Position numbers and translations under genes: made by a program. A DNA stretch of 64,000 bases from Prevotella sp. (GTDB taxonomy: Bacteria; Bacteroidota; Bacteroidia; Bacteroidales; Bacteroidaceae): contig JBJEHA010000013.1 in assembly GCA_051875605.1 (NCBI GenBank), forward strand, positions 3,648 through 67,647. The letters are read 5' to 3'. The notes beneath the pieces are model-generated. The model ran no database searches. It was not told the DNA's origin and saw only the letters and a program-made list of their open reading frames with translations. Shown in pieces: positions 1-64,000 of the stretch (positions are counted from its first letter, which is position 1; each line of letters begins with the position of its first letter).

Positions 1-213
1 GCTCATCCATGCTATAAGGTGGCGTGGTACAGCGGAAGGCAGCGCATACCCATGCGCATCGACCGCAAGGCATTCAACTATATAAAGGTAGGGCCATATA
101 TCGCGCATCTTGGCAATCTCAATTCCACTACCACAAACCAGCGGCTCTATAAGCGGGCAGAAGACAATGCGTTCGTGGACATCACACAGCGATTCTGGAA
201 GACACGCTCATGA
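1..213 (+). CDS. 3' end of a gene truncated by the window edge (hypothetical protein)
   Basis: Frame is open from base 1 (AHPCYKVAWYSGR...) to TGA at 211-213, which overlaps the ATG of the next gene (ATGA coupling). Confidence 0.55.
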   Translation, partial: AHPCYKVAWYSGRQRIPMRIDRKAFNYIKVGPYIAHLGNLNSTTTNQRLYKRAEDNAFVDITQRFWKTRS

Positions 214-821
214 AGCAGCACACCGGTGACACGCCCAGAGTGGCCATCGTGGACAACAACACCTTATCGGCCATCGGACTGAGGCAAATGCTTCAGCATG
301 TGATGCCCATCATAGAGGTTGAGACCTTCGGTTCCATGACAGAACTGGAAGCCAACCATCCCGAACGGTTTGTCCACTATTTTGTGCAGATGAGCATTGT
401 CCTGTCCAACAGGGCCTTCTTCTCGGAAAGGAGAAACAAGACCATTGTCCTGACCACATCGGCCGACCCGGACAAGCATCCGGTTGAATTCCACAGCCTG
501 TGTACAGCCTTGCCGGAACAACAGCTCGTGCGTGCACTGCTCATGCTTGAACAACATGCTCACGGAACCGGAAAGAACCTGCCTCCCATGCCGCAGAAAA
601 CCCAGGACAAGCTGCTCACCGACCGTGAAATAGAAGTGCTCTCCCTATTGGTACAGGGCTATATCAACAAAAGCATTGCAGACCGGCTCAACATCAGCCT
701 GACGACTGTCATTACACACCGCAAGAACATCAGTGCAAAACTGCATACGAAAAGCATTGCCACCATGACAATCTACGCTGTGATGCACGGCTATGTGGAC
801 ATCAACCTGGTCAAGGGGTAG
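210..821 (+). CDS. LuxR-family transcriptional regulator (C-terminal HTH)
   Basis: C-terminal LTDREIEVLSLLVQGYINKSIADRLNISLTTVITHRKNI is a LuxR/GerE HTH; the N-terminus is a degenerate receiver-like region. Confidence 0.85.
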   Translation: MKQHTGDTPRVAIVDNNTLSAIGLRQMLQHVMPIIEVETFGSMTELEANHPERFVHYFVQMSIVLSNRAFFSERRNKTIVLTTSADPDKHPVEFHSLCTALPEQQLVRALLMLEQHAHGTGKNLPPMPQKTQDKLLTDREIEVLSLLVQGYINKSIADRLNISLTTVITHRKNISAKLHTKSIATMTIYAVMHGYVDINLVKG

Positions 822-898
822 GCACATGCTGTTCATACGAGGGGAAGTCCATGTACAGACAGGATTCTCCAGTTAAGGAAAAGATAAATTTCAACATC

Positions 899-3031
899 AT
901 GAAACGTTTTTTCATTTTATTCATTATGACGGTCGCCGTGCTGTCCGTATCAGCTGTTCCTGCCAAGCGCGGGGTATGGAAAAAGATTACGCTGGAAAAC
1001 GGTACAGCGCTTGATGCCCAGCTTCGAGGTGATGAATTTTCCCATTATTATGAGGACAAGGACGGAGTCTGCTACACAGAAAATGAAAGCGGACTGTTCA
1101 GCATGGCCAACATGGACGAGGTCATGGCCAAAGGCAATGGTCGTCGCGCACAAACCATGTCGTACCAGCAAAGGCTTGCAAGGAAAGCTGCACGGAACAG
1201 GACCTCTGCATATAACGGCCTGAAAAAAGGCCTGATCATACTGGTGGAGTTTGCGGACATGGCCTTTGCCGACGGTCATGACCGTGCCCTCTTCAATAAT
1301 ATTGCGAACAAGGAAAACTACACCTCCGATGAAGGGTTCATCGGAAGTGTGCGTGACTATTTCCTGGCACAGAGCAATGGTACTTTTGCCATAGATTTCG
1401 ACGTGGCCGGTCCTGTAGTCATGTCACAGAACTATGCCTACTATGGCAAGGACTACGGAGGGCTGGGAAATGACATGAGGCCAGGCGAAATGGTTGTGGA
1501 AGCGTGCCGGGCTGTCGATCAGGATGTGGACTTTTCCGCCTATGACTGGGACGGTGACGGCGAGGCAGACCAGGTCTTCGTGCTGTATGCCGGGCTTGGA
1601 CAGGCAGCTGGAGGAAGTGCTAACACGATATGGCCACACATGTGGGCACTGAGCGACCCGGACAACTACGGTTCGAGCATCACGCTCGACAACGTCGTGA
1701 TAGACATTTACGCCTGCAGTTCCGAACTGGCTGTCAGCGACTCCGGGCAGCAAGGCATTGCCGGTATAGGCACCATCTGCCATGAGTTCTCTCACTGCCT
1801 GGGCTTTCCTGACATGTACGACACCGTGGGCTATAATTTCGGCATGTTCACCTGGGACCTGATGGACTATGGCAGCTACAACGGCGACGGTTTCATCCCC
1901 TCTGGCTATACCTGCTATGAAAAGATGATGGCAGGATGGATTACTCCGACTGAACTGACAGAAAACACGTCGGTCAGCAATCTCAAGCCCTGTTCCGAAG
2001 GCGGAGAAGCCTATGTTATCTATAATGATAGCCATCGCGACGAGTTCTATCTGCTTGAAAACAGACAACAGACCGGATGGGATGCCGCACAGTATGGTAA
2101 CGGTCTGCTGATCATGCATGTAGATTACGATGCCACTGTATGGGAGGAAAATACGGTGAACAATGTCGCCAGCCGGCAGCGTTGCACGATATTCCATGCA
2201 GACAACTCGGACGGCGATGTGGATTATGCCGGATATATTGACGAGGACGATGTTGCCGGTGACCCCTACCCTTACGGTACAAACAATTCACTTACCAACA
2301 CGACCACACCTAAAGCCTTGCTCTACAATGCCAATACAGACGGGTCCATGCTGATGAACAAGGACATCACGGACATCACACGCCATGCCGACGGCACCGT
2401 ATCGTTCTGCTTCAGTGTCAACGGAGGCGGTTCTGATGATGCAGATATCCAGTGGTATGAGAGCTTTGACAAGTGCAGCGGAAAGGGTGGCAATGATGGG
2501 CTGTGGTCGGGCTCCATCGCTTCCTCGTCTTTCACTCCCGACCTCCAGGGATGGACTTCCTCCACCGGTTCGTGCTATGGCGCCAACCAGTGTGCAAGGT
2601 TCGGTACTTCTTCCACTACAGGTATCATCCAGTCGCCACTGGTCACCGTCGATGGCGAGCTTACCATCACGTTCCTTGCTGCGCCCTGGAATGCGGAGAA
2701 CACTACGCTCCAGCTGCTCACACTCGATGACAATGCCGGGATAACCATCACCCCATCGGCCTTCGCACTTACACCCAAGGAATGGACATCCTGCACGGCC
2801 ACCATTTCTGGAAAAGGCTCCGTGAACCTGAAATTCGTGCCGTCAACCAACCGTTTCTTCCTTGACGAGGTGAAAGTCACGAAGCCTTCGGCTTCCGGCA
2901 TTGCACTTCCTGGCATGTCCGTCAAGACAGACTCGCATATCTATTCTGTCAGCGGACAGTACATGGGTACATCCGTCACGGCATTGCCTAAGGGCATATA
3001 CATCCGCGATGGAAGGAAGTTCGTGAAATAG
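899..3031 (+). CDS. Secreted M6-family (immune inhibitor A-like) metalloprotease with T9SS-type C-terminal tail
   Basis: Signal peptide MKRFFILFIMTVAVLSVSA (ATG at 899 preferred over 851); zinc motif CHEFSHCLGFPDMYD; Prevotella-type tail IYSVSGQY...KGIYIRDGRKFVK. Confidence 0.85.
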   Translation: MKRFFILFIMTVAVLSVSAVPAKRGVWKKITLENGTALDAQLRGDEFSHYYEDKDGVCYTENESGLFSMANMDEVMAKGNGRRAQTMSYQQRLARKAARNRTSAYNGLKKGLIILVEFADMAFADGHDRALFNNIANKENYTSDEGFIGSVRDYFLAQSNGTFAIDFDVAGPVVMSQNYAYYGKDYGGLGNDMRPGEMVVEACRAVDQDVDFSAYDWDGDGEADQVFVLYAGLGQAAGGSANTIWPHMWALSDPDNYGSSITLDNVVIDIYACSSELAVSDSGQQGIAGIGTICHEFSHCLGFPDMYDTVGYNFGMFTWDLMDYGSYNGDGFIPSGYTCYEKMMAGWITPTELTENTSVSNLKPCSEGGEAYVIYNDSHRDEFYLLENRQQTGWDAAQYGNGLLIMHVDYDATVWEENTVNNVASRQRCTIFHADNSDGDVDYAGYIDEDDVAGDPYPYGTNNSLTNTTTPKALLYNANTDGSMLMNKDITDITRHADGTVSFCFSVNGGGSDDADIQWYESFDKCSGKGGNDGLWSGSIASSSFTPDLQGWTSSTGSCYGANQCARFGTSSTTGIIQSPLVTVDGELTITFLAAPWNAENTTLQLLTLDDNAGITITPSAFALTPKEWTSCTATISGKGSVNLKFVPSTNRFFLDEVKVTKPSASGIALPGMSVKTDSHIYSVSGQYMGTSVTALPKGIYIRDGRKFVK

Positions 3032-3036
3032 AACGC

Positions 3037-3112
3037 AAAAACGGCATCCTCCTTGGATGCCGATGACAGGCGTTTCCGTTGCACACGCGGTGTGGAATGG
3101 AAACGCTTTTTT
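3037..3112. terminator. Pair of intrinsic terminators between convergent genes
   Basis: CGGCATCC/GGATGCCG stem (3042-3062) preceded by A5 (U-tract on the minus strand), and GCGTTTCC/GGAAACGC stem (3070-3106) followed by T6. Confidence 0.7.
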
Positions 3113-3137
3113 ATTATGCAGCTGCCGGAACGTCCTG

Positions 3138-3332
3138 TCAGGAATCCAGCAGCTTCTTGATTTCCTTTTCGGTTTTCGTGAGTTTATCCTTGCATTGCCT
3201 GATGAGCGACTTGGCTGTCTTCAGCTGTTCACTAAGCGAGTCCACGTCCATCTCGCCGCTCTCCATGCTCTTCACGATTTCCTCCAGTTGCCTTACGGCT
3301 TCCTCGTATTTGAATTCCTTGTTTGCTGCCAT
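3138..3332 (-). CDS. xseB: Exodeoxyribonuclease VII small subunit
   Basis: 64 aa; YEEAVRQLEEIVKSMESGEMDVDSL pattern; directly downstream of xseA. Confidence 0.9.
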   Translation of the reverse strand: MAANKEFKYEEAVRQLEEIVKSMESGEMDVDSLSEQLKTAKSLIRQCKDKLTKTEKEIKKLLDS

Positions 3333-3340
3333 ATCTTTGT

Positions 3341-4636
3341 CTATTCTATGATTGATGCTATCTTTCCATTGTCCAGCACTGTCTCTATCCTGTCACCCGA
3401 CTTCAGCTGCCTGATGTCCTTCACCACACGCCCTTTATGCAGGGTAATGCTATATCCTTTGCTGAGCAGCAGTGCGGGATCCACCGTCTTCATGCGCTGT
3501 TCCAGAAGATCCAGTCTGTGGGTTTCCTTCACCATCCTGCTCGTCACCGCCTGTCCCAGCCTGTTCTCCAGCATATCCAGCAACCGGATGCCATTGGCTG
3601 TATATTCCCGCAGTCCATTGGCCATTCTCATGAACAAGGCCTCTGCCTGAGCCGACTTGCGTGCCAGCAGCAACGATGTCTGGAGCGGAATCGCCTCAAC
3701 TGTCCGGTTCAGACGTAAAATTTCATATTCCATGCGTTGCCGTATCATCTTTCCCATCCGTTCCTGCATGTCGCAGATATAGCGGTCGGTCTCCGCCAGA
3801 TGTTCTATGAGGAAGGCTGCGGCGGCCGTAGGTGTCTTCACGCGTTTGAAGCTGACCATGTCCAGAACCGTATCATCACGCTCGTGCCCTATTCCCGTGA
3901 TGATGGGCAGCGGGAAGTTGGCCACATTCTCCGCCAGGGCCAGCGTATCAAATCCGGACAGGTCGCTGGTGGCTCCTCCGCCACGGATGATGACCACTAC
4001 ATCAAAGTCATCCAACTGCCGGTTGATGGCCTCCAGGGCTTCGATAACGGTCTGTTCCACGCGCTCTCCCTGGAGCACGGCGGGGAACAGGCTCACCCGA
4101 AAGGCATAACCCTGCGTGTTCCTTGCCAGCTGGTCGCAGAAGTCGCCATAGCCCGCTGCACCCTCATTGGAAATGACAGCCACATGCTGGGCGAAAAGCG
4201 GAAGGGAGAGCCCACGCTGCATGTCGAACACACCTTCGGCTTTCAGACGTTCGATAATCTCATGGCGACGGCGCATCATCTCACCCATGGTGAACTGCGG
4301 GTTGATGTCGCTCACAATCCATGAGAAACCGTATGCCTCATGAAACTGTGCATAGACCTTTAACAGCACCTTCAGGCCCGGACGCAGCTGCTGTCCTGTC
4401 ACCATTTCAAATTTAGGCCTTATGTATTGCCACACGTTCCGCCAGCACTTGGCCGAAGCGCGCGCCACAGGAGTGTTGCCCGAGGCATCTTTCTGTACCA
4501 GTTCCATGTAGCAATGGCCACGGACCTCCCTCAGTTCAGACAGTTCAGCCTCTACCCAATATTCATCAGGCAGCACGGTGGCAATGGCTTCAGCCACCAG
4601 CTGGTTCAGCTCGAGGAGTGTCAAAGTGGCAGACAT
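3341..4636 (-). CDS. xseA: Exodeoxyribonuclease VII large subunit
   Basis: OB-fold start (WVEAELSEL...GHCYMEL), IIRGGGATSDLSGFD, TGIGHERDDTVLD, KTPTAAA motifs; ATG at 4636 lies downstream of a TAnnTTTG box. Confidence 0.93.
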   Translation of the reverse strand: MSATLTLLELNQLVAEAIATVLPDEYWVEAELSELREVRGHCYMELVQKDASGNTPVARASAKCWRNVWQYIRPKFEMVTGQQLRPGLKVLLKVYAQFHEAYGFSWIVSDINPQFTMGEMMRRRHEIIERLKAEGVFDMQRGLSLPLFAQHVAVISNEGAAGYGDFCDQLARNTQGYAFRVSLFPAVLQGERVEQTVIEALEAINRQLDDFDVVVIIRGGGATSDLSGFDTLALAENVANFPLPIITGIGHERDDTVLDMVSFKRVKTPTAAAAFLIEHLAETDRYICDMQERMGKMIRQRMEYEILRLNRTVEAIPLQTSLLLARKSAQAEALFMRMANGLREYTANGIRLLDMLENRLGQAVTSRMVKETHRLDLLEQRMKTVDPALLLSKGYSITLHKGRVVKDIRQLKSGDRIETVLDNGKIASIIE

Positions 4637-4660
4637 GGCGTTTTCTGTAAACATTTGATG

Positions 4661-4668
4661 CAAATTTA
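4661..4668 (-). promoter_or_regulatory. Bacteroidetes sigma-A -7 box for xseAB
   Basis: Reverse complement TAAATTTG(CA) matches TAnnTTTG, about 25 nt upstream of the ATG. Confidence 0.6.
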
Positions 4669-4737
4669 CAAAAAATCATGGATAATATGCTGGAACAGGA
4701 CGAAAAATATACAGGAATCAGAATGGATTGATTTTGA

Positions 4738-5279
4738 CAAATTGTCAGAATTTTGTATATTTTCGTGACACTTTGATTTTTTGGCCATTTATGGATAATC
4801 ATGCGAGAGTGGAATTTTGTGCACCAGCGGAATTTTTGGGTTCCGGAGAGCTGTTTTGTAAACCATTGATAATCAATGGAATAAGTTTTTACATCCGGAA
4901 AGTGTTAACAAAAATCACCCGATTTTAACCTAAAATCCGTTAAATTCGTGCACAAAACAGCCAGTTTGTGCAGTTTTCAGTCCCCTTTTTTCGCACTTTT
5001 GGCCGGAAAATTGCGGTTTTGGGGTAGAAAAACCTGAGTTTTTGCCCCGAAACAGTTAAGTTTTTCCTCAAAAACACTTAAGTGCCGGATCGAAAATAGT
5101 TAACTAATTTTCTGGAAACAGTTAAGTGTTTCCCCCCTAACACTTAACTAATTTTTCCGTTTTGTGCAAAAAACCGACAATTCACACTTATTAACATGAA
5201 AACCAACCTAAAACCACCTGTTTTTCAAGACCACAAAAAATCAAAGTGTCACGAAAAAGCCAGTTTTCGTGACACTTTG
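4738..5279 (+). repeat. 542-bp dispersed intergenic element, copy 1
   Basis: End modules at 4738-4775 and 5242-5279; TTAA boxes at 5056/5078/5100/5122/5144; colinear with five other copies. Confidence 0.95.
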
Positions 5280-5339
5280 ATTTTAGGTAAACCATTCTCC
5301 TGTGCTTCATTCAGCAGGCTCATGCCGTTCCTGCACAGG

Positions 5340-6257
5340 TCAATATACACGCAGGGTATCGCCCACCCGTATCTGATAATAAGGTTCAAGATGATTTTTC
5401 TTGTACAGGCTTTTCAGTCGCATACCGTAACGTTGCGCGATGGAGTACATGCTTTCGCCTTCCTTGACCACATGTGGCCGTTTCTTGAACGCCTTGTCGG
5501 CCTTGCTACGCTTCTTTTTCAGATATACCACTTCGCCCTCGTTGAGTACATCCTTCCTGTTGCGTTCGTTGTAGCGTGCAATCTTCCGGTAGGATATGCC
5601 CACCTCCTTGCCGATGGAGCGGAACGTATCACCTTTGCGTGCTACGAGATAATAGTTGTCGTTGTAGCGGTAGATGGAATGCAACGTCTGTCCCTTGGCC
5701 GGCGTGTCGGTAGAAGAGTGATGGGCCAGGAATTTGTCATAGCTGGTTGCCCTGTCGTATTTCTGTAGCCCGTAGAGTTCAATGATTTCGATGAGCTTGT
5801 CGGCATAGCGCGGATTGGTGGCGTAACCACATCGCTTCAGCCCCACAGCCCACCCCTTGTAGTCGGTGCGTTTCAGGTTGAACAGCGAGGCATACCTGCC
5901 CGAAGTGGCCAGGAAGCGGCTATGGTCCTCATAGCTTTCCAGTACAGTATTGTATGCGCGGAAGCATTCCTGCCGTGCATCGTCGTCATGATAGGTCTTC
6001 CTGCCTGTCCACCCATGGCATTTTATGCCGAAGTGGTTATTGCCCTTCGTGGCCAGTTCACTTCTGCCAGCGGCACTCTCAAGCAGTCCCTGGGCCAGGG
6101 TTATGCTGGCGGGAATGTTATAGCGCAACATCTGTGAAATGGCAAGGTCCTTGTATTGGTCAATGTAGTTGAGATAAGCTGTATTCTGACGCAACTGCGC
6201 CTTTACGACGACTGTAGCCGTCAGGGTGAGCAGACAAAAAAGCAAACGTTTGATCAT
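5340..6257 (-). CDS. GH73 glucosaminidase with LysM domains (peptidoglycan hydrolase)
   Basis: Signal peptide; SITLAQGLLESAAG, NNHFGIKC and GYATNPRYA motifs; two C-terminal LysM-like repeats (ARKGDTFRSI, VKEGESMYSIAQRYG). Confidence 0.88.
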   Translation of the reverse strand: MIKRLLFCLLTLTATVVVKAQLRQNTAYLNYIDQYKDLAISQMLRYNIPASITLAQGLLESAAGRSELATKGNNHFGIKCHGWTGRKTYHDDDARQECFRAYNTVLESYEDHSRFLATSGRYASLFNLKRTDYKGWAVGLKRCGYATNPRYADKLIEIIELYGLQKYDRATSYDKFLAHHSSTDTPAKGQTLHSIYRYNDNYYLVARKGDTFRSIGKEVGISYRKIARYNERNRKDVLNEGEVVYLKKKRSKADKAFKKRPHVVKEGESMYSIAQRYGMRLKSLYKKNHLEPYYQIRVGDTLRVY

Positions 6258-6355
6258 CGCGTGATATTAAAAGAAACTTAAAAAATACAAAACGCAAAAA
6301 TACATATAATCAATCAAAAAACGCTAAAATAATGGGGGCATTTAAAATTAATTAG

Positions 6356-6363
6356 TAATTTTG
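6356..6363 (+). promoter_or_regulatory. -7 box upstream of folK
   Basis: TAATTTTG(CA) immediately before the GTG at 6368. Confidence 0.5.
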
Positions 6364-6367
6364 CAAT

Positions 6368-6751
6368 GTGACAGATAAGAAGAGAGTGGTCATAGCCCTC
6401 GGTTCCAACACCGATGCAGAAACGCACATGGAACAGGCCAAGCGACTTGTTTGCAATGGTTTCAGCCATGTCAGGTTCTCCTCTGCCGTATGGACAGAAG
6501 CCATCGGCATGGTGTCAGGCCCTTTCCTGAACTGCATGGCATCGGCGGAAACCGGAATGGATGTCCAGTCGGTGCTGCGGCTGCTGAAGGACATCGAGAC
6601 CCGATGTGGTGACAGGCAGTACCTCCGTGCGGAAAGCAAGGTGCTGATGGATGCCGACCTGCTGCTCTACGGATCGGAACGCCATCACAGGACCGATTGG
6701 GATCGCCCATACATAGGACAGCTCTACTCGGAATTATTGCAAAACAGATAA
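6368..6751 (+). CDS. folK: 2-amino-4-hydroxy-6-hydroxymethyldihydropteridine diphosphokinase (HPPK)
   Basis: IALGSN at the N-terminus, FLNC, and DADLLLYG motif. Confidence 0.8.
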   Translation: MTDKKRVVIALGSNTDAETHMEQAKRLVCNGFSHVRFSSAVWTEAIGMVSGPFLNCMASAETGMDVQSVLRLLKDIETRCGDRQYLRAESKVLMDADLLLYGSERHHRTDWDRPYIGQLYSELLQNR

Positions 6752-6759
6752 TCGTTTAT

Positions 6760-8031
6760 ATGTTCAGGTCTATCATTATTGCCGTGCTGGCTGGTCTTTC
6801 AGTCGGCACACATGCACAGGAATTTCACAAACACTTCAAGGACAGCACACTCAGAATTGACTATATCTTCGCCGGAAACACGGAACGGCAGGAGATTTCG
6901 CTCGACCGCATGCACACCATGCCCGGATGGTATGGGAAGCATGCACGGCTGGCAGAAGTGCCTGTAGAAGGCAACGGCCAGATTACCGTGCGCAGCCATC
7001 GTACCGGAGAGACCCTCTACCGCAACTCTTTTTCCACACTGTTCCAGGAATGGCTGTCCTATGACGAAGCCAAGACGGTCAGGAAATCGTTCGAGAATGT
7101 GTTCCTCGTACCTATGCCACGCGATACGGTGGACATCACTGTGGACCTGCGCAACAACCGCAGGGAAATCATGGCCAGCATGACCCACACCGTGGTACCT
7201 GGCGACATACTCATCAGGAAAACGGGGTTTGGCCGTACCACACCCTACTCCACTCTGCTGAAAGCAAAAGACCCGTCAAGGTGCATACACATCGCCTTCC
7301 TGGCTGAGGGCTATCAGGAGAGCGAGATGGAGATGTTTGAAAAGGATGCCTCCACAGCCATGGAGGCCATTTTCAGCCATGAGCCGTTCAAGTCCATGCG
7401 CGACAGGTTCAACGTCATAGCCGTGAAGTCGCCTTCGGAGGAGAGCGGAACCAGTGAACCTGCCAACGACATCTGGAAGAACACGGCACTGGGCAGTCAT
7501 TTCGACACGTTCTACAGCGACCGCTATCTGACCACACTCCATCTGAAGGACATGCACGACTGGTTGGCTGGTACGCCATACGAGCACATCATCGTGTTGG
7601 TGAATACCGGGAAATATGGCGGCGGAGGCATTCTCAACTCCTACAACCTCTCCATGACACATCATGAGAAATTCAAACCGGTGGTAGTACATGAGTTTGG
7701 ACACAGTTTTGCCGGATTGGGCGATGAATATGCCTACGAGGAGGAACTGATACCCATGTATCCGCATGACGTGGAGCCATGGGAAGCGAACCTGACCACG
7801 CTGGCAGATTTCCACGGAAAGTGGGAGACCATGATCGGAAAAGGCACTCCCATCCCTACCCCAGCCAATGGCGAAAAGGACAAGGTCGGGGTGTATGAAG
7901 GTGCAGGGTATAGTCCGAAGGGTGTGTACCGCGGTATGCAGGACTGCCGTATGCGCACCAACGAATACCCGGAGTTCTGTATGGTCTGTGAAAAGGCCTT
8001 ACGCAATCTCATAGACTTCTATACACGATAA
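6760..8031 (+). CDS. Peptidase M64 family (IgA peptidase-like)
   Basis: Signal peptide from ATG 6760; HEFGHSFAGLGDEY zinc motif; C-terminal CRMRTN...FCMVC. Confidence 0.85.
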   Translation: MFRSIIIAVLAGLSVGTHAQEFHKHFKDSTLRIDYIFAGNTERQEISLDRMHTMPGWYGKHARLAEVPVEGNGQITVRSHRTGETLYRNSFSTLFQEWLSYDEAKTVRKSFENVFLVPMPRDTVDITVDLRNNRREIMASMTHTVVPGDILIRKTGFGRTTPYSTLLKAKDPSRCIHIAFLAEGYQESEMEMFEKDASTAMEAIFSHEPFKSMRDRFNVIAVKSPSEESGTSEPANDIWKNTALGSHFDTFYSDRYLTTLHLKDMHDWLAGTPYEHIIVLVNTGKYGGGGILNSYNLSMTHHEKFKPVVVHEFGHSFAGLGDEYAYEEELIPMYPHDVEPWEANLTTLADFHGKWETMIGKGTPIPTPANGEKDKVGVYEGAGYSPKGVYRGMQDCRMRTNEYPEFCMVCEKALRNLIDFYTR

Positions 8032-8046
8032 AACAGGCTACAGCCG

Positions 8047-8649
8047 GTGAGTTACATGCAATTGTACGTGATTGCGCTGTTTGCCATGCTGTCAGAGTGG
8101 ACTTCGTCCTCAGCCATGGCACAGACCAGAAACGCAGACAGTGAACAGTTGTCCAAGGCCATCGAGTATTTCCAGAGTGGCAAGTACCATGAGGCCATGC
8201 TCATATTGCAGCCACTGGACAGCAGATATAAGCTCAATCCACGCTTCAGGGCTTATCTCGGCGTGTGCTGTTATTATGAATGGGACTATGAGAACGCGAC
8301 ACGATATCTGGACGAATCGCTTGGATATCTCGATGTTTTCGCTCCGCACGAACAGAGCATATACTATTACTGTGATGCCGAGAGCCATTTCCAGCTCGAA
8401 GCCTTCGAAAAAGCCATTCCACTGTATGAACGTGTGGTCAATGTGTGTTATGACAACGAAAAGGCTGACGTGTTCTTCAGGCTGGGATTCTGCTACATGT
8501 CCATGCGCCAATGGGAAACGGCACAGGAGTATTTCGAAAGTGCACAGGCCTACTATGTGCAGTTCGGCTGCCCAGACGATAAACTGCCAAGAATGGAGCA
8601 GCTGAAGAAAATGATTGCAGGATGTGCCCAATATCAAGGCAAAGACTGA
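8047..8649 (+). CDS. Tetratricopeptide-repeat protein, probably exported
   Basis: Helical repeats with TPR-like patterns (AESHFQLEAFEKAIPLY; FFRLGFCYMSMRQWETAQEYF). Confidence 0.7.
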   Translation: MSYMQLYVIALFAMLSEWTSSSAMAQTRNADSEQLSKAIEYFQSGKYHEAMLILQPLDSRYKLNPRFRAYLGVCCYYEWDYENATRYLDESLGYLDVFAPHEQSIYYYCDAESHFQLEAFEKAIPLYERVVNVCYDNEKADVFFRLGFCYMSMRQWETAQEYFESAQAYYVQFGCPDDKLPRMEQLKKMIAGCAQYQGKD

Positions 8650-8673
8650 CATTAAAGCGTATTGGCATGCAAA

Positions 8674-8689
8674 TGGCATGATGTTTGCT
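8674..8689 (+). promoter_or_regulatory. Putative sigma54 (-24/-12) promoter for clpC
   Basis: TGGCATG-ATGT-TTGCT versus consensus TGGCACG-N4-TTGCW (one mismatch), 31 nt before the clpC ATG. Confidence 0.5.
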
Positions 8690-8720
8690 GAATAAAACTA
8701 AACATTAATCAACTCATTTT

Positions 8721-11255
8721 ATGATGACCAGTCAATTCTCCCCCAACGTATCACAGATACTTGCCTTCAGTAAAGAAGAGGCCATGCGCCTTTCAAGCAA
8801 GGCCGTCGGGCCTGAACACTTGTTACTGGGCATACTCAGGGAAAAGGAAAGTCTGCTCGGGCGGATGTTTCTCATGATGGATGTGAACCCACAGACGGTC
8901 AAGAAGGAACTGGAGAAAAAAATCCAGGAAACCGACAGCAAGATAAATGGTCCGGTGATGGACATCATGCTCACAGACAAGGCCAGCAACATTCTTAAGC
9001 TGGCTGTTCTCGAAGCGCGTCTGCAACGCACTCAGACCGTTGACGTGCAGCATCTTGTACTGGCCATACTGCATGACTCTTCTGAAAATGGGGCCAAGGA
9101 AATTCTGGAAAACAACAATATGGACTACGATAATACACTCAAATTCTTCAAAAGCCAGACCAATCAGGTGCGTAATGGCATAGGATTGCCTGAAGACGAT
9201 GACCTGCTGGATGAACAGGCTGGCTCTGCAAAAGAAACAAAAGGCACACATAGTGCAACTGCCGTTAAGGGAAAGAACACAAAGACACCGGTTCTTGACA
9301 ATTTCTCAACAGACCTGACTCAGGCTGCTCTGGATGGCAAGCTCGACCCCGTTATCGGTAGGGAAAACGAAATCATGCGTGTCACGGAAATACTGAACAG
9401 ACGGAAAAAGAACAATCCCATACTCATCGGTGAACCGGGTGTGGGGAAAAGTGCCATAGCTGAAGGACTTGCACAACTCATTGCAAAACGTCAGACTTCA
9501 CCTTTGTTGTTCGGCAAGCGAATCGTCAGCCTGGACATGACCTCCATTGTTGCAGGAACAAAATACAGAGGACAATTCGAGGAACGCATACAGGCTTTAC
9601 TGAAAGAACTTGAAGAGAATAGTGATATCATTGTATTCATTGACGAGATTCACACGCTCGTGGGGGCAGGCAGTACACCGGGCAGCATGGATGCAGCCAA
9701 TATCATGAAACCGGCGTTGGCCAGAGGTACAATACAGTGTATCGGCGCAACGACACTAGACGAATACCGGAACAGCATAGAAAAAGACGGTGCATTGGAG
9801 CGTCGTTTCCAGAAGGTAATGGTGGAACCGACTACACCGGAGCAGACGCTGGACATTCTGCAAAACATAAAAGACAGGTATGAAACACATCACTTGGTAG
9901 AATATACAGACGATGCACTGAAAGCGTGTGTCAAGTTGACGGAACGATACATTACAGACAGATGTTTCCCCGACAAAGCCATAGACGCACTGGATGAAGT
10001 CGGTGCAAAAGTACATTTAAAGAATACAAGTGTCCCTCCGTTCTATGAGGAAATGCAGAAGGCCATTGACGATACCAAGACACAGAAAATGTGTGCTGTC
10101 AAAGAACAGAATTTTGAACTGGCTGCAAGAATCAGGGACAAACAGGTCGCTCTGGAGAAAGAGTTTGAGGACCTATGTGTGGAATATCTCAAAGACAAGA
10201 AGGAAAACCGCATAACTGTTACTGAAACGGAAGTTGCGGAAGTTGTTTCCATCATGTCGGGCGTTCCTGTTCAAAGAGTAGCAGAATCGGAAGGAATCCG
10301 GCTGAAAGGAATGGCAGAATCGCTTCGACAGGTTGTAGTGGCTCAGGATAAGGCTATAGACAAGATGGTGAAAGCCATCCTACGCAACAGGGTGGGACTG
10401 AAGGACCCTAACCATCCTATCGGAGTGTTCATGTTCCTTGGCCCAACGGGTGTAGGCAAGACTTATCTGGCAAAGGAACTGGCCAGGTTCATGTTCGGTT
10501 CCACGGATGCGCTCATCCGCGTGGACATGAGTGAATACACGGAGAGTTTCAATGTCTCCCGACTCGTCGGTCCGCCTCCAGGATATGTCGGCTATGAAGA
10601 AGGAGGCCAATTGACGGAAAAGGTTCGCAGACATCCCTATTCAATTGTCCTGCTTGATGAAATCGAGAAAGCCCATGGCAATGTATTTAACCTTTTGCTG
10701 CAGGTGCTTGACGAAGGCAGGTTGACAGACGGCAACGGCCGACTGGTTGATTTCCGCAACACAGTGATAATCATGACTTCAAACGCCGGAACAAGGCAAT
10801 TAAAGGATTTTGGCCGCGGAATAGGTTTCACTGCAACATCATTTGGTTCTGACATTGACGAGAGCGACAAGGAATATGCCAGAAGCATTATCCAGAAAAC
10901 ACTCAGCAAGCAGTTTGCGCCGGAATTCCTTAACCGTCTGGACGAAATCATCACATTCGACCAGCTCGACAAGAACGCCATCAAGTCGATTACGGATATA
11001 GAATTGGGTAAGTTACTTCGCCGGATGGAAGGCCTTGGCTATAGTGTCGAGGTGTCAGAGAAGGCAAGGGAACTGATTGCATCGAAGGGTTATGACGTGC
11101 AGTTCGGAGCCCGGCCGTTGAAACGTGCCATCCAGTCGTACGTAGAGGACGGCCTTTGCGAGATGATTCTAACGGATGAACTTCAGAAAGGTTCGAAGAT
11201 AATCGTTGACCGTGAAGACGGTGCTGAGAAACTTTCCTTCCGTGCCGAGCAATAG
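8721..11255 (+). CDS. clpC: ATP-dependent Clp protease ATP-binding subunit ClpC
   Basis: Clp N-domain, Walker A motifs GEPGVGKS and [11 protein letters not shown]-like [13 protein letters not shown] middle domain, [10 protein letters not shown]. Confidence 0.92.
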
Positions 11256-11328
11256 TCAAGTGCAGGATTTAGAGTGATTTAGTTCTGTTTTCCAGAAACA
11301 AAGTCCTGGTTGCAGGAAACGGATACAG

Positions 11329-11378
11329 GCGAACGCGCAGATAGACATGTGGAATTGTCTGTCTGCGCGTTCGCTTTT
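11329..11378 (+). terminator. Intrinsic terminator after clpC
   Basis: 19-bp stem GCGAACGCGCAGATAGACA/TGTCTGTCTGCGCGTTCGC (one G.T pair) followed by TTTT. Confidence 0.75.
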
Positions 11379-11401
11379 CCTGTTGTCATGGTGCAGTTTC
11401 T

Positions 11402-12478
11402 TCAGAGCATCCCTTTGGTTGAAGGAAGTATGAGGTGTGACACATCACGCCTGACCGCCATTTTCACAGCCTTTGCAAAAGCCTTGAAGATGCCTTCAAT
11501 CTTATGGTGCTCGTTAGTTCCGTCAGCACGGACATCCAGATTCATTCTTGCGGCATCGCTCAGGCTCTTGAAGAAATGGAAGAACATTTCCGTGGGCATT
11601 TCTCCGATTTTCTCCCGATGGAAGTCTGCTTTCCAGTTGAGCCATGCCCTTCCTCCAAAATCAAGGGCGACCTGACATAGACAGTCGTCCATAGGCAGAC
11701 AGAAGCCATAGCGTTCTATTCCCCGTTTATCGCCCAATGCGCGCATAAGGCATTCGCCCAGTGCTATGCCGGTATCCTCGATGGTGTGGTGCTCATCAAC
11801 GTGCAGGTCACCGCTAACGTGCACCTTCAAGTCGATAAGGCCGTGTCTCCCAATCTGTTCGAGCATGTGGTCGAAGAACCCCAGGCCTGTAGATATGTCG
11901 CACTTTCCTGATCCGTCCAGATTCATCTCTATGCTGATGTCAGTTTCGTGGGTCACTCTTTTGCAAACGGCCTTGCGTTCTCCGGCCAGCAGAAGTTCAG
12001 CGATTTTCTCCCAGGTCATACCGTCTTGTCCCAGAATCAAGGCCTTGCATCCCAGGTTTTCTGCCAGTTGTCTGTCTGTTTCCCTGTCCCCTATCACATA
12101 GCTGTTGGCCATATCATAGGCAGGATTGTCCAGATAGTGTGTCAGCATACCTGTACCGGGTTTGCGCATGGGGGAATTGTCTTCGGGAAAATGCCGGTCG
12201 ATGAGCTGTTCGTCAAATATTATCCCTTCCCCTTCAAGGGTCTGCAAAATGAAATTGTGAACCGGCCAGAATGTATCTTCAGGAAAAGATGCCGTGCCCA
12301 GACCATCCTGATTGCTCACCATCACACACCGGTAGTCATTGCGCTTGCACACTGCCGACAATGCTGCGAACACGCCATCGACAAACTTCAGCTTCCCGAA
12401 CGAGTCGATCTGCTCGTCGGCCGGCTCTTCTATCAGCGTCCCGTCCCGGTCTATAAAGAGTATTTTCTGTTTAACCAT
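11402..12478 (-). CDS. hisB: Bifunctional histidinol-phosphatase / imidazoleglycerol-phosphate dehydratase
   Basis: HAD motif FIDRDGTL in the N-domain; IGPD motifs [21 protein letters not shown]. Confidence 0.95.
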
Positions 12479-12490
12479 AATTACCTGTTA

Positions 12491-13384
12491 TCATTTCGTG
12501 ACTGCCTTGTCGGCATCAGCTTTATCCTTGTCTTTTCCCTTCATCCTGCTTTCCACGCTGGTATAGATGTAGTAATTGACAAGCATCACCCACATCAGCA
12601 CATAGGCCATAAGAAAGCCCACCGCAACCGAAACCGCAGCTTCCAGCAGACAGAAGTTCTCCGGCAGTCCGGACGCATCGCCGAGTGCCATGCCGAGTGC
12701 GTTTGACTGTTCTGCCAGAATGAGCACGTGTAGCGGCAAACCCAGGACTATGATAATGGGCACCAGGACAATGAGGGTGACGAACACGGTGATGAACATG
12801 AATCCTGCATATCGCCATGCCATGCGGTAGGGACGGCCGAACACTTCACGGATGGAGACATTCTCCTCCACGACATAGCGCATGCCGGTATAGACCAAAG
12901 GCAGGCATGCCATGCAGAAAACCAGCAGGTCTGCAGTGCTGATGGCCAGCATGCCCGTCAAGGTTGCAGGAACCCATTTCAGCAGCCCGGTCAACAGACT
13001 GCAGATGCCGATGTTCAGCAGTACATAGACCAGCCAGAGTGCAACATAGATGCCCGCAAGCTTCAGGTTGTGCATGTAGAGCTGTTTCAGACTGCCACCC
13101 CTCAGCAGCATGACAAAGCGCGTGGACAGCCAACACAGTACCAGGATGCCCGCGATGGCGGAAAGCACCGACAGTACCAGGGGCACGAAAATGGCAGATG
13201 GCTTCGCGTGGAAGTCCACCTCCGGAATCATATAGGCCAGACCATTGAGCAGTGCAAACGCAAGAGCGGCTGTCCATGTGTTCCGGGTGATGACGCCGAA
13301 ATTATCGCAGAACGTCAGAAAGGCACTTTTCAGGCAGGCTGAAAAACTGCGTACCTTGAACAATTCTTTATCTATCATATTCAT
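12491..13384 (-). CDS. Hypothetical integral membrane protein
   Basis: Five to six hydrophobic segments; its start overlaps the stop of the upstream methyltransferase. Confidence 0.65.
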   Translation of the reverse strand: MNMIDKELFKVRSFSACLKSAFLTFCDNFGVITRNTWTAALAFALLNGLAYMIPEVDFHAKPSAIFVPLVLSVLSAIAGILVLCWLSTRFVMLLRGGSLKQLYMHNLKLAGIYVALWLVYVLLNIGICSLLTGLLKWVPATLTGMLAISTADLLVFCMACLPLVYTGMRYVVEENVSIREVFGRPYRMAWRYAGFMFITVFVTLIVLVPIIIVLGLPLHVLILAEQSNALGMALGDASGLPENFCLLEAAVSVAVGFLMAYVLMWVMLVNYYIYTSVESRMKGKDKDKADADKAVTK

Positions 13385-14145
13385 ATTATTGTTTGTTTTC
13401 TGAATTCAGCGCAAACCACAGCCGTGGCTATGGCTACATTGAGGCTCTCTGCACATGTCGTTTCCTGTTGATAACAAGGTATATAGAGCCTCCGGTTCAC
13501 GCGTTTCCTTATGTCTTCAGATATGCCGTTGCCCTCATTTCCCATCACTATCATGCCGTGATGCGTGAGCTGCTGCGCATAGATGTTCTCGCCATCGAGC
13601 AGCGTGCCATAAACCGGATAGCCATCGGGCAAGCGGTCGATGAATGCGGACAGGTCTGTGTAGCACAGCCTCACGCGTGCTATGCTTCCCATGGTGGCCT
13701 GCACCACTTTCGGATTATATTGGTCGGCACAATCCGGGCTGCACACTATGGTATCGATGCCGAACCAGTCAGCCACCCGGATGATTGTGCCGAGATTGCC
13801 GGGATCCTGCACCCCGTCAAGAGCCAGGCAAAGGCGGTGCTCCACATCGGCTGCTGACAGGCTGGCTGACGGCTGACGGAAAACGGCGATTACCTGTTGC
13901 GGATGTTGCAGGAAACTTACCTTGCGCAGGGTTTCCTCATCCACCTCATACAATTCCGTGTCTTCAGGCAGTCTTTTCCCCACCGGTTGCCATTGGGATG
14001 TAGCAGCAACAAGTACGGGCACCAAGCCATGGTCAAGCAGGTCGCCCACCACTTTCGGCCCTTCCGCCACGAACACCCCTTCCGCCCTCCGGTTCTTCTT
14101 CAGTTCGAGTGAACGGATGTATTTTATCTTGTTCTTACTGAGCAT
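13381..14145 (-). CDS. TrmH/SpoU family RNA methyltransferase
   Basis: SpoU motifs LDGVQDPGNLGTIIR, GNEGNGIS, ESLNVAIA. Confidence 0.9.
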   Translation of the reverse strand: MLSKNKIKYIRSLELKKNRRAEGVFVAEGPKVVGDLLDHGLVPVLVAATSQWQPVGKRLPEDTELYEVDEETLRKVSFLQHPQQVIAVFRQPSASLSAADVEHRLCLALDGVQDPGNLGTIIRVADWFGIDTIVCSPDCADQYNPKVVQATMGSIARVRLCYTDLSAFIDRLPDGYPVYGTLLDGENIYAQQLTHHGMIVMGNEGNGISEDIRKRVNRRLYIPCYQQETTCAESLNVAIATAVVCAEFRKQTII

Positions 14146-14161
14146 GCCCTCAATTTTTGTG

Positions 14162-14169
14162 CAAACTTA
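14162..14169 (-). promoter_or_regulatory. -7 box for the methyltransferase operon
   Basis: Reverse complement TAAGTTTG(CA). Confidence 0.55.
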
Positions 14170-14248
14170 CATATTTTTTTCCGAATAACCACAGTGACAG
14201 GTTTGTTTAACGCGATTCAACATTCTAAGCGCAATAAAAGCCAAAAAT

Positions 14249-14790
14249 CAAAGTGTCAGATTTTTAACACTTTTGCTTACATTTTGATTTTCCAGCCATT
14301 TCTGAAGATTCGGAGGGAACCTGGTTTTTGCGCGCCAACGATTTTTTTTGATTTTGGACGGCTGTTTTGTAAATCATTGATAGTCAATGAGATGATTTTT
14401 TAAAGACCGGGAGTGTTAAAGAAAATCGTCCGATTTTAACATAAAATCCGTTAAATTTATGCACAAAATGCGCGGTTTGTGCAGTTTTCAGCCCCCTTTT
14501 TTCGTACTTTTGGCTGGAAAATCGCGGTTTTGGGGCCGAAAAACCTGAGTTTTTGCCCCGAAACAGTTAAGTTTTTCCTCAAAAACACTTAAGTGCCGGA
14601 ACGAAAATAGTTAACTAATTTTCTGGAAACAGTTAAGTGTTCCCCCCCTAACACTTAACTGATTTTTCCGTTTTGTGCAAAAAACCGACATTTTGCACTT
14701 GTTAACATGAAAATCGGCTCAAAACCGCCTGTTTTTCAAGACCCCGAAAAATCAAAGTGTAAGCAAAAACGTTAAAATTCTGACACTTTG
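14249..14790 (+). repeat. 542-bp dispersed intergenic element, copy 2
   Basis: End modules at 14249-14286 and 14753-14790; first TTAA box at 14567 (offset 319, as in copy 1). Confidence 0.95.
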
Positions 14791-14881
14791 CAAAAAGCGG
14801 GTATAGTCTCCTGTCCTTTTTCGGGAGACTGGTGCACAAACTTTTCAAACGTACCTCAATAAGAATTTGAAAAAAAAATCG

Positions 14882-14889
14882 TAACTTTG
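14882..14889 (+). promoter_or_regulatory. -7 box upstream of the ABC-F gene
   Basis: TAACTTTG(CA). Confidence 0.55.
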
Positions 14890-15003
14890 CATGTATATTT
14901 TCAGATAGGTATATTTCACGGCAAGCCTCCTCCCCAATTGCAGAGAGAAGTGGATTTTGTTCAGCAGACAGTTGCCGTGTGCAAGGCATAGAAGATAGAA
15001 ACA

Positions 15004-16941
15004 ATGATTTCAGTAGAAGGATTGAAGGTGGAGTTCGGCATCAAACCGCTGTTTGCCGATGCCTCATTCGTGGTCAACGACCATGACCGCATAGCCCTTG
15101 TGGGAAAGAACGGCGCAGGAAAGTCCACCCTTTTGAAGATACTCAACGGTTCGCAACAGCCTACAGCCGGCAGCGTTTCCGCATCAACCGGCACCACCAT
15201 AGGCTATCTGCCGCAGGTCATGAAGCTTCAGGACGACACCACCGTGCGCGAGGAGGCACGCAAGGCCTTTGCCGATACCACAAGGATGAAGGAACGCATA
15301 GACCGCATGAACCAGGAGCTGGCCGAACGCACCGACTATGAGAGCGGGGAATATCTGGCACTGGTGGAGAGGTTCACCGCAGAGCATGAGCGTTACATGA
15401 TGATGGGCGGGGAAAGTTATGAAGCCGAGATTGAGCGCACGCTGATAGGCCTGGGATTCGTGAAGACAGACTTCGACCGCCCTACAAGCGAGTTCAGCGG
15501 TGGCTGGCGCATGCGCATAGAGCTGGCCAAGATACTGCTGCGCAAGCCAGACGTGCTGCTGCTTGACGAGCCCACCAACCACCTCGACATAGAAAGCATA
15601 CAGTGGCTGGAGCGGTTTCTGGCCCAGGGAAGCAATGCCGTGGTTCTGGTGAGCCATGACCGCGCATTCATCAACAACGTCACCAACAGGACGCTGGAGA
15701 TATCCTGCGGAAAGATCATCGACTACAAGGTGAACTACAACGAATATGTGACCCTGCGCACGGAACGGCGTGAGCAGCAGCTCCGCGCCTATCAGAACCA
15801 GCAGAAGGAAATAGCTGACATCAAGGATTTCATAGAACGTTTCCGCTATAAGCCCACAAAGGCCGTACAGGTGCAGAGCCGCATAAAGCAACTGGAGAAA
15901 ATCGTGCCGATAGAGATTGACGAGGTGGACAACTCCGCGCTCCACCTGAAGTTCCCCCCTTGCCTGCGCAGCGGTGACTACCCGCTCATCTGCGATGAGC
16001 TGGGAAAGACCTATGGTGCTCACAAGGTGTTCGGACATGCCACGTTCACCCTGAAGCGCGGCGAGAAGGTGGCCTTCGTGGGCAAGAACGGTGAAGGCAA
16101 ATCGACATTGGTGAAATGTATCATGGACGAAATACCATATACAGGTACGCTGAAGTTGGGACACAACGTGCAGATCGGCTATTTCGCGCAGAACCAGGCT
16201 CAGCTGCTGGACGAGCGGCTCACCGTGTTCCAGACCATCGACAATGTGGCCACGGGAGATGTGCGCATGCGCATCAACGACATCCTGGGCGCCTTCATGT
16301 TCGGCGGCGAGGCATCGGAAAAACCCGTGAAGGTGCTGAGCGGTGGCGAACGCAGCCGGCTGGCCATGATTCAGCTGCTGCTCAAACCGGTGAACTTCCT
16401 GATACTGGACGAGCCGACCAATCATCTGGACATGCCTTCAAAGGATGTGCTGAAAGAGGCCATAAAGGCATTCGACGGAACAGCCATCATCGTGAGCCAT
16501 GACCGTGAATTCCTTGACGGGCTGGTGAGCAAGGTCTATGAGTTCGGCCAGGGCAGGGTAAAGGAACACCTGGGAGGCATCTACGACTTCCTGCGCTCAC
16601 AGGACCAGACCATCGACGAAAGGCTCTCCATGGCTTCACCTGTACAGTCCAAGGTCCAGCCTCAGAAAGCCGAGGAGGCAGCCACCGGGAAGCAGTCGTA
16701 TGAGGAACGGAAGGAAATGCAGCGGCGCAGGAACCGGCTTGAAAAAGCCGTAAAGGAAAGCGAAAGGAAGATCGAGTCGATGGAGAACAGGCTCAAGGAA
16801 CTGGATGCCATACTCTGCCAGCCCGAGAACGCATCGGACATGGAAATCATTACAGAATACACCTCCACCAAACGGTGTCTGGACAAGGAGGTGGAAAACT
16901 GGGAAAAGCTGAGCGAGGAACTGGAAAATACCACAGCATAG
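15004..16941 (+). CDS. ABC-F family ATP-binding protein
   Basis: Two ABC cassettes (GKNGAGKST/FSGGWRMR and GKNGEGKST/LSGGERSR, each with DEPTNHLD), no transmembrane segments, C-terminal coiled coil. Confidence 0.9.
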   Translation: MISVEGLKVEFGIKPLFADASFVVNDHDRIALVGKNGAGKSTLLKILNGSQQPTAGSVSASTGTTIGYLPQVMKLQDDTTVREEARKAFADTTRMKERIDRMNQELAERTDYESGEYLALVERFTAEHERYMMMGGESYEAEIERTLIGLGFVKTDFDRPTSEFSGGWRMRIELAKILLRKPDVLLLDEPTNHLDIESIQWLERFLAQGSNAVVLVSHDRAFINNVTNRTLEISCGKIIDYKVNYNEYVTLRTERREQQLRAYQNQQKEIADIKDFIERFRYKPTKAVQVQSRIKQLEKIVPIEIDEVDNSALHLKFPPCLRSGDYPLICDELGKTYGAHKVFGHATFTLKRGEKVAFVGKNGEGKSTLVKCIMDEIPYTGTLKLGHNVQIGYFAQNQAQLLDERLTVFQTIDNVATGDVRMRINDILGAFMFGGEASEKPVKVLSGGERSRLAMIQLLLKPVNFLILDEPTNHLDMPSKDVLKEAIKAFDGTAIIVSHDREFLDGLVSKVYEFGQGRVKEHLGGIYDFLRSQDQTIDERLSMASPVQSKVQPQKAEEAATGKQSYEERKEMQRRRNRLEKAVKESERKIESMENRLKELDAILCQPENASDMEIITEYTSTKRCLDKEVENWEKLSEELENTTA

Positions 16942-16967
16942 ACAAGTCAAACCAGAACAAATCAAAT

Positions 16968-19001
16968 ATGAAAAAAATCATCACAATCATGGCAATTGCA
17001 TCATTGTCAGTGGGTGCCAATGCACAGACACAGCTGTCGGCAGGCATCGACATGAACAACCTGGACACCTCCGCCAGACCGGGGGAAAGTTTCTATCAAT
17101 ACGCTTGCGGCGGATGGATGAAAAACAATCCGCTTCCCGCAGCCTATTCGCGGTTCGGCAGTTTCGACCAGCTGGCGCAGGACAACAACAAGCGCATCAA
17201 CAGCATTCTTACAGACCTGCTGACCAAGTCCTGCACCGCAGGGACCGTGGAGCAGAAGCTGGGCGATTTCTACAAGCTGGCCATGGACTCTACACGCCGC
17301 AATAAGGAGGGTGTGAAGCCGGTCATGCCCATGATACAGGAAATTGAGAAGGCCAAGACCAAGGACGAACTGTTCGCCATTCAGCTGAAGCATCTGAAAT
17401 ACGGCAACCAGCAGTTCATAGGATGCTATCTCGGTGCCGACGAGAAGGACAGCAAGAACAACATTCTCAATGTATATCAGAGCGGTACGGTGTTGAGCCA
17501 GAAAGAATATTATCTGGACAACGACGATGCTACCGTGAAGATTCGTGAAGCCTACAGGCAGCATATCGTGAACATGTTCAGGCTGTTCGGATTCAAGGAG
17601 AAGGTAGCCCAGAAGAAAATGGAGCAGATCATGGAAGCGGAGACCACTCTTGCAAAGGTCAAGAAATCGCAGACCGAACTGCGTGACGTGGAAGCCAACT
17701 ACAACAAGATCACGTTGGACAGGTTCGAGACCGACTACCCGCATCTGAAGCTGAGCAGGCAACTCCAGGCCATGGGCATAGACCTGGCCACATGCAAGGA
17801 ACTGGTAATCGGACAGCCGGAGTTCCTCAGCGGTGCCGACAAGCTTGCTGCCGGAATCAGCCTCGATGCCATGAAAGCCTATATGGAATGGGGTATCATG
17901 GTCACAGCAGCCAGTTATCTGAGCGATGATGTCGTGGAGGAGAAATTCAACTTCTTCGGCCGGGTGATGTCAGGACGAAAGGAAAACCATCCGCGATGGA
18001 AACAAGCCACGCTCCAGGTGGAAGACCAGATGGGTGAAGCACTGGGAAAAATCTATGCAGAACGTTATTTTCCCGCATCCTCAAAAGAACGTATGGAGAA
18101 ACTGGTAGCCAATCTGCAGAAGTCGCTGGCCGAGCGCATCCAGGAACAAAGCTGGATGAGCAAGGAGACCAAGGCGGCTGCACTGGACAAGCTGAACAGC
18201 TTCTATGTGAAGATAGGCTATCCCAATCAGTGGAAAGACATGAGCGGACTGACTATCAATCCTCAGCAGTCGTATTGGGAAAATGTACTGACGTGCATGA
18301 CCTATTGGACAAAATATGACATAGACCGCAAAGCCGGTAAGCCGGTGGACCGCGATGAATGGTTCATGACCCCACAGACAGTCAATGCCTATTACAATCC
18401 CACAACCAATGAAATCTGCTTCCCGGCAGGAATCCTTCAGGTGCCTTTCTTTGACCCGAATGCCGATGATGCCTTTAATTACGGTGCTATTGGCGTGGTT
18501 ATCGGTCATGAAATGACCCACGGATTTGATGACCAGGGGCGGCATTATGACAAGTTCGGCAACATGACTGACTGGTGGACAGAAGAAGACGGAAAGAACT
18601 TCAACGAACGCGCCGAGACATGTGTTGACTTTTTTGCAGCCATCAACGTGCTGCCAGACTTGAAGGCCAACGGGAAATTGACACTCGGAGAGAATCTGGC
18701 TGACCATGGTGGTCTGCAGGTTTCATTCAACGCCTATAAAAATGCAACCAAAGAATCAGATTTACCCGTCATTGACGGACTCACGGCAGACCAGCGGTTC
18801 TTCCTTGCCTATGCAGGAGTATGGGCGGCCAATATCACAGAAGCAGAAATCAGGAACCGCACAAAGAGCGACCCACATTCTTTGGGAAAATGGCGCGTAG
18901 ATGGTGCCCTGCCCCATATCGACGCATGGTATGAAGCATTTGACATCAAGGAAGGCGACAGTATGTATTTGCCTAAAGAACAAAGGGTGAACCTTTGGTA
19001 A
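16968..19001 (+). CDS. pepO: M13 family metalloendopeptidase (PepO/neprilysin-like)
   Basis: Signal peptide MKKIITIMAIASLSVGANA; VNAYY, HEMTH and GENLAD motifs. Confidence 0.88.
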   Translation: MKKIITIMAIASLSVGANAQTQLSAGIDMNNLDTSARPGESFYQYACGGWMKNNPLPAAYSRFGSFDQLAQDNNKRINSILTDLLTKSCTAGTVEQKLGDFYKLAMDSTRRNKEGVKPVMPMIQEIEKAKTKDELFAIQLKHLKYGNQQFIGCYLGADEKDSKNNILNVYQSGTVLSQKEYYLDNDDATVKIREAYRQHIVNMFRLFGFKEKVAQKKMEQIMEAETTLAKVKKSQTELRDVEANYNKITLDRFETDYPHLKLSRQLQAMGIDLATCKELVIGQPEFLSGADKLAAGISLDAMKAYMEWGIMVTAASYLSDDVVEEKFNFFGRVMSGRKENHPRWKQATLQVEDQMGEALGKIYAERYFPASSKERMEKLVANLQKSLAERIQEQSWMSKETKAAALDKLNSFYVKIGYPNQWKDMSGLTINPQQSYWENVLTCMTYWTKYDIDRKAGKPVDRDEWFMTPQTVNAYYNPTTNEICFPAGILQVPFFDPNADDAFNYGAIGVVIGHEMTHGFDDQGRHYDKFGNMTDWWTEEDGKNFNERAETCVDFFAAINVLPDLKANGKLTLGENLADHGGLQVSFNAYKNATKESDLPVIDGLTADQRFFLAYAGVWAANITEAEIRNRTKSDPHSLGKWRVDGALPHIDAWYEAFDIKEGDSMYLPKEQRVNLW

Positions 19002-19089
19002 AAGCCGTATAACATTCTATAGTCCATGTGCATGGGAGGGGTTCCTGCCTCATGCACATGGATACAACAATAACAAAATAAAACCAGAA

Positions 19090-20010
19090 ATGCCACTCCG
19101 ACTACCTGACCGTCTTCCAGCAATTGACTTGCTCAAGCAGGAGAATATCTTTGTCATGGACAACTCCAGGGCTACGACCCAGGATATCCGTCCACTGAAA
19201 ATAGTCATACTGAATCTCATGCCACTCAAGATCACAACAGAGACCGACCTTATCCGCCTGTTGTCAAACACGCCCTTGCAGCTTGAGATCAGTTTCATGA
19301 AACTTAAAAGTCATACGCCCAAGAATACCCCTATAGAACACATGATGATGTTCTATCGCGATTTTGAGGAAATGAGGAAGGAAAAATTCGACGGCATGAT
19401 CGTGACTGGAGCACCGGTTGAGACCTATGACTATGAGGATGTGAACTATTGGGAAGAAATCACTGCCATCTTTTCCTGGGCCAGGTCACACGTAACCAGT
19501 ACGCTCTTCATCTGCTGGGCAGCACAGGCAGGACTGTATTTCCATTATGGAATACCCAAATATGCTCTTCCGCGTAAGATGTTCGGCATTTTCAAACAGC
19601 ATTGTCTGAATCCCCTTCTTCCAATCTTCAGAGGATTCGATGATGAGTTTTCCATGCCACACAGTCGGCACACGGAAATCAGGCGAGAGGATATTCTGGC
19701 GTGCAAGGATCTGCAGCTGATTGCAGAATCCGCAGAAAGCGGTGTGAGTATGGTCATGGCGCGCAATGGCAGGGAACTGTTTGTGACCGGTCATCTTGAA
19801 TATGCGCCCAACACACTTGACAAGGAATACCATCGTGACAAGGGAAAACGAGATGATGTGGACATGCCTAAGAATTATTACCGCAATGATGACCCACGGA
19901 ACGAACCGCTTGTGACATGGCGCGCCCATGCCAACCTGCTGTTCAACAACTGGATCAACTACTACGTTTATCAGGAAACGCCTTATGACATCAATGCCAT
20001 AGAGGAATAG
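19090..20010 (+). CDS. metA: Homoserine O-acyltransferase (MetA family, probably acetyl-specific)
   Basis: ILNLMPLKITTE, TGAPVE, FICWAAQAGL, PHSRH, TGHLEY motifs. Confidence 0.93.
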   Translation: MPLRLPDRLPAIDLLKQENIFVMDNSRATTQDIRPLKIVILNLMPLKITTETDLIRLLSNTPLQLEISFMKLKSHTPKNTPIEHMMMFYRDFEEMRKEKFDGMIVTGAPVETYDYEDVNYWEEITAIFSWARSHVTSTLFICWAAQAGLYFHYGIPKYALPRKMFGIFKQHCLNPLLPIFRGFDDEFSMPHSRHTEIRREDILACKDLQLIAESAESGVSMVMARNGRELFVTGHLEYAPNTLDKEYHRDKGKRDDVDMPKNYYRNDDPRNEPLVTWRAHANLLFNNWINYYVYQETPYDINAIEE

Positions 20011-20014
20011 GCCT

Positions 20015-21865
20015 ATGGGAAAGGAAACAACGAGGAAGATAGAGCTGCTGGCACCAGCCAGGAATCTGGAATGCGGGAAGGCTGCCATTGACCATGGGGC
20101 AGATGCTGTATATATCGGTGCTACAAGATACGGGGCACGTGCAGCTGCCGGTAACAGTCTGGATGATATCGGTGAACTGTGTGATTATGCTCATCGTTTC
20201 GGATGTAAAGTATATGTAACGGTAAATACCATCATATATGATTTGGAACTGAAAGACACCCAGCTGCTCATCCGTCAGCTATATGACTTGCATGTCGATG
20301 CCATACTTGTCCAGGATATGGGATTGCTTAAACTCGACCTGCCTCCCATAGAACTACACGCAAGCACACAGACAGACAACCGTACTGCACAGAAAACGGA
20401 ATGGCTCAGAAGTTTGGGTTTCAGCCGTGTAGTGCTTGCCCGGGAACTGTCCATACAAGAAATCAGCGATATCCACAGACAGGTTCCGGACACTGAACTT
20501 GAGGTTTTTGTACATGGCGCCCTCTGTGTGAGCTATTCCGGACAATGCTATGCGTCACAACACTGTTTCGGCCGAAGCGCCAACAGAGGTGAATGTGCAC
20601 AGTTCTGCCGTCTTCCATTCACGCTCAAGGACAGTCAGGGGACAATTATCGAAAAAGACAAATACCTGCTTTCACTCAAGGACATGTCTCGCATTGACCA
20701 GCTTGAGGAATTGCTGGAAGCTGGTGTGACTTCACTGAAAATAGAGGGGCGTCTGAAAGATATCTGCTACGTGAAGAACGTTGTGGCTGCATATAGCCAG
20801 AAACTAAACAGTATCATCAGAATGTATCCTGACAAATACCGAAGGGCATCCTTCGGCCATTGCACATATTCCTTTGAGCCAGACCTGCGCAAGACTTTCA
20901 ACAGAGGGTTTACAGACTATTTCGCACACGGACGCAAGCGTGGAATAGCATCGTTTGACACGCCTAAGGCAAAAGGTGAATATGTGGGAAATGTAAAGGA
21001 ACTGTCGGCTAATGGACTGAAAGTGGCTGGCTCATCGACTTTTGCAAACGGTGACGGGCTATGTTTTCTCAACGAGAAAGGTGAACTTGTAGGATTCCGT
21101 GTGAACCGAGCTGACCGTAACATACTATATCCATACCGTATGCCAGAAGGCCTGCGAAAGGGTATGCCACTCTATCGTAATAATGACCAGAACTTTGAAA
21201 AAACTTTGCAAAAATCCAGTGCGGAGCGTAAGATGTTCGTGACGATGGAACTTACCACCATTGCAAATGGTCTATCACTCACTGCTACACTGGAGAATGG
21301 CAGATGTGCTACGATTACAGAAGAAATGGACTTCCAGCAAGCCCGTATGCCACAACATGAGAACATCCGGATGCAGCTATGCAAACTGGGCAATACGCCG
21401 TTCTCTTGTAATAACGTTGTAATTGCAAGAGAGCTTGAAAACATTTTCATCCCCTCCAGCATGCTTTCACGTCTTCGCCGCCAGGTGGTCGAGGAGCTGC
21501 TTATGCCTACTTTCGTCCCTAGGCCGCATCCATTGCCCCACAAGAACCTGAATGCCTCATCCACCATGTTCGAGCGTAAACAAGGGTTTCTCTACAACAT
21601 TGCCAACGACAAGGCACGTGAGTGGTATGAGGAACATGGAATGGACTTCACCACACCAGCCTATGAAATCAGACCTGTTCCACAGGCCTTGATTATGCAA
21701 TGCCGACATTGTCTGCGCTTTGAGTTAGGCTACTGCCCCAACCGTAACGGAAAAAATCCCACATGGCGCGAACCCCTGTATCTGGAACTCAATGACGGAC
21801 ACCGTTTCCGACTGCACTTTGATTGCAAACACTGCCAAATGAACATATATGCAGAAGACCTATAA
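20015..21865 (+). CDS. Peptidase U32 family protein (long, RlhA-like form)
   Basis: ELLAPA, FVHGALCVSYSGQC, NRGECAQFCR and KIEGR motifs; extended C-terminus. Confidence 0.85.
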   Translation: MGKETTRKIELLAPARNLECGKAAIDHGADAVYIGATRYGARAAAGNSLDDIGELCDYAHRFGCKVYVTVNTIIYDLELKDTQLLIRQLYDLHVDAILVQDMGLLKLDLPPIELHASTQTDNRTAQKTEWLRSLGFSRVVLARELSIQEISDIHRQVPDTELEVFVHGALCVSYSGQCYASQHCFGRSANRGECAQFCRLPFTLKDSQGTIIEKDKYLLSLKDMSRIDQLEELLEAGVTSLKIEGRLKDICYVKNVVAAYSQKLNSIIRMYPDKYRRASFGHCTYSFEPDLRKTFNRGFTDYFAHGRKRGIASFDTPKAKGEYVGNVKELSANGLKVAGSSTFANGDGLCFLNEKGELVGFRVNRADRNILYPYRMPEGLRKGMPLYRNNDQNFEKTLQKSSAERKMFVTMELTTIANGLSLTATLENGRCATITEEMDFQQARMPQHENIRMQLCKLGNTPFSCNNVVIARELENIFIPSSMLSRLRRQVVEELLMPTFVPRPHPLPHKNLNASSTMFERKQGFLYNIANDKAREWYEEHGMDFTTPAYEIRPVPQALIMQCRHCLRFELGYCPNRNGKNPTWREPLYLELNDGHRFRLHFDCKHCQMNIYAEDL

Positions 21866-22847
21866 CCCCTGGAACCTGCTCCTGCTGTCACTGTTGTCTG
21901 TGCTTACCGGTTGTTATCATCAGAAGACCAATCAACACGATGCACTGATAAGCTACAATGAAAGACAAATGGATTCACTTTCCTTTTACAGCAAGCACCA
22001 CTATAGCCGAAATTACAATTTTGTAGTCTCCGCCGACTCACTTGTGCTCCTTCGTCAACAGCCTGAGGAACTGGTGAGCGACATGCCTACCGATTCCCTG
22101 GTGTTATACCGTGATGAAAACATTGTCGTGGCGGATATACGCATGATACCGGAAGACCGCGTAGATTCCGTCTGGGTACAGGTGGCACACGACCAACATA
22201 CGTTCGGTTGGATCCGTGAAAGCCATCTGCTTCCTTATGTTGTGCCCGATGACCCTATATCACAGTTCATTTCCACGTTTTCCGATACCCATGTCCTCAT
22301 TTTCCTGCTCATCATTTCCATCATCTCCATCAGCTATCTCCTGCGCACTATTTTCCGACGCAAGGCCCACATCGTACATTTCAATGACATAACCTCATTC
22401 TACCCCACACTACTCGCGCTCGTTGTCGCGGCCGCTGCCACATTCTATTCAAGCATCCAGCTGTTCGAGCCGGAAATGTGGAGGCATTTCTATTACCACC
22501 CAACGCTTAATCCGTTTGGACTGCCCACCATGCTGTCCGTCTTCCTCTGTTCGGTCTGGGCAATCATCATCATCACATTAGCCACTGTCGAGGATGTTTA
22601 CCGGCAGCTCAGCTTTGCTGCAGCTACTTTCTACTTGTGTGGTCTTCTGGCAGTATGTGCAGCCAACTACATCGTTTTCAGCATCAGCACATTATATTAT
22701 TTAGGCTATCCGCTCCTGATGGCCTATGGCTGGTTCGCCATCCATACCTACACGGCACACAACCGCCACAGATATATCTGCGGGAATTGTGGTCAAAGAA
22801 TCATGGCAAAAGGTATCTGTCCGCATTGTGGAGCAGACAACGTATAA
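21849..22847 (+). CDS. Hypothetical membrane protein with lipobox and C-terminal zinc ribbon
   Basis: LLSVLTGC lipobox-like N-terminus, several hydrophobic helices, terminal CGNCG...CPHCG. Confidence 0.7.
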   Translation: MQKTYNPWNLLLLSLLSVLTGCYHQKTNQHDALISYNERQMDSLSFYSKHHYSRNYNFVVSADSLVLLRQQPEELVSDMPTDSLVLYRDENIVVADIRMIPEDRVDSVWVQVAHDQHTFGWIRESHLLPYVVPDDPISQFISTFSDTHVLIFLLIISIISISYLLRTIFRRKAHIVHFNDITSFYPTLLALVVAAAATFYSSIQLFEPEMWRHFYYHPTLNPFGLPTMLSVFLCSVWAIIIITLATVEDVYRQLSFAAATFYLCGLLAVCAANYIVFSISTLYYLGYPLLMAYGWFAIHTYTAHNRHRYICGNCGQRIMAKGICPHCGADNV

Positions 22848-22955
22848 ACAGACACACCTTAAATACTTCCCCATGAACATGTAAATCCTGACTATAAAGG
22901 AAAATCCTTACAAATGAGGATTGCATAAGACTGCCGGTAATGGTACTTTTGCACC

Positions 22956-25409
22956 ATGTTTTCAAAATCGTGCATGAACAAGAACCATTTCCTAACAGTA
23001 TCGGCAAAGACCTTCTGTATTATTATGCTGGCCGTGGCCACAAACATGAAAACACAGGCAATGATGCCTTTCTCGGCTCCAGTCGATTCTTCCAAAGTCT
23101 ATGACATTGAAGAAATAGTGGTGGTCTCACAGCCTAAGGAAAACCTAAGACTACGTGAACAGGCCGTAGGTTCCACATCGTTTTCCATGAAAGACTTCTA
23201 CAGTCTTAATTCGCATGATATCAGGGAATTGTCAGCTTTCGTGCCATCTTTTTCCATGCCTCAGTACGGTTCTCGCTACACTTCCTCCATGTACATCCGG
23301 GGCATTGGCTCCCGCATCAACAATCCAACTGTCGGCATTTATATAGACAATGTGCCGCTGATGTGTAAAAGCGCATACAATTTCCATATCTACGAACTCG
23401 ACCGCATGGACGTGCTCCGCGGACCGCAAGGTACACTCTACGGACAGAACACAGAGGGCGGACTGGTAAGGGTTTATACCAAGAACCCTGTGCAGCACCA
23501 GGGAACAGACATCAATCTCAGTGCCGGGTCACACTTCTACCGTAACGTTGAAGCCGCCCATTATGCCCGTCCTACCAATCATGTGGCCTTTTCTGTAGCC
23601 GCATTCTACGGCGGACATGACGGATTCTTCCGCAATACCCATCTGAACACACGGGCAGACAAGAGTGATGAGGGTGGCATACGCATGCGAACGGTAATAG
23701 ACCCTGCAGACAGGCTACACCTGGATTTGCTGGCCGACTATCAGGTGTCCAGTCAGAATGCCTTCCCTTACGGACAGCTCAATCCTGACAATGGACAGAC
23801 AGAACTTCCGGCCACGACCATGCAGAATCATTACCGGCGTCATTCGCTGTGTACAGCCTTGGGAATACAACTCAAAGGTGAACGGTTCGACATCAGCAGT
23901 ACAACCAGTTACCAGTATCTCAGCGACAACATGCTCATGGACATCGACTATCTGCCTTCCGCATACATGTACATGCAGCAGAGGCAATGGGAGAATGCCA
24001 TTACACAGGAACTGACCATGAAGAGCCGTAACAACGGCATGTGGAACCACACAACCGGACTTTTCCTGTCACAGCAATGGCTCAAGACCAATGCTCCCGT
24101 GAATTTCGGCCAGGACATGACCACACCCATTGCAACAGGCATCCAGACAGCCATGACACAGGCCATCGTGCGCTCCATGGCCGAATCCATGATGGCTCAG
24201 GGCATGACTGAACAGCAGGCTCTTGCCGCTGCCGCCATGGCTCTGGAACGCGCAGGAGGTATTGAAGTAGAAGTGGGCATGGATGTTCCTGGCTGTTTCC
24301 ATACACCTCAATTCAATCTCGGACTGTTCCACGAGTCAACGTTCAATCTGACACCAAGGCTCACACTTACCGCCGGATTGCGCTACGACATGAACCATAC
24401 ACGTATCAGCTACGATACCTACGCAACCATGGACATCGCGGCTTATGTCATGGGAAAGACCTCGGAAAACGTACTCACCTCACGTCTGTTCCACAAGACC
24501 AGGGACACCTACAACCAGCTTTTGCCCAAACTGGCCTTCACACTGAAGACCGACAACAAAGGCAGCAACGTGTTCATGTCCGTAAGCAAAGGCTACAGGG
24601 CCGGTGGATTCAACATACAGATGTTTTCCGACATTCTGCAGACTGAGCTTAATGCCAACAGACAACAGGCTATGAGAGGCAGCTATGACATACCTCACGA
24701 AGAGGCTGACTACCAACATATAGAAGAAACCATAGCCTATAAGCCCGAGACATCATGGAACCTTGAGGCTGGAGCACATCTGAACCTGGCCAACGGAAGC
24801 CTGCAGCTCGACTGCTCGGCCTATCACATGCAGGTTCGCAATCTGCAACTTTCTGTCATGGCCGGAAACTACGCTTTCGGGCGGATGATGGTCAATGCGG
24901 GTCGAAGTGCCACTACGGGCATGGAACTGGCATTGCGTGGCAGTGTACTGAACGACCGGCTCACATGGAACCTGGGCTATGCACTCACCGAAGCCACTTT
25001 CCGCAGCTACAAGGACATGACCGTTAACGACAGCGGACAACAATGCGTGGATTATCGTGGAAAGCATGTACCGTTTGTGCCTATACACACACTCAATGCA
25101 CATGCAGCATACAGGGCAGACATTAATGCCGGTCTGCTTGATTGCCTCACATTTGGAATCAACCTGACGGCTGACGGTAAAACCTACTGGGACGAAGCCA
25201 ACTCCTACAGTCAGCCATTCCATGCAGTGGCCGGAGTGAACGTGAGTGCCGGATCAGGTCCTCATACCCTGAGTCTGTGGGCAAAGAACATTACATCGTG
25301 CAAATACAACACCTTTGCCATGAGCAGTGGTGCAACAGGTGAAACCCGTTATTTTGCACAGCGTGGCAATCCATTCCAAATGGGTGTGGATTTGCGGCTC
25401 AGATTCTGA
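22956..25409 (+). CDS. TonB-dependent receptor
   Basis: IEEIVVVS TonB-box-like motif, plug motif VLRGPQGTLYG, terminal LRLRF; TACTTTTG -7 box at 22944-22951 (true start may be the ATG at 22974). Confidence 0.9.
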   Translation: MFSKSCMNKNHFLTVSAKTFCIIMLAVATNMKTQAMMPFSAPVDSSKVYDIEEIVVVSQPKENLRLREQAVGSTSFSMKDFYSLNSHDIRELSAFVPSFSMPQYGSRYTSSMYIRGIGSRINNPTVGIYIDNVPLMCKSAYNFHIYELDRMDVLRGPQGTLYGQNTEGGLVRVYTKNPVQHQGTDINLSAGSHFYRNVEAAHYARPTNHVAFSVAAFYGGHDGFFRNTHLNTRADKSDEGGIRMRTVIDPADRLHLDLLADYQVSSQNAFPYGQLNPDNGQTELPATTMQNHYRRHSLCTALGIQLKGERFDISSTTSYQYLSDNMLMDIDYLPSAYMYMQQRQWENAITQELTMKSRNNGMWNHTTGLFLSQQWLKTNAPVNFGQDMTTPIATGIQTAMTQAIVRSMAESMMAQGMTEQQALAAAAMALERAGGIEVEVGMDVPGCFHTPQFNLGLFHESTFNLTPRLTLTAGLRYDMNHTRISYDTYATMDIAAYVMGKTSENVLTSRLFHKTRDTYNQLLPKLAFTLKTDNKGSNVFMSVSKGYRAGGFNIQMFSDILQTELNANRQQAMRGSYDIPHEEADYQHIEETIAYKPETSWNLEAGAHLNLANGSLQLDCSAYHMQVRNLQLSVMAGNYAFGRMMVNAGRSATTGMELALRGSVLNDRLTWNLGYALTEATFRSYKDMTVNDSGQQCVDYRGKHVPFVPIHTLNAHAAYRADINAGLLDCLTFGINLTADGKTYWDEANSYSQPFHAVAGVNVSAGSGPHTLSLWAKNITSCKYNTFAMSSGATGETRYFAQRGNPFQMGVDLRLRF

Positions 25410-25593
25410 CGGTTCTCCCTTTTCCACATTTCCGTCTGCATTTCCCAAGACCTGAAAGGATATCGAGTTTCATCATATTCACCATCCACTCTATATTTAA
25501 TACTCGTGAAAGTATAATCCACCCTATCCTTCCCACTGGAAGGAAACCATAACATGAGTTTTTTTAAGAGTGAAACCTGTCGAAACGATTTTG

Positions 25594-26134
25594 CAAAGTG
25601 TCAGGATTTTAACACTTTTGCTTACACTTTGATTTTTCGGCATTCGTAAAAGCGGCCAGTTTTGGGTCGATTTTCATGTTAATAAGTGTGAATCGTCAGT
25701 TTTTTGCACAAAACGGGAAAATCAGTTAAGTGTTAGGGGGGAAACACTTAACTGTTTCCAGAAAATTAGTTAACTATTTTCGATCCGGCACTTAAGTGTT
25801 TTTGAGGTAAAACTTAACTGTTTCGGGGCAAAAACTCAGGTTTTTCGGCCTCAAAACCGCGATTTTCCGGCCAAAAGTGCGGAAAATGGGGGCTGAAAAC
25901 TGCACAAACTGGCTTTTTTGTGCACGAATTTAACGGATTTTAGGTTAAAATTGTGCGGTTTTTGTTAACACTTCGCATCAGTAAAAAATATACCATTGAT
26001 TATCAATGGTTTACAAAACAGGCCTCCGAAACCTGGAATTTACGCTGGCGCAAAAAAATCCGAATTCGCCGGATTCTACAGAAATGGTCGAAAAATCAAA
26101 GTGTAAGCAAAAATGTTAAAAAACTGACATTGTG
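25594..26134 (-). repeat. 541-bp dispersed intergenic element, copy 3 (reverse orientation)
   Basis: End modules at 25594-25631 and 26097-26134; one 1-nt deletion relative to the other copies between offsets 142 and 165. Confidence 0.95.
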
Positions 26135-26238
26135 ATTTTCAGACTGATACTTTGTTCATTGTCTGAAATCAATACCCACCAACCTAATTCCGCCTCCGGA
26201 TTTCATGGAATTAGACATACACCCTTATTGGTTCTGAT

Positions 26239-26290
26239 AAAAAAGGAAACGGGATGTACGTCACAAGGCATGGAACATCCCGTTTCCTTT
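26239..26290 (-). terminator. Intrinsic terminator
   Basis: 16-bp stem AAAGGAAACGGGATGT/ACATCCCGTTTCCTTT with an upstream A-run (U-tract on the minus strand), just past the stop at 26313. Confidence 0.7.
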
Positions 26291-26312
26291 CATTCCTACA
26301 GTAGTCTGGACA

Positions 26313-26759
26313 TTACTGATTCTTCAGCAGGTTCTCAAAGAACGCATTCAGGTCCTCATCCAGGTCTTTCATCAAGTCACCCCCGATAATGACAGTATCA
26401 TCATCCACAAGAAACAGTTCTGCAACCGTTTCGCGCTCGTCATTTTCGAGAACATAACTATATGGCTTCATGATGCACTGTTCCTCAATAGACTCCCTGT
26501 GCGCAGACAGTTCTGTACGCAGAGTCTCTGTGATTTTATTGTAGAAATCCTCATCCTTGTTGTCAATCCATTCTTCAATAACACAGCGTGTGATTTCCTG
26601 GTCATCGTCGTCAATGGCTGTCATTTCACCAGTGTCCTGGGATACACGAAGATGAATATCGGTGAAGCGTACTGCATCATCAGTAGCCGGAAATTTCTGG
26701 GCAATCTTCTTGATGGCCCGCTCGATTTGTTGTCTTGTCAGTTCTGATGCCTTCATCAC
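26313..26759 (-). CDS. Hypothetical acidic cytoplasmic protein
   Basis: 148-aa ORF with natural composition, co-oriented with its neighbour and followed by a terminator. Confidence 0.7.
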   Translation of the reverse strand: MMKASELTRQQIERAIKKIAQKFPATDDAVRFTDIHLRVSQDTGEMTAIDDDDQEITRCVIEEWIDNKDEDFYNKITETLRTELSAHRESIEEQCIMKPYSYVLENDERETVAELFLVDDDTVIIGGDLMKDLDEDLNAFFENLLKNQ

Positions 26760-26829
26760 TTGATTGTCTTTAGGTTGTTCTTGTTATAATGGTTATACCT
26801 GCACCACACATTCGTATGCCGTGCCGGTT

Positions 26830-28344
26830 TCAGAGCTTTATCTTCTTCTTGACACCCTTGCTCTCGTTACTCATACGGTCAAGAGCCGTAACAACGTATG
26901 TGTATTTGTTCCTGCCATCCGTGTAAGGGAGTTTATAGAATTCGTTGCCTGTAATTTCAACAATGCAGGATGCGTCATTGAGATTGACCTTTTGGCCTGG
27001 TGCAAAACGGTATATGACATATTTTTCGGCCTTGTCCTTCCAGTCGCTACCTTTTGGTGCCTGCCAGAACAGGATATATCCGTCATTGGTCCATACCGGA
27101 GTTACCTTACGCGGGTTCTTTGGTGCCTTCCCGTCAATAAAAGGCATCCGGGGCTGAAGCGCAGGGGCTTTCCAGTATTGCTCTTGAAGCACACTGCCAT
27201 ACCGTCCCATGTCATCGACAGCAGCCTTTGCATACCATAAGACAGTGCCTTCTACATTGCTCATCTGCTGGTGTAAAGCGTATTTTGCAGGCATCTGATT
27301 GACATTGGGGTTCTTAAGGTCGGCAGCCTTGACTGTACGTTCAATGTTTTCACCGATAAACAGCGGACGTGCACCGGCAAATCTGTTCCACCATTGTATC
27401 AGGGTCTGATAATCTGCCGCCTTGTTCCCGATTTCCCAATAGATTTGTGGTACACAATAGTCTATCCATCCATTGTTAACCCATAAAAGGACATCTGCAT
27501 AAAGATCGTCATAATTCTGCAGTCCGCTGGTTTCACTTCCTATATTCGGAGCACTTTTCTTGTTTCTGTAAATGCCGAAAGGTGAAACGCCGAACTTCAC
27601 CCATGGCTTACGTTTATGAATGGTTTCCCCAAGCTGCTTAATGAAGACATTTACATTGTCGCGCCGCCAGTCTCCCCTATCCTTGATTCCATTGTTGTGC
27701 AGCTGATATTCTTTGTCGTCTGGTATAACCTGTCCCTTTGAAGGGTACGGATAAAAGTAGTCATCAATATGGAGACCGTCAACATCATAACGGCTTACAA
27801 TATCATCTACCACATCGCAGATATATTGCCTGTTCTCAGGTATCGCCGGATTGAGAATGAACTGGCCGGCATAGCTGAAAACACGTTCGGGATGCTTTAT
27901 GGCGATATGATTATTGGCCAACGACTGTGTGCTTCCCGTTTTAGCTCTGAAGGGATTTATCCAGGCATGTATTTCCATACCACGTTTATGGCACTCTCTA
28001 ACCATCCAGTCCAGAGGATCCCAGTAGGGCGTTGGTGCTGTACCCTGGTTGCCTGTAAGGAAACGGCTCCATGGTTCTATCTTGCTTGCATAAAGCGCAT
28101 CGCATTCGGGACGTACCTGAAAGATAATGGCATTTACGCCAATCTCATGCAGACGGTTAAGCTGGTCTGTAAGCGTTTGCTGCATTGAGGCAGACGACAT
28201 GCCTTGAAATTGACCATTGACACACTGAATCCATGCTCCTCTGAATTCTCTTTTGTTTCCGGCTGTATTTTGGGCTGAAATTTGTAATACCGATACAGCA
28301 AACAGAAACAAGTAGAAAAACCTGATATAAGTATTTTTTCTCAT
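26830..28344 (-). CDS. Glycosyl hydrolase-like 10 (GHL10/DUF187) family protein, exported
   Basis: EFRGAWI and DGLHIDDYFYPY motifs; signal peptide from ATG 28344; -7 box TAACTTTG at 28363-28370 on the minus strand. Confidence 0.82.
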   Translation of the reverse strand: MRKNTYIRFFYLFLFAVSVLQISAQNTAGNKREFRGAWIQCVNGQFQGMSSASMQQTLTDQLNRLHEIGVNAIIFQVRPECDALYASKIEPWSRFLTGNQGTAPTPYWDPLDWMVRECHKRGMEIHAWINPFRAKTGSTQSLANNHIAIKHPERVFSYAGQFILNPAIPENRQYICDVVDDIVSRYDVDGLHIDDYFYPYPSKGQVIPDDKEYQLHNNGIKDRGDWRRDNVNVFIKQLGETIHKRKPWVKFGVSPFGIYRNKKSAPNIGSETSGLQNYDDLYADVLLWVNNGWIDYCVPQIYWEIGNKAADYQTLIQWWNRFAGARPLFIGENIERTVKAADLKNPNVNQMPAKYALHQQMSNVEGTVLWYAKAAVDDMGRYGSVLQEQYWKAPALQPRMPFIDGKAPKNPRKVTPVWTNDGYILFWQAPKGSDWKDKAEKYVIYRFAPGQKVNLNDASCIVEITGNEFYKLPYTDGRNKYTYVVTALDRMSNESKGVKKKIKL

Positions 28345-28461
28345 GATGTTAATATATGGCAGCAAAGTTAAGAAAAAAAAACTTCTTTAAAGAATTTTAA
28401 GCGTTTTTTTGCGCTTTCAACTCTTTATACCTTTTTGCTTAACTTTGTATAGGAGTTTCCT

Positions 28462-29898
28462 TTATTCTTTTTCAGGAGATATAACCTTCTGGGGAAAAAA
28501 ACTGCTGCCATCAAAACAGTGGGTACATACCTTGCATTTTGGCAGACCAATTGACTTGATAAGCGTTTCGATCTTATTGAACTTTAATGAAGTAAGCCCC
28601 AGCCGTTTACGCATTTCCTCAACCATTTTCCTGTATTCTTTGGAATCTGTAGTCGCGTATGCACCGAGATTATTACTTTCATCCCCCTCAAAGTCCTTGA
28701 TAATCCGTCTTGACAGTAATTCAAGATCACTCTTCGATGTGGTAAAGCCAATAAAAGGGCAGCCATAGACAAGTGGTGGACATGATATACGTGCATGCAC
28801 CTCTTTTGCACCGTAATCATAGAACATCTTGACATTATCACGCAATTGTGTTCCTCGTACAATGGAATCATCACAGAAAACGACCCTTTTATCCGTCAGT
28901 ATGGCTCTATTGGGAATAAGCTTCATCTTTGCGACAAGACTTCTTCTCGTCTGGTTACCTGGTGTGAAGCTACGGGGCCATGTAGGTGTATATTTAAGAA
29001 CAGCTCTCTTATAGGGTATCTGTTTGCCTTCTGCATATCCTAATGCAATTCCTACTCCAGAATCCGGTACTCCACATACACAATCGGCATCAACTTCATC
29101 TTCTTTGCCCATCAAGAATCCATTCCGTTCACGGAAGTCTTCAACATTGACTCCTTCATAATCACTTGCGGGAAAACCATAATAGACCCATAGGAAAGAA
29201 CAGATTTGCTCATGTTCAAATGGGTTCTGGAGGACTTCCATCCTGTCTGCATGAAGTCTGACGATCTCTCCAGGGCCGACATCCCTTACGGTGTGGTAAT
29301 CAAGATTAGGAAAACTAGATGTCTCACTTGAGGCTGCATAAGCACCATCTTTCCTTCCGATGACAATGGGGGTTCGTCCAAGAGGATCTCGTGCTGCAAT
29401 GATTCCATCTTCTGTCAGAACCAGCACAGAGCAGGAACCTTTCACTTTTTGATAAACCTTGTTTATACCATCTACAAAAGAGTTTCCTTGATTGATAAGC
29501 AATGCGATTAATTCAGTCTGGTTGATATCATTGGCAGACAATTCACTGAAGTGCATACGTTCCTTTAGCAGTTCGTCCGCTATTTCCCTGATATTATTGA
29601 CTTTTGCAACAGTGACAACAGCATAACGTCCAAGATGTGAATTGACAATAATGGGCTGAGGATCCGTATCACTGATAACACCTAAGCCTTGACATCCTGT
29701 AAACTCGTCTAATTCGTCTTCAAACTTTGAACGGAAATAATCCCGTTCCAGATTATGAATTTTCCTGCTGAATCCTTTTTCCTTATCAAATGTGACCATG
29801 CCTCCTCGCCTTGTTCCAAGATGTGAGTTGTAGTCTGTTCCGTAAAAAACGTCATTTACACAATCCTTGACAGAAATAGTTCCAAAAAAACCACCCAT
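28462..29898 (-). CDS. purF: Amidophosphoribosyltransferase-like protein lacking the N-terminal catalytic Cys
   Basis: PRPP-binding VVFCDDSIVRGT, GVPDSG, ARDPLGRTP and Fe-S-type Cys (ICSF, ISCPP, CKVCTHC); N-terminus is MGGFFG instead of MCG. Confidence 0.85.
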   Translation of the reverse strand: MGGFFGTISVKDCVNDVFYGTDYNSHLGTRRGGMVTFDKEKGFSRKIHNLERDYFRSKFEDELDEFTGCQGLGVISDTDPQPIIVNSHLGRYAVVTVAKVNNIREIADELLKERMHFSELSANDINQTELIALLINQGNSFVDGINKVYQKVKGSCSVLVLTEDGIIAARDPLGRTPIVIGRKDGAYAASSETSSFPNLDYHTVRDVGPGEIVRLHADRMEVLQNPFEHEQICSFLWVYYGFPASDYEGVNVEDFRERNGFLMGKEDEVDADCVCGVPDSGVGIALGYAEGKQIPYKRAVLKYTPTWPRSFTPGNQTRRSLVAKMKLIPNRAILTDKRVVFCDDSIVRGTQLRDNVKMFYDYGAKEVHARISCPPLVYGCPFIGFTTSKSDLELLSRRIIKDFEGDESNNLGAYATTDSKEYRKMVEEMRKRLGLTSLKFNKIETLIKSIGLPKCKVCTHCFDGSSFFPQKVISPEKE

Positions 29899-30056
29899 TG
29901 ACTTATCGAATTATAATTTGATACAATCTTCAGAAAACGTGCTTCGATTTCCGCGTGCAAAAGTACAAAAAAAACGCAGTTCAAGAAAAAGAGCATTCAT
30001 TTTTCTGTAAAAACATCTGTCAATAGTATGTCAAAGGCACGTTTAATGGAACATGC

Positions 30057-30095
30057 AAAAAGCCGCAGCATGGTCTGGAAACACCGCTACGGCTT
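30057..30095 (-). terminator. Intrinsic terminator
   Basis: AAGCCGCAGC/GCTACGGCTT stem with a preceding A-run, downstream of the stop at 30147. Confidence 0.55.
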
Positions 30096-30146
30096 AAGAA
30101 TAATTATTATATGGATTTGCTATTGATAAAGCCAGAAAATATCAGG

Positions 30147-31772
30147 TCAGAACTTATATCCAAGCGTCATAATCAGCTGACTATGCTTCTTTGTCACTTT
30201 TACTGCATTTGAATAGTTATCTATTTTGTCGATTTGTGCCTGGTTATTATCATCTATGTAATGATAGTCGCCCCAACTATCCATAAACGGATAGAAATCA
30301 CCTTTAGTAGCACTATACTGACATGCCAGATCAATTGTGAAATTCTTGTGTGAATACCCAACTCCAGCCGTTATCCTGTTCGTAGCTTTCCAGTTTGTAT
30401 AGTCAGTTGCACTGCTATAATTAGAACCGTATGAATCTATAGACCCGTCTTTATAGCCGGACGACTTGAACATAGGTGACACATAGTTATAACCCAATCT
30501 AAGCGACACACCGGGATATGGTTTTTCCTCTATACCCAGCTTAAATGTACTGACACCTTTCAGCGTGCGTTTGGTGTGCTGGTTCATGGCCAGGTCACTG
30601 CTGCTTTCTTCATAATAATCCCCCCACCATTCATCGAAATATCCACCATCGTTCACACGCGTATCGATTCTGCTGTAATCAGCGTACTCGTATGAAGCGC
30701 CGATAGCCAGAAAGTCTCCAATGGTATGCCCGATACTCGCTCCAAATGTCCATGGCGTATATACCTTGAAATCATAGGCAGCTGAAGCCACATAATTATT
30801 ATTATAACCTGAAATATTGGTATTGTTTACAAGATATGTATAGTTTGTAGTACGCAGGTCATAAAAAGTGGGCGTTGCAACCGAAATACCTATACGGAAC
30901 GGAGATTCCTCCATCGGCCGGAATATCACACCGCCCTTGATATCAAAACCCGTTCCAGTTATCCTACGTTCGTCACACACGGTCAGACTGCCAATAGGCT
31001 GATTGCTGAAATTAAGGACATTCTCAGTATATTCACTGATTCCTTTGTAGTGTACATCGTGAATACCTACTGTAAGTCCCAGGTAAACGCGGTCATTGAT
31101 GTTTCCACTGATATTCATATCGTATTCTCCGATATATCCGCTGCTAGAACGACCAAACATATAACCGTCTGACATATTATATCCAGAAGCACCAGAATTG
31201 TCAAAAATAAATGTATTATAGTACAGATTGTCGAGCTGATTGGTATAGTAATTCGTACCCATCAGTCTGTTGTTTTCCTTAACGACATTGAGGGCACCTT
31301 GTGGATCATCCCCAATGGCCTTGATGAACGAAAGAGTGTTTTGTGAAGCCTTGTTCTCTCCTGAAAAAACATCACTGGCCGTAAGGATGTAGTCAAAATT
31401 CTTGCTCTTATGGTAGTTAAAGGCAACATTGAGGAATGATTTCCTTCCACTCTTCATGGCATATACGAATCCTATCTGGTCGAAACTCATGTTTGTCTTG
31501 TTTCCATATCTGAAATCACCGGCGTCTTTCTGATTGAGCACACCGAACGAAACCGTAGCCTGGCTTTTCCGGAACAGGCCGATACCAGCAGGATTTGTGG
31601 CGATGGTTGAAATATCAGCTCCCAGTGCGTCCATTGCACCTCCCATACCCACATATCGTGCGGTTCCGTTCAGGTCTTTGTCTATCAGTTTCGTGTTTTC
31701 ATACGTTTCCTGGGCAAGGCCGACCGTTGTCAGGCACACCATTGCCACAGTCATGGTTAATATTCTTTTCAT
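30147..31772 (-). CDS. Outer-membrane beta-barrel, OmpP1/FadL-like family
   Basis: Signal peptide; GTARYVGMGGAMDALGADISTIATNPAGIG signature; terminal LGYKF. Confidence 0.8.
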   Translation of the reverse strand: MKRILTMTVAMVCLTTVGLAQETYENTKLIDKDLNGTARYVGMGGAMDALGADISTIATNPAGIGLFRKSQATVSFGVLNQKDAGDFRYGNKTNMSFDQIGFVYAMKSGRKSFLNVAFNYHKSKNFDYILTASDVFSGENKASQNTLSFIKAIGDDPQGALNVVKENNRLMGTNYYTNQLDNLYYNTFIFDNSGASGYNMSDGYMFGRSSSGYIGEYDMNISGNINDRVYLGLTVGIHDVHYKGISEYTENVLNFSNQPIGSLTVCDERRITGTGFDIKGGVIFRPMEESPFRIGISVATPTFYDLRTTNYTYLVNNTNISGYNNNYVASAAYDFKVYTPWTFGASIGHTIGDFLAIGASYEYADYSRIDTRVNDGGYFDEWWGDYYEESSSDLAMNQHTKRTLKGVSTFKLGIEEKPYPGVSLRLGYNYVSPMFKSSGYKDGSIDSYGSNYSSATDYTNWKATNRITAGVGYSHKNFTIDLACQYSATKGDFYPFMDSWGDYHYIDDNNQAQIDKIDNYSNAVKVTKKHSQLIMTLGYKF

Positions 31773-31822
31773 AATTGACGAATTATCAGTTTATACTTTT
31801 ACAGTTTTACGATATCCTCACT

Positions 31823-32749
31823 TTATCTTCTTCCGCCCATACGCGTGCCGCCTCCAGCATTACCTCTGCTGCCTCCCATCGCAGCTCCGGAACCGCCTCC
31901 AAAAGACCCGCTGCCAACAGAAGACGACCGAGTTCCTCCAAACGTTGAGCCATAGGAATTGTTCCGGGTGTTCCCAAAACTGTTCTGCTGGTTGTACGTA
32001 CCTGTTGTGGAAGAAGTCCGTCTGGTTCCGAAGCCAGTGTTTCCATATACCCCTGAACCATTAGCTGTATTTCTGGAATAAAGACCACTTCCATTGCGGT
32101 TACCCACATATCTCCCACCTGAAGAATAGTTTGACCTGTCATAGAAGGCAAGGGTTCCTGTATGCCCAGTACGATAATAGCTTACAGGTCTTGTCCATCT
32201 GTAATATGCCCATCCACCATAATACCATGGGTGATAATAATGATAGGAATAATATGGCCATCCCCATCCGTAACCATAGCAATACCACGGATCGTACCAT
32301 CCCCAATACCACGGATCATACCATCCCCAGCCAGTACGCCAGTAAGGATATCCCCAGCCATACCATGGGTCATACCAACCCCAATAGTCATCAAACCTGT
32401 TCATGCGCCTACTATAGCCGTAATCCTCATCCGGATCATAGGAATCATAGCCAGGTGCTGCGGCATACAGTGAATCCGGATATTCCCCGTTCCCTGGCTC
32501 AAAATCAAATATATCGTTGCCCAGAGAATCTGTGGCTATGGTCTGGTATGTGCTGCGGAAACGTCCCTGCCTATTATATTCGTCCACATCCCTTGAACTT
32601 CCCACATAATATGGAGGCCGTTCCGGAACAGCACGCCGTGGTGCCGCTTTTTCCTTTTCCACCTTTTTAGGTGTGAAATACATATCGTCGTCCTGTGCTG
32701 AAACCGACAACGTGAAAAAGAGTGCAAAAACAAGATATAAACTTTTCAT
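31823..32749 (-). CDS. Exported Trp/Tyr/Gly-rich low-complexity protein
   Basis: Signal peptide MKSLYLVFALFFTLSVSA (ATG 32749), DDDMYF motif, WYDPWY repeats, Gly/Ser-rich tail. Confidence 0.72.
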   Translation of the reverse strand: MKSLYLVFALFFTLSVSAQDDDMYFTPKKVEKEKAAPRRAVPERPPYYVGSSRDVDEYNRQGRFRSTYQTIATDSLGNDIFDFEPGNGEYPDSLYAAAPGYDSYDPDEDYGYSRRMNRFDDYWGWYDPWYGWGYPYWRTGWGWYDPWYWGWYDPWYCYGYGWGWPYYSYHYYHPWYYGGWAYYRWTRPVSYYRTGHTGTLAFYDRSNYSSGGRYVGNRNGSGLYSRNTANGSGVYGNTGFGTRRTSSTTGTYNQQNSFGNTRNNSYGSTFGGTRSSSVGSGSFGGGSGAAMGGSRGNAGGGTRMGGRR

Positions 32750-32950
32750 GTTCAATCCTTTCTCATAGGTTTCAATTTTCATAATGCAAAAATACTGCTT
32801 TATCTCCTGCAAAAATACGGAAAAACCCTAAAGGAAGATAGGCTTTTCCCTATTTTTATGTTTTTTTAGGGACATTGTCAGGATGCCCGGGAGCAGACAA
32901 CGTTTATTTGCCGGCAAAATTGTACTTTTGCATATCAAATACATTTTTAT

Positions 32951-33829
32951 ATGAAATATCTTTCCGCCCGATTTATCATTTCTACGGCACCATCCTGCAT
33001 GCAGGTGTGCAAGGACCTGCTGGCCGACATGGCCGGTGAGGCCGGTTTTGAATCGTTTGAAGAAACTGGAGAGGGACTCATTGGCTACGTGCAGACCACC
33101 TTTTTTGACCGTACACTGCTCGATACGCTTATTCAGGACTTTCCCATAGAACAGACTACCATTACCTATACCGTAAGTGAAATGGAGGATAAGGACTGGA
33201 ACGAGAACTGGGAAGAGGCCGGATTTGAACCCATTTCCATAGACAGGCGTTGCGTTATCTACGATGCCAAGCATACGGATATGGCGACAGAGACGGAAAA
33301 GAGTGTGCAAGACGGACGCCTAAGGGTCTTCATCGAAGCCAGGCAGGCTTTTGGTACAGGCACACACCAGACCACCCGGATGATGACTACCGCGTTGCTT
33401 AACATGGACCTGAAAGGTAAAAGAGTGCTCGATTGTGGATGCGGAACAGGCATTCTGGCCATTGTTGCCTCGCGATGCGGGTGTTCTGAGGCTATGGGCT
33501 ATGACATTGACGAATGGAGCGTGAGCAACGCCATGCACAACAGCGTTGTCAATGGTGTGGAGAATCTTTCTGTCTTATTGGGCGATGCCGGAATCCTGAC
33601 ACCGGAAAAAGGGCTGTTTGACGTGGTTCTGGCCAACATCAACCGCAACATCCTACTTCAGGACATGCCAAGATTCGTGGAACGCATGTCTGGAACAGCC
33701 ATACTTGCAATGAGCGGATTCCTTGTTGAAGACTGTGGACTGATTGAGCAGAAAGCACTGAGTCTGGGACTGAAGCGAATGGATATGCAGACTGAAGACG
33801 GATGGGCCTGCATGTCTTTCATGCGCTGA
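32951..33829 (+). CDS. prmA: Ribosomal protein L11 methyltransferase
   Basis: AFGTGTHQTT, VLDCGCGTGILA, LANINRN; TACTTTTG -7 box at 32923-32930. Confidence 0.92.
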   Translation: MKYLSARFIISTAPSCMQVCKDLLADMAGEAGFESFEETGEGLIGYVQTTFFDRTLLDTLIQDFPIEQTTITYTVSEMEDKDWNENWEEAGFEPISIDRRCVIYDAKHTDMATETEKSVQDGRLRVFIEARQAFGTGTHQTTRMMTTALLNMDLKGKRVLDCGCGTGILAIVASRCGCSEAMGYDIDEWSVSNAMHNSVVNGVENLSVLLGDAGILTPEKGLFDVVLANINRNILLQDMPRFVERMSGTAILAMSGFLVEDCGLIEQKALSLGLKRMDMQTEDGWACMSFMR

Positions 33830-34702
33830 TCACCATACAATGTCCTGATTGCCAATGGTCAGTTTCTTCATGTCGTAGAACGAACCATTGTAGATGTTGA
33901 AGTCAACATACCCTTTTATGCCGGGAAGCTTTCCCGCATCGGTATGTTGCCAGAATTTCCATGGTCCCTTGTATTCCACCTTTTTTACATAATAGTGGGC
34001 TATCCAATAGGGATAGTCATCGAATACAGGGGCACTGAGATAGTTTTCCTTAAATTTATAATAGGTATATATGATGGGCTTCACATGGTACCTGTCTTCC
34101 ACGATGTGCAGCCAAGTGAGCACGTCTCTCTGGAAATCCTCCACCGACTGGTTCTTGGGCTTGTGCTCCACGTCAAGCACCGGCGGCAGGTCGCCTTCCT
34201 CCAGATGTACCTGTTTCAGGAAGAAATAGGCCTGTTCGCGTGCGCTGGACTTGTTGCTCCAGAAATGATACGCGCCACGTATATAGCCATATTCGCGTGC
34301 CTGATAGAAATTGTCATTGAAGTTCTCGTCCAACCGGCTCGACCCTTCCGTGGCCTTGATCATGATGAAACGCAGTGGACAGCCTTCTATCATGCCATGC
34401 CGCAGTTCCTCCCAGTCTATCTCCCCTTGGTAGTGCGAGATGTCAATACCGTGTATTTCGTAGCCATCAGGATAGTTGGCGTCGCCGAAGAGCGCGCGCC
34501 AGCGGAAACCGGTCGGGCTGACAAAGAAGAAATAGAATGCCCATACATAGACAATCACGATGCCCACGCCTCCGGACCACCATGCCCATCGGGGAGAGCC
34601 AGCAAGCATCGGAATGAGGCCGCCTTTGTGCGCGCCCTTACTGCGACGTGCCTTCCTGCCCGCCGTCCTTCTGTGTTTTTCCGGTGCGTGTCTCTTAATC
34701 AT
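33830..34702 (-). CDS. GH25 lysozyme family protein, membrane anchored
   Basis: HGIDISHYQG, IKATEG, PPVLDVE, WQHTDAG motifs; N-terminal transmembrane helix. Confidence 0.88.
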   Translation of the reverse strand: MIKRHAPEKHRRTAGRKARRSKGAHKGGLIPMLAGSPRWAWWSGGVGIVIVYVWAFYFFFVSPTGFRWRALFGDANYPDGYEIHGIDISHYQGEIDWEELRHGMIEGCPLRFIMIKATEGSSRLDENFNDNFYQAREYGYIRGAYHFWSNKSSAREQAYFFLKQVHLEEGDLPPVLDVEHKPKNQSVEDFQRDVLTWLHIVEDRYHVKPIIYTYYKFKENYLSAPVFDDYPYWIAHYYVKKVEYKGPWKFWQHTDAGKLPGIKGYVDFNIYNGSFYDMKKLTIGNQDIVW

Positions 34703-34721
34703 GTATGTATGGAAAAGGGGG

Positions 34722-34757
34722 AAAAAGAACGGGAAGTGGAAGGGATGCCACTTCCCG
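34722..34757 (-). terminator. Intrinsic terminator after pfp
   Basis: CGGGAAGTGG/CCACTTCCCG 10-bp stem with upstream A-runs. Confidence 0.65.
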
Positions 34758-34789
34758 CCTTGTCTGTCTATAGCCTGTTGACGGCTGTT

Positions 34790-36430
34790 TTACTGCTGCT
34801 CGAGCACAAGTGTTTTGGTGGTCTGGTCGCAGACTACGCTCGGTCCCCAGTACTGGATGGGGCCAGGATATACGTAGCAGGTGTTGTTGGCCCATTCCTC
34901 GCGATGAGCGGCGAAAGTCTTGAATGGCTTGCCGTCGAGGTCAACGAGTGCCTTGCGGATGACAGGCTTCATTTCGCCGTTTCTGCGCTCCATGTTCATC
35001 ATCATGGTAATGGGCACACCGCCGGCTTTCCAGTCATCGGTCTTGGCTGTGGTGTTCTTCACGATGGCCATGTAGCCAGTCTTGCCGTTGGCGATGAGCT
35101 GCACGGCACTTGTACCGAGTGCATAGCAATAGTCGGCATCGAAATTGGAAGGAGCGGCGCAGCGTCCTTCATAGCCGAAGAAATGGTGCTGCGGAGCGAA
35201 CTTGCCCACGAACTTGCCTTCCTTGGCCCACTCGTCGAGCTTGGTGCCCACCATTTCGGAAATGAGCTTCTCGGTCTCTATGAGCGATACCTGCACGTTG
35301 CCGTGGGGGTCGCGGTCGAGTGAGAGCTGGCGTGCCACATCCTCGGGCAGAGTCTCGAACGTGGCCTTGTTGGCTTCGCTCAGATGAGCCAGGATGTACT
35401 GGCGCTGGGCGTCCTTGTCCAGGTCCTTGTAGTCTGCGCCATGGGCGGCAAGCAGGTCGTTAAGCTCCTGAATCAGGCGGCCGATGGCAGGGATGAACTC
35501 GATGAGTCCCTCGGGAATAAGCACCACACCGAAGTTGTTGCCCTGTTCTGCGCGCTTGGCCACGGCAGCGGCAATCTGCTCCACGATTTCATTGAGGGTC
35601 TGGTCCTTGGCTTCCACCTCTTCGGAAACGAGGCAGATGTTGGGCTGGCACTGCAGGGCGCACTCAAGGGCGATATGCGAGGCTGAGCGTCCCATGAGCT
35701 TGATGAAGTGCCAGTATTTGCGGGCGGAGTTGCAGTCGCGCTCAATGTTGCCGATCAGCTCGGCATAGGTCTTGCAGGCAGTGTCGAAACCGAAGGAAGT
35801 CTCGATCTGGTCGTTCTTCAGGTCGCCGTCGATGGTCTTGGGACAGCCGATGACCTGCACGCCATAGTTCTTTGCAGCATAGTATTCTGCAAGCACACAG
35901 GCATTGGTGTTGGAGTCATCGCCGCCGATGATGACGATAGCCTTGATGTCAAGCTGACGGATGATTTCCAGTCCTTTCTCGAACTGGTCCACCTTTTCGA
36001 GCTTGGTGCGTCCGGAACCGATCATGTCGAAACCGCCAGTGTTGCGGTAGTCGTTGATGAAGTCGGCAGTGATTTCAATGTATTTGTGGTCAACCAGTCC
36101 GCCGGGTCCCATGAGGAAACCGTAGAGGCGGTTTTCGGGGTTGAGCTTCTTGATGGCGTCGAACAGACCGGAAATGACGTTGTGTCCGCCGGGAGCCTGT
36201 CCGCCGCTCAGGATAACACCCACGTTCATGGCCTTGCTCAGGGATTCCTGGCCTTCCACGAACTCTACGAGCGGCATTCCATAGGTATTGGGGAAGAGCT
36301 TCTTGATTTCTTCCTGGTTATCCACGCTCTGTGTAGGAGCACCCTCCTGCACCTTTACTGCGCCCTGAAGCGCTTTGGGCAATTTAGGCTGATAGGCAGC
36401 CCTTTCTTTCTGCAATGCACTTTTTTCCAT
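34790..36430 (-). CDS. pfp: Pyrophosphate-dependent phosphofructokinase
   Basis: [36 protein letters not shown]; -7 box TAATTTTG at 36482-36489 on the minus strand. Confidence 0.93.
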
Positions 36431-36624
36431 TTCTTGTTATAAATAAAATATGATGTTTTGGTTTTGTTCTCTTATCCTCTGCAAAATTACTGATTTTCCG
36501 CGAAATGATAAAACAATCGGACAAGAAAACGTGCTTTTGAAGCCAGAAATAGCCATTGAAAGACAACTCTCTGTCAGAAATACGATGAAAGGAGTTTGGG
36601 CGGAACAGAGAAATGTGTTTTTGA

Positions 36625-37166
36625 CAAATTGTCACATTTTCGTTCATTTCTGTGACACTTTGATTTTTCAGGATTATGAAAAAAAGGCGGTTTGAGGCTG
36701 ATTTTCATGTTAATAAGTGTGAATTGTCGGATTTTTGCACAAAACGGGAAAATTAGTTAAGTGTTAGGGGGGAAACACTTAACTGTTTCCGGAAAATTAG
36801 TTAACTGTTTTCGTTCCGGCACTTAAGTGTTTTTGAGGAAAAACTTAACTGTTTCGGGGCAAAAACTCAGGTTTTTCGGCCTCAAAACCGTGATTTTCCA
36901 GCCAAAAGTGTGGAAAAAGGGGGTTGAAAATTGCACAAATCGCGTGTTTTGTGCGTAAATTTAACGGATTTTAGGTTAAAATTGGACGGTTTTTATTAAC
37001 ACTTTCCGTCCATAAAAACTTATCTTATTGATTATCAACGGTTTTCAAAAAAGGTCTCTGAAACCGAGAAATTCCGCTGGCGTTCAAAAATACACTTCCG
37101 TCTGATTCTTCAGAAATGGCCGGAAAATCAAAGTGTAAGCAAAAGTGTTAAAAAAATGACACTTTG
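36625..37166 (-). repeat. 542-bp dispersed intergenic element, copy 4 (reverse orientation)
   Basis: End modules at 36625-36662 and 37129-37166; first TTAA box at offset 319. Confidence 0.95.
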
Positions 37167-37356
37167 ATTTTCAGACAGATCCGGTCAATGCCCGTATGTC
37201 TGCGTGATGTCAGTTGCCCTGCAGGAAACGGCAGTGGAGCATCCAGACTGTGTGCCCAAACAGTCTGCAACACTTTTTTGACGGATTTTTCATACAAATG
37301 CTTGCAATTATTGTTTTTTTTCCTATCTTTGGCCTTGAATTTACATCAACCAACTT

Positions 37357-37629
37357 ATGGCAAGCAGAAAAGACTTGAAGCGTACCATCAATCTGATGTG
37401 TAGCGCATTGTTTGCAGAATGTACTGCAGCGTACCTCTACACGGGGAACATCAAACAGGAAGACGCCAACAACCTGTTAGCGTCCATCGTGCGTATCCAC
37501 AGCGACTACATCAGCCGCATTTCGCATGTGGAGCCCGGCATCCCTGCCAAAAAGTATTTCAGAGCGATAATCGACCAGTTCAACCAACAGATCTCGGAGA
37601 TTATCGACCAGATTGCAAACTTGAACTAA
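37357..37629 (+). CDS. Small hypothetical protein
   Basis: 90-aa ORF downstream of a TATCTTTG -7 box (37324-37331); first gene of a co-oriented run. Confidence 0.7.
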   Translation: MASRKDLKRTINLMCSALFAECTAAYLYTGNIKQEDANNLLASIVRIHSDYISRISHVEPGIPAKKYFRAIIDQFNQQISEIIDQIANLN

Positions 37630-37642
37630 AGGACGGCACTCT

Positions 37643-38200
37643 ATGTTGCAAAAACTCTGCGCTTGGCTGTTATACAAGCGTATGGGCTGGCTGAAGGAAA
37701 TCACTCAGGACCAGCCCGACAAATACATTATCTGTTTCGCACCACATACAAGTAACTGGGATTTTGTCGTCGGCCAGCTCTTTGCTGTAGCCGAAGGCAT
37801 GAAGAGCAATTTCCTCATGAAAAAGGAATGGTTCTTCTGGCCGTTGGGCTTGCTCTTCAGGCACATCGGCGGCATTCCCGTGGACCGGAACAGGAAGACA
37901 AGTCTCACCGACACGCTCGCACAGACCGCAAAGGAGTGCGACCGGTTCTCCCTATGCGTATCGCCCGAAGGCACACGCTCACGGAATGCTGAATGGAAGA
38001 AGGGATTCTACTACATTGCCTACAAAGCCGGGCTGCCCATACTGCTCTATGCCCTGGACTATGAAAGGAAACTCATCAGCTGCACGAAGACCGTTGTACC
38101 GTCCGGCGATTTCGACAAGGACATGAAGGAGATCAAGCTTTATTATAAGAATGTCAAGGGTAAGCACCCTGAACTGTTCACCATAGGAGACTTGGGATGA
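37643..38200 (+). CDS. 1-acyl-sn-glycerol-3-phosphate acyltransferase (PlsC family)
   Basis: HxxxxD motif APHTSNWD and SPEGTR. Confidence 0.85.
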   Translation: MLQKLCAWLLYKRMGWLKEITQDQPDKYIICFAPHTSNWDFVVGQLFAVAEGMKSNFLMKKEWFFWPLGLLFRHIGGIPVDRNRKTSLTDTLAQTAKECDRFSLCVSPEGTRSRNAEWKKGFYYIAYKAGLPILLYALDYERKLISCTKTVVPSGDFDKDMKEIKLYYKNVKGKHPELFTIGDLG

Positions 38201-41103
38201 AACGCATATTCATCATCATGCTGGCCGTGTTCGCGCTGAATACGGTCTCCCTGTGTGCACAATCACATCAGGAACAGCAAGCGACCGCTCTGCTGGAACA
38301 GCGGCTTCAGGATTTCTTCCTCCGCTACAAGGCCAAGGGAACCTTGTTCCCGCAGCAGCCACGTATGGAACGGCTTGAAGTGAACGATGATACAAGGCAT
38401 GTCAGGATTGTAGCCAGCAGCTACTTCGCCATGCAGGAATTCACACAGGCATCGGTGAGGTCCATCTACAGGAAAGTGAGCCGCGCCATGCCATCGCCCT
38501 ACAGCAAATACAGCGTAGAGATAGTGGTAAACGGCATGGCCATTGAGCAGCTGGCTGTTAACGGGCCTTCCGGACGCAAGCTCTACGGCGCGTGGGGAAA
38601 CATCGACTATGACGGACAGCCGTGGGTGAGCCGCATTTCAGCAACAGCAACCCCAACCCACGGACTGTACAACCGCCACATTGCGCTATGGGCCAGCCAT
38701 GGCATGTACTATGACCAGAGCAAAGGCTACTGGAAGTGGCAACGCCCCAACCTGTTCGGAACGACAGAAGACCTGTTCACACAGACCATTGTTGTCCCGT
38801 TCCTGATTCCCATGCTCGAAAACGCAGGGGCTAACGTGTTCACACCTCGCGAACGTGACTGGCAGAAAGAAGAGGTCATCGTTGACAATGACGACTCGCC
38901 CAGACTGCCCCACTATCTGGAAATGGAAATGGGAAAAGAATGGGAAACTGCAGATGTGAAGGGATTCGCACGCCATGACGGCACCTACCGCGACTCGGAG
39001 AACCCGTTTGAGGCAGGAACGGTGAGAAGGGCCCGGACAACAAAAAAGAAGAACGGTTCGGAAATCAGCTACCAACCCTCCATACCGGAGGAAGGCGACT
39101 ACGCCGTGTACGTGAGCTATGCTACCGTTCCGGGCAGCATACCCGATGCCGAATATACAGTATATCACAAAGGACAAGTCACCCGCTTTCACGTCAACCA
39201 GCAGATGGGCGGCTCTACATGGGTCTATCTCGGCACATTCCGCTTTGACAAAGGATGCAGCGAATTCAACCGCGTTGTGGTGTCGAACAGGTCAGAGCAC
39301 AAAGGTGTAGTGACAGCCGATGCCGTGCGCTTCGGTGGCGGAATGGGCAACATACAGCGGGGCGGAACGGTAAGCGGAATGCCGCGTTGCCTTGAAGCCT
39401 CGCGCTATTACGCACAGTGGGCCGGAGCACCCTACAGCGTATATAGCGGAAAGATGGGGACAGACGACTATACTGATGACATCAACGTACGCTCGAACAT
39501 GACCAACTGGCTGGCAGGCGGTTCGGTATATGTGCCTTCACTCGACGGCAAGAATGTGCCTATCGAGCTTAGTCTTGCCGTGCACAGCGATGCCGGTGTG
39601 GCCTACGATGGCCATTCTTTCATCGGTTCACTCGGCATCTGCACCACAGACTTCAATGGAGGCAGGCTCAACAGCGGGATTTCAAGACTGGCATCCAGGG
39701 ACTTCGCTGATGAACTGCTGTCTGGCTTACAGCGTGACCTGACCCATCATTACAGGACATGGACACGCCGCGACCTTTACGACAGGAACTATTCGGAAAC
39801 ACGCAAGCCGGAAATGCCTTCAGCCATCATAGAGACACTGTCACACCAGAATTTTCCGGACATGCTCATGGGACACGACCCGAACTTCAAGTTCACCATG
39901 GCGAGATCCATATACAAATCCATCCTGAGATATGTGTGCCAGCAGCACAGCAGGCCTTATATCGTACAGCCTCTGGCTCCGAACGGATTCAGCGTGACAA
40001 TGGCCGATAAAGGCAGGGTCAAACTGTCATGGACACCGACCACGGACGAACTGGAACCGACTGCATATCCGACAGCCTACAATGTCTATATGGCAACGGG
40101 CAACGGAGGATTTGACAATGGCACCATGACCACGGCGACCACACTGGAAATGGAAATCGAACCGAACACAGTGTATCACTTCAGGGTCACGGCAATGAAC
40201 AGGGGCGGAGAAAGCTTCCCCACCGAAACATTATCGGCCTACTGTAATCCTGATGCCACGAAAACCGTCCTCGTGGTCAACGGCTTCAAGCGACTGGCAG
40301 GACCGGCTGTGGTGAACACCATAGACGAACAGGGATTCGACCTTGATGCAGACATGGGCGTGTCTTACGGTCTTACCGCAGGATGGAACGGTCGGCAAAC
40401 CTGTTTCGACAGGAAACGGATGGGCACTGAAGGTCCTGGCGCACTGGGGTACGGAGAAGATGAAATGGCCGGAAAGTTTATCATGGGCAATACCTTTGAC
40501 TACGTGACAGAACACGCAACATCCATTGCTTCATCCGCACGTTACAACATCGTGAGCTGCGGAAAAGAAGCCATCGAGACAGGGAAGGTCAATCTGTCTG
40601 ACTATGACAGTGTTGACCTCATTCTTGGACTCGAAAAGGATGACGGCCATGCCCTGGCCTACTATAAGTCGGTTTCGCCGCAATTGCAGCAGAAGCTCAC
40701 TGCCTATGCACATGATAATGGGCGAATGCTCGTCAGCGGAGCATATATGGGATCGGACATTCAGGACGAGGCTGGCAAACAGTTCCTGCGCGATGTGCTC
40801 AAGGTTGAATGTACATCATACAATGACTCCGTTTCACATGATACGGTCAGCGGACTGGGCAGACAGTTCCGGATTATCAGGAATCCTAACCCACACCATT
40901 ATGCAGCTTCGGCAGTTGACCGGCTGTCACCAGCGCCATCGGCCTATTGTGCCATGCTTTATCAGGATGGCAGCAGCGCGGCTGTAGCCTATGACGGTAA
41001 CGACTACAAATGTTTCACTATGGGATTCCCAATTGAGTGCATAGCCAATAAAGATGACAGGACTGCCATCATCAACGGCATACTGGCATTCATCATGAAA
41101 TAA
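38197..41103 (+). CDS. Large exported protein: amidase_3-like plus golvesin-like and fibronectin type III domains (often auto-annotated as xanthan lyase)
   Basis: Signal peptide; IALWASHG, AVHSDAG and IIETLSHQN amidase-like motifs; VVTADAVRFGGG; FN3 pattern YHFRVTAMNRGGES. Confidence 0.7.
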   Translation: MKRIFIIMLAVFALNTVSLCAQSHQEQQATALLEQRLQDFFLRYKAKGTLFPQQPRMERLEVNDDTRHVRIVASSYFAMQEFTQASVRSIYRKVSRAMPSPYSKYSVEIVVNGMAIEQLAVNGPSGRKLYGAWGNIDYDGQPWVSRISATATPTHGLYNRHIALWASHGMYYDQSKGYWKWQRPNLFGTTEDLFTQTIVVPFLIPMLENAGANVFTPRERDWQKEEVIVDNDDSPRLPHYLEMEMGKEWETADVKGFARHDGTYRDSENPFEAGTVRRARTTKKKNGSEISYQPSIPEEGDYAVYVSYATVPGSIPDAEYTVYHKGQVTRFHVNQQMGGSTWVYLGTFRFDKGCSEFNRVVVSNRSEHKGVVTADAVRFGGGMGNIQRGGTVSGMPRCLEASRYYAQWAGAPYSVYSGKMGTDDYTDDINVRSNMTNWLAGGSVYVPSLDGKNVPIELSLAVHSDAGVAYDGHSFIGSLGICTTDFNGGRLNSGISRLASRDFADELLSGLQRDLTHHYRTWTRRDLYDRNYSETRKPEMPSAIIETLSHQNFPDMLMGHDPNFKFTMARSIYKSILRYVCQQHSRPYIVQPLAPNGFSVTMADKGRVKLSWTPTTDELEPTAYPTAYNVYMATGNGGFDNGTMTTATTLEMEIEPNTVYHFRVTAMNRGGESFPTETLSAYCNPDATKTVLVVNGFKRLAGPAVVNTIDEQGFDLDADMGVSYGLTAGWNGRQTCFDRKRMGTEGPGALGYGEDEMAGKFIMGNTFDYVTEHATSIASSARYNIVSCGKEAIETGKVNLSDYDSVDLILGLEKDDGHALAYYKSVSPQLQQKLTAYAHDNGRMLVSGAYMGSDIQDEAGKQFLRDVLKVECTSYNDSVSHDTVSGLGRQFRIIRNPNPHHYAASAVDRLSPAPSAYCAMLYQDGSSAAVAYDGNDYKCFTMGFPIECIANKDDRTAIINGILAFIMK

Positions 41104-41141
41104 CAATAATCACATAACATCTATTTTTAATTTAATTTAAC

Positions 41142-41495
41142 ATGTATAGAATCCAGGCAAATCCGACAGCGACAAGAAATATAGAGGTGAGCGAACAACA
41201 CTTGGCCACCATCAGGAAATATGCGCTGTTCCAGAACCTCGCAGGAAGCACAGGTATCATTGACGAAAGTGTCCTCGACCGTCTCAAACTCACGCTCCGG
41301 TCATTATTGGGCAATGACACCGGCAACAACAAAGAACTGCTCGACCTGTGCCTTGACGTAATCTACAATAACAACATGAAGGCGTTTGGGCTTACGCAGC
41401 TCGTTAAACTCTATACAGAATGGCTGGGCACACAGCCACAGGAAGAAGAGAACGGAACAGGAAACGTCAACGGGAATCTGCAGGAAACGTGCTGA
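41142..41495 (+). CDS. Small hypothetical protein
   Basis: 117-aa ORF in the operon; its stop overlaps a GTG in frame with the next gene. Confidence 0.65.
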   Translation: MYRIQANPTATRNIEVSEQHLATIRKYALFQNLAGSTGIIDESVLDRLKLTLRSLLGNDTGNNKELLDLCLDVIYNNNMKAFGLTQLVKLYTEWLGTQPQEEENGTGNVNGNLQETC

Positions 41496-43405
41496 ACAAC
41501 ACTGAACTGAGACTGTCGGACTGGCTCCCTACGACAAAAAAGGAAGCGCAGCTAAGAGGATGGGATGAACTTGATGTCATCCTGTTTTCCGGTGATGCCT
41601 ACATCGACCATCCTTCCTTCGGTGCAGCCGTCATAGGCAGGACGCTCGAGGCAGCAGGATTGAGGGTAGCCATCGTGCCACAACCGGATTGGCATGGCGA
41701 CTTCCGCGATTTCAAGAAACTCGGTACACCGAAACTCTTTTTCGGCATAGCACCGGGATGTATGGACTCAATGGTCAACAAGTACACTGCCAACAAACGT
41801 CTCCGTTCTGAAGATGCCTACAGTCCAGATGGCAGACACGATTGCAGACCGGAATATCCCACTATCGTCTATAGCAGGATCCTTCGACAACTGTTCCCTG
41901 ACACTCCAATCATTCTGGGTGGTATTGAAGCTTCCATGCGAAGATTATCCCACTATGACTATTGGCAGGACAAGCTTAGAAGGTGCATACTTTTCGATGC
42001 ACCTGCCGACATGATTATATATGGCATGGGAGAAAAACCTATTCTCCGGCTGGTTCAGGAATTGCGTTCAGGACAGGACATCAAGAATATACATGGCATT
42101 CCGCAAACCGTTTTCCTTGCCACCAGAGAGAATATTCCCGGGGATATCGGGACTGAAGATATCCTGCTGCACTCCCATGAAACCTGTCTGAAAGACAAGA
42201 AGGCCCAGGCGGAAAACATCAGACACATTGAGGAAGAATCCAATAGCATTCATGCGCATAGGCTCATCCAGCAGAGCGGATCGCTTTACACCATTGTCAA
42301 TCCTCCTTTTCCCCCTATGACAACGGAAGAGCTGGATGCGTCGTTTGACTTACCTTACACCAGACTGCCACATCCCAAATATAAAGGGAAACGCATACCG
42401 GCCTACGAAATGATCAGGCATTCCGTCAATATCCACCGTGGATGCTTCGGTGGCTGTGCTTTCTGCACCATCAGTGCGCATCAGGGAAAATTCATTACAT
42501 GCCGCAGTAAGGAAAGCATATTAAGGGAAGTCGCCCAAATCACTCGAATGCCGGACTTCAAGGGATACTTAAGTGACCTTGGAGGACCTTCGGCCAACAT
42601 GTACGGGATGGGTGGCCGTAACCGCAAGCTGTGTGAACGATGCAAACGCCCTTCCTGTATTCATCCGCGCATCTGTCCTAACCTCGACACTGACCACTCT
42701 TCCCTGCTTGACATTTATCATGCAGTTGACCGTATGCCAGGCATAAAGAAAAGCTTCATTGGCAGCGGGGTGCGTTATGACCTTCTTTTGCACCGTACCG
42801 GTAATGCACAAGCTGATGCTGCTGCCCGACAATACACACATGAACTGATTACAAAGCACGTGAGTGGACGGCTTAAGGTGGCTCCAGAACATACGTGTGA
42901 TGCAGTGCTCGACCTCATGAGAAAACCATCCTTCAACCAGTTCCGTGAGTTCAAGCACATATTCGACACCATCAACAGGCAGGAAAACCTGCGCCAGCAG
43001 ATTATACCATATTTCATAAGCAGCCATCCCGGTTGCCGGGAGGAAGACATGGCACAGCTTGCCGTAACGACAAAGTCCCTTGACTTCCGGCTCGAACAGG
43101 TACAGGATTTCACCCCTACTCCCATGACCATCAGTACAGAGATGTGGTACACAGGCTATAATCCCTATACGTTACAGCCAGTCTTCTGTGCGAAGACACC
43201 TCAGGAGAAACTTGCACAACGACAATATTTCTTCTGGTACAAACCACAGGAGCGCAATGCTATCGAACAGGCGTTGCGGCGCATTGGACGTCCTGACCTC
43301 ATCAACCGACTTTACGATAACACCAGTAGAAATGCAAATAAAGGAAAGCACGGTCATAGGCAAGAAAAGCCAGGCGACATGCGAAGACGGAATCGTCACG
43401 ACTGA
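41489..43405 (+). CDS. YgiQ (UPF0313) family radical SAM protein
   Basis: GDAYIDHPSFG, CxxxCxxC as CFGGCAFC, DLGGPSANMY, QVQDFTPTPMT; the start is uncertain (GTG 41489 chosen; the ORF is open from 41420). Confidence 0.88.
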   Translation: MLNNTELRLSDWLPTTKKEAQLRGWDELDVILFSGDAYIDHPSFGAAVIGRTLEAAGLRVAIVPQPDWHGDFRDFKKLGTPKLFFGIAPGCMDSMVNKYTANKRLRSEDAYSPDGRHDCRPEYPTIVYSRILRQLFPDTPIILGGIEASMRRLSHYDYWQDKLRRCILFDAPADMIIYGMGEKPILRLVQELRSGQDIKNIHGIPQTVFLATRENIPGDIGTEDILLHSHETCLKDKKAQAENIRHIEEESNSIHAHRLIQQSGSLYTIVNPPFPPMTTEELDASFDLPYTRLPHPKYKGKRIPAYEMIRHSVNIHRGCFGGCAFCTISAHQGKFITCRSKESILREVAQITRMPDFKGYLSDLGGPSANMYGMGGRNRKLCERCKRPSCIHPRICPNLDTDHSSLLDIYHAVDRMPGIKKSFIGSGVRYDLLLHRTGNAQADAAARQYTHELITKHVSGRLKVAPEHTCDAVLDLMRKPSFNQFREFKHIFDTINRQENLRQQIIPYFISSHPGCREEDMAQLAVTTKSLDFRLEQVQDFTPTPMTISTEMWYTGYNPYTLQPVFCAKTPQEKLAQRQYFFWYKPQERNAIEQALRRIGRPDLINRLYDNTSRNANKGKHGHRQEKPGDMRRRNRHD

Positions 43406-44141
43406 CGATTTCATCGCAGTAATCGATGGCAGCACGAGCAAGACTTCACACCGGCAGCGACCTGGCCTGAGCAACGGACGGCTGGCCATGCTGCGGATCT
43501 GCGAGTATATCAGCAACATGCCCGCAGACATCTGTCTGCGCAATTGCTGCAAAGGCCTGACCCACTGTCTCAGTTCTCCTACCGTCAGCAGTACAGCCGT
43601 ACGCCAGTATATGTTGCTTCCGCCCATCCAGCGTCCGACAGCAAGCCTTGGCATCTACAACCGATACCGCAAGGAAGTATGGCTTATCGGCGATTGCCAG
43701 TGCCTCATAGACGGACAGCACCATCAGAATCCGAAGCCCCATGAAGCCGAGCTGGCAGAAGCGCGTTCCATATATATCAAGCAGCAACTTGGAGCCGGGC
43801 ATACCATAGAGGAGTTCCAAAAGAAGGATACCGGACGTGCACACATCATGCCCCTACTCATCCGGGCCTGCGACAGCCAGAACATCGATTATGCGGTCGT
43901 TGACGGCACGCCGATTCCTATCAGGCACATCAAGGTCATTCCATGCCGGAAAGCAAGAGAGATTGTCCTTGCGTCAGACGGCTATCCCCTCCTTCTGCCC
44001 ACCTTGGAGGCATCTGAACAGTTTCTTGCGCAAGTTCTGCAGGACGACCCTCTGATGACCGGTGCCTTCAAGGCCACCAAAGGACTTATGCAGGGCAACA
44101 AATCGTTTGACGACCGCTGCTATATCCGCTTCACCCCATAG
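43332..44141 (+). CDS. PP2C/PPM-like phosphatase-fold protein
   Basis: CEDG, VIDG, LASDG and terminal DDR acidic motifs in PPM order; ATG 43332 preferred. Confidence 0.6.
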   Translation: MQIKESTVIGKKSQATCEDGIVTTDDFIAVIDGSTSKTSHRQRPGLSNGRLAMLRICEYISNMPADICLRNCCKGLTHCLSSPTVSSTAVRQYMLLPPIQRPTASLGIYNRYRKEVWLIGDCQCLIDGQHHQNPKPHEAELAEARSIYIKQQLGAGHTIEEFQKKDTGRAHIMPLLIRACDSQNIDYAVVDGTPIPIRHIKVIPCRKAREIVLASDGYPLLLPTLEASEQFLAQVLQDDPLMTGAFKATKGLMQGNKSFDDRCYIRFTP

Positions 44142-44180
44142 CCAAGGAAACTGATTATAAAAAAACAACTACCATCTATC

Positions 44181-46418
44181 TTGAAACACATCAGCAACAC
44201 CATCCGCCGCATCCTGCGCCGACACGCCACAGCATTCCCCGCACTGCTTGCCATGTGCCTACTCTATTCCTGTGCCACCAGCAAGCACATTCCTGAAGGA
44301 CAGCAACTGCTCACCGGGGTGGAAATCAGAGCCGACCAGAAAGGCTTCGACCCTTCACGCCTGCAACCATACATCCGGCAGAAGGCCAACTCACGATGGT
44401 TCTCTCTCTTCACCATTCCGCTTGCCACCTACTCCCTTTCCGGACCTGACACGACCAAGTGGATTAACCGCACACTGCAGCGCATCGGCGAAGCACCCGT
44501 GCTATACAGTCAGCAACAGGCGCAACAGACATGCGAAGACCTGCGCATAGCCATGAACAACATGGGCTACATGGATGCCGATGTCACCCTGCAGACCATC
44601 AGCAAGCGACGCACGGTCAAGGTCATCTACACCCTGCATCCCGGACTGGCCTACCGCATCAACACGCTCACCTACGACATACAAGACCCCAACATACGCA
44701 CCATCCTGCAACAGCCCGGCAACACGCCGCAACTCCATGCAGGAGCTCCTTTTACCATAGATGCGCTCAATGCCGAACGCAAGCGCATCACCTCACTGTT
44801 GCTGGACAGTGGCTACTACCACTTCAACAAGGATTTCATCGTCTTTGATGCAGACACCGTAACGGGCAGCACAGACATAGACCTCACCCTGCGGCTCCTG
44901 CGCTACAAGGCCACGAACAACAGTCCCGACACACTTCATCCACGCTACACCATCAAGACCATCAGCTATATCAACGGTGAAGGAGGCGACCGTATCAGCC
45001 TGCGCCCCAGCACGCTCCATGCAAGCACTGCACTCAAGGCCAACGAACGGTTCAGTTCATCGGCCCTGCAGAAAACCTATAACAACTTTGCGCGGCTACA
45101 GGCGGTGCGCTACACCAGCATCCGCTTTACCGAACTCCCTGATGACTCGCTTGACTGCGAGATACAGCTGAGCACCAACAAGCCACACGCCATAGCCTTC
45201 CAGCCCGAAGGAACCAATACTGCGGGCGACTTCGGAGCTGCAGCTACGCTCACCTATCAGAACCGCAACCTGTTCCACGGTTCTGAAGTCTTCAGCCTAC
45301 AGCTGCGTGCTGCGTTTGAAGCCATTACCGGCCTTGAAGGCTACCAGAACCAGGACTATGAGGAATATAATGTGGAGACAAGGCTGCAGTTCCCGCGTTT
45401 CGTGGCACCTTTCCTCTCCCGTTCCTTCAGGAACAAGAGTACAGCCACCTCCGAACTGTCCCTGAGCTACAACCTGCAGAACCGTCCGGAGTTCCACCGG
45501 AGAGTCTTCTCCGCCGCATGGCGATACCGCTGGAGCGAACCGCGTCACCACACGGCCTGGCGCATTGACCTTCTCGACCTCAACTATGTCTATATGCCCT
45601 GGATGTCGCCCACCTTCAAGGAAGAGTATCTTGACAACGCATCATCGAGGAACGTCATCCTCCGCTACAACTACGAGGACCTCTTCATCATGAAGACAGG
45701 CGCCTCCCTGAGCTACACCAACAGGAAACAGGCCTTCAAGGTGGGCATAGAGACAGCGGGCAACGTGCTCAGCGCAGCAGCCCACATCCTGGGGTCGCCC
45801 CGCAACAGCGAACAGCAATATACACTCTTCAACATCGCTTTCGCGCAATATGCCAAAGCCGATATCGACTACACCCGCATATTGAATTTCGACCCGCGCA
45901 ACAGCCTGGCCATACACCTGGCTCTCGGCATATCCTATCCCTATGGCAACAGCAACGTGCTGCCTTTCGAGAAACGCTACTTCTCAGGTGGTGCCAACTC
46001 CGTACGCGGATGGAGCGTACGCTCACTCGGCCCGGGTTCATACAGGGGAACAGACGGACGCATCGATTTCATCAACCAGACAGGCGACATGAAGCTCGAC
46101 CTCAGCATGGAATACCGCACGGCACTCTTCTGGAAACTCCACGGTGCATTCTTCATTGACGGCGGCAACATCTGGACACTCCGCGCATACGAGGAACAGC
46201 CCGGCGGACAATTCAAGTTCAACCGCTTCTATAAGGAGATTGCAGCGTCCTATGGTCTCGGACTTCGTCTCAACCTTGACTACTTCCTCATCCGTTTCGA
46301 TATAGGCATGAAGGCCATCAATCCAGCCTACCAGGATGCACGCCGCCACTACCCCATTGCACACCCGTCCATAGGCAGGGACATGGCGCTGCACTTTGCC
46401 GTGGGCATGCCTTTCTGA
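44181..46418 (+). CDS. BamA/TamA (Omp85) family outer-membrane protein
   Basis: Lipoprotein-like N-terminus (LLYSC), POTRA-like region, YFSGGANSVRGW motif, terminal GMPF. Confidence 0.88.
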   Translation: MKHISNTIRRILRRHATAFPALLAMCLLYSCATSKHIPEGQQLLTGVEIRADQKGFDPSRLQPYIRQKANSRWFSLFTIPLATYSLSGPDTTKWINRTLQRIGEAPVLYSQQQAQQTCEDLRIAMNNMGYMDADVTLQTISKRRTVKVIYTLHPGLAYRINTLTYDIQDPNIRTILQQPGNTPQLHAGAPFTIDALNAERKRITSLLLDSGYYHFNKDFIVFDADTVTGSTDIDLTLRLLRYKATNNSPDTLHPRYTIKTISYINGEGGDRISLRPSTLHASTALKANERFSSSALQKTYNNFARLQAVRYTSIRFTELPDDSLDCEIQLSTNKPHAIAFQPEGTNTAGDFGAAATLTYQNRNLFHGSEVFSLQLRAAFEAITGLEGYQNQDYEEYNVETRLQFPRFVAPFLSRSFRNKSTATSELSLSYNLQNRPEFHRRVFSAAWRYRWSEPRHHTAWRIDLLDLNYVYMPWMSPTFKEEYLDNASSRNVILRYNYEDLFIMKTGASLSYTNRKQAFKVGIETAGNVLSAAAHILGSPRNSEQQYTLFNIAFAQYAKADIDYTRILNFDPRNSLAIHLALGISYPYGNSNVLPFEKRYFSGGANSVRGWSVRSLGPGSYRGTDGRIDFINQTGDMKLDLSMEYRTALFWKLHGAFFIDGGNIWTLRAYEEQPGGQFKFNRFYKEIAASYGLGLRLNLDYFLIRFDIGMKAINPAYQDARRHYPIAHPSIGRDMALHFAVGMPF

Positions 46419-46478
46419 CCCGACATTCACCCAATAAGCTGCCGGGCAATGGATAACACATGCTTTCAGCCTGAAAAT

Positions 46479-47020
46479 CAAAATGTCAGAATTTTGACGT
46501 TTTTTGTGACACTTTGATTTTCGGGCCATTTATGAAGATTTGGGCGAGAACGGATTTTTATGCGCCAGCGGAAAATTCCGGTTTTGGAAGACTAATTTGT
46601 AAACCATTGATAATCAACGGGATAAGTTTTTACAATCACAAAGTGTTAACAAAAACCGCCCGATTTTAACCTAAAATCCGTTAAATTCGTGCACAAAACG
46701 CGCGATTTGTGCAGTTTTCAGCCCCCATTTTCCGCACTTTTGGCCGGAAAATCGCGGTTTTGAGGCCGAAAAACCTGAGTTTTTGCCCCAAAACAGTTAA
46801 GTTTTTCCTCAAAAACACTTAAGTGCCAAGACGAAAATAGTTAACTAATTTTTCGGAAACAGTTAAGTGTTTCCCCCCTAACACTTAACTGATTTTTCCG
46901 TTTTGTGCAAAAAACCGGCAATTCACACTTATTAACGTGAAAATCGGTCAAAAACAGCCCGTTTTTCAGCACTCAGAAAAATCAAAGTGTCAGCAAAACC
47001 GTTAAAAATTTGACACTTTG
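46479..47020 (+). repeat. 542-bp dispersed intergenic element, copy 5
   Basis: End modules at 46479-46516 and 46983-47020; first TTAA box at 46797 (offset 319). Confidence 0.95.
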
Positions 47021-47099
47021 AAAATCGCAATCTCTCCATGACAATAACCCAGTAATTCGATTTTTTCTGTTCATCCTTGTCTGTGTCAGCAAAAAGCAG

Positions 47100-47107
47100 T
47101 AATTTTG
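47100..47107 (+). promoter_or_regulatory. -7 box driving the TPP riboswitch leader
   Basis: TAATTTTG(CA) about 20 nt before the aptamer P1. Confidence 0.65.
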
Positions 47108-47127
47108 CAGCGGCTTGCAAAATGCAA

Positions 47128-47245
47128 GCTAAAGGGGTGCCCGCTGTGGCGGGCTGAGATCAGACCCTCTGACCTGATCCGGGTAATGCCGGCGTAGGGA
47201 TTTGGCAAAACATAAAAAGTGCCCCTTTTTGTGTATTCTTTTTTT
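47128..47245 (+). ncRNA. TPP (thi-box) riboswitch with terminator-type expression platform
   Basis: P1 GCTAAA/TTTGGC (47128-47133/47201-47206); GGGGTGC...GCTGAGA...ACCTGATCCGGGTAATGCCGGCGTAGGGA core; hairpin ACATAAAAAG/CTTTTTGTGT (47210-47234) plus a T-rich tract. Confidence 0.92.
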
Positions 47246-47258
47246 ATTAGCAACATTC

Positions 47259-49580
47259 ATGAAAAAATTTTCAATGCTTCTTGCCGCAGCCTTGTGCGCT
47301 GGCGCCAATGCCCAGGCAGGATGGAGAACCGAACCGGTGGACACAGCTGAGACCCACGTGCTGCAGGATGTGCAGGTAGTGGCAACAAGAGCCGGAAAGA
47401 ACACGCCTATGGCATTCAGCAACATGGGCAAACAGGAAATTGCACGCGAGAACTACGGTAAGGACCTGCCGCAGCTGCTCTGGCTCATGCCTTCGGTAAC
47501 TGTATCGTCTGACGCTGGTATGGGCATCGGCTATACTGGCATCCACGTGCGCGGTACTGACCCCACACGCATCAACGTGACGGCCAACGGCATTCCAATG
47601 AACGATGCAGAGAGCAGCCAACTCTACTGGGTGAACATGGGCGACTTCGCATCCAGTCTTGAGAGCATCCAGCTACAGCGTGGCGCAGGTACATCTACAA
47701 ACGGCGCGGGCGCATTCGGAGCAACACTCAACATGCAGACGGAAAACATCGGCTCACAGCCTTACGGCAGCCTTGACCTCTCGGCCGGTACATACGGCAC
47801 ACACAAGGAAACGTTCCGCTTCTCTACAGGTCTGCTTGGCGGTCACTGGGGTTTCCAGGGACGCTTGTCAAACATAAGCAGCGACGGCTATATTGACCGC
47901 GCACAGTCAAGGCTCGGCTCCTATTTCCTGCAAGGCGGATATTTCAGCGACAACACCATGGTGAAACTCGTGACATTCAACGGCAAGGAAAAAACCTATA
48001 TGGCATGGGACTATACCTCAAAAGCCGACATGGAACGGTACGGACGCACCTACAACCCTTGTGGACAATACACTGCCGCCGATGGTTCGACAGCCTATTA
48101 CAGCAACCAGACCGATAACTATCACCAGCAGCACTACCAGCTCATCTGGACACAGCGCATGGACAGCAAATGGAGCCTGAACACGGCACTGCACTATACA
48201 CGTGGCGACGGCTATTACGAGCAGTTCAAGAGCGGACAGAAACTGTACAAGTATCTGCTGTCCAAAAAAGAAGATGGTCTATATGCCGACCTCGTAAGGC
48301 AGAAGAAGATGGAGAACGACTTCTACGGGGCAATCGCCGCGCTGAACTATGACAACGGCAATGGCATCCAGGCCACTGTAGGCGGTGGATGGAACAAGTA
48401 CGACGGCGACCACTTCGGCAAGCTGCTCTGGGTGGGCAGTCCGTATATGGAAATGACGACAGCCGATGGCGATGACTACAACGACTACCGAGGCGGGAAT
48501 ATCGTGACTTCACCCGACCATGAATATTATCGCAACAATGCCAAGAAGACCGATGGGCATTTCTACGGCAAGCTGACATGGGAAATCGTGAACGGACTGA
48601 GCATATTTGCCGATGTACAATACAGGCATGTAGGATATAAGATGAGCGGTTTGTCACAGGAGTTCGACGGCAACACGCAGCTTCCGCTTACGCTCGACAA
48701 GAAGTATGACTTCTTTAATCCCAAGGCAGGTCTGTCATGGACTCCCGCTGAAGGCCATAGCCTGTATGCTTCCTATGCCATTGCCCACAAGGAACCTACG
48801 CGCAACGACTTCGAGGACATGATGGCCGAGACGGATGTGGTGAACCCGCAGGCCGAAAGGCTCAACGACCTGGAAATAGGCTATCGTTATGAGAGCAACC
48901 GTTTCCATGCCGGTGTCAACCTTTACTATATGGACTACGACAACCAGTTCGTGCTCACCGGCGCACAGGACTCCAACGGCGAGATGGTGGCACGCAACAT
49001 AAAGGACAGCTACCGCATGGGCATGGAACTGACTGCCGGGTGGAACATTGCCAAAGGTCTTGACTGGAACGTGAACGCCACATGGAGCAAGAACAGGGCC
49101 AAGGACATGAGCCTGACCGTGATCAATGAGGACTGGAGCCAGTCGTATGTCAATGTGGGAACAACTAAACTGGCCTTCTCCCCCGACCTCATTGCCAGTA
49201 GTGTGTTGAGCTACGGGTACAAGGGATGGCGCGCCGCATTCATGACAAAATACGTGGGCGAACAGAATATGACCAACTCCGGTTTCAAGCGTTTCCTCAA
49301 CACGGACGGACAGACTTATACAAGTGCAGTGATTGATGCCATGTGCGTGAGCGACCTCGACCTTTCCTATACATTCAGGTGGAAAGGCGTGAAGGAAGCC
49401 ACTGTGGGCGTGACCATATACAACCTGTTCAACGAGGAATATGAAAGCAACGGAAGCTGCAGCATGAACTTCAAGAACGACGGCGGAAAGGTTGTGGCCT
49501 ACGATGGGGGATGGGCATGGGCTACCTATTCAGCACAGGCACCCACACACTTCCTGGCACATCTGTCCATAACATTCTAA
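47259..49580 (+). CDS. TonB-dependent receptor, probable thiamine uptake
   Basis: Signal peptide from ATG 47259, LQDVQVVA TonB box, plug IQLQRGAGTS, terminal SITF; lies under a TPP riboswitch. Confidence 0.88.
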   Translation: MKKFSMLLAAALCAGANAQAGWRTEPVDTAETHVLQDVQVVATRAGKNTPMAFSNMGKQEIARENYGKDLPQLLWLMPSVTVSSDAGMGIGYTGIHVRGTDPTRINVTANGIPMNDAESSQLYWVNMGDFASSLESIQLQRGAGTSTNGAGAFGATLNMQTENIGSQPYGSLDLSAGTYGTHKETFRFSTGLLGGHWGFQGRLSNISSDGYIDRAQSRLGSYFLQGGYFSDNTMVKLVTFNGKEKTYMAWDYTSKADMERYGRTYNPCGQYTAADGSTAYYSNQTDNYHQQHYQLIWTQRMDSKWSLNTALHYTRGDGYYEQFKSGQKLYKYLLSKKEDGLYADLVRQKKMENDFYGAIAALNYDNGNGIQATVGGGWNKYDGDHFGKLLWVGSPYMEMTTADGDDYNDYRGGNIVTSPDHEYYRNNAKKTDGHFYGKLTWEIVNGLSIFADVQYRHVGYKMSGLSQEFDGNTQLPLTLDKKYDFFNPKAGLSWTPAEGHSLYASYAIAHKEPTRNDFEDMMAETDVVNPQAERLNDLEIGYRYESNRFHAGVNLYYMDYDNQFVLTGAQDSNGEMVARNIKDSYRMGMELTAGWNIAKGLDWNVNATWSKNRAKDMSLTVINEDWSQSYVNVGTTKLAFSPDLIASSVLSYGYKGWRAAFMTKYVGEQNMTNSGFKRFLNTDGQTYTSAVIDAMCVSDLDLSYTFRWKGVKEATVGVTIYNLFNEEYESNGSCSMNFKNDGGKVVAYDGGWAWATYSAQAPTHFLAHLSITF

Positions 49581-49592
49581 AAAGATACGGGA

Positions 49593-50234
49593 GTGATGAC
49601 AGAACTGACGGACACGGCAGCCTGGATGGGCTGGATAGCAGACAACCGGCTACGACTGCTCGATATACTCGGCACGCTGGTGGGACTGGTCTATATCCTG
49701 CTCGAATACAGAGCAAGCATATACCTGTGGCTGGTGAGCATCGTGATGCCTCTGATTGACATGGTGCTTTATCTGGAAGCTGGCCTTTATGCTGACTTCG
49801 GAATGGCCGTGTACTATGCGCTGGCAGCCATATATGGCTATGCCGTATGGAAATTCATGGGCAGAAAGGGGGCTGACGGTGAAATGCCTGTCAGCTACAT
49901 GCCCAAATCGCGGATGGTACCGGCCATGGGGGCGTTTGCCGTAGCATGGATGGCGATATACCTGATACTGCGGTACTGCACGGACAGCAATGTGCCGGTA
50001 AGCGACAGTTTTGTCAACGCCCTCAGTATCATCGGTCTTTGGGCACTGGCACGCAAATATGTGGAACAGTGGCTCGTATGGATTGTGGTCGATGCGTTCT
50101 GCTGCGTGCTCTATGCCTATAAAGACATACCTTTTAAGGCCGGACTGTACGGACTGTACGCGGTAATTGCCGTGTTCGGGTACAGGAAGTGGAAGCAGAT
50201 GGTCAAATCGGATGAAGGGAGGATGAATGCATGA
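49593..50234 (+). CDS. PnuC-family transporter (thiamine-type, PnuT-like)
   Basis: Seven hydrophobic helices; DSFVNALSIIGLWALARKYVEQWLVWIVVD PnuC signature. Confidence 0.85.
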   Translation: MMTELTDTAAWMGWIADNRLRLLDILGTLVGLVYILLEYRASIYLWLVSIVMPLIDMVLYLEAGLYADFGMAVYYALAAIYGYAVWKFMGRKGADGEMPVSYMPKSRMVPAMGAFAVAWMAIYLILRYCTDSNVPVSDSFVNALSIIGLWALARKYVEQWLVWIVVDAFCCVLYAYKDIPFKAGLYGLYAVIAVFGYRKWKQMVKSDEGRMNA

Positions 50235-50881
50235 ACGGATATTATGCAATGATCAGCAGCGAAACACGCTTCGATGCTGTTGTGCTTTGCAATGGCAGTT
50301 TTCCACATCATGCCCTCCCCCTGTCCGTACTACAGGAAGCAAAGTTTCTCTGTTGTTGCGACGGGGCTTGCAATCAGCTGGAAAGGACAGGCAGATGGCC
50401 GGACATGATTGTGGGCGACGGTGATTCGATTGACAGAAAGCTGTGCAGGAAATATGCTGACAGGCTGCTGATTGTGTCGGAACAGGACGACAACGACCAG
50501 ACCAAGGCCACACGCTATTGCATGGAACAAGGTTACAGGAAACTGGCTTATGTGGGCGCGACTGGAAAGCGTGAGGACCATACGATGGGCAACATTTCAC
50601 TGTTGGCAAGGTATCAGTCGGAAATGAACCTGCAACCAACCATGCTAACCGATTACGGCTGGTTTGTCGCAGCTACGGGAAAGTGTTGTCTCGAAACGTT
50701 TCCAGGTCAGCAGGTAAGTATTTTCAACATTTCATGTTCTAAGCTGGAGAACCGGGGACTGCGTTGGTCATCCTACCCCTACCAGTCGTTGTGGCAGGGC
50801 ACGTTGAATGAGGCCACCGCAACCACAGCCGAACTGGACGGAGACGGTAGCTATATCGTGTTCCGTACTTATCCGGAATGA
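50231..50881 (+). CDS. Thiamine pyrophosphokinase
   Basis: CCDGA, VGDGDSI, EQDDNDQTKA, GATGKREDHTMGN motifs. Confidence 0.88.
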   Translation: MNGYYAMISSETRFDAVVLCNGSFPHHALPLSVLQEAKFLCCCDGACNQLERTGRWPDMIVGDGDSIDRKLCRKYADRLLIVSEQDDNDQTKATRYCMEQGYRKLAYVGATGKREDHTMGNISLLARYQSEMNLQPTMLTDYGWFVAATGKCCLETFPGQQVSIFNISCSKLENRGLRWSSYPYQSLWQGTLNEATATTAELDGDGSYIVFRTYPE

Positions 50882-50910
50882 ACAGATTCCGTTAAATTAA
50901 ACCAAACAAG

Positions 50911-50952
50911 AAAACGGGGAAGCATCTGAATACCAGTATCTTCCCCGTTTTT
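50911..50952. terminator. Bidirectional intrinsic terminator
   Basis: AAAACGGGGAAG/CTTCCCCGTTTT arms between convergent genes. Confidence 0.75.
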
Positions 50953-50963
50953 ATTATACTTTA

Positions 50964-52070
50964 TTATCGGAACTCATTTATGGCCTGTATAACTGCAGTG
51001 ACTTCTGCATCTGTCATGGTCTGATTACAAGGTATGCTCAATTCACACGCATGGATGTATTCGGAAAGAGGGAAAGACAGGCTGTTCCATTCACGATAAC
51101 AGGTTTGCTTGTGGGGCGGAATGGGATAATGGATAACAGTCTGTATGCCCCGTGTCTTGAGATAGTCTTGCAGACGGTCGCGTTCAGGACAGAAGACAGG
51201 AAAGACATGAAACACACTGTCCCTCATCGGAATCCTTACAGTATGGACAGCAGGATTGTCCAGTTCCCTGTAATATCTTTCAGCTATAGCTTTTCTGCAC
51301 AAATTGTCTGCGTCTAAATACTTCAGCTTCACCCGAAGCACTGCAGCCTGGATTTCATCCATACGGCTGTTCCTGCCCTTGAAGGAAAAGACATACTTCC
51401 GTTCACTTCCGTAGTTTCCAATCGTCCTGCACACTTCTGCCAGATGGGCATCGTCTGTGGTAATGGCTCCTGCATCACCCATGGCTCCAAGATTCTTGCT
51501 GGGATAGAAGCTATGACCGGCAGCATGACCCAAAGCGCCCGTTCTCTTGTTTCCGAAACAACATCCATGGGCCTGGGCATTGTCTTCAACCAGCAGAAGC
51601 CTGTTTCGTGCACATAGCCATCCAATGCGATTCGTATAGGCACATATACCATAAAGATGTACAATCAATATGGCCTTTGTCCTTGGTGTAATGGCTTGTT
51701 CAATAAGTTTGTCGTCAATCTGCAGGGTATCGAGGTCAGGCTCTACCAGAACCGGTTTAAGCTTGTTTTCTGTAATGGCCAATATGGATGCAATATAAGT
51801 ATTGGAAGGCACTATGACTTCATCACCAGGCTGGAGTTTACCCATTTCCATGTAAGCCCTGAAGATAATGGTCAGGGCATCAAGTCCATTGGCACAGGAC
51901 ACACAGTGCCTGGTACCGATAAACTGTGCATAGCTTTCTTCAAAGTCTGTAATATGCTTTCCTTGCAGATACCATCCGCTCTCAACAACCTCACGTACGG
52001 TTTCACGATATTCCGCAGCATGCTGGTCGGTAATTTTTTTCAGTGAAAGATAATCTATCATATATCCCAT
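50964..52070 (-). CDS. DegT/DnrJ/EryC1/StrS sugar aminotransferase (FdtB-like)
   Basis: EDNAQAHG, SFYPSKNLGAMGDAG, NSRMDEIQAA. Confidence 0.88.
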   Translation of the reverse strand: MGYMIDYLSLKKITDQHAAEYRETVREVVESGWYLQGKHITDFEESYAQFIGTRHCVSCANGLDALTIIFRAYMEMGKLQPGDEVIVPSNTYIASILAITENKLKPVLVEPDLDTLQIDDKLIEQAITPRTKAILIVHLYGICAYTNRIGWLCARNRLLLVEDNAQAHGCCFGNKRTGALGHAAGHSFYPSKNLGAMGDAGAITTDDAHLAEVCRTIGNYGSERKYVFSFKGRNSRMDEIQAAVLRVKLKYLDADNLCRKAIAERYYRELDNPAVHTVRIPMRDSVFHVFPVFCPERDRLQDYLKTRGIQTVIHYPIPPHKQTCYREWNSLSFPLSEYIHACELSIPCNQTMTDAEVTAVIQAINEFR

Positions 52071-52999
52071 TCGTATGTATCATAACAGACAGCTCTTCCG
52101 CCAAAACCTTCTTTTTGGTAAATAAGCGCACGGTTGAGTTCATCGCCTTGCAATCCGGTAGAAGTTCCGAAATCAAAAAACGGTCTGTGTTGCAATGCCT
52201 CTTCCATACATTGAGGAAACAGCAGGTCCAAAGCATGGAGTAGCTTGCCTTCTTGTGAAGCAGATATATATTGTGCATGGACGACATTGGTAGTAACATA
52301 GAAGACAGCTCCGGCCAGCATTCTACCATCCAAATAGGCAGCATAAAGCTGGAGGGCTTCAGGAAAGGCCTGTTTCAATTGCTGTATTTCACCAAGGGAA
52401 TGTACTGGCCTTGTATGATATTTATTTAACAGATTTTCTGTAAGCAGTTCCCAGAATTCGGTCCAGTCTTCAGACTTACGCACAACAATACCGGTTTTCT
52501 CTGCCTTTCTCAAACCGGTTTGCCTGATTCTATAAGGAGCAATGGTATGGTGCCAGGAAACAACAGTAGAAATACTGCGTGACTTAAGTCTTGCACCGCA
52601 TTGGCTGAAAATGGCATATAGGTCTTCCTCAGCAGGACAGGAATGGTATATCCATGGAACAGGTTTATAAATCACATGGTGTATGCCGTACTCCTTCAAG
52701 AATCCAGTCAGTGAAATGAAAAGATCACAAATATCTGCAGCCGTTGCCCTGTCATTCATGATCAAACCACCATAAGTGAGGCCTCCATGAGACACGAGCA
52801 CACCGTTTTCCATCCTGTTCGCTGGTAGAAGCGCATATAGCCTGCCTCTTCTGAATACCATAACCGAAGCATCCTCAAACCGTTCGGCATGGTAGTCCAT
52901 ATAATTCCTGTCAAAAAGGAAAGTGGCATTCTTGGATTGCCTCAGGAAATCATTCCATTCCTGACATTGCCGCTTGGTGTATCTACAGAACTCAAACAT
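52058..52999 (-). CDS. GNAT/FemAB-like acyltransferase
   Basis: ATFLFDRNYMDYH, SHGGLTYGG, FFDFGTS, KEGFGGRAV pattern; start at ATG 52999. Confidence 0.7.
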   Translation of the reverse strand: MFEFCRYTKRQCQEWNDFLRQSKNATFLFDRNYMDYHAERFEDASVMVFRRGRLYALLPANRMENGVLVSHGGLTYGGLIMNDRATAADICDLFISLTGFLKEYGIHHVIYKPVPWIYHSCPAEEDLYAIFSQCGARLKSRSISTVVSWHHTIAPYRIRQTGLRKAEKTGIVVRKSEDWTEFWELLTENLLNKYHTRPVHSLGEIQQLKQAFPEALQLYAAYLDGRMLAGAVFYVTTNVVHAQYISASQEGKLLHALDLLFPQCMEEALQHRPFFDFGTSTGLQGDELNRALIYQKEGFGGRAVCYDTYEWDI

Positions 53000-53396
53000 G
53001 CTTTCTGGCATATTCCTTAAACTCATCGTATTCGTAGATATAATCATCTTCATCAAAGAGTTCTGAAGCCAGGACCAGGCATACAGCACCCGATGAAAAA
53101 TCCTCAAGTGTCCTCCATATACCTGTTCCTACATAAAGCCCTTCGTAAGGATGATTAAGGTGTATCGTTTGCTTCTCCTGCCCGTCATCCAATGTAACAT
53201 CAAACGAACCGTTTGCAGCAATGATAATTTCCTCACATTCCTTGTGGGCATGACCACCACGTCGTTCTCCAGCCGGTATGTCATATGTCCAGTAAACCCT
53301 TTTAGATACAAAAGGAATGGATTTCTGCGATTCTGCAACAGTAAGATTTCCTCTGGGATCGGTAATCTTGGGTAATCTGATTATCTTTATGTTCAT
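52992..53396 (-). CDS. FdtA/QdtA family cupin (dTDP-4-keto-6-deoxyglucose 3,4-ketoisomerase)
   Basis: DPRGNL, RGGHAH, GSFDV, LASELFDEDDYI. Confidence 0.85.
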   Translation of the reverse strand: MNIKIIRLPKITDPRGNLTVAESQKSIPFVSKRVYWTYDIPAGERRGGHAHKECEEIIIAANGSFDVTLDDGQEKQTIHLNHPYEGLYVGTGIWRTLEDFSSGAVCLVLASELFDEDDYIYEYDEFKEYARKHV

Positions 53397-54448
53397 GAAT
53401 TTAAAACGTATCTTTTTGCCAGAACGTATAACTTATCCACGAAAAATGTTTTTGTGAGCCATGCAACGGCGAGAACACAACATAGCGTAAGGGAAATAAT
53501 ACAGAAGTCTTTGTTGCCATCCCAACCAATTCGATAAAGGATGCAATGCACCAGCCGTATGGTTAACATGTGGGTAAGGAAGATTTCCAATGCCATGGTG
53601 CCACCCTTTCCCATTAACGGATGACACAATAAACGCATAAGCAGTCCCTTACCCTTGTCATTCAGTGCAAACCAATACAGGAGCAATATGTTTGCAGCCC
53701 AGAAAAGCGAGGCACAATGAAAATTGACCCCAATCTGTTCATAAACGCCAAAGCACAATACATATAAAAGGAGTATGGCCATTTCTATCAGTGTTATCAG
53801 CCATATATGCTGAACATCAACCCAATTGCGTATTTTCCTGGATACTTCATTACGGTATATTCTGCAAATAACCATACCAATGCAAAGTTCCATCAGCCTG
53901 ACAGGTGGAAAAGCATACATGACAGCATTGGTATACCGCTCTGGCAACAAAGCCGCAAGCAGAAAATATCCCACAAGGAAAAACATACTGTACGCAGCCA
54001 GCACCTTGGGACGCATGCTGTATATAATCCTGTATATAGCTGAAAAGACAAGATAGAAAAACAAGATGTCACACAAGAACCACGATGATCCATTGGCTAC
54101 AAAAAGATATTCCGCTTTCGGTATCCAACATTGCAGCAATAATGCCTGCAAGACCAATTGTAGCCAGGAATAGACAATTCCACCTTTGAAGTCCAATGCT
54201 GCCATAATGGCGAAAACCACCAGATGCAAAGGATAGAATTTCATTAACTGGCGCGTGTATAGCGTCCTTGTTGAGAACTGTTTTCCTGTGATTCTATCTC
54301 CATAGGCATAGCTGAGCACAAAACCGCTGAGCATGAAAAAGAAGGAGACACCACATTCTCCTCCAGCCTCGAAATCGGGACTGAAGAAATGGCTGACCAC
54401 AATCAGCATCATGAAAACAAATCTCCAACCTTGTAGCGATGTAATCAT
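53393..54448 (-). CDS. Acyltransferase-3 (OafA-like) membrane O-acyltransferase
   Basis: LQGWRF..MLIVVSHF, GVSFFFMLSGF, NGSSWFL; many transmembrane helices. Confidence 0.82.
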   Translation of the reverse strand: MITSLQGWRFVFMMLIVVSHFFSPDFEAGGECGVSFFFMLSGFVLSYAYGDRITGKQFSTRTLYTRQLMKFYPLHLVVFAIMAALDFKGGIVYSWLQLVLQALLLQCWIPKAEYLFVANGSSWFLCDILFFYLVFSAIYRIIYSMRPKVLAAYSMFFLVGYFLLAALLPERYTNAVMYAFPPVRLMELCIGMVICRIYRNEVSRKIRNWVDVQHIWLITLIEMAILLLYVLCFGVYEQIGVNFHCASLFWAANILLLYWFALNDKGKGLLMRLLCHPLMGKGGTMALEIFLTHMLTIRLVHCILYRIGWDGNKDFCIISLTLCCVLAVAWLTKTFFVDKLYVLAKRYVLNS

Positions 54449-54475
54449 AAACAGTCTATTGCCAGGTCAGGCCCT

Positions 54476-55657
54476 TTATTTTTTCATATAGGGATCTGTT
54501 CCAAGTACCGTCTTGCTCAGCCGTTTAGCCTTTTCACGCAGTCCATTGACATCAGCATCAGGCTCGCCATAACAAAGCACAACACCCATTCTTCTTCCTA
54601 CATGCGCTTCCGGCTTACCGAAGATACGGATTCTTGTGTGGTCTTCGCTTAATGCCTCCGAAAGATGATAATCCAATGGACTGGCAGACTCAACAGGAGA
54701 CAGTATTACCGCACTCGCTCCAGCATGTTCGAGGTGGATACCTGCAATGGGCAATCCCATGACAGCACGGAAGTGAAGTTCAAATTCGCTCAGATTTGTT
54801 GTATGACCCAACGTCACCATACCTGTATCGTGCGGACGTGGAGAAAGCTCCGAGAAAATGACTTCCCCTTGCCGGGTAAGGAAGAACTCTACCCCCCATA
54901 TTCCTGCACCCGTCAATGCCTTCGTCACTTCTGCCGCCATGTGCTGTGCCTGTTTCAGGGCATGCTCAGGAATGCTGTATGGCTGCCAGCTTTCACGGTA
55001 GTCACCGTCTTTCTGCACATGACCTATCGGTGGGCAGAACAGGGTCTCACCGTTTTGCTGTGTTACCGTGAGCAAGGTAAACTCCGATTCAAAATCGATG
55101 AACTCTTCTATGATAACCTCCCTGACATCCCCCCGACTGCCTTCCATGGCTTCATGGAAAGCCTGTTCCAGTTCTTCATCGTTATGCACATAGCTTTGCC
55201 CATGGCCGCTCGATGACATGAGTGGCTTTACGACACATGGGAACCCGATGCTTTGCGCGGCAGCCTTAAACTCTTCCATTGTCTTTGCATAGAAATAACG
55301 TGCTGTGCGCAATCCCAGTTCACGCGAAGCAAGATCGCGTATTGCCCTGCGGTTCATGGTGTAGTTCACGGCTCTCGCGCTTGGTACTACCTGGATGCCT
55401 TCTTCCTCATATTTAAAGAGTCTTTCCGTACGTATGGCCTCAATTTCCGGAACAATGATGTCCGGCTGATGCTTCCTGACCACATGGTCCAAAGCATCAC
55501 CGTCAAGCATGGAGAACACCTCACATTCATCAGCCACCTGCATAGCCGGAGCCATTGCATATCTGTCACATGCCACCACATACTGTCCGGCCCTTTTGGC
55601 TGCAATCACAAATTCCTTACCCAGTTCACCTGAGCCTAAAAGCAATATTTTCTTCAT
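54476..55657 (-). CDS. purT: Formate-dependent phosphoribosylglycinamide formyltransferase
   Basis: [40 protein letters not shown]. Confidence 0.93.
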
Positions 55658-55663
55658 TGTTTT

Positions 55664-56797
55664 CTACCTGTTTCTGTACATGTTTTCGTAATATTTCTGA
55701 TAGTCGCCCGAAGTGACATTATTGAGCCACTCCTCATTCTCAAGATACCATTTAACGGTTTTCTCTATGCCTTCCTCAAACTGCAGAGAGGGTTCCCATC
55801 CCAGTTCACGCTGTAACTTGGTGGAGTCGATGGCGTAGCGCAGGTCATGGCCGGCACGGTCTGTGACATAGGTGATGAGGTCAAGGTCCTCACCTTCCTT
55901 TCGGCCCAGGAGCCTGTCCACCGTTCTGATGACCACTTTTATGATGTCAATGTTCTTCCATTCGTTAAACCCGCCTATATTATAGGTTTCGGCAATCTTT
56001 CCCTGGTGGAAGATGATGTCGATGGCCCTCGCATGGTCTTCCACATACAGCCAGTCACGCACGTTCTCTCCCTTGCCATAGACGGGCAGTGGCTTACGGT
56101 GGCGAATGTTGTTGATGAACAACGGTATAAGTTTTTCGGGGAACTGATAGGGACCATAGTTATTGGAACAGTTGGTCACTATGATAGGCATGCCATAAGT
56201 ATCATGATAAGCCCTCACGAAATGGTCGCTGCTGGCCTTGGAAGCCGAATAAGGTGAGTGAGGATTGTATTTTGTGGTTTCATAGAAGAAGTCCTCACCG
56301 TATGCCAGATGGTGTTCACCGGACGAGGCCGCTGTCGAGAAAGGAGGTTCTATGCCTTCTGGATGTGAAAGCGGCAGGGCACCATAGACTTCGTCTGTCG
56401 ATATGTGGTAGAATCGTTTCCCCTCATATTTCCCGGGCAGTGACTCCCAATAGAGCTTGGCAGCCTGAAGCAGCGAGAGAGTGCCCATCACATTGGTGCG
56501 TGCGAATGTGAACGGGTCTTTTATGGAACGGTCCACATGGCTCTCCGCAGCCAGATGTATGATGCCATCGACTTGATACCTGCCCATCAGTTCGAGCATG
56601 GTGTCGAAATCGCAAATATCAGCCTTGACAAAGGTGTAGTTGGGCTTCTCTTCCACATCCTTAAGATTGGCAAGGTTTCCGGCATAGGTTAGTTTGTCCA
56701 GATTGATAATATGGTAATCCGGATACTTGTTCACGAAAAGGCGTACGACATGACTGCCTATGAATCCGGCTCCGCCGGTAATGATGATTGTCTTCAT
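55664..56797 (-). CDS. rfbB: dTDP-glucose 4,6-dehydratase
   Basis: TGGAGFIGS, HLAAESHVDRSI, ISTDEVYG, YSASKA, NNYGPYQFPEKLIP. Confidence 0.95.
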   Translation of the reverse strand: MKTIIITGGAGFIGSHVVRLFVNKYPDYHIINLDKLTYAGNLANLKDVEEKPNYTFVKADICDFDTMLELMGRYQVDGIIHLAAESHVDRSIKDPFTFARTNVMGTLSLLQAAKLYWESLPGKYEGKRFYHISTDEVYGALPLSHPEGIEPPFSTAASSGEHHLAYGEDFFYETTKYNPHSPYSASKASSDHFVRAYHDTYGMPIIVTNCSNNYGPYQFPEKLIPLFINNIRHRKPLPVYGKGENVRDWLYVEDHARAIDIIFHQGKIAETYNIGGFNEWKNIDIIKVVIRTVDRLLGRKEGEDLDLITYVTDRAGHDLRYAIDSTKLQRELGWEPSLQFEEGIEKTVKWYLENEEWLNNVTSGDYQKYYENMYRNR

Positions 56798-56814
56798 ATA
56801 TAGTATAAGTGATT

Positions 56815-57318
56815 TTATGCTTTTCTGCTGTCATTCAGGGTCACCACTTCACAGTCCGTGAAACGTTGTCCCTCTATGGTGAGCCTCACGATGGTCCTGT
56901 CCTTGTGCCATCCCTGCATGCCTGCCGCTCCGGGATTGATGTGGAGCATGTTGAGTGTCTTGTCGAACTGGACCTTAAGGATGTGCGAGTGTCCGCAGAC
57001 AAAGAGCCGGGGCGGTGAGGCGTAGAGCGTGCCGCGCACCGAGGGGTCGTAGTGTCCGGGATAGCCGCCAATATGCTTCAGCAACACGTCAACATCTTCG
57101 CACTTGAAGCGTAGCCGTTCTGTGAACATGCGTCTGAGGTCGCCTCCGTCACAGTTGCCGCAGACCGCCCTCAGCATCCGGAAATCCGCCAGCCGCTGGG
57201 CGACCTCAAGCGTTCCTATATCACCCGCATGCCATATCTCATCACAGGGCTCAAAGTAGTGCAGATAGCGGTCATCCCACCATCCGTGGGTATCGCTGAT
57301 GATGCCGATGCGCTTCAT
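56815..57318 (-). CDS. YfcE-like metallophosphoesterase
   Basis: SDTHG, HAGD, GNCD, GHSH, NPG motifs. Confidence 0.85.
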   Translation of the reverse strand: MKRIGIISDTHGWWDDRYLHYFEPCDEIWHAGDIGTLEVAQRLADFRMLRAVCGNCDGGDLRRMFTERLRFKCEDVDVLLKHIGGYPGHYDPSVRGTLYASPPRLFVCGHSHILKVQFDKTLNMLHINPGAAGMQGWHKDRTIVRLTIEGQRFTDCEVVTLNDSRKA

Positions 57319-57977
57319 GGCAACTGACTTTCTGGTACATCCCCGCCGTCACCGGGACAAGCCTTTCTCCGCTCCTCCACATAGTGTGCCAGCAGTTCCA
57401 CCGTACCCTCGATTCCCAGGCGCGACGAGTTGACGCAGAGGTCATAGCCGTCTGCCGCCGCCCAGATCTTGCCTGTATAGTAGTTGTAATACGCGGCCCT
57501 CCGTGTCTCGGTGTCGTCTATGTATTTTGCAGCCGAATCCTCGTCACATCCTCTTCTCAGTGCCACCCTTTGCAACCGTTCCTTGGCATCGGCCGTAACG
57601 AATACGCTCACCATGCCTGGAAAGTCGCGCAGGATATAGTCTGCACACCTTCCCACAAAGACACAGCTGCCTTTTTCCGCCGCCTTCCTGATGGCCTCCG
57701 ACTGCAACTGGAACAGCCATTCCTGCGAGAATCTGTTGTTGTAGAAATTGCTGTCGCCCACATGCGGCGCGTGCAGGTGGAAAAGTGTCTTGAGAAACCC
57801 TCGGTTTTCATCGTTCTCCTCAAAGAATTCCGTGCAGAAACCGCTTTCATCGGCAGCGAGGCTCAGGATTTCCCTGTCGTAGAACTGTGCGCCCAGTCGC
57901 TCGGCCAGTGCCTTGGCTATGGTCGAACCTCCACTGCCCATCTGTCGGCCTATGCAGATTGTCATATTGTTGTCCAT
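57315..57977 (-). CDS. Cytidylate kinase-like family protein
   Basis: IGRQMGSGG P-loop variant, VFVGRCADYIL, YDLCVNSS. Confidence 0.8.
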   Translation of the reverse strand: MDNNMTICIGRQMGSGGSTIAKALAERLGAQFYDREILSLAADESGFCTEFFEENDENRGFLKTLFHLHAPHVGDSNFYNNRFSQEWLFQLQSEAIRKAAEKGSCVFVGRCADYILRDFPGMVSVFVTADAKERLQRVALRRGCDEDSAAKYIDDTETRRAAYYNYYTGKIWAAADGYDLCVNSSRLGIEGTVELLAHYVEERRKACPGDGGDVPESQLP

Positions 57978-57986
57978 TGCTATCGG

Positions 57987-59342
57987 TCAGTTATGTTGTT
58001 GTCTTCTTGTCCGTTTCATGAAAAGCCCCATCACCACCGCTGTCACCACCGCCGAGCAAAGGTCTGATGCCGGCATGGCATACCAAACGCCGTCCACGCC
58101 CCAGATGCGCGGCAGCAGCACGAGCAAGGGCAGCAGGAATATGAGCTGCCGAGAGAGCGACAGGAATATGCTCACACTGGCCTTGCCGATGCTCTGGAAG
58201 AAATTGGTGATGACCATCTGGTAGCCTACGACCGGCAGCACGAGCATGAGTATGCGCATGGCACGCACCGTGAGCTGTGTCAGTTCCTCGTCGCTGGTGA
58301 ACAGCCTTGCACACGGATGTGTGAAGAACTCCGCCAGCACCCATCCGCCGGTCATCACGACCGTTGCCGCCATAATAGAGAGGAACAGCGCCCGCATGAG
58401 CCTGTCCGTATGCCCGGCACCATAGTTGTAACCGGCAATGGGCTGCATGCCCTGGTTGATGCCCATCGTCACCATGACAAAGATGAATGCCACCCTGTTG
58501 GCTATGCCGTATGCACCCACAGCCATATCGCCTCCGTGGCGCATCAGGCCGTTGTTGATGAACACCACCACCAGGCAGGCACAGGCATTCATGGCAAAAG
58601 GTGAGCAGCCTATGCCCACGATGTTCCTGACGATGGTCCATCGCGGTGCGAAGGTACCTTGTTCCAGGTGAACCAGCTCATCCTGACGGCAGAACACAGA
58701 GAGCTGCCACACCATGGCCACAGCCTGTGACAGCACCGTGGCCCACGCTGCACCGCGGATGCCCATTCCCAGACCATAGATGAAGAGCGGGTCGAGCAAC
58801 GTATTGAGTGCCACCGTGCACATGGTGGCGTACATGGCCTTACGCGGTTTCCCCGATGCCCGCAAGGCTGCATTCATGCCGAAATAGACATGCGTGACCA
58901 CATTGCCCAGCAGAATCACCTGCATATAGTCGCGTGCATAGGGAATGGTCTGTTCGCTCCCGCCGAAGAACAGCAGGATGTGGTCAAGGAAGAGCATGCT
59001 CACAACGCAGAACACCAGTCCGATGACCACATTCAGTGTCATGGTGTTGCCCAGTATGTGGACTGCCGTCCGGTAGTCCTTCTGCCCGAGCTTCACGGAG
59101 ATGAGCGTAGAGGCTCCCACACCTATCGCTGCACCGAAAGCGGCCGAGAGATTCATGAAGGGGAACGTCACGGCCAGACCGGATATGGCGAGTGCGCCCA
59201 CTCCCTGCCCGATGAAAATGCTGTCCACCATATTATAGAGGGAAGAAGCCGTCATGGCAATGATTGCAGGCAAAGCATATTGCATGAGCAACCGTCCCAC
59301 AGGTTTCGTTTCCAGCTCCAGAGTAGCTCTTCTGTTGTCCAT
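57987..59342 (-). CDS. MATE family efflux transporter
   Basis: PAIIAMTASSLYNMVDSIFIG, LNTLLDPLFI, GIRGAAWAT; twelve-TM pattern; ATG 59342; -7 box TATTTTTG at 59361-59368 on the minus strand. Confidence 0.9.
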   Translation of the reverse strand: MDNRRATLELETKPVGRLLMQYALPAIIAMTASSLYNMVDSIFIGQGVGALAISGLAVTFPFMNLSAAFGAAIGVGASTLISVKLGQKDYRTAVHILGNTMTLNVVIGLVFCVVSMLFLDHILLFFGGSEQTIPYARDYMQVILLGNVVTHVYFGMNAALRASGKPRKAMYATMCTVALNTLLDPLFIYGLGMGIRGAAWATVLSQAVAMVWQLSVFCRQDELVHLEQGTFAPRWTIVRNIVGIGCSPFAMNACACLVVVFINNGLMRHGGDMAVGAYGIANRVAFIFVMVTMGINQGMQPIAGYNYGAGHTDRLMRALFLSIMAATVVMTGGWVLAEFFTHPCARLFTSDEELTQLTVRAMRILMLVLPVVGYQMVITNFFQSIGKASVSIFLSLSRQLIFLLPLLVLLPRIWGVDGVWYAMPASDLCSAVVTAVVMGLFMKRTRRQQHN

Positions 59343-59490
59343 CTTCTGCTGATTATGCTGCAAAAATACAAAAAAAACGGCACTTAGGGTAGTCTGTGCT
59401 GCAAGAAAATGCACATATTCCGCCCCACCCGTCTGCAAATGGCTTCCAACGCTTCCAACTATACCGGAAGAATGCGCAGGGAAGGAAAAT

Positions 59491-60032
59491 CAAAATGTCA
59501 GATTTTCAGCCGATTTTGTGACACTTTGATTTTTCGCGGTCTTATAAAAAAGACTATTTTGGCCGGATTTTCATGTTAATAAGTGTAAATTACCGGTTTT
59601 TTGTACAAAATGGAAAAATCAGTTAAGTGTTAGGGGGGAAACACTTAACTGTTTCCAGAAAATTAGTTAACTATTTTTGTTCCGGCACTTAAGTGTTTTT
59701 GAGGCAAAACTTAACTGTTTCGGGGCAAAAACCTATGTTTTTCGGCCTCAAAACCGCGTTTTTCCGACCAAAAGTGCGGAAAAAGGGGGCTGAAAACTGC
59801 ACAAATCACGAGTTTTGTGCATGAATTTAACGGATTTTAGGTTAAAATCGGACGCTTTTTGTTAACACTTCACACCCATAAAAAACTACCCCATTGATTA
59901 TCAACGGTTTACAAAACAAGTCTCTAAAACCCAAAAAATACGCTGGCACGTAATAATCCGATCTCGCCCGACTCTTCAGAAATGGCCAGAAAATCAAAGT
60001 GTAAGCAATTGTGTTAAAAAACTGACACTTTG
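59491..60032 (-). repeat. 542-bp dispersed intergenic element, copy 6 (reverse orientation)
   Basis: End modules at 59491-59528 and 59995-60032; first TTAA box at offset 319. Confidence 0.95.
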
Positions 60033-60206
60033 TAAAATCACAGATTGGAAACATCCACGGACAGACAACCGCCATGCAGACTTCATGCCTTCAGGAAAAA
60101 ATAAAGTGCAGGGTGACAAAAATGGTTTTGGCGGTTTTTTCGGCTAAAAGTTCGTTGCTTTGACATTATTTATGTAATTTTGCATGGCTTTCAGGGTAAA
60201 GACCCG

Positions 60207-61766
60207 ATGGAAACGTACATTATGACAATGAACACTAAACTAAGAAAAAGAATATTCAATGTTTTTGCGGAGCAAGAAACGCTATGCCGCATGTGGTTTT
60301 GTGGGTTGGCGCTACTGTGCTGCATAAGCTGTGGCAACAGCGGGCAGCACCATTTCGACAGCCTGCTCACAAGCCTGGCCGCAGAAGACGGGGTGGTCGA
60401 TGAGGACGACTGGCAACGCATCACGGCCTTTCTGGACGACAACAAGGCCAGACTGCCGGAACTCTGTCCGGACGGCGAGATGGATGCAGGACGCGTAAAG
60501 GAATATATCGTGGACTATTTCAAGAACAGAAGGCCGGCTATGGACGTGGAAATCACCGCTGCCCGGCAATGGCTGAACGTGAGGTTCTATCTGGAGCGTT
60601 CGGGGAGCATGATACCATACGATGCCGTGCAGGGCGACGGAAGGTTCAAGACCGCCATCGTGGGACTGCTCAACGCCCTTCCTGAAGCCGACGGGCGGTG
60701 CAGCATCCTGGTGGCCAACAGCGAAGTGAACGACTATCCGGAAGGCATGCAGAAGTTCCTGGCCGACCGAGACATATTCAAGGCGACTGCCGGACTGGGC
60801 GACCCATCCTACACTGATTTCCGGGCTCTTTTCAGCCATATACTCGGCCATATACAGCGCGGAGAAGTGAGCGTCCTGGTGACAGACCTGATATACTCCA
60901 CACTCGACATGAAGGGCGTGAACCGCGTCAAGGTCCTTGCAGAGGCCGAAGCCACCACCAACGCCACATTTAAAGGGGCAGCCAAGGACATGGCTGTACT
61001 CGTGGTGAAGATGAGGGGAAGCTATAACGGACGCTATTTCAGCTACAACGACCAGCAGAAAGGAACCGACTACAACGGTGAGCGACCCTATTATTTCGTG
61101 ATTGCGGGGCATCAGGCCGACATGGCACGGCTCACGACAGACAAGGCCTATGCACGCTTTGTGGGCATGGAAAGCATTGACGGCTATGAAGCCAAGGTGC
61201 TTTTTGCCCCCGACGGATTCTACCATCCCTATTATTCCCTGCTGCTGGGCAATGCTGCCAACAGGGGAAGATTCCGCCCGATACGCGACAGGGAGAACGG
61301 CATACATGGGCTGCACGATGTGGAGCCGGACAGGAATTCCGGGGAAATAAGACTTGCACTGGCTGTTGACATGGGTGGCATGCTGGTAGATGAAGGCTAC
61401 CTCACCAATCCGGACAACTATGAAATCGCATCCGATGACTCCATCCACATAGAACGCATCACGAGGATAGACACTCAGGGAGCTTCGCCCACGGACAGGA
61501 AACTCATGGGACAGGCCACACATCTCATGGTACTTCAGGGCAAAGGGATAAGCCGGGACCAGCAGGTAAGCATCAGGCTGAAGAGCTGTATGCCGGAATG
61601 GGTGGCACTGTCGTCCAGCAGTGACGACAGCCATGTGGGAGGAAAGAGGTTCGCTCACACCACATTCGGGCTTGACAGGTTGCTGGGCGGCATGGACAAG
61701 GCCTACAGAAAGGCTGACGGCAGCCATCCTTGCTATTTCAGTCTGGAACTGAGGCTGGAACAGTAG
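60207..61766 (+). CDS. Hypothetical lipoprotein with a degenerate vWA-like domain
   Basis: LLCCISC lipobox-like segment; FYLERSGSM (MIDAS-like D/ExSxS) and VLVTDLIY; TAATTTTG -7 box at 60175-60182, so the 60180 start is unlikely (true start may be 60207-60228). Confidence 0.7.
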   Translation: METYIMTMNTKLRKRIFNVFAEQETLCRMWFCGLALLCCISCGNSGQHHFDSLLTSLAAEDGVVDEDDWQRITAFLDDNKARLPELCPDGEMDAGRVKEYIVDYFKNRRPAMDVEITAARQWLNVRFYLERSGSMIPYDAVQGDGRFKTAIVGLLNALPEADGRCSILVANSEVNDYPEGMQKFLADRDIFKATAGLGDPSYTDFRALFSHILGHIQRGEVSVLVTDLIYSTLDMKGVNRVKVLAEAEATTNATFKGAAKDMAVLVVKMRGSYNGRYFSYNDQQKGTDYNGERPYYFVIAGHQADMARLTTDKAYARFVGMESIDGYEAKVLFAPDGFYHPYYSLLLGNAANRGRFRPIRDRENGIHGLHDVEPDRNSGEIRLALAVDMGGMLVDEGYLTNPDNYEIASDDSIHIERITRIDTQGASPTDRKLMGQATHLMVLQGKGISRDQQVSIRLKSCMPEWVALSSSSDDSHVGGKRFAHTTFGLDRLLGGMDKAYRKADGSHPCYFSLELRLEQ

Positions 61767-61877
61767 TCCGGACCGGACAAGGCGGCAGAAAGCGCATTGT
61801 CAGTCCCTTTTCTGCACCCCACCCCCTTCCGGCGAGAACTCTTTTTCATATAAAGACAGATATCACAAAAGTACAAT

Positions 61878-62324
61878 ATGGACAAAAACTTGTTTCTGCC
61901 TACTGCCGGCGTTGCCCTCACACTGGGATTTCTCGCCAGCTGCACAGGGATTTTCGAGACACTCTATTACGACAATGAATTCAGCAACGAAATGTATAAC
62001 CTGCATCTGTACCTCCCAGTGGCCTTCCTGCTGGTGGTATGGGGCTGGGGAGTTGCGGTCCTGTTCTATTATGTAGTGAACTCTGTGAGCTTCTCACGGT
62101 GGTACCACTGGCTGCTCACCCTTGTCCTGACATCGGGTGCAGCCACGGCATCCTGCTATGCCTACACGAGCAACTGTCTTGCAGATGCCGGAATGAACTT
62201 CAACGCGCAATTGGCAGGATTCAGCATCATCATGGCCATGCTTGAAGCGATCCTGTTCACCATAGGCTCTTTTTCCATGAGGTGGTGGAGCAGTAACTGC
62301 CGACATACACCATTCCCGGAATAG
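61878..62324 (+). CDS. Small hypothetical membrane protein
   Basis: Three to four hydrophobic helices; lies in an operon between the lipoprotein and the tubulin-like gene. Confidence 0.65.
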   Translation: MDKNLFLPTAGVALTLGFLASCTGIFETLYYDNEFSNEMYNLHLYLPVAFLLVVWGWGVAVLFYYVVNSVSFSRWYHWLLTLVLTSGAATASCYAYTSNCLADAGMNFNAQLAGFSIIMAMLEAILFTIGSFSMRWWSSNCRHTPFPE

Positions 62325-62357
62325 AAGCCGGAAAATCCACTCTTAAATGATCACAGA

Positions 62358-63902
62358 ATGAGACTATTCTTGTTTTTAGTTGGCGGTACAGGGTCGCGTG
62401 TAATGCGCCCGCTCATCATGCAGTTTGCCGCCGGCATCCATCCACTTGACGATAACGGACAGCCCATGCCACTTGAAGTGGTACCGGTCATCGTAGATCC
62501 GCACAAGGCCAATGAAGACCTGAAACGCACCGACAATCTGATGCGCTGGTACAAACAGATAAGGCACACGCTGTATGGCGAAAGGAATGACGTAAAGGAA
62601 GGGTTCTTCTCCGTAAAGCTTTCCACGCTGAGCGACATCGTTCCGGACAGCACGGACCTGACCGACAGCTTCCTGTTCAATATGGGAGCCATAGCCTCAA
62701 AGACCTTCAGGGAATTCATTTCATACAACACGCTTGACCTTGGGAACCAGGCACTTTGCTCCATGATGTTCTCCGATGACCAGCTCAACACGAAGATGGA
62801 CATCGGGTTCGTGGGTAGTCCGAACATTGGCAGTATAGCCCTCAACCAGTTCAAGGACAGCGAAGAGTTCCGGCAGTTCAGCAATGTGTTCGGGAAAGAC
62901 GACCGCATCTTTGTGGTGAGCTCTATCTTCGGCGGTACGGGAGCAGCTGGCTACCCCATCATCGTGAAGAACATCAGGAATGCCGGAGAAAACATACAGA
63001 TAAACAATCGGGCTGACCTCAGGGACGCACGTATAGGTGCACTTACGGTACTCCCCTACTTCAATGTTCAGCAAGACAGGAAAAGCCCGATTTCAAGAGC
63101 TGATTTCATATCAAAGACCAAGTCGGCACTGTTCTATTATCACGACAATCTCACCGGGCTGCGTAGGGATGGCGATGAACTTCCGCTGTCAAAGGTTAAC
63201 GCCTGTTATTATCTTGGCGATGAGATACCCTCGAACCCCTATTTCAACGACCCCGGGGGAAACGGGCAGAGAAACGATGCACATATCGTAGAGTTTGTCG
63301 GTGCACTGGCCATACTTGACTTTCTGCAGATTCCTGATGACGAATTGATTGCCGTGAACGGCAATGCACGCCAACCCATCTACAAGGAATTCGGTCTCGC
63401 AGCCGACAAGACGACACTTGGTCTCATGGACTTGGGACAGCCCACAAGAAGACTGATAAACAGGCAGATGGTGAAGTTCCACCTGGCTTATATGTATCTT
63501 ACAAACCACTTCAGGGAAGATGTGGGAAGAGGATATACGCAGGACAAGCCTGAAATAAATTCCGGATTCCTTGCATCACCTTTCTACAACAACCTGACTG
63601 CCAACTTCTTCGTGGCATACAGACAATGGCTGAAAGAACTGGAAGGCAACCACAGAAGCTTTGTCCCGTTCAACATGGAAACAGACCGGCTGAAGGATGC
63701 GCTGACTGGCATGGTGGCCAAAAGCGGTTTCCTGAAACATACCATTGACTACAAGACCATTCTTGCAGCCATGAACGCCACATCACAGAAAGCCACAAGA
63801 AAAGGACTATATGACGGTGCACACACAGCACTCAAATTGCTCGACCTGCTCAACACCACGCTGGAAAAAGTGATAGACGAAAAATATGAAGCCGTGTCAT
63901 GA
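62358..63902 (+). CDS. Tubulin/FtsZ-superfamily GTPase-like protein (Tubulin_2-type)
   Basis: N-terminal FLVGGTGSRV, VIVDPHKAN, GFVGSPNIG and tubulin-signature-like SSIFGGTGAAG; no FtsZ C-terminal peptide. Confidence 0.7.
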   Translation: MRLFLFLVGGTGSRVMRPLIMQFAAGIHPLDDNGQPMPLEVVPVIVDPHKANEDLKRTDNLMRWYKQIRHTLYGERNDVKEGFFSVKLSTLSDIVPDSTDLTDSFLFNMGAIASKTFREFISYNTLDLGNQALCSMMFSDDQLNTKMDIGFVGSPNIGSIALNQFKDSEEFRQFSNVFGKDDRIFVVSSIFGGTGAAGYPIIVKNIRNAGENIQINNRADLRDARIGALTVLPYFNVQQDRKSPISRADFISKTKSALFYYHDNLTGLRRDGDELPLSKVNACYYLGDEIPSNPYFNDPGGNGQRNDAHIVEFVGALAILDFLQIPDDELIAVNGNARQPIYKEFGLAADKTTLGLMDLGQPTRRLINRQMVKFHLAYMYLTNHFREDVGRGYTQDKPEINSGFLASPFYNNLTANFFVAYRQWLKELEGNHRSFVPFNMETDRLKDALTGMVAKSGFLKHTIDYKTILAAMNATSQKATRKGLYDGAHTALKLLDLLNTTLEKVIDEKYEAVS

Positions 63903-63943
63903 CACTGGCTGCAATCATTTAACAGAACCTGTTCAACAGACTA

Positions 63944-64000
63944 ATGAGTAAAATACTTTCCTACAATAAGAAGACAACCGGTGAAGGATGGATAGCACTT
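63944..64000 (+). CDS. 5' start of the next operon gene, truncated by the window edge
   Basis: ATG at 63944 opens MSKILSYNKKTTGEGWIAL to the window end. Confidence 0.45.
   Translation, partial: MSKILSYNKKTTGEGWIAL

Follow-up and report, generated by a model that had tools for sequence, protein, structure and literature searches.

Repeats dispersed in bacterial genomes tend to be regarded as small genomic parasites placed at random. The BOX elements of Streptococcus pneumoniae, modular units of boxA-boxB(n)-boxC structure present in about 100 copies, are thought to act at the RNA level, and the enzyme that mobilises them is not known; transposons of the Mu, Tn7, Tn3 and IS21 types, for their part, carry several repeated binding sites in their ends and exclude insertions near an existing copy. 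The Correia elements (CREE) of Neisseria are MITEs without a known active transposase (PMC2649163). Here, we explored a 542-bp non-coding repeat with palindromic ends that was found in a 64,000-nucleotide stretch of Prevotella sp. DNA (GCA_051875605.1 JBJEHA010000013.1:3648-67647; hereafter, the window) and that, with about 130-165 copies, makes up 2.4% of the 2.83-Mb Prevotellaceae genome. Our analysis suggests that these copies form a lineage-specific, non-autonomous MITE/BIME-like family that is probably derived from a mobile element, now apparently orphaned and fixed in place.

The six copies in the window lie at 4738-5279 (copy 1, plus strand; alignment A1), 14249-14790 (copy 2, plus; divergent intergenic region), 25594-26134 (copy 3, minus; convergent intergenic region), 36625-37166 (copy 4, minus; divergent intergenic region between PFK and an acyltransferase operon), 46479-47020 (copy 5, plus; upstream of a TonB-dependent receptor gene and of its promoter and TPP riboswitch) and 59491-60032 (copy 6, minus; divergent intergenic region). 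Five are 542 bp long and copy 3 is 541 bp; their alignment is gap-free, with a mean column identity of 90%, and together they occupy 5.1% of the window, always between long ORFs, so that the coordinates, strands, colinearity, intergenic location and share of about 5% given by the first-pass annotation all stand. Its description of a six-copy family is accurate for the window but not for the genome, which holds 100 full-length and 64 partial copies, the partial ones being contig ends because the assembly breaks on the repeat. The fragmentation of the assembly can be traced to this repeat (64 contig ends), which may also be the source of chimeric joins in short-read MAGs of the lineage. In this gut-type Prevotellaceae genome, about one sixth of all non-coding DNA belongs to the family. 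Genome-wide, 87 of the 87 classifiable copies sit between called genes, with enrichment in intergenic regions that are divergent and promoter-bearing; copies occupy 10% of these. No conserved ORF is present in the element.

All the layout features that had been named from the sequence were found in the consensus. The two 38-bp ends are terminal inverted repeats, each with an outer arm CAAAGTGTCAG and an inner arm CAAAGTGTAAG; the earlier delineation of a 38-bp end module that recurs inverted at the other end was right about the inversion but too short, since a flanking AAAAT/ATTTT usually extends the palindrome, giving a functional module of about 48 bp. In copy 5, the left module (38-bp repeat plus AAAAT/ATTTT extension; 46474-46521) consists of two inverted 10-bp boxes, CAAAGTGTCA and TGACACTTTG, flanking an 18-bp spacer, and is predicted to fold as ssDNA with -9.2 kcal/mol (z = -3.4); the right module (46978-47025) is the left one inverted (-9.1 kcal/mol, z = -4.7). 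As in REPs, the module is a short palindromic unit under compensatory change: its symmetry is kept across subfamilies and species by compensatory changes in 9 of 21 pairs, against 0 of 500 shuffles. The outer flanks are A/T tracts of the AAAAT or TTTTN type, and the type at one end is independent of that at the other.

Between the ends, the consensus contains a TTGATAATCAA dyad (element positions 129-139; 46607-46617 in copy 5), GTGTTAAC (165-172), a TGCACAAA-N8-TTTGTGCA dyad whose arms are invariant and whose spacer varies (212-235; 46690-46713), an A/T-tract ladder (46714-46792 in copy 5), five palindromic TTAA boxes of the ACACTTAAGTGT type (46793-46890 in copy 5) and TTTGTGCAAA (424-433). 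The boxes, at element positions 319, 341, 363, 385 and 407, keep an exact 22-bp pitch and form the best conserved segment (96-99% identical), and a hairpin scan places a terminator-like hairpin, made of boxes 4-5 and a T-run, at 46860-46891. A single half-site, ACACTT/AAGTGT, underlies both termini and all five core boxes. The A/T tracts are phased at about 10.75 bp over the whole element (spectral power of about 10 versus about 2 for the 99th percentile of shuffles) and are kept in 94-100% of copies, their positions being better conserved than the intervening spacers. The core is 96-99% identical at about 100 loci versus 76-83% for the arms, and length is nearly invariant: 50 of 67 copies measure exactly 542 bp, with 33 indel bases versus 3611 substitutions. 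What the family preserves is DNA geometry rather than sequence. The proposal of a multi-protein DNA platform acted on in trans is reasonable as far as the multiple sites go, given the half-site shared by termini and boxes, the compensatory palindromes and the near-indel-free phasing, whereas the platform itself, for which no binding protein or enzyme was identified, is conjectural.

The family has relatives. The end module, the TTGATAATCAA dyad and the TGCACA...TGTGCA dyad are common to families A and B, whose cores differ, and further diverged subfamilies mix hairpin variants, which amounts to a BIME-like combinatorial mosaic. Related hairpin-ended elements with other interiors occur in S34M_St_53, in genome G003 and in metagenome contigs, the hairpin at one end of the S34M_St_53 relative differing from that at the other. 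None of 400 other Prevotellaceae genomes has the end-module pattern, and only 3 of 121 genomes of the genus have many hairpin matches; the distribution of the terminal hairpin among Prevotellaceae is patchy, like that of a mobile element. Searches of phages and plasmids with the 542-bp element returned no match, and at the gathering threshold Rfam recognises only the TPP riboswitch in the whole window.

In line with the first-pass annotation, no transposase or recombinase was found in the window: in genome-wide searches, the Y1, rve, Tn3, DDE_Tnp_1 and tyrosine-recombinase families had no match on C13, the contig of the window. A transposase with the same terminal repeats was found neither in the window nor in the 95%-complete genome nor in 185,579 species representatives. 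When all end modules in the genome were mapped, none bracketed a coding segment, and no repeat exceeded 860 bp; scanning of GTDB representatives and metagenome contigs yielded only non-coding relatives. No target-site duplication of 2-10 nt was significant at any boundary offset relative to permuted flank pairs (the best case was 13 observed versus 6.2 expected, over about 2900 tests). The missing duplication counts against a mobile element, as does the lack of a transposase or recombinase with these ends in the genome and in the public collections scanned. A Tn3 transposase was not found in the genome. The only pair of a transposase and an AAA+ ATPase in the bin, rve/Mu-C plus AAA_22 on contig C9, has no matching ends; it has Shine-Dalgarno sites and relatives in Clostridium, and its contig looks Firmicutes-derived and is probably mis-binned.

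Comparison among copies and strains points to extensive mosaicism. Linkage equilibrium among copies is reached already between markers 17 bp apart, along with an excess of long identical tracts of 90-190 bp; for instance, copy 1 and the copy at C60:18874 are 100% identical over positions 97-243 and 83.5% identical elsewhere. The ortholog of copy 3 in another strain shows 15 differences, 11 of them within element positions 240-298 (window 25837-25895), against 5 differences in 3125 bp of flank. Among three alleles of copy 4, taken from as many assemblies, divergence is 17-22% over element positions 61-240 (window ~36927-37106), whereas 301 of 302 positions match over 241-542 and the flanks are about 99.8% identical. 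In contig ERZ27279456, the left half of copy 2 and its left flank are identical to the window, and its right half and the flank beyond derive from a different copy, reflecting either a crossover or an assembly switch. A contig of another sample breaks in the core of copy 1, and Logan contigs of other samples break 53 nt inside the end module of copy 6. Judging from these short-read assemblies, to which an assembly caveat applies, the copies appear to evolve in concert by patch exchange, orthologs differing about 100 times more than their flanks. All six window copies were also found in other samples, so mobility has never been observed, which counts against a mobile element, and no 542-bp copy is polymorphic among the strains sampled. 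The locus of copy 5 is devoid of the element in three distant congeners, where synteny is not conserved.

The copies also keep their distance from one another. Only 1 of 91 gaps between copies is shorter than 6 kb versus 13-35 expected (34.5 under an intergenic null and 13.2, for 49 gaps, under a type-matched null), and this exclusion held against three different nulls and is not seen in a control, the P repeat family of the same assembly, in which 7 of 26 gaps are below 1 kb. To our knowledge, a minimum distance between copies has not been reported for bacterial MITEs or REPs. Target immunity, if that is the cause, would make the spacing a fossil trace of a Bacteroidota transposition system not yet known; selection, if that is the cause, would point to a repeat-based layer of chromosome organisation.

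The mobile-element origin, which we consider the probable one, is suggested by the copy number, the terminal inverted repeats, the sister families, the related elements with other interiors, the patchy distribution, the spacing exclusion and the mosaic evolution, and further by the compensatory end palindromes, the shared half-site with its 22-bp pitch and 10.75-bp phasing, the copy 5 locus that is empty in congeners, the indel-free divergence and the lack of Rfam, phage or plasmid matches. Under this scenario, the element would have been spread by a trans-acting protein recognising the symmetric ACACTT/AAGTGT half-sites; occupation of the termini and of the five boxes, set two helical turns apart in intrinsically curved DNA, would have produced a wrapped multi-site nucleoprotein complex of the kind formed by multi-site transposon ends. 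The minimum spacing of about 6 kb would be best explained by transposition-immunity-like exclusion during the spread, an effect that recombination may have sharpened by removing close pairs. After the burst, short patches would have been swapped between copies by ectopic gene conversion, a process that would homogenise the family within a species and help to keep the core uniform. The suggestion that the element lies outside known kinds of repeats, as an undescribed system, is not supported, inasmuch as terminal inverted repeats, a modular mosaic, intergenic siting and patchy, lineage-specific expansion are all seen in MITEs, BIMEs, BOX or Correia-type repeats.

That geometry and core are so strongly conserved, at more than 100 loci, might however point to a host function instead. 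The element might be a BIME/RIP-like architectural or regulatory element maintained by the host. Each copy would then offer a nucleoid-associated protein or gyrase several sites on curved DNA, neighbouring copies would be kept apart by at least a distance comparable to supercoil domains, and every copy would be under selection; we regard this reading, which is compatible with a mobile origin, as unlikely. The contrast between core and arms, the maintenance of helical phasing and length, the retention of A/T tracts while the spacers vary, the spacing exclusion specific to this family, the enrichment in divergent promoter-bearing regions and the fixation of every checked copy in other strains all fit such a function. 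Nevertheless, nearly all congeners lack the family and each carrier species has a different interior, which makes a host role conserved at the genus level unlikely; gene conversion alone can keep the core uniform, the copies show no strict periodicity (Rayleigh R ~0.25), and a binding protein was not identified. A more specific version, to which we give a still lower probability, is that some 150 curved platforms, taken over by the host or serving it from the outset, are a chromosome-organising device that loads one DNA-binding protein at a minimum spacing of about 6-8 kb, its helical register being held by selection against indels and its uniformity by programmed or very frequent patch exchange.

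Similarly improbable, in our assessment, is mobilisation as ssDNA by an HUH Y1 transposase, which would make the element a PATE/REPIN-like derivative of an IS200/IS605- or RAYT-type system, with the terminal palindromes acting as hairpins and no target duplication being made. Such a mechanism accommodates the missing duplication, the palindromic ends maintained by compensatory changes and the two distinct end hairpins of the S34M relative, reminiscent of IS200/IS605 elements. Furthermore, three Y1 genes are present in the genome, two of which resemble RAYT genes and have REP families of their own, and 19% of the ends of the 542-bp element abut the REPIN-like P repeat. Yet the P repeat borders one Y1 gene and GTAACCGCGCCGCGGTTAC another, the third being part of an IS605-type TnpA/TnpB pair, and the hairpin sequence CAAAGTGTCA flanks 0 of the 3; S34M_St_53 gave no Y1 match; the ends in the genome studied here are true inverted repeats that fold weakly (-6 to -9 kcal/mol); and a 542-bp unit with an internal array of boxes is unlike REPINs of about 100 bp.

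A role at the RNA level, either as structured ncRNA genes or as cis-elements (for example, a terminator, or a target for RNase III that the inverted ends would form), seems very improbable. Although the most conserved segment includes the terminator-like hairpin followed by a T-run, and pairing of the inverted termini within a read-through transcript is conceivable, as for Correia elements (PMC2649163), even a permissive Rfam scan of one copy peaked at 17 bits versus a cut-off of 50; the 67 copies show no base-pair covariation, although background linkage is negligible; the left end does not covary with the right (z = 1.4); orientation shows no dependence on the adjacent genes (in tandem contexts, 24 copies are co-oriented with them and 16 opposed); and the conserved feature, A/T-tract phasing, is a property of DNA shape. 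Finally, invertible switches (invertons) flipped by a site-specific recombinase at the inverted end modules are hardly credible: the ends are inverted repeats, the outer flank types assort independently and the genome encodes six tyrosine recombinases, but orthologous copies 2, 3 and 4 keep the same orientation in other strains, none of the recombinases is consistently adjacent to copies (the one beside a family-B copy is a PUL-type gene), a Bacteroidota-type promoter was not recognised by eye in the consensus, and about 150 homologous invertons per genome would be unprecedented.

How, then, does this probably mobile-element-derived family compare with described systems? Like bacterial MITEs, namely Correia/CREE (PMC2649163) and those of P. 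gingivalis (PMC4596501), it is small, non-coding and mostly intergenic, has terminal inverted repeats and more than 100 dispersed copies, expanded in one lineage, and contains an internal protein-binding or curved segment, which is a sequence-based prediction for the 542-bp element. Unlike MITEs, it shows no target-site duplication in the flank scan and no autonomous element with matching ends in the genome or public collections; it is large (542 bp), with an ordered array of at least nine sites and a minimum spacing of about 6 kb; and its copies diverge almost without indels while pervasively exchanging patches. With the BIME/REP-RAYT-REPIN systems (PMC3116915, PMC3337134), it shares the mosaic of palindromic units and motifs, palindromes kept by compensatory change and long, apparently vertical persistence in one lineage, and the genome also contains two bona fide RAYT-like genes that have REP families of their own; however, the palindrome of the 542-bp element flanks no Y1/RAYT gene, its size is 5-10 times that of a REPIN, and its interior is a phased array of putative binding sites rather than a spacer. 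BIMEs bind IHF, gyrase or Pol I; for the 542-bp element, curvature and arrays of putative sites are seen at the level of sequence. BOX elements resemble the family in their conserved terminal modules, exchangeable internal modules and about 100 copies, but there is no sequence relationship, and what is conserved in the 542-bp family is DNA geometry. Unlike the Mu, Tn7, Tn3 and IS21 types, the element lacks 5'-TG...CA-3' termini with a 5-bp duplication, and there is neither a Tn3 transposase nor, apart from the probably foreign C9 pair with its unshared ends, a transposase-ATPase pair. Nonetheless, repeated sites within the ends, putative binding sites in the 542-bp element, are common to both, the exclusion of new insertions near an existing copy that characterises these transposons is matched here by the spacing of the copies, and their target immunity would yield just such a minimum spacing.

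The 542-bp element of this Prevotella sp. genome (family A) is a real, very abundant and previously undescribed repeat of the MITE/BIME kind that now appears to be orphaned and fixed. The six copies in the window lie at the coordinates and on the strands that the first-pass annotation had given them (4738-5279 (+), 14249-14790 (+), 25594-26134 (-), 36625-37166 (-), 46479-47020 (+) and 59491-60032 (-); copies 1-6), and align without gaps at a mean column identity of 90%. All of the landmarks claimed for the element, including the 38-bp inverted end modules, were found in the consensus, namely, the TTGATAATCAA dyad at element positions 129-139, GTGTTAAC at 165-172, the TGCACAAA-N8-TTTGTGCA dyad at 212-235, five TTAA boxes at 319, 341, 363, 385 and 407, and TTTGTGCAAA at 424-433. 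The description of a six-copy family, however, holds for the window only: blastn of the whole assembly (G000; 2.83 Mb in 95 contigs, 95% complete) yielded 100 full-length and 64 partial copies. Nearly all partial copies are located at contig ends and are truncated within the conserved core, indicating that the assembly breaks at this repeat. Full and partial copies together account for 66.9 kb, or 2.36% of the genome, and for about one sixth of the intergenic DNA (the genome is ~13.5% non-coding by rough gene calls), with 31 copies in divergent, 40 in tandem and 16 in convergent intergenic regions.

What the family conserves is DNA geometry, i.e., curvature and register, and also a group of sites that lie on the same side of the helix. 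The length is exactly 542 bp in 50 of 67 copies, with 33 indel bases vs 3611 substitutions; the five core boxes (ACACTTAAGTGT type) follow each other at a pitch of exactly 22 bp, that is, two helical turns; and the A/T tracts of the whole element are phased at 10.75 bp, with a spectral power of ~10 vs ~2 for the 99th percentile of shuffles. Indel-free divergence, box pitch and tract phasing had all been proposed beforehand, and these figures confirm them. Almost all A/T tracts are kept in 94-100% of the copies and, in the variable arms, their conservation exceeds that of the G/C-rich spacers (0.91 vs 0.82 and 0.92 vs 0.73, p ~1e-5). The core boxes are made of the same half-site as the termini, ACACTT/AAGTGT. 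The termini are true inverted repeats, and each is also palindromic in itself (CAAAGTGTCA-N18-TGACACTTTG), with AAAAT/ATTTT usually lengthening the palindrome. When subfamilies and species were compared, 9 of the 21 pairs of the end module had changed on both sides, a value attained in none of 500 shuffles. Such compensatory changes maintain the symmetry across subfamilies and species. The palindrome itself is under selection, whether it acts as a hairpin or as a symmetric binding site for a protein. The end module of G000 folds weakly (-6 to -9 kcal/mol); the version from another species is a perfect hairpin (-20.6 kcal/mol).

The copies are kept apart. The shortest of the 91 within-contig gaps, measured between element centres, is 3.7 kb; only 1 is shorter than 6 kb and 5 are shorter than 8 kb, and the coefficient of variation (CV) is 0.50, compared with 0.93 under uniform placement. 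Placement in non-coding DNA only predicts 34.5 gaps below 6 kb (minimum of 21 in 2000 simulations). With placement in roomy intergenic regions matched by type, 13.2 of 49 gaps below 6 kb are expected (minimum of 4 in 5000 simulations), and none was observed, which confirms an early remark on the spacing. A preference for convergent sites, or for any one class of site, is rejected as the cause, given that copies occupy divergent, tandem and convergent regions and that the type-matched nulls fail to explain the pattern. Neither is the exclusion a property of the assembly, because in another repeat of the same contigs, the P family, 7 of 26 gaps fall below 1 kb and the CV is 1.12; nor would gap lengths be changed by chimeric joining at the elements. 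The pattern is one of hard-core exclusion with a broad tail, and the strict 11-kb periodicity is not borne out by the weak Rayleigh signal (R ~0.25). The relative orientation of neighbours is random (same in 44 of 91), but each of the four shortest gaps separates an inverted pair, which hints at past loss of close direct pairs by deletion. A spacing test pooling all hairpin variants was dropped, as the loosened pattern matched mostly by chance.

The mean identity between copies is 84.6%, no pair exceeding 93%, and the variable sites are unlinked at all distances (r2 ~0.02). Seven dinucleotide dimorphisms, which cannot be created by recurrent point mutation, are in complete linkage equilibrium even when 17 bp apart, a distance that falls inside single reads and k-mers. 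Furthermore, copy pairs that are otherwise 83-89% identical match at every base over tracts of 90-190 bp, far in excess of column-shuffled nulls: runs with 25 or more variable sites occur in 26 pairs vs 1.5 expected, and runs with 40 or more in 10 vs 0 expected; one copy is a mosaic of three donors. Thus, recurrent mutation on a star phylogeny is rejected as a sufficient explanation for the lack of linkage, and recombination is needed. Differences between assemblies are patchy. Three alleles of copy 4, from three assemblies, are 17-22% different over positions 61-240 and identical at 301 of 302 sites over positions 241-542, with flanks ~99.8% identical. Their alternative bases are nearly all common family alleles, and ~15 of the 39 changes are to rare alleles, so that simple majority-allele correction by the assembler is rejected as an explanation for the patches that differ between strains; a more complex chimera may lie behind them. 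Copy 3 shows 11 differences within positions 240-298 vs 5 in 3.1 kb of flank. At copy 2 (window 14100-15100), the contig of another strain (L091; k141_496818 of ERZ27279456, an assembly from another sample) switches inside the core to the right half and flank of another copy, either through a recombination-mediated crossover or rearrangement or because the contig or MAG was joined chimerically at the repeat, which calls for caution in synteny analyses of this lineage. Given the linkage equilibrium, the shared identical tracts and the patchy differences between assemblies, we read these data as frequent ectopic gene conversion, i.e., concerted evolution; the larger tracts, which come from short-read assemblies, are provisional evidence for it.

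The main rival explanation assigns the element an architectural role in the host. Gene conversion weakens this explanation, because the uniform core then becomes weaker proof of selection on every copy, and so does the distribution. The 32-nt invariant core has zero exact matches among 185,579 species representatives. The end-module pattern, with 165 occurrences in G000, is absent from 400 genomes of the family bar one chance-like match; elsewhere, the MAG Prevotellaceae bacterium S34M_St_53 has it at ~30 loci, Ca. Prevotella equi and a Bacteroidaceae MAG have it at one locus each, and it was also found in six metagenome contigs. In S34M_St_53 (loci L018-L050), the hairpin terminates a 430-bp non-coding element in which the second hairpin and the internal dyads differ, and the congener G003 (loci L007 and L009) has ~450-bp elements of the same layout with ATTACA-N2-TGTAAT boxes. 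A structural model of the hairpin has many matches in only 3 of 121 genus genomes (G000, G003 and G483). Because the distribution is patchy and each species has its own version, the spread resembles that of a mobile element, unlike a conserved host device. The species-specific sister elements (430-450 bp) of S34M_St_53 and G003 would provide material for comparing the co-evolution of sites and proteins. G000 itself holds several more diverged variants of the superfamily, as well as family B (~760-830 bp; C29:52317-53073, C29:61437-62258, C11:19156-19955 and C11:65894-66709; L001-L003), which has the end module, the TTGATAATCAA dyad and a TGCACA...TGTGCA dyad in common with the 542-bp element and also matches it in the left third. 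The family-B core differs, with four direct repeats of ~20 bp (TTCACGCCGTGAACACTATA), iteron-like in look.

The data support past insertion in this lineage but not present-day mobility: assemblies from other samples contain all six window copies, and in three distant congeners the copy 5 locus is without the element. Samples that hold the species include those behind ERZ27279456, ERZ27229705 and SRR30616767. None of the offsets gave a significant target-site duplication. None of the mapped end modules of G000 encloses a coding segment, and the longest repeat in the assembly is at most 860 bp. A candidate source of the exclusion is on the 4.07-kb contig C9 (L122), which encodes a DUF6431 protein, a Mu/Tn552-type DDE transposase (HTH_32, rve and Mu-transpos_C domains; the only rve gene in G000) and, next to it, an AAA_22 ATPase. 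Transposase and AAA+ ATPase pairs of this type are the kind that imposes target immunity. However, C9 is most likely a Firmicutes contig that was mis-binned into this MAG, because strong Shine-Dalgarno sites precede all its genes, its nearest relatives (50% identity) reside on Clostridium plasmids, it is confined to G000 within the genus, and the pair has no ends in common with the 542-bp element; as the source of immunity, it is rejected.

Other enzymes fare no better. The three Y1 (HUH) genes of G000, one IS605-type with TnpB and two RAYT-like, each of the latter flanked by its own distinct REP family, do not have this hairpin as a flank. The IS605-type pair on the 2.7-kb contig C32 (L051; TnpA of 135 aa and TnpB of 403+ aa, truncated where the contig ends) is rejected as a partner, being single-copy and having no sequence in common with any repeat family. 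G000 has no Tn3 transposase; it does have a single IS4/5-type gene, together with six tyrosine recombinases. One of the latter (Phage_integrase + SAM_5; C11:19990-21000 and downstream; L002, L126), with its stop codon 36 bp from a family-B element, is divergent from a pair of genes for 1086-aa and 547-aa proteins, a layout typical of recombinase-controlled SusC/SusD loci in Bacteroidales; this PUL-type gene is rejected, a recombinase being nearby at only 1 of 4 family-B copies. An inversion signature proposed beforehand was not confirmed. A composite transposon is rejected, as the inverted family-B pair on C29 encloses the housekeeping genes DapB, signal peptidase and WbqC. The idea that, as with RAYT genes, the enzyme gene might sit between copies that are unusually near each other is likewise rejected, given that housekeeping genes only were found there.

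RAYT/REP systems exist alongside. The P family, the second repeat of G000, is a ~115-bp palindromic unit (CTGGGGGTGTGGGCG...CGCCCACACCCCCAG) with ~52 sites genome-wide and 0 in the window. At C30:70290-72345, P-type repeats flank a RAYT-like Y1 gene (~70.4-71.0 kb), which makes the P family a REPIN/RAYT-like system of a Prevotellaceae genome. Of 238 ends of the 542-bp element, 46 adjoin a P unit via a ~55-bp linker. Another RAYT-like Y1 gene (C47:860-1309; L052) has a third palindrome family (GAGTGTAACCGCGCCGCGGTTACACTCG) on both sides.

An RNA fold is unsupported, because the element has no Rfam match, shows no base-pair covariation among 67 exactly full-length copies despite negligible background linkage, and has termini that do not co-vary (z = 1.4), which also rejects end-to-end pairing within a copy and fails to bear out the proposed within-copy homogenisation of the termini. 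Covariation is limited to adjacent bases, the best score in a permissive Rfam scan of one copy was 17 bits vs a cut-off of 50, no tRNA was found, and phage and plasmid collections contain no match to the element. At the gathering threshold, the sole Rfam match in the window is a TPP riboswitch (75 bits; 47123-47218 (+)), located between copy 5, which is ~100 bp upstream of it, and a TonB-dependent receptor gene. The congeners have a TAACTTTG -7 box immediately before this riboswitch, placing copy 5 upstream of an intact promoter.

Most likely, the 542-bp element was spread in the past by a trans-acting enzyme, which would have recognised the shared half-sites; an immunity-like exclusion would have accompanied the spread, and gene conversion would later have homogenised the copies. 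For a repeat of the MITE/BIME kind, the family is unusual in its minimum spacing of ~6 kb, in the conservation of geometry rather than sequence, and in the mosaic exchange of patches between copies.

Follow-up and report, generated by a model that had tools for sequence, protein, structure and literature searches.

Six copies of a non-coding element lie in a stretch of 64,000 nucleotides (the window) from the 2.83-Mb, 95-contig genome of an uncultured Prevotellaceae, and the locus raises the question of whether their seemingly regular spacing is a true period and what process imposes it. Measured from CAAAG to CTTTG for each element, the start-to-start distances are 9511, 11345, 11031, 9854, and 13012 bp (CV 0.127). 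A first-pass annotation gave the same six positions and five distances, and read them as a near-period of ∼11 kb that is selected or enforced. The features of the window are collected in the table.

Table. Elements and related features of the window.
Feature	Position	Strand	Description
Copy 1	4738..5279	+	542-bp element, CAAATTGTCAG...GTGACACTTTG; two end modules, each of perfect-hairpin type
Copy 2	14249..14790	+	542 bp; flanks divergent: SpoU methylase (minus), ABC-F ATPase (plus)
Copy 3	25594..26134	-	541 bp; flanks convergent: TonB-dependent receptor, GHL10 hydrolase
Copy 4	36625..37166	-	542 bp; flanks: PFK gene (minus), acyltransferase operon (plus)
Copy 5	46479..47020	+	542 bp; 60 nt past Omp85 gene, ∼100 nt ahead of TPP riboswitch
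Copy 6	59491..60032	-	542 bp; flanking genes divergent
Conserved core, copy 2	14560..14670	+	five A(C/G)TTAA(C/G)T boxes, read from sequence
End module, copy 2	14249..14286	+	38 bp, CAAAGTGT-N22-ACA[C/T]TTTG
Inter-element segment 1–2	5280..14248	.	unique, 8969 bp, ∼9 genes; one of the segments whose lengths constitute the gap distribution

Across the genome, the copies obey a rule of hard core plus randomness: a second copy almost never lies within ∼8.5 to 9 kb of the first, and placement beyond that distance is random. The 102 gaps contained within contigs have a mean of 16.2 kb, a median of 13.9 kb, a CV of 0.49, and a range of 3.8 to 54 kb; Kaplan–Meier estimates with censored contig ends give a median of 16.8 kb and a mean of ∼20 kb. 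Two of the 102 are shorter than 6.5 kb, versus ∼35 under random placement in intergenic gaps, for which four versions of the null and 2000 simulations yield a lowest count of 19 to 23 and a CV of ∼0.9 (lowest 0.65). The first-pass claim of non-random spacing thus extends to the whole genome. The best description is a soft exclusion zone of ∼9.1 kb (width ∼1 kb) with an exponential tail of mean ∼7.5 kb, for which the negative log-likelihood is 1035.9, compared to 1038.4 for a lognormal, 1042.0 for a gamma, and 1090.4 for an exponential distribution. The excess of the gaps past 9 to 9.5 kb is exponential (KS p 0.88–0.95), and the mean, CV, and shape of the distribution are recovered by random sequential insertion when the hard core is set at 8.5 kb (KS p 0.95). 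Distance is reckoned in bases and not in genes, because the CV rises to 0.56 when gaps are counted in genes.

The near absence of close pairs, with placement otherwise random, indicates a keep-out zone around each copy and no true 11-kb period. Periodic chromosome-organizing sites are rejected on the basis of the genome-wide CV of 0.49 rather than 0.13, the exponential tail, the lack of harmonics in the gaps (periodogram p 0.18 versus a lognormal null), and the lack of correlation between adjacent gaps. Nor is the chromosome tiled, since gap length has no upper limit, values reach 54 kb, and contigs of 33 to 38 kb exist without any copy. A hard-core rule operating at ∼60% of maximum packing density generates periodic-looking stretches, and the window has the lowest CV among the genome's eight runs of five successive gaps; random genome-wide draws of five gaps reach that CV with P = 0.014. 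Mapping against the intergenic null, as the first-pass annotation had proposed, upholds exclusion but not a period of ∼11 kb.

The elements belong to a family of about 140 to 175 copies genome-wide, each a mosaic repeat of 542 bp. A survey with nhmmer returns 182 loci, of which 102 are full copies, 66 are partial and sit at contig ends, and 14 are internal partial matches, mostly pieces of a variant family; decayed fragments are almost absent. Of 96 copies whose length was measured, 68 have 542 bp and 16 have 543 bp; 91 of 102 aligned copies are free of indels, and the median number of private substitutions per copy is 1. The core, in which five TTAA boxes recur every 22 bp, is ∼95–99% conserved over 102 copies, while ∼150 other positions vary freely. 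In copy 2 the TTAA motifs are found at 14567, 14589, 14611, 14633, and 14655, a pitch of exactly 22 bp, and boxes 4 and 5 together make an inverted repeat of 12 bp with a C run at its center. The ends are hairpins: the 38-bp module of copy 2 recurs inverted at 14753–14790, both ends of every family copy carry it, and the genome contains 241 such modules inside elements and 4 doubtful matches outside. Phasing of A/T tracts at 10.7 bp extends across the whole element (power 8.6 versus a shuffle maximum of 3.3), and the single-stranded element folds as a panhandle (z = -8.8). Copies are intergenic, preferring large and divergent gaps, and their orientation shows no link to genes, neighboring copies, or GC skew. 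Identity is ∼82% outside the core and at most 95% between any two copies, and multi-nucleotide dimorphisms and the remaining positions of the element are in linkage equilibrium. The variant family B has the same ends as family A but a different box array, GTTCAC-GCC-GTGAAC, which bears a loose likeness to parS half-sites. Its copies follow the spacing rule of family A, and a 72.8-kb contig with three B copies has no family A copy.

A false minimum distance could arise if short inter-element pieces had been lost from the MAG or if contigs had been stitched at repeats. Indeed, 66 of 190 contig ends fall inside an element, no contig is smaller than 2.3 kb, and shorter pieces would therefore be missing wherever both flanking copies broke the assembly, and one ENA contig is chimeric or recombinant through the core. 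However, an artefact of this kind is very improbable. With 102 copies assembled straight through, close pairs would show inside contigs; the 23 bin contigs below 9 kb (2.3–9 kb is retained) include 10 that end in an element and none with elements at both ends, and the shortest element-to-element contig is 9953 bp. Artificial contig joins had been named in the first-pass annotation as a possible source of the pattern, and one independent assembly does join different flanks via a hybrid element; this affects the order of segments but not their lengths, since a unique segment with an element on each side keeps its length under any wrong join. In two other runs, Logan contigs equal segments 1–2 and 4–5 in length, those of 9049 and 9060 bp covering exactly segment 1–2 and ending inside elements, and ENA contig k141_908836 gives copy 4 the same neighbors as in the window. 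Copy 2 is carried by, or is a breakpoint of, independent assemblies. More generally, independent assemblies break at the same elements, and short-contig loss does not account for the spacing pattern. In practical terms, the conserved core breaks, and may mis-join, short-read assemblies of this species.

Several features are those of a mobile element, namely inverted 38-bp ends, intergenic sites, absence from same-genus genomes, the existence of family B, and, in another Prevotellaceae MAG, related hairpin-bounded elements with other interiors. Bacterial MITEs such as the Correia elements of Neisseria and those of Porphyromonas gingivalis (PMC4596501) are likewise non-coding and intergenic, occur in tens to hundreds of copies within one lineage, break short-read assemblies, and have terminal inverted repeats, which are represented here by inverted end modules of 38 bp or longer in all copies. 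In contrast to MITEs, the element is long, has near-invariant length, mosaic conservation, a maximum identity of 95%, and hard-core spacing. A plain MITE is rejected because, despite the inverted ends, there is no target-site duplication and no parent IS or transposon: no direct repeat of 3 to 9 nt at any offset exceeds permutation expectation, the A4/T4 runs at the flanks show every one of the four possible polarities (29/23/17/12), and no IS or transposon with the same ends is found in this genome, where the end modules are confined to the elements. The bin contains no Tn3 transposase, and plasmids, phages, and viral contigs give no matches to the element. Hairpin ends without duplication would fit an element of the IS200/IS605 type, for which strand-specific insertion relative to replication would be expected; on the unordered contigs, orientation shows no link to GC skew or gene strand, both weak proxies. 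A Bacteroidales inverton is likewise rejected, as the consensus lacks TAnnTTTG and no position has the box in more than 5 of 102 copies; of six tyrosine recombinases in the genome, one adjoins a copy, which belongs to family B. Finally, a structured non-coding RNA is unlikely, with no Rfam match to the element at E up to 1 and no distant covariation, mutual information among 229 variable columns being high only between neighboring columns.

Insertion exclusion (target immunity), one of the mechanisms listed in the first-pass annotation, reproduces the data with the simplest process. We tentatively prefer, at somewhat short of an even chance, a cis-acting exclusion zone resembling target immunity, imposed at insertion by a family that later became immobile and was then strongly constrained. 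A protein on the ends of a resident copy would make the adjoining few kilobases a poor target, much as MuA at Mu ends removes MuB and TnsB removes TnsC. The family would then have ceased moving, as suggested by a maximum identity of 95% between any two copies, and sequence and length would since have been kept under strong constraint. Cross-exclusion between families A and B locates the determinant within the ends or arm that they share. In Mu, Tn7, and Tn3-family immunity, too, a cis-acting zone of a few to tens of kilobases is closed to new copies, through repeated binding sites in the element. Mu cis-immunity allows no insertions within 1.5 kb and the bulk frequency is reached at ∼7 kb, and older data have immunity decaying between 5 and 25 kb (PMC7350765), a zone of the same order as the 8.5 to 9 kb found here. 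Exclusion beside a resident copy is seen in the present case as the ∼8.5- to 9-kb hard core, a pattern only, with no transposition event observed.

The differences from these systems are that the imprint is static, chromosome-wide, and left by a non-coding element, with no tied transposase or ATPase and no 5-bp duplication. Mu, Tn7, and Tn3 each produce 5-bp duplications, and the ends of Mu and Tn7 carry 22-bp binding sites, whereas the 22-bp boxes are central here. In favor of immunity, the bin encodes a transposase of Mu type together with an AAA+ ATPase partner, two genes with rve, Mu-transpos_C, and AAA_22 domains; they lie on contig C9, a compositional outlier of 4 kb with a GC content of 0.447. 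Against insertion exclusion, this module, the only rve transposase, has no sequence in common with the 542-bp element, and transposase searches of the bin link none to it; nor does a 5-bp duplication accompany the hard core.

Some further observations sit uneasily with insertion exclusion. The 22-bp boxes are in mid-element and not terminal, and no recent movement is visible at a maximum identity of 95%. Later deletions should blur an old imprint, yet the ∼9-kb edge is fairly sharp. The strong constraint seen in over 100 copies is explained by a host function no less well than by a relic of transposition.

Alternatively, copies may have landed at random, with close pairs subsequently purged by homologous or site-specific recombination leading to collapse or lethal deletion. 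The 120-bp near-identical core would be a substrate for such recombination, a hybrid element with different flanks occurs in another assembly, and the four shortest gaps all lie between inverted copies, where the intervening DNA is not deletable, although this is not significant (P ∼0.09). We regard purging as quite unlikely, however, as copies are just ∼82% identical outside the core, the orientation balance is constant across distance bins, and identity between neighboring copies is essentially that of random pairs (0.825 vs 0.823), which indicates that there is no local gene conversion. Moreover, we know of nothing in the recombination of 0.5-kb repeats that predicts a cut-off at ∼9 kb.

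The main rival to insertion exclusion is selection at the level of the host, which is possible but doubtful. The element would be an architectural site, curved DNA with a box array for a putative dedicated binding protein, serving as an anchor for plectoneme tips or topological domains or as a loading site from which a protein would spread or slide along a few kilobases; sites less than ∼9 kb apart would interfere and be selected against. Curved DNA is known to pin plectonemes (PMC6301789), and the phased A/T tracts over the whole element, the near-fixed length with few indels and a median of one private substitution, the conservation of the five TTAA boxes amid ∼150 variable positions, and the rarity of decayed fragments are consistent with such a site. 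The apparently random orientation is as expected of a symmetric role at the DNA level, and an RNA role is unlikely because no promoter box, Rfam match, or covariation is found. On the other hand, the element occurs in one species only (0 of 24 same-genus genomes), so that an essential organizing system would have to be very young, gaps have no upper bound, with copy-free contigs of 33 to 38 kb, and family-level selection with short-tract gene conversion could also yield mosaic conservation. The sites of parS/ParB, matS/MatP, Noc, and SlmA and plasmid iteron arrays similarly have short palindromic boxes in phase and a dedicated DNA-binding protein, which is putative here; parS, matS, Noc, and SlmA sites measure 13 to 20 bp, are shared between genera by conservation, and cluster in a single macrodomain or at one origin, unlike the present element, which is composite, dispersed, and restricted to a single species.

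A more specific form of this alternative, which we judge fairly unlikely, is a domesticated architectural module in which ∼50 helical turns of phased curved DNA, a five-box putative protein-binding array, and insulation by the hairpin ends would claim ∼9 kb per site and organize supercoiled or protein-coated domains, the spacing being kept by selection and not a fossil of insertion. Such a module would constitute a sequence-encoded, dispersed bacterial domain-anchor system, with the box arrays of families A and B as two specificities. The chromosome-organizing role suggested by the first-pass annotation (domain anchors, or sites for gyrase, SMC, or NAPs) is one possibility. The strongly phased A/T tracts, fixed length, and near-invariant box array speak in favor of such a role; against it, nothing demands regular coverage of the chromosome.

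Reports on interspersed repeats in bacteria usually describe random or clustered placement. Against those reports, every one of the ∼150 copies of this family is surrounded by a clear keep-out zone of ∼9 kb, and no report of hard-core spacing of repeats was found in the literature searched. If the zone is an imprint of immunity, a whole chromosome has been shaped by it, and the genome holds a gauge of range for an unknown Bacteroidota transposition system; if it is maintained by selection, the element would be a sequence-encoded nucleoid unit roughly as large as a supercoil domain. The exact length, phased A-tracts, and invariant box array of each copy provide clear experimental handles.

The element also resembles REP/BIME/REPIN families with their RAYTs in having palindromic hairpin modules within intergenic mosaics, but it is much larger and avoids itself, whereas REPINs in Pseudomonas fluorescens SBW25 are extragenic and randomly distributed or clustered (PMC3116915). 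A REP/REPIN-RAYT origin is rejected, as the CAAAGTGT...ACACTTTG module lies beside none of the three Y1-transposase genes. Of the three Y1_Tnp matches in the genome, one is part of an IS605 with tnpB, the second is flanked by AACCGCGGCGCGGTT palindromes, and the third by GC-rich “wing” hairpins. These wings are a true REPIN-like family that has its RAYT-like gene in this genome, and 63 of their 68 copies abut 542-bp elements.

The source genome (2.83 Mb in 95 contigs), whose placement in the Prevotellaceae derives from pattern matches in a related MAG, was searched with an nhmmer profile made from the six window copies of the 542-bp non-coding repeat (family A; copies 1 to 6 from left to right). 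The window itself corresponds to C13:3648-67647 of that genome. The search yields 182 loci, of which 102 are full length, 66 are partial at contig ends, and 14 are internal partial matches, most of these last belonging to a second family of ∼820 bp (family B). Elements thus account for 66 of the 190 contig ends, and once double counting of broken copies is allowed for, the family comprises about 140–175 members. All six window copies are intergenic, in tandem, divergent and convergent gene contexts, and their neighbors are ordinary chromosomal genes (xseA, SpoU methylase, ABC-F ATPase, TonB-dependent receptors, PFK, Omp85). Copy 5 lies between the Omp85 stop codon and a TPP riboswitch (RF00059, 75 bits) ∼100 nt downstream of it, with a TonB-dependent receptor gene directly following; both stop codon and riboswitch are left intact. 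No orientation bias of the copies was found relative to flanking genes, neighboring copies, GC skew, or gene strand.

Coordinates of the repeat copies and associated features. Contigs are those of the source genome unless another assembly is named.
Feature	Location	Strand	Remarks
Copy 1	window 4738-5279	+	bounds CAAAG to CTTTG
Copy 2	window 14249-14790	+	bounds CAAAG to CTTTG
Copy 3	window 25594-26134	-	bounds CAAAG to CTTTG
Copy 4	window 36625-37166	-	bounds CAAAG to CTTTG
Copy 5	window 46479-47020	+	bounds CAAAG to CTTTG
Copy 6	window 59491-60032	-	bounds CAAAG to CTTTG
TPP riboswitch	window 47123-47218	+	RF00059
TonB-dependent receptor gene	window 47202-49580
Family B copy	C11:19154-19966		outside window
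Family B copy	C11:42895-43750		outside window; approximate
Family B copy	C11:65888-66717		outside window
Family B copy	C29:52311-53106		outside window
Family B copy	C29:61432-62283		outside window
Family B copy	C75:26529-26807		outside window
Tyrosine recombinase gene	C11:19991-20998	-
RAYT-like Y1_Tnp region	C30:70289-72346
Inverted repeat, first arm	C30:129535-129866		332 bp
Inverted repeat, second arm	C30:130323-130654		332 bp
Copies with shared right flank	C40:33094 and C53:49450
C76 copy	C76:20700-21243
Hybrid element	L075 9353-9906
G041 element	C61:14782-15199 of G041		two-module bounded
G041 element	C55:8538-8953 of G041		two-module bounded
G041 element	C25:25521-25936 of G041		two-module bounded
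G041 element	C40:5626-6041 of G041		two-module bounded
G041 element	C24:20023-20540 of G041		two-module bounded
G041 element	C59:47212-47791 of G041		two-module bounded

Distances between successive copies sharing a contig (102 gaps) average 16.2 kb, with a median of 13.9 kb, a range of 3.8–54 kb, and a CV of 0.49. For comparison, 112 internal copies were placed randomly among the intergenic gaps, based on crude gene calls, in 2000 simulations of each of four versions of the null (all gaps; gaps of at least 50 bp; at least 100 bp or non-tandem; at least 150 bp). Every version predicts ∼35 distances below 6.5 kb (lowest simulation 19–23) and a CV of ∼0.9 (lowest 0.65). Because only 2 distances below 6.5 kb are observed and the CV is 0.49, the short-range avoidance between copies is real and very strong. 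Spacing set by genes or operons is rejected, since the nulls restricted to intergenic or non-tandem gaps still give ∼35 short distances, and spacing counted in genes is no tighter in CV than spacing in base pairs.

The first-pass annotation had proposed a nearly periodic spacing of ∼11 kb from the window alone. Its five distances (9511, 11345, 11031, 9854, and 13012 bp; CV 0.127) are exact, and placement across the genome does depart from random intergenic placement in that short distances are missing, but it is not periodic. Strict periodicity with harmonics is rejected, as a periodogram of the gaps for periods of 4–20 kb shows nothing significant relative to a lognormal null, and adjacent gaps are uncorrelated. 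The window CV is the lowest among the eight five-gap runs of the genome, and five randomly drawn genome gaps reach it with P = 0.014; the window is a favorable sample from the mode of the gap distribution.

The gaps are best described by a soft exclusion zone centered at ∼9.1 kb with a width of ∼1 kb, followed by an exponential tail with a mean of ∼7.5 kb; the excess past 9–9.5 kb is exponential (KS p 0.88–0.95). Random sequential insertion with a hard core of 8.5 kb and a true mean of ∼19 kb corresponds to ∼60% of the jamming density, and after contig truncation the simulation matches the data (KS p 0.95, mean 16.2 kb, CV 0.46). Kaplan-Meier estimates treating contig ends as censored give a median of 16.8 kb, a mean of ∼20 kb, and S(6.5 kb) = 0.988. 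The gaps have neither an upper limit nor a phase. Long gaps as later islands are rejected, none of the six tyrosine recombinases being located in one.

Loss of close pairs during assembly could in principle mimic this pattern, and the data come from one fragmented MAG in which the order of segments across elements is unreliable. The bin nevertheless retains 23 contigs of 2.3–9 kb, of which 10 end in an element and none is bounded by elements on both sides; the shortest contig running from element to element is 9953 bp. Close pairs would moreover be visible inside contigs, because 102 copies are assembled straight through. Independent assemblies yield the same segment lengths: Logan contigs of 9049 and 9060 bp from two other runs correspond to the segment between copies 1 and 2, others of 9493 and 9522 bp to that between copies 4 and 5, and all terminate within elements. 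A 21-kb ENA contig retains the window gene order from just past copy 3, through copy 4, to copy 5. An assembly artefact is consequently a very improbable source of the gap pattern. The sole other REP family, with 12 loci, is too small to serve as an assembly control.

On another ENA contig (L075; ERZ27279456 k141_496818) a hybrid element is identical to copy 2 in its left third and to the C76 copy in its right third, and its middle third matches neither. It joins the flank of the C76 copy to that of copy 2, with the switch in the conserved core; either chimerism by the assembler or natural recombination produced it. Because it joins different flanks, segment order across elements is not dependable, unlike the unique-segment lengths, on which the spacing statistics rest. 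The C40 and C53 copies listed in the table are 93.5% identical and share a right flank that is 100% identical over 200 nt, which suggests a segmental duplication or strain-variant contigs. On C30 a 332-bp inverted repeat with 100% identical arms, made of element ends plus ∼280 nt of flank with a wing (a separate GC-rich hairpin) on each side, surrounds one element; either a recent inverted duplication or a palindromic artefact of assembly may account for it.

Of the 96 copies whose two ends are recognizable, 68 measure 542 bp and 16 measure 543 bp. Each end carries a 38-bp module, CAAAGTGT-N22-ACACTTTG, itself palindromic and in this genome confined to elements (241 matches inside, 4 doubtful ones outside). 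Directly outside each end is a short G/C-rich stretch and then a run of A4 or T4 with independent polarity at the two ends (29/23/17/12); no target-site duplication of 3–9 nt was found at any offset. The interior has A/T tracts with a phasing of 10.7 bp (spectral power 8.6, shuffle maximum 3.3), and within the core there are five A(C/G)TTAA(C/G)T boxes with a pitch of exactly 22 bp.

Pairwise identity between copies averages 82% with a maximum of 95%, so that no recent duplicates are present. Copies seldom have private substitutions (median 1 per copy), and 91 of the 102 are free of indels. Conservation is finely mosaic: ∼150 positions vary at 15% or more, and the core, TTGATAATCAA, TGCACAAA...TTTGTGCA, the A/T tracts, and many other motifs are 95–99% conserved. 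Variable sites more than ∼80–160 bp apart show no more linkage than expected under independence. Neighboring copies resemble one another no more than random pairs do, excluding local hopping or local gene conversion, and the left end of a copy is at most marginally homogenized with its right end (0.827 vs 0.819, p 0.055). Certain variants consist of blocks of several nucleotides that occur at intermediate frequency and are unlinked to the remaining sites; point mutation alone does not account for them, and short-tract gene conversion or reassortment is needed. Whichever way these blocks arose, strong constraint acts on both the sequence and the length of the family. The absence of an Rfam match (at the gathering threshold or with E up to 1), of covariation, and of a Bacteroidetes -7 promoter box speaks against an RNA gene and indicates that the constraint probably acts at the DNA level.

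The 542-bp element is absent from 24 same-genus genomes; no plasmid or phage matches the whole element, and its core pattern is unmatched in GTDB species genomes, JGI metagenomes, and viral contigs. Relatives are too distant for an empty-site comparison: in the nearest same-genus genomes the flanking Omp85 protein is only ∼63% identical at the amino-acid level, and synteny is lost there. The element resembles MITEs and BIMEs in being non-coding, hairpin-ended, mosaic, and intergenic; however, it lacks a target-site duplication and a parent element, two defining features of MITEs, and, unlike in REPs, its end modules do not flank a RAYT gene. REPINs of Pseudomonas fluorescens SBW25 are randomly distributed or clustered (PMC3116915), and no report of hard-core spacing in a bacterial repeat family was found in the literature searched.

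The data require repulsion between copies and nothing more. Transposition target immunity is the simplest known process with this signature, and the spacing may be its imprint, a reading we hold tentatively and place somewhat short of an even chance. Mu insertions do not occur closer than 1.5 kb to a resident copy but are back at bulk frequency by ∼7 kb, with older data indicating decay between 5 and 25 kb (PMC7350765), a range of the same order as the 8.5–9 kb exclusion here. Against target immunity, the element has no linked cognate transposase, there is no 5-bp duplication, and the copies have not moved recently. No Tn3 transposase is present in the genome, and its single pair of Mu-like transposase and AAA+ ATPase is on a compositionally atypical contig that has no similarity to the repeat. 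This contig (C9, 4073 bp, GC 0.447) stands out most strongly of all the small contigs in tetranucleotide composition. It encodes a Mu-type transposase (rve + Mu-transpos_C, 490 aa), an AAA_22 ATPase (269 aa), and DUF6618 and HIRAN proteins, and it represents either a binning error or a recent mobile element.

Alternatively, the host might select against close pairs because the element is an architectural site and neighboring copies interfere with each other. The unusual constraint, phased curvature, and box array favor such selection, whereas the single-species distribution and the lack of regular coverage of the chromosome do not, and we consider it rather unlikely. Recombinational purging of close pairs appears improbable; its sole hint is that the four shortest gaps all separate inverted copies, as purging would favor, but not significantly so. 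Together with assembly artefact, these readings take up the greater part of our expectation, the rest being left to mechanisms not thought of.

Family B shares the ends and left arm of family A, with the core replaced by four boxes of TTCACGCCGTGAACACTATA type, each of ∼21–22 bp (array TTCACGCCGTGAA). Its copies keep the same spacing as family A; on C11 (72.8 kb), the contig with the dcw cell-division cluster, three B copies are separated by 23.7 and 23.0 kb, and A copies are absent. This mutual exclusion of the two families points to the ends or arm common to both as the determinant. A tyrosine recombinase gene adjoins one B element on C11 between two divergent SusC-like genes, a layout that resembles the recombinase-controlled SusC shufflons of Bacteroides.

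Wings are ∼115 nt long, CTGGGGGTGTGGGCGT...ACGCCCACACCCCCAG, and occur at 68 loci, none in the window; 63 lie within ∼65 nt of an element end, and about a third of copies are adjoined. Three stand-alone wings flank a RAYT-like Y1_Tnp region inside a stop-free frame of 1271 codons, and wings and Y1 transposase together look like a REPIN/RAYT system targeting the ends of the larger 542-bp element.

One same-genus genome holds a few stand-alone end modules, and perfect ones (CAAAGTGTCAGAAAAA-N6-TTTTTCTGACACTTTG) occur in another Prevotellaceae MAG (G041; JAUNOM01). The latter also contains about seven elements of ∼416 bp (range ∼416–580 bp) bounded by two 38-bp modules, with their own palindromic boxes and an interior unrelated to the 542-bp element. 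Module distances within its contigs, excluding element-bounding pairs, are all at least 6 kb, in a sample too small to test. About 30 solitary modules in this MAG lie just past gene ends, placed like bidirectional terminators.

What the first reader, a model, noticed from the sequence alone, without database searches (positions are those of the whole stretch)
5053..5150. Five iteron-like TTAA boxes at an exact 22-bp pitch in the conserved core
Seen in sequence (copy 1): CAGTTAAGTT, CACTTAAGTG, TAGTTAACTA, CAGTTAAGTG and CACTTAACTA, with TTAA at 5056, 5078, 5100, 5122 and 5144. A degenerate CACTTATT lies two pitches further on (5188). Boxes 2 and 3 are perfect palindromes, and boxes 4 and 5 form an 11-bp inverted repeat around a C-run. 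This is the most conserved part of the element (102/110 identical between copies 1 and 5 by manual alignment). Established: plasmid iterons and partition (centromere) arrays use repeats at about two helical turns for cooperative binding on one face of the helix. Inference: an array for cooperative polymerisation of a dimeric DNA-binding protein.
Basis: partly seen in the sequence, partly recalled or inferred. Interest (0 to 1): 0.72.

Follow-up and report, generated by a model that had tools for sequence, protein, structure and literature searches.

The report
Phased TTAA-box array in interspersed element
The five TTAA boxes are real and form the almost unchanging centre of a 542-base non-coding element present about 110-130 times in one Bacteroidales genome; they most likely form a phased landing pad for a DNA-binding protein, not a plasmid origin or centromere.

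Summary
TTAA lies at 5056, 5078, 5100, 5122 and 5144, and the same five-box ladder occurs in all six window copies (0 expected by chance).

Genome-wide there are 109 such ladders. 87 of 88 fully assembled copies keep all five boxes in register. So do five diverged subfamilies and two other lineages.

The boxes are ten AACASTT half-sites arranged as five dyads. They sit in a 542-bp element that is not coding and lies between genes, and has 38-bp hairpin ends. It is absent from 400 other genomes of the order and from the plasmid, phage and viral collections.

The array is 96-99.8% conserved, against 74-92% elsewhere in the element. Indels are almost absent (20 indel cells against 4694 substitution cells).

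Between strains, the variable sites differ about 30 times more than the flanks, while the boxes stay fixed. Copies are never closer than 5.6 kb.

Best reading (about 0.5): a helically phased array for a sequence-specific, dimeric DNA-binding protein inside a mosaic interspersed element. No binding protein or mobilising enzyme was found.

The iteron or centromere analogy holds for geometry only, and membership fails. The hairpin (ssDNA/RNA) reading and the minisatellite-relic reading remain as rivals.

The parts
4738..5279 (+). Copy 1 of the 542-bp non-coding interspersed element that carries the array
   Evidence: Bounded by two 38-bp modules 504 bp apart. 84 of 88 internal copies are 541-543 bp long.
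5039..5182 (.). Near-invariant core (consensus 302-445): A/T-tract hairpin, five TTAA boxes and TTTTGTGCAAAAA
   Evidence: Per-site conservation over 84 copies. Private substitutions are 0.097 per site here against 0.40 elsewhere, p=4e-9.
5051..5064 (.). Box 1, AACAGTT|AAGTTTT
5073..5086 (.). Box 2, AACACTT|AAGTGCC (10-bp perfect palindrome CACTTAAGTG)
5095..5108 (.). Box 3, AATAGTT|AACTAAT (10-bp perfect palindrome TAGTTAACTA)
5117..5130 (.). Box 4, AACAGTT|AAGTGTT
   Evidence: Invariant in 84 copies.
5139..5152 (.). Box 5, AACACTT|AACTAAT. With box 4 it forms an inverted repeat around TTCCCCCCTA.
   Evidence: Its arms are also conserved in G137 and in RHMF01032218.
5184..5192 (.). Single half-site ACACTTATT, two pitches after box 5
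   Evidence: Conserved in the family. A full sixth box lies one pitch after box 5 in variant C45.
4738..4775 (.). Left 38-bp end module, CAAATTGTCA-N18-TGACACTTTG
   Evidence: 277 such modules in the genome. They carry the same AAGTGT/ACACTT hexamer as the boxes.
5242..5279 (.). Right 38-bp end module, hairpin type (stem CAAAGTGTCACGAAAA / TTTTCGTGACACTTTG). It looks like a terminator in both directions.
   Evidence: The upper stem covaries among modules and among species.
4863..4879 (.). CCATTGATAATCAATGG dyad. The TGATAATCA core is shared by all related families.
4949..4972 (.). TGCACAAA-N8-TTTGTGCA dyad with invariant arms and a free spacer. A third TTTGTGCA lies at 5161-5168.
14567..14658 (+). 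Box ladder of copy 2 (element 14249-14790)
25726..25817 (-). Box ladder of copy 3 (element 25594-26134)
36757..36848 (-). Box ladder of copy 4 (element 36625-37166)
46797..46888 (+). Box ladder of copy 5 (element 46479-47020)
59623..59714 (-). Box ladder of copy 6 (element 59491-60032)

Best explanation
The five boxes are ten copies of a 7-bp half-site (consensus AACASTT). They are arranged head-to-head as five 14-bp dyads whose centres lie exactly 22 bp (two helical turns) apart. They form the fixed centre of a 542-bp mosaic interspersed element that is non-coding and lies between genes, with about 110-130 copies (2.4% of a 2.83-Mb genome).

I read the array as a phased set of sites on which a sequence-specific DNA-binding protein binds as dimers along one face of the duplex. 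This would build a higher-order complex. That complex is embedded in A/T tracts phased at 10-11 bp, which predict bent DNA. It is bracketed by hairpin end modules that resemble terminators.

Shown: the geometry, its conservation, the lack of indels, the restriction to the element, and the avoidance of close neighbours.

Inferred: that a protein binds, that binding is cooperative, and that the complex is what selection preserves. Two roles would fit. One is a cis requirement of the element itself, for example an enhancer or immunity-type site that also keeps new copies away from old ones. The other is an architectural or insulating site that the host keeps. The array is not a plasmid iteron or centromere.
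For: (1) The register is exact in 87 of 88 copies and in 109 ladders genome-wide. It also holds in five diverged subfamilies whose other parts differ (C47, C52, C74, C90, C45). It holds in two other lineages with unrelated spacers: G137, offsets -23/0/+22/+66, and metagenome contig RHMF01032218, four boxes at 22 bp.
(2) All ten half-sites fit AACASTT. Boxes 2 and 3 are loop-less palindromes that cannot fold on their own.
(3) Conservation is site-specific. Positions inside spacers 2-3 and 3-4 vary while the boxes do not. Private substitutions are depleted four-fold, p=4e-9.
(4) There are 4694 substitution cells against 20 indel cells in 84 copies, and 84 of 88 copies are 541-543 bp long. This points to selection on spacing.
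(5) Changes in box arms in G137 are not compensated (C-C and G-G mismatches, and one arm with TTAA replaced). So sequence is kept, not pairing.
(6) The 10-mer CASTTAASTG occurs 315 times inside elements and 7 times outside, where chance gives about 10. The site is private to the element.
(7) At orthologous copies in other assemblies, flanks differ by 0.5%, family-variable sites by about 14% and array-invariant sites by 0.4-0.9%.
(8) None of 48 intervals between assembled copies is under 5 kb. The null expectation is 27%, and 0 of 3000 simulations were as extreme.
(9) A/T tracts are conserved (4.5% non-consensus against 18% at G/C sites) and phased at 10-11, 21-22, 32-33 and 43-44 bp.
Against: No binding protein was identified, and no HTH, Rep, Par or transposase gene is consistently linked to the element. 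Because each box is a dyad and neighbouring boxes are inverted, the same sequence can also fold as hairpins (ssDNA z=-4.7). The end modules, which share the AAGTGT/ACACTT hexamer, do behave as hairpins. Related families with the same ends carry different 21-22-bp arrays, which a minisatellite origin would also explain. Frequent exchange among copies means the conservation could reflect selection among element copies and not a host function. All data come from a 95-contig assembly and from metagenome contigs that tend to break in the invariant core.
Confidence: 0.5

Rival explanations
1. The array works as folded nucleic acid. Neighbouring half-boxes pair across the 8-nt spacers (AAGTGTT-N8-AACACTT is a 22-nt unit). 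This gives a row of hairpins in single-stranded DNA or RNA. The hairpins would be read by a hairpin-specific enzyme of the IS200/IS605 or RAYT type, or would act as stacked transcription terminators.
For: The box 4/5 stem of 12-14 bp is invariant, while its loop is free in G137. The same AAGTGT/ACACTT stem occurs in the end modules, whose upper stems covary (CACGAAAA/TTTTCGTG, CACCCTTC/GAAGGGTG, CACAAAAACA/TGTTTTTGTG). The ssDNA fold has z=-4.7. There are six terminator-like hairpins with T runs against 0.7 expected, four of them internal and all on the + strand. The downstream gene is co-oriented in 60 of 85 cases.
Against: Boxes 2 and 3 have no loop. The 2R-3L halves match at only 3 of 7 positions. 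Arm changes are not compensated. Orientation shows no bias against GC skew (16/20 against 21/25, p=1) or between neighbours. The three Y1-transposase loci of the genome carry other hairpins. Rfam gives only spurious hairpin hits. There is no canonical Bacteroidetes TAnnTTTG promoter in the consensus.
Confidence: 0.2
2. The ladder is a historical by-product. A 22-bp unit was duplicated in tandem inside a MITE, as in the minisatellite of the Porphyromonas gingivalis BrickBuilt MITE. It looks conserved only because copies are continually homogenised by gene conversion. It has no function of its own.
For: Related families carry different 21-22-bp tandem arrays. Variable segments are exchanged or renewed quickly between strains. 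A MITE with an internal minisatellite is documented in PMC4596501.
Against: The number of units does not vary: five in 87 of 88 copies. Variable positions sit within a few bases of invariant ones, which conversion tracts cannot produce. Spacers have diverged while boxes and register are kept in three lineages. Polymorphic sites show no linkage even at 10 bp or less, r2=0.07.
Confidence: 0.12
3. The boxes are crossover or accessory sites of a site-specific recombinase (res-, att- or hix-like). Exchanges between copies take place in the array.
For: These are dyad sites with a fixed central tetranucleotide. In another assembly the SpoU-side half of copy 2 is joined, within the core, to the half of the copy that lies at C76:20701 in this genome (97.6% identical). 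Replaced segments end at conserved blocks.
Against: The join can equally be an assembly chimera or ordinary homologous recombination in a 134-bp identical stretch. No recombinase gene is linked to the element. Recombination among 110 dispersed sites would be highly disruptive.
Confidence: 0.08
4. These are true plasmid-type iterons or a partition centromere, as a remnant of integrated replicons.
For: 22-bp pitch, an adjacent A/T-rich phased region and an IHF-consensus-like TATCAATGGTTTA near the TTGATAATCAA dyad. This resemblance rests on my own knowledge of oriV and sopC architecture.
Against: About 110 chromosomal copies. Dyads, not same-sense direct repeats. No rep or par genes beside any copy examined. 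No match in plasmids, phages or IMG/VR.
Confidence: 0.03

Closest known systems
REP/BIME mosaic elements of Proteobacteria (with REPIN-RAYT systems)
   Same: High-copy, intergenic mosaic of palindromic units and other motifs. The hairpin units resemble terminators. BIMEs bind host proteins (IHF, gyrase; from my own knowledge and the abstracts). REPINs persist for a long time.
   Different: This element is 542 bp long with a fixed length. It has a five-dyad phased array with no counterpart in BIMEs. No RAYT is flanked by its hairpins: the two RAYT-like genes here are flanked by other repeats. It is restricted to one species.
MITEs, e.g. the BrickBuilt MITE of Porphyromonas gingivalis (PMC4596501)
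   Same: Non-coding, intergenic, with inverted-repeat ends, found in Bacteroidales, and with an internal tandem array.
   Different: No target-site duplication is detectable. No autonomous partner was found. No young copies exist: the highest pairwise identity is 93.5%. The unit number is fixed, and the spacing between copies is over-dispersed.
Plasmid iterons and partition centromeres (for example the sopC arrays of F)
   Same: Repeated protein-site geometry at about two helical turns, dyad sites as in sopC or parS, and an A/T-rich neighbourhood.
   Different: Chromosomal and present about 110 times. No Rep or Par genes. Not direct repeats. Absent from plasmid and phage collections.
End and enhancer site arrays of Mu and Tn7 type transposons, with target immunity
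   Same: Multiple sites of about 22 bp that share a motif with the element termini. Copies avoid each other over kilobases, as expected from target immunity (from my own knowledge).
   Different: No 5-bp duplication. The sites are dyads in the interior, not oriented sites at both ends. The only Mu-like transposase found (contig C9) has unrelated end repeats, GATAATCTGCGG.

Membership tests
Plasmid iterons (Rep-binding origin repeats) | Same-sense direct repeats of 17-22 bp | tested here: not met
   The boxes are dyads of inverted half-sites, and neighbouring boxes are mutually inverted.
Plasmid iterons (Rep-binding origin repeats) | Located in a replicon origin next to a rep gene | tested here: not met
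   About 110 chromosomal intergenic copies lie beside housekeeping genes. No plasmid or phage match.
Partition centromere (parS, parC, sopC) | Array of sites for a centromere-binding protein encoded by an adjacent par operon | tested here: not met
   The geometry is compatible, but no par genes flank the copies examined, and the copy number is far above that of any known centromere.
MITE | Short, non-coding, multi-copy, with terminal inverted repeats | tested here: met
   542 bp, no conserved ORF, 88 internal copies plus about 40 at contig ends, and 38-bp inverted end modules.
MITE | Target-site duplication | tested here: not met
   Direct-repeat matches of the flanks do not exceed shuffled pairings, for example 13 against 9.1. 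Caveat: flanks could be mis-paired if contigs are chimeric in the core.
MITE | Autonomous element with the same ends and a transposase | tested here: not met
   No pair of modules encloses a gene. No repeat longer than about 860 bp is assembled. The transposases found have other ends.
REP/REPIN-RAYT | A single-copy Y1 transposase (RAYT) flanked by the same palindromes | tested here: not met
   PF01797 gives three loci. One is an IS605 with a CCCCTAAG hairpin. One is a RAYT flanked by TAACCGCGGCGCGGTTA. One is a RAYT-like domain flanked by GC-rich palindromes.
IS200/IS605-derived PATE | Hairpin ends, a fixed target motif at the left flank only, and orientation bias relative to replication | tested here: not met
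   Hairpin ends are present. But both flanks carry either GAAAAT or ATTTTR independently, and orientation shows no bias against GC skew.
Structured RNA family (Rfam) | Match to a covariance model, or covariation that supports a fold | tested here: not met
   No Rfam hit on the element at gathering score, and only spurious miRNA-hairpin hits at E<1. Internal dyads show no compensatory changes.
Phased protein-binding array (functional class, not a sequence family) | Binding of a protein and dependence on helical phasing | not testable with these tools
   Only indirect sequence evidence is available.

The most novel reading that the evidence does not exclude
The element is not a decaying parasite. 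It is a maintained chromosomal feature. About 110-130 nucleoprotein sites of fixed length and helical phase are kept at least 5-6 kb apart. They lie typically 8-20 kb apart, about the size of a supercoil domain. Their protein-binding core is frozen, while roughly a third of the surrounding positions turn over about 30 times faster than neighbouring DNA between strains. On this reading it is a bacterial insulator or loop-anchor system, or a chromosome-wide immunity grid against a cognate transposon. It would have its own dedicated binding protein and an active diversification or micro-conversion process.
Probability: 0.22. Interest if true: 0.88.

Novelty: new variant of a known kind. Interest (0 to 1): 0.72.

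Why it matters
Interspersed repeats in bacteria are usually treated as short-lived parasites or as simple hairpins. This one combines four features. It has an operator-like array with exact helical register. Its length is invariant. Nearby copies are excluded. And frozen sites are sharply separated from hypervariable ones at the same locus between near-identical strains. If a protein does assemble on the array, the organism has about 110 identical nucleoprotein stations spread along its chromosome. That would make chromosome domain organisation, transcriptional insulation and target immunity directly testable in Bacteroidales, a group with few known nucleoid-structuring systems. In practice, the invariant core explains why assemblies of this species break or mis-join at these sites.

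Tried and rejected
- Plasmid, phage and viral origin: no similarity.
- Known RNA family: none.
- Own promoter: no TAnnTTTG with an upstream TTTG in the consensus.
- IS200/IS605 or RAYT mobilisation: all three Y1 loci have other hairpins, and there is no strand bias.
- Mu/Tn552-like transposon on contig C9: unrelated end repeats.
- Target-site duplication: none above the shuffled control.
- Host operator outside the element: box 10-mers outside elements are at chance level.
- Candidate binders next to solo end motifs in G137 (an XRE HTH protein and a 140-aa protein): no homologue in this genome.
- Genes beside variant and solo loci: nothing recurrent.
- Subfamily phylogeny or blocky gene conversion as the source of variation: rejected because linkage is absent and sites are multi-allelic.
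- Donor copies for the strain-specific segments: none in this genome, best 87% and 93%.
- Literature search for the motif and for comparable Bacteroidales elements: nothing specific.

Full report
**1. The observation**

There are five boxes with TTAA at 5056, 5078, 5100, 5122 and 5144, and a half-box (ACACTTATT) two pitches further on. Boxes 2 and 3 are perfect 10-bp palindromes. Boxes 4 and 5 are inverted copies of each other around a C-run.

A search for five TTAA at 22-bp intervals finds exactly six matches in the window, one per copy of a repeated element. None was found in 100 shuffles.

**2. What carries the boxes**

The window holds six copies of a 542-bp element: 4738-5279, 14249-14790 and 46479-47020 on the + strand, and 25594-26134, 36625-37166 and 59491-60032 on the - strand. 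All lie between genes of ordinary function.

The whole genome is 2.83 Mb, 50% G+C, in 95 contigs. It has 88 fully assembled copies and about 80 fragments at contig ends, which amounts to roughly 110-130 elements or 2.4% of the DNA.

- Each end is a 38-bp module, CAAAGTGTCA-N18-TGACACTTTG. There are 277 such modules in the genome, and some stand alone.
- Many modules are long hairpins flanked by AAAAT and ATTTT, like bidirectional terminators. Their upper stems covary within the genome and in three other species of the genus.
- The interior has no conserved reading frame, no Rfam match and no canonical Bacteroidetes promoter.

**3. Conservation of the array**

In an alignment of 84 copies the array region (consensus 312-445) is 96-99.8% conserved per 20-nt window, against 74-92% for most of the rest. 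The longest invariant run, 34 nt, is box 4, loop and box 5.

- 87 of 88 copies keep all five boxes in register, and the genome has 109 complete ladders.
- Five diverged subfamilies (C47, C52, C74, C90, C45) keep the boxes at offsets of exactly -66, -44, -22, 0 and +22, while spacers and the remainder differ. C45 has a sixth box at +44.
- The box 4/5 pair with neighbouring boxes recurs in one other species out of 185,579. This is MAG CALUOR01, here G137. Its ClpB is only 59% identical, and it has at least 22 copies of an otherwise different element of about 480 bp.
- A metagenome contig, RHMF01032218, has four boxes at 22 bp.
- None of 400 other genomes of the order (236 genera) has three such boxes at this pitch. 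24 same-genus genomes lack the element altogether.

**4. Anatomy of the boxes**

The ten half-sites are AACAGTT, AAAACTT, AACACTT, GGCACTT, AATAGTT, ATTAGTT, AACAGTT, AACACTT, AACACTT and ATCAGTT. The consensus is AACASTT.

Half-sites abut head-to-head at TT|AA and are separated tail-to-tail by 8 bp, so 7+8+7 gives the 22-bp unit. The same hexamer (AAGTGT/ACACTT) forms the arms of the end modules and occurs at several other fixed places.

The 10-mer CASTTAASTG occurs 315 times inside elements and 7 times in the other 97.6% of the genome, about what chance predicts. So the site is private to the element and is not a host operator borrowed from elsewhere.

**5. Duplex sites or hairpins?**

The array can fold (ssDNA z=-4.7), and the end modules clearly behave as hairpins. 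For the boxes, though, the evidence favours recognition of sequence on duplex DNA.

- Boxes 2 and 3 have no loop.
- The halves between boxes 2 and 3 are not complementary.
- In the G137 copies, changes in one arm are never compensated in the other. There are C-C and G-G mismatches, and one copy has TTAA replaced in one arm only.
- Internal dyads of the main family also show one-sided changes only.
- Orientation is random with respect to GC skew and between neighbours. This argues against a strand-specific, single-strand mechanism.

**6. Evidence for constraint**

- Private substitutions are four times rarer in the array, p=4e-9.
- Across 84 copies there are 4694 substitution cells but only 20 indel cells. 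68 of 88 copies are exactly 542 bp long, despite many homopolymer runs.
- Outside the array, A/T tracts are conserved (4.5% non-consensus against 18% at G/C positions). They recur at 10-11, 21-22, 32-33 and 43-44 bp.

So helical register is preserved over the whole element.

**7. Unexpected dynamics**

No two copies are more than 93.5% identical. 171 sites are polymorphic at 8 of 84 copies or more. 81% of variable sites have three or four alleles. There is essentially no linkage even between sites 10 bp or less apart, r2=0.07.

I compared orthologous copies in other metagenome assemblies.

- Flanks are 99.5-100% identical.
- Family-variable sites differ at about 14%.
- Invariant sites differ at about 1%, and array-invariant sites at 0.4-0.9%.
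- At copy 4, three assemblies carry three different versions of a segment of about 200 bp. That segment lies between an unchanged core and an unchanged end module. No donor copy exists in this genome, with best matches of 87% and 93%.

The variable positions therefore turn over far faster than neighbouring DNA. The cause could be fine-scale exchange among copies or some targeted process. The boxes do not change.

This weakens a simple picture of ancient decay under host selection. But it strengthens the conclusion that the boxes are under strong site-specific selection, either at the level of the host or among element copies.

**8. Spacing**

Among 48 intervals between fully assembled neighbours none is under 5 kb. 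The minimum is 5.6 kb and the CV is 0.56. Random choice among intergenic gaps gives 27% under 5 kb and a CV of 0.90, and none of 3000 simulations was as extreme.

Direct and inverted neighbour pairs are equally frequent, so loss of close direct repeats by deletion does not explain this. The interval lengths are unaffected by possible chimeric joins inside elements.

The pattern fits either an immunity-like exclusion during spread or selection for spaced sites.

**9. How it moves is unresolved**

There is no target-site duplication above control. Outer flanks are GAAAAT or ATTTTR independently at each end. No gene is enclosed by two modules.

The transposases found have other ends: an IS605 on C32, two RAYT-like genes, and a Mu-like transposase with an AAA+ ATPase on C9.

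Related elements share the end hairpin and a TGATAATCA dyad but carry different 21-22-bp arrays. They occur in this genome (C11, C29) and in three other species of the genus. The array therefore looks like an exchangeable specificity module, not part of the end-recognition machinery.

**10. Comparison with known systems**

The geometry resembles iterons and sopC-type centromeres, but membership fails on orientation, context and copy number. The closest kinds are REP/BIME mosaics and MITEs. The element differs from both in several ways:

- its phased dyad array;
- its fixed length;
- the lack of a duplication and of a partner transposase;
- the exclusion of near neighbours;
- the split between frozen and hypervariable sites.

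I rate it a new variant of a known kind.

**11. Limits**

- There is a single 95-contig assembly, 95% complete.
- Contigs of this and other assemblies break in the invariant core or may be mis-joined there. One join of copy 2 to another copy's half was seen.
- No protein evidence of any kind is available.

Noticed in passing
whole genome G000 (window copies at 4738, 14249, 25594, 36625, 46479, 59491): Copies avoid each other. None of 48 intervals between assembled neighbours is under 5 kb, where 27% is expected, and the CV is 0.56 against 0.90. Orientation of neighbours is random.
   Followed up: yes
window 36929-37107 (left segment of copy 4) against L055:485-675 and L056:1-215: Three assemblies of the same locus have flanks about 99.5-100% identical (0-4 differences in 734-915 bp), and the two that reach them have an identical core and end module. 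They carry three different versions (about 19% apart) of this segment of about 200 bp. No donor copy exists in this genome. The right half of copy 2 shows the same behaviour, about 91% against L048.
   Followed up: partly
G000:C30:70051-73863: A RAYT-like Y1 transposase domain, flanked on both sides by GC-rich palindromic repeats, sits in frame inside a 1271-codon open frame of a type IIG-like DNA methyltransferase.
   Followed up: partly
G000, e.g. C60:19415-19640 and C90:73563-73810 (none in the window): A second repeat family is a GC-rich palindrome (CTGGGGGTGTGGGCGTCCCGCCCGCAC...) with about 90 copies. It lies within 350 bp of 37 of the 88 elements, mostly at their right end. It is probably the REPIN of the RAYT-like gene on C30.
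   Followed up: partly
G000:C11:65894-66709 and C29:52317-53100: Elements of about 800 bp have the same end modules but carry 3-4 repeats of 21 bp containing the dyad GTTCACG-G-CGTGAAC in place of the TTAA boxes.
   Followed up: partly
L002:1503-1900 (G003), L016:1340-1540 (G084), L017:1460-1590 (G131): Other species of the genus have low-copy elements with the same CAAAGTGTCAC...GTGACACTTTG hairpin and a TGATAATCA-like dyad. Their arrays at a 21-22-bp pitch are unrelated, for example GTAAAAGCTATC three times and GAAAGCATAGCTTTC.
   Followed up: partly
L019:2352-2893: In assembly ERZ27279456 the SpoU-side half of copy 2 is joined, inside the invariant core, to the half of the copy that lies at C76:20701 in this genome (97.6% identical), followed by different genes. 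This is either a real rearrangement or a chimeric contig.
   Followed up: partly
window 4863-5149, + strand: Four internal dyads (4863-4879, 4949-4972, 5016-5053, 5120-5149) are each followed by a T run on the + strand. The scan found six terminator-like sites against 0.7 expected. The downstream gene is co-oriented with the element in 60 of 85 cases.
   Followed up: partly
window 47123-47218 (+): A TPP riboswitch (Rfam RF00059, 75 bits) lies just downstream of copy 5 and upstream of a TonB-dependent receptor gene.
   Followed up: no
G000:C32:1040-2754 and C47:860-1307: C32 holds an IS605-type element with divergent tnpA and tnpB, cut off by the contig end. C47 holds a RAYT-like gene flanked by TAACCGCGGCGCGGTTA palindromes.
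   Followed up: partly
L064:41-125 (RHMF01032218.1): A metagenome contig of a third lineage carries four AACASTTAASTGTT-type boxes at an exact 22-bp pitch with unrelated spacers. The contig starts inside the element.
   Followed up: no

Follow-up and report, generated by a model that had tools for sequence, protein, structure and literature searches.

Bacterial interspersed repeats are usually regarded as junk or as small regulatory hairpins. One such repeat, found in a 64,000-nt stretch of an assembly from an uncultured Prevotella sp. (GCA_051875605.1 JBJEHA010000013.1:3648-67647; hereafter the window, from whose first letter positions are counted), carries a ladder of A and T runs spaced at about one helical turn. 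Is the element kept for the shape that these runs give to the DNA, or is it the remnant of a mobile element, a carrier of promoter signals, or a structured RNA? A first-pass annotation had chosen the first answer, describing the ladder as strongly curved DNA and the element as a bent or wrapped platform, selected for its shape, rather than an RNA or a coding region. Using the copies of the repeat in the whole source genome, we weigh this reading against its rivals and arrive at a guarded preference for a version of it: with a probability of roughly 0.45, the element is a platform of pre-bent DNA serving a protein that wraps or oligomerises.

Anatomy of the 542-bp repeat

The ladder is the inner part of a longer element, whose first copy in the window is organised as follows (features without polarity are marked as having no strand).

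4738..5279, + strand: copy 1 of the whole 542-bp interspersed repeat, from repeat families D1-D6 and I1-I24 and the six-copy alignment
4738..4775, no strand: left 38-bp palindromic end unit, CAAAGTGTCAG-N16-CTKACACTTTG, degenerate in copy 1
4863..4879, no strand: dyad CCATTGATAATCAATGG, from the hairpin listing; its minus strand matches WATCAANNNNTTR, an IHF-like consensus
4886..5074, no strand: A/T ladder of 18 A or T runs; its dyad units, about 8 in number, measure ~21.4-22 bp and have variable G/C cores
4921..4937, no strand: dyad GATTTTAACCTAAAATC within the ladder, its columns invariant in 85 copies
4949..4972, no strand: dyad TGCACAAA-N8-TTTGTGCA, with invariant arms and a hypervariable spacer
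5050..5152, no strand: five TTAA-centred palindromic boxes at an exact 22-bp pitch, the most conserved part of the element
5120..5149, no strand: 11-12-bp inverted repeat made by boxes 4 and 5 around a C6 run, with zero variation in 85 copies
5242..5279, no strand: right 38-bp end unit, in copy 1 a perfect 20-bp-stem hairpin between A and T runs

Six copies lie in the window, at 4738-5279 (+), 14249-14790 (+), 25594-26134 (-), 36625-37166 (-), 46479-47020 (+), and 59491-60032 (-). The genome as a whole holds 169 loci, of which 63 are cut by contig ends, and we therefore estimate ~140 elements, equivalent to 2.4% of the 2.83-Mb assembly. Length is held tightly, with 542-543 bp separating CAAAGTGTCAG from CTGACACTTTG in 81 of the 85 full genome copies. 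The two ends form terminal inverted repeats of 38-46 bp, and each end is itself a palindrome; the 38-bp end units number ~245 in the genome and occur in pairs ~505 bp apart. The 4-5 nt immediately outside them are A4 or T4, in either polarity, and no consistent direct repeat that could represent a target-site duplication was found in the flanks of the 85 copies.

Inside these ends, the dyad at 4863-4879 (TTGATAATCAA) retains its IHF-consensus-like motif in 62 of 85 copies and, judging by the consensus, may be a site for IHF. The boxes have their TTAA centres at 5056, 5078, 5100, 5122, and 5144, and the five-box pattern matched 108 copies in the genome and nothing outside the elements.

Other repeats accompany the element. 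Module B (...gattcagctcccggaagcaggaaactgtcgggaatgccactgggggtgtgggcgtcccgcccgcacat) is present at 73 loci, 62 of them within 120 bp of a 542-bp element (e.g., C30:129823, C19:20656, and C90:73021), while a third module, C (ggggagggaaccgtaatttgagggcattcttgaggtgg), borders other 542-bp elements, and one 542-bp element is centred in a perfect palindrome whose arms reach 57 bp or more. There may thus be a larger composite with the 542-bp element at its core.

Phased tracts and their 22-bp unit

The sixteen runs originally listed at 4910-5074 are all present at their given coordinates, two of them (4942-46, A3TT; 5007-12, A4TT) not being pure runs. The ladder also extends two tracts further 5' than 4910, to give 18 tracts in the family consensus over the equivalent of 4886-5074. 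Fourier analysis of an indicator of A/T runs of at least 3 places the peak at 10.7 bp, the period first proposed, with a power of 11.95 (z 16.2). The control was a set of 2000 dinucleotide-preserving shuffles, which had a mean power of 1.10 (sd 0.67), and 0/2000 matched the ladder at any period between 5 and 20 bp. The comparison of AA/TT periodicity with shuffled controls, which had been suggested as a check, gave the same answer, as both the AA/TT and the plain A/T (W) indicators agree with 10.7 bp, and a sliding analysis delimits the periodic zone to ~4890-5090. All six copies in the window, with 16-17 runs each, peak at 10.7 bp with powers between 11.4 and 13.2, as in the following list of ladders.

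Copy 2, ladder 14397..14585 (element 14249-14790, +): 17 runs, period 10.7, power 12.8
Copy 3, ladder 25799..25986 (element 25594-26134, -, with one 1-nt deletion): 16 runs, period 10.7, power 11.4
Copy 4, ladder 36830..37018 (element 36625-37166, -): 17 runs, period 10.7, power 13.2
Copy 5, ladder 46627..46815 (element 46479-47020, +): 16 runs, period 10.7, power 12.0
Copy 6, ladder 59696..59884 (element 59491-60032, -): 16 runs, period 10.7, power 12.5

The signal is confined to the family. Across the 2.83-Mb assembly, every sliding 165-bp segment with a power of at least 8 (1608/1608) falls within a family copy, and the highest value outside the family is 7.8. Among the 85 full copies, 16 of the 18 tract positions are occupied in at least 82 (>=96%), and tract polarity is kept, with flips between A and T nearly absent. 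The best phased-tract segments outside the element (C72:12385-12575, C78:21090-21280, and C29:33585-33760; power 6.8-7.8) are also intergenic, and helically phased tracts appear to be a general trait of spacers in the source genome.

The phasing has a further layer. Base-identity autocorrelation of the ladder reaches 0.47 at lag 22 (z 6.5, rising to z 8.3 when the boxes are added) and 0.43 at lag 43, and there is no signal at lag 11 (0.24, z -0.5). The 10.7-bp ladder is thus the half-period of an array of ~22-bp dyad units. Written in 22-nt lines, the unit takes the form CG-AAAA-core-TTTT-SS, an A-arm and a T-arm about a core, and the interior of the element consists of ~13 such units of 21.4-22 bp, a pitch of two helical turns. 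The left ~8 units have variable G/C cores, and the next five, which continue the array unbroken, have invariant TTAA-centred palindromic cores. The phasing is equally well explained by an array of sites for a dimeric protein or by a decayed minisatellite as by pure selection on shape.

Predicted curvature

Within each unit, the A-run and the T-run lie half a unit apart, an arrangement that puts a narrow minor groove on the same side of the helix at 10.7-bp intervals and would produce a static bend of ~240°. We modelled the path with two wedge models, Bolshoy-Trifonov and AA-wedge, using approximate parameter values. In these models, the ratio of end-to-end distance to contour length is 0.41 for 4890-5090 and 0.36-0.48 across 85 of 85 full copies, against a mean of 0.94 and a first percentile of 0.70 for random genome segments and 0.30 for a synthetic ideal A6 array. 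Both models predict a bend of ~240° in every copy, and the predicted curvature of the ladder is the strongest in the genome. The description of the ladder as strongly curved DNA is thereby upheld at the level of model prediction. With a helix of 10.45-10.5 bp per turn, the predicted path winds to the right; with 10.7 it stays in a plane, and with 11.0 it winds to the left. A right-handed path is the sense of the gyrase wrap.

Divergence of the copies

Variation was computed, and a tree built, from the 85 full genome copies. The fraction of variants differs by column class.

Arms, G/C sites: 0.23
Arms, A/T runs: 0.10
Ladder, G/C sites: 0.11-0.17
Ladder, A/T runs: 0.026
Box core: ~0.04

The ladder thus survives where the intervening bases differ, as had been proposed, its A/T-run columns varying at 0.026 against 0.11-0.17 for its G/C columns. 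Compared with the arms, ladder A/T runs are ~4 times less variable and ladder G/C sites only ~2 times, and the box core contains stretches of at least 40 columns without any change in 85 copies. We rejected CpG hypermutability as the cause of the variable blocks, since in the arms G/C sites outside CpG are as variable as those within it. In a singleton test for post-insertion decay, nearly all variants recurred among the 85 copies.

The tree is star-like, with a mean terminal branch of 0.118 and a mean internal branch of 0.021, and no pair of copies exceeds 93% identity, which together point to independent divergence of the copies and no recent transposition. Other public metagenome assemblies contain the same copies at the same loci. 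The nearest sampled relatives share only ~70% amino-acid identity, which leaves ample time for an old, lineage-specific expansion, and synteny with them breaks at the element. Uneven variation, fixed length, and a star-like tree argue for purifying selection on each copy in place.

The proposal that this selection acts on DNA shape is borne out in part. In its favour, ladder A/T runs vary ~4 times less than arm A/T runs; against it, polarity and sequence are conserved as well. Conservation of tract polarity and sequence, and not of shape alone, weighs against the platform reading.

The same data bear on the main rival, in which the element is an immobile relic of a selfish non-autonomous transposon of the MITE or foldback type. 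The 22-bp array would then be what is left of an internal minisatellite, or else a group of sites bound by the transposase, and the curvature would be an aid to the transpososome or incidental. The body plan suits such an origin well, the element being short, non-coding, high in copy number, exclusively intergenic, species-specific, and closed by terminal inverted repeats of 38-46 bp, with module B repeats and long outer palindromes beside many copies. The pattern of decay suits it poorly. A dead element should decay evenly and gain indels, whereas here the rates differ 4-6 fold from region to region and the length is invariant; identity among copies stops at 93%, and no empty sites were seen in other samples of the source species. 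Nor do the surroundings point to a mobilising partner: the flanks are A4 or T4 in either polarity with no target-site duplication, and within this one assembly, no transposase with matching ends was found among unit pairs, wider-spaced pairs, solo units, or Y1 transposases. On balance, we hold this relic to be doubtful, though more credible than the other alternatives discussed below.

Coding and RNA signals

The element shows no sign of being a gene, in agreement with the non-coding assignment made at the outset. No frame stays free of stops for more than 62 codons, this longest one is open in fewer than 62% of copies, and the variation lacks 3-periodicity.

Its conserved arms and variable cores do look like stems and loops, and one could imagine that the element is transcribed into a structured RNA, or into a series of hairpins or terminators, with the A/U arms as stems and the variable cores as loops. 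The sequence folds well (MFE z -7.5) and contains 6 terminator-like hairpins where 0.7 are expected. The opposite strand folds equally strongly (z -6.6), however, and equal folding of both strands indicates DNA palindromes rather than a strand-specific RNA. RNAalifold, applied to both strands of the 85 copies, gave no covariation above slid controls, with compensatory pairs inside the control range (5 against 4-7 on the + strand, 12 against 5-13 on the - strand) and the predicted pairs sitting in invariant columns. Searches of Rfam at gathering and E-value thresholds returned chance hairpin matches only. Stems of 4-5 bp made of A-U pairs alone are weak, and the copies have no orientation bias. 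With no known family, no excess covariation, and neither strand asymmetry nor orientation bias, the earlier dismissal of an RNA is sustained, and we rate this alternative as very improbable.

Genomic placement and spacing

All copies in the genome set are intergenic, and their neighbours are housekeeping genes (xseA, a glucosaminidase, an ABC-F protein, PPi-PFK, MatE, and TonB-dependent receptors). For 85% of copies, the host intergenic region contains at least one promoter, and divergent regions are enriched (29/96 against 20% expected, p 0.013). Curvature upstream of promoters is a well-established feature in bacteria, and the element could be a carrier of transcription-factor sites or promoter architecture, supplying an UP-like bend, serving as an operator, or titrating a regulator as a decoy. 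The recurrence of the TGCACAAA-N8-TTTGTGCA dyad upstream of etfB adds to this case. In four other Prevotella species, the dyad, with a spacer of N8 or N9, lies 100-200 bp upstream of etfB (ETF beta subunit, PF01012; loci L142, L154, L152, and L148, around 1500-1700), and a dyad of the same type with one mismatch precedes etfB, within the same range of distances, in the source genome (L158:2474-2497), where an element copy (C80:76042-76562) also lies ~0.9 kb upstream of the gene. The dyad may be an operator common to etfB and the element. Against a promoter carrier, spacer length is not constant among the etfB dyads (8 or 9); copies have no orientation bias toward flanking genes (26 same, 20 opposite) and no fixed distance from them; 14 copies lie between convergent genes; and 140 identical modules beside unrelated genes are hard to square with specific regulation. 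We consider this explanation quite unlikely.

A TPP riboswitch (RF00059, 75.4 bits) lies at 47123-47218 on the + strand, ~100 bp downstream of copy 5, and extends over the TTG start listed for a TonB-dependent receptor ORF (47202-49580).

The spacing of copies was measured inside contigs only, the assembly being fragmented, with 63 contig ends within elements. Of 96 within-contig intervals, 3% are shorter than 7 kb, compared with 43% expected from random intergenic placement (P<0.0002), and the interval CV is 0.50 rather than the 0.91 of random placement. Loss of short contigs is not the cause, since the assembly is broken at only about one element in four. The excess over 8 kb follows an exponential distribution (mean 8.6 kb, sd 7.9 kb, KS p 0.23), and successive copies are randomly oriented. 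The scarcity of short intervals and the exponential tail together describe a hard exclusion zone of ~8 kb with random placement beyond it, and no true period. This pattern counts against a platform, as hard-core exclusion with an exponential tail is the expected legacy of target immunity and not of periodic functional placement. It is what the transposon relic would leave behind, its 8-kb exclusion reflecting either target immunity or selection against ectopic recombination between near copies.

Comparison with known systems

The element has counterparts among several described systems, each of which it resembles in some features and departs from in others.

(i) Strong gyrase sites. The E. coli gyrase motif spans 130 bp, with two 47-bp periodic arms about a 36-bp cleavage core, and its arms alternate G/C and A/T at ~10.75 bp, which is read indirectly by the wrapping enzyme; BIME-2 elements behave as strong gyrase sites independently of transcription (PMC6379681). 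The period of the ladder, 10.7 bp over 190 bp against ~10.75-bp arms in a ~130-bp footprint, resembles that of strong gyrase sites (Mu SGS, pSC101 par, and the E. coli motif), a resemblance only: gyrase sites have periodic arms split by a core, whereas the periodicity of the ladder is unbroken over ~190 bp.

(ii) BIME and REP sequences of Enterobacteria. Shared with these are an extragenic location, high copy number, and opposed palindromic units of ~35-40 bp with conserved linkers between them; the 38-bp units at both ends and the solo units likewise form mosaics. By analogy with BIMEs, including the IHF-binding RIP and RIB, the element would act at the level of DNA with architectural proteins. 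It differs in size (542 bp against 40-300 bp for BIMEs), in its 18 phased A/T tracts, five-box 22-bp array, strict length, and 8-kb exclusion zone, and in its location, mostly in promoter-containing spacers rather than at 3' ends. The only RAYT-like Y1 gene of the genome (C47:866-1210) has GTAACCGCGSCGCGGTTAC palindromes, and no CAAAGTGTCAG units, on its two sides and looks like part of a separate REP system. An IS200/IS605 element with tnpA and tnpB (C32:1106-1471, on a 2.7-kb contig) is unrelated to the repeat.

(iii) BrickBuilt. These MITEs of Porphyromonas gingivalis contain internal 23-bp minisatellites of variable unit number, are bounded by IS5-type 12-bp TIRs (GAGACCTTTGCA), and occur in 10-20 copies (PMC4596501). 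They offer a precedent for the transposon relic, and the likeness covers a Bacteroidales host, a non-coding and intergenic nature, terminal inverted repeats, and an internal array whose units measure about two helical turns. Unlike BrickBuilt, the element has a fixed unit number, ~140 copies, units diverged into A/T-arm dyads, and neither a TSD nor a matching IS. MITEs more generally are also short, non-coding, dispersed in many copies, and closed by terminal inverted repeats; of their further traits, a target-site duplication and an autonomous partner or recent mobility were not found for the element.

(iv) Iterons of plasmid origins and the end repeats of Tn7 and Mu. The element shares with these its specific boxes at a 22-bp, two-turn pitch. 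Tn7 and Mu are known for 22-bp transposase-binding repeats and for target immunity, and this combination is a second precedent for the relic. Unlike iterons and Tn7 or Mu ends, the boxes of the element are palindromic and internal rather than direct and terminal, and no rep gene, transposase, or AAA+ regulator adjoins them. An iteron-type replication origin was rejected, given ~140 chromosomal copies, palindromic boxes, housekeeping neighbours, and no plasmid match.

(v) Kinetoplast-type bent DNA. The likeness lies in the helix-phased A/T tracts, in phasing beyond chance, and in predicted curvature above the genome background, with a planar bend of 0.41 against 0.30 for the A6 control. Unlike kinetoplast DNA, the element mixes A and T runs in a 22-bp dyad unit, inside a dispersed bacterial repeat.

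With no TSD, no partner, and a non-cognate RAYT gene, the element lacks defining traits of each named family. We would class it among the bacterial interspersed mosaic repeats, as a variant akin to BIMEs or to minisatellite-bearing MITEs.

Distribution and related arrays

The family seems peculiar to its source species. None of 185,579 species genomes contains the exact core 32-mer; in ~400-425 congeners, searches by BLAST and with a sequence profile found only distant box- or ladder-like arrays and no 542-bp family; and plasmid, phage, and viral-contig collections gave no matches. We found no published description of the element in the literature. A family restricted to one species among ~425 congeners looks more like selfish DNA than like the bearer of a core chromosomal function.

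More distant arrays are common. Five STTAAS boxes at a 22-bp pitch occur, among the matches listed, at many loci of Prevotella, Bacteroidaceae, and Segatella albensis, and Bacteroidales account for about three quarters of the 81 matches listed. Some of these loci have AACACTTAAGTGTT-type boxes like those of the element; many are plain 22-bp tandem repeats. Arrays of at least five STTAAS boxes are also seen in Phocaeicola and in Segatella albensis DSM 11370, often several per genome (L014-L094). Beside the TTAA-box arrays of other genomes, no comparable ladder was found, the power being at most 6 among the matches listed. Other Prevotella have intergenic A4-N5-7-T4 arrays at a ~22-bp pitch with other cores, for instance CAAAACCTATGCTTTTG repeated (L141/G013, L145/G300, L144, L149, and L153), in which A/T runs recur with a period of 10.6-10.9 (z 10-17). 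In Prevotella and Bacteroidaceae, intergenic spacers are filled with 21-23-bp, two-turn arrays, a wider habit without prior description.

A tentative model

The preferred reading, that of a pre-bent platform, is thus a qualified form of the one initially put forward. The predicted bend and the lack of RNA or coding signals support a bent or wrapped structure, and conservation of sequence beyond shape, together with the origin of the phasing in a dyad unit, speaks against a pure platform. From these patterns, we infer protein binding, the kind of protein bound, and any role at the level of the chromosome. The element would function as double-stranded DNA, in which the specific boxes and dyads would recruit a dimeric or oligomerising DNA-binding protein; candidates include a nucleoid-associated protein or a gyrase-type wrapping enzyme. 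The recruited protein would lie on, or wrap, the pre-bent ladder, and the two 38-bp hairpin-type end units with their A4/T4 flanks would bound the platform.

A bolder extension, which we think unlikely, is that of a domesticated repeat, in which ~140 pre-bent, protein-wrapped platforms act as gyrase anchors or as points of nucleation for a nucleoid protein. Lying at least ~8 kb apart and insulated by hairpins, they would set or stabilise supercoil domains of ~10 kb, and the two-turn arrays of other Bacteroidales would be variants of the same solution.

The element unites the strongest predicted curvature in the genome with fixed length, region-specific conservation, and a minimum spacing of ~8 kb. 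If a protein wraps it, the element would provide a sequence-defined handle on how the chromosome of a gut or rumen member of the Bacteroidales is partitioned into topological domains. To our knowledge, this partition has so far been approachable only statistically, and chiefly in E. coli.

Assembly breaks and solo end units

The repeat has a practical consequence for sequencing. In the other public assemblies that include the flanking genes, the contigs all stop inside the element (L007-L013 and L120-L123), which makes it a systematic breaker of short-read assemblies for the source species in every sample examined.

The 38-bp end units also occur alone, without an element, at ~10 places in the genome (C11:19917, C29:52316, C29:62220, C46:17, and others) and at 14 loci in JGI metagenome contigs (L124-L137). 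These solo units are mainly perfect long hairpins of the form CAAAGTGTCAC-AAAAC..GTTTT-GTGACACTTTG, often only a few bases from the ends of ORFs.
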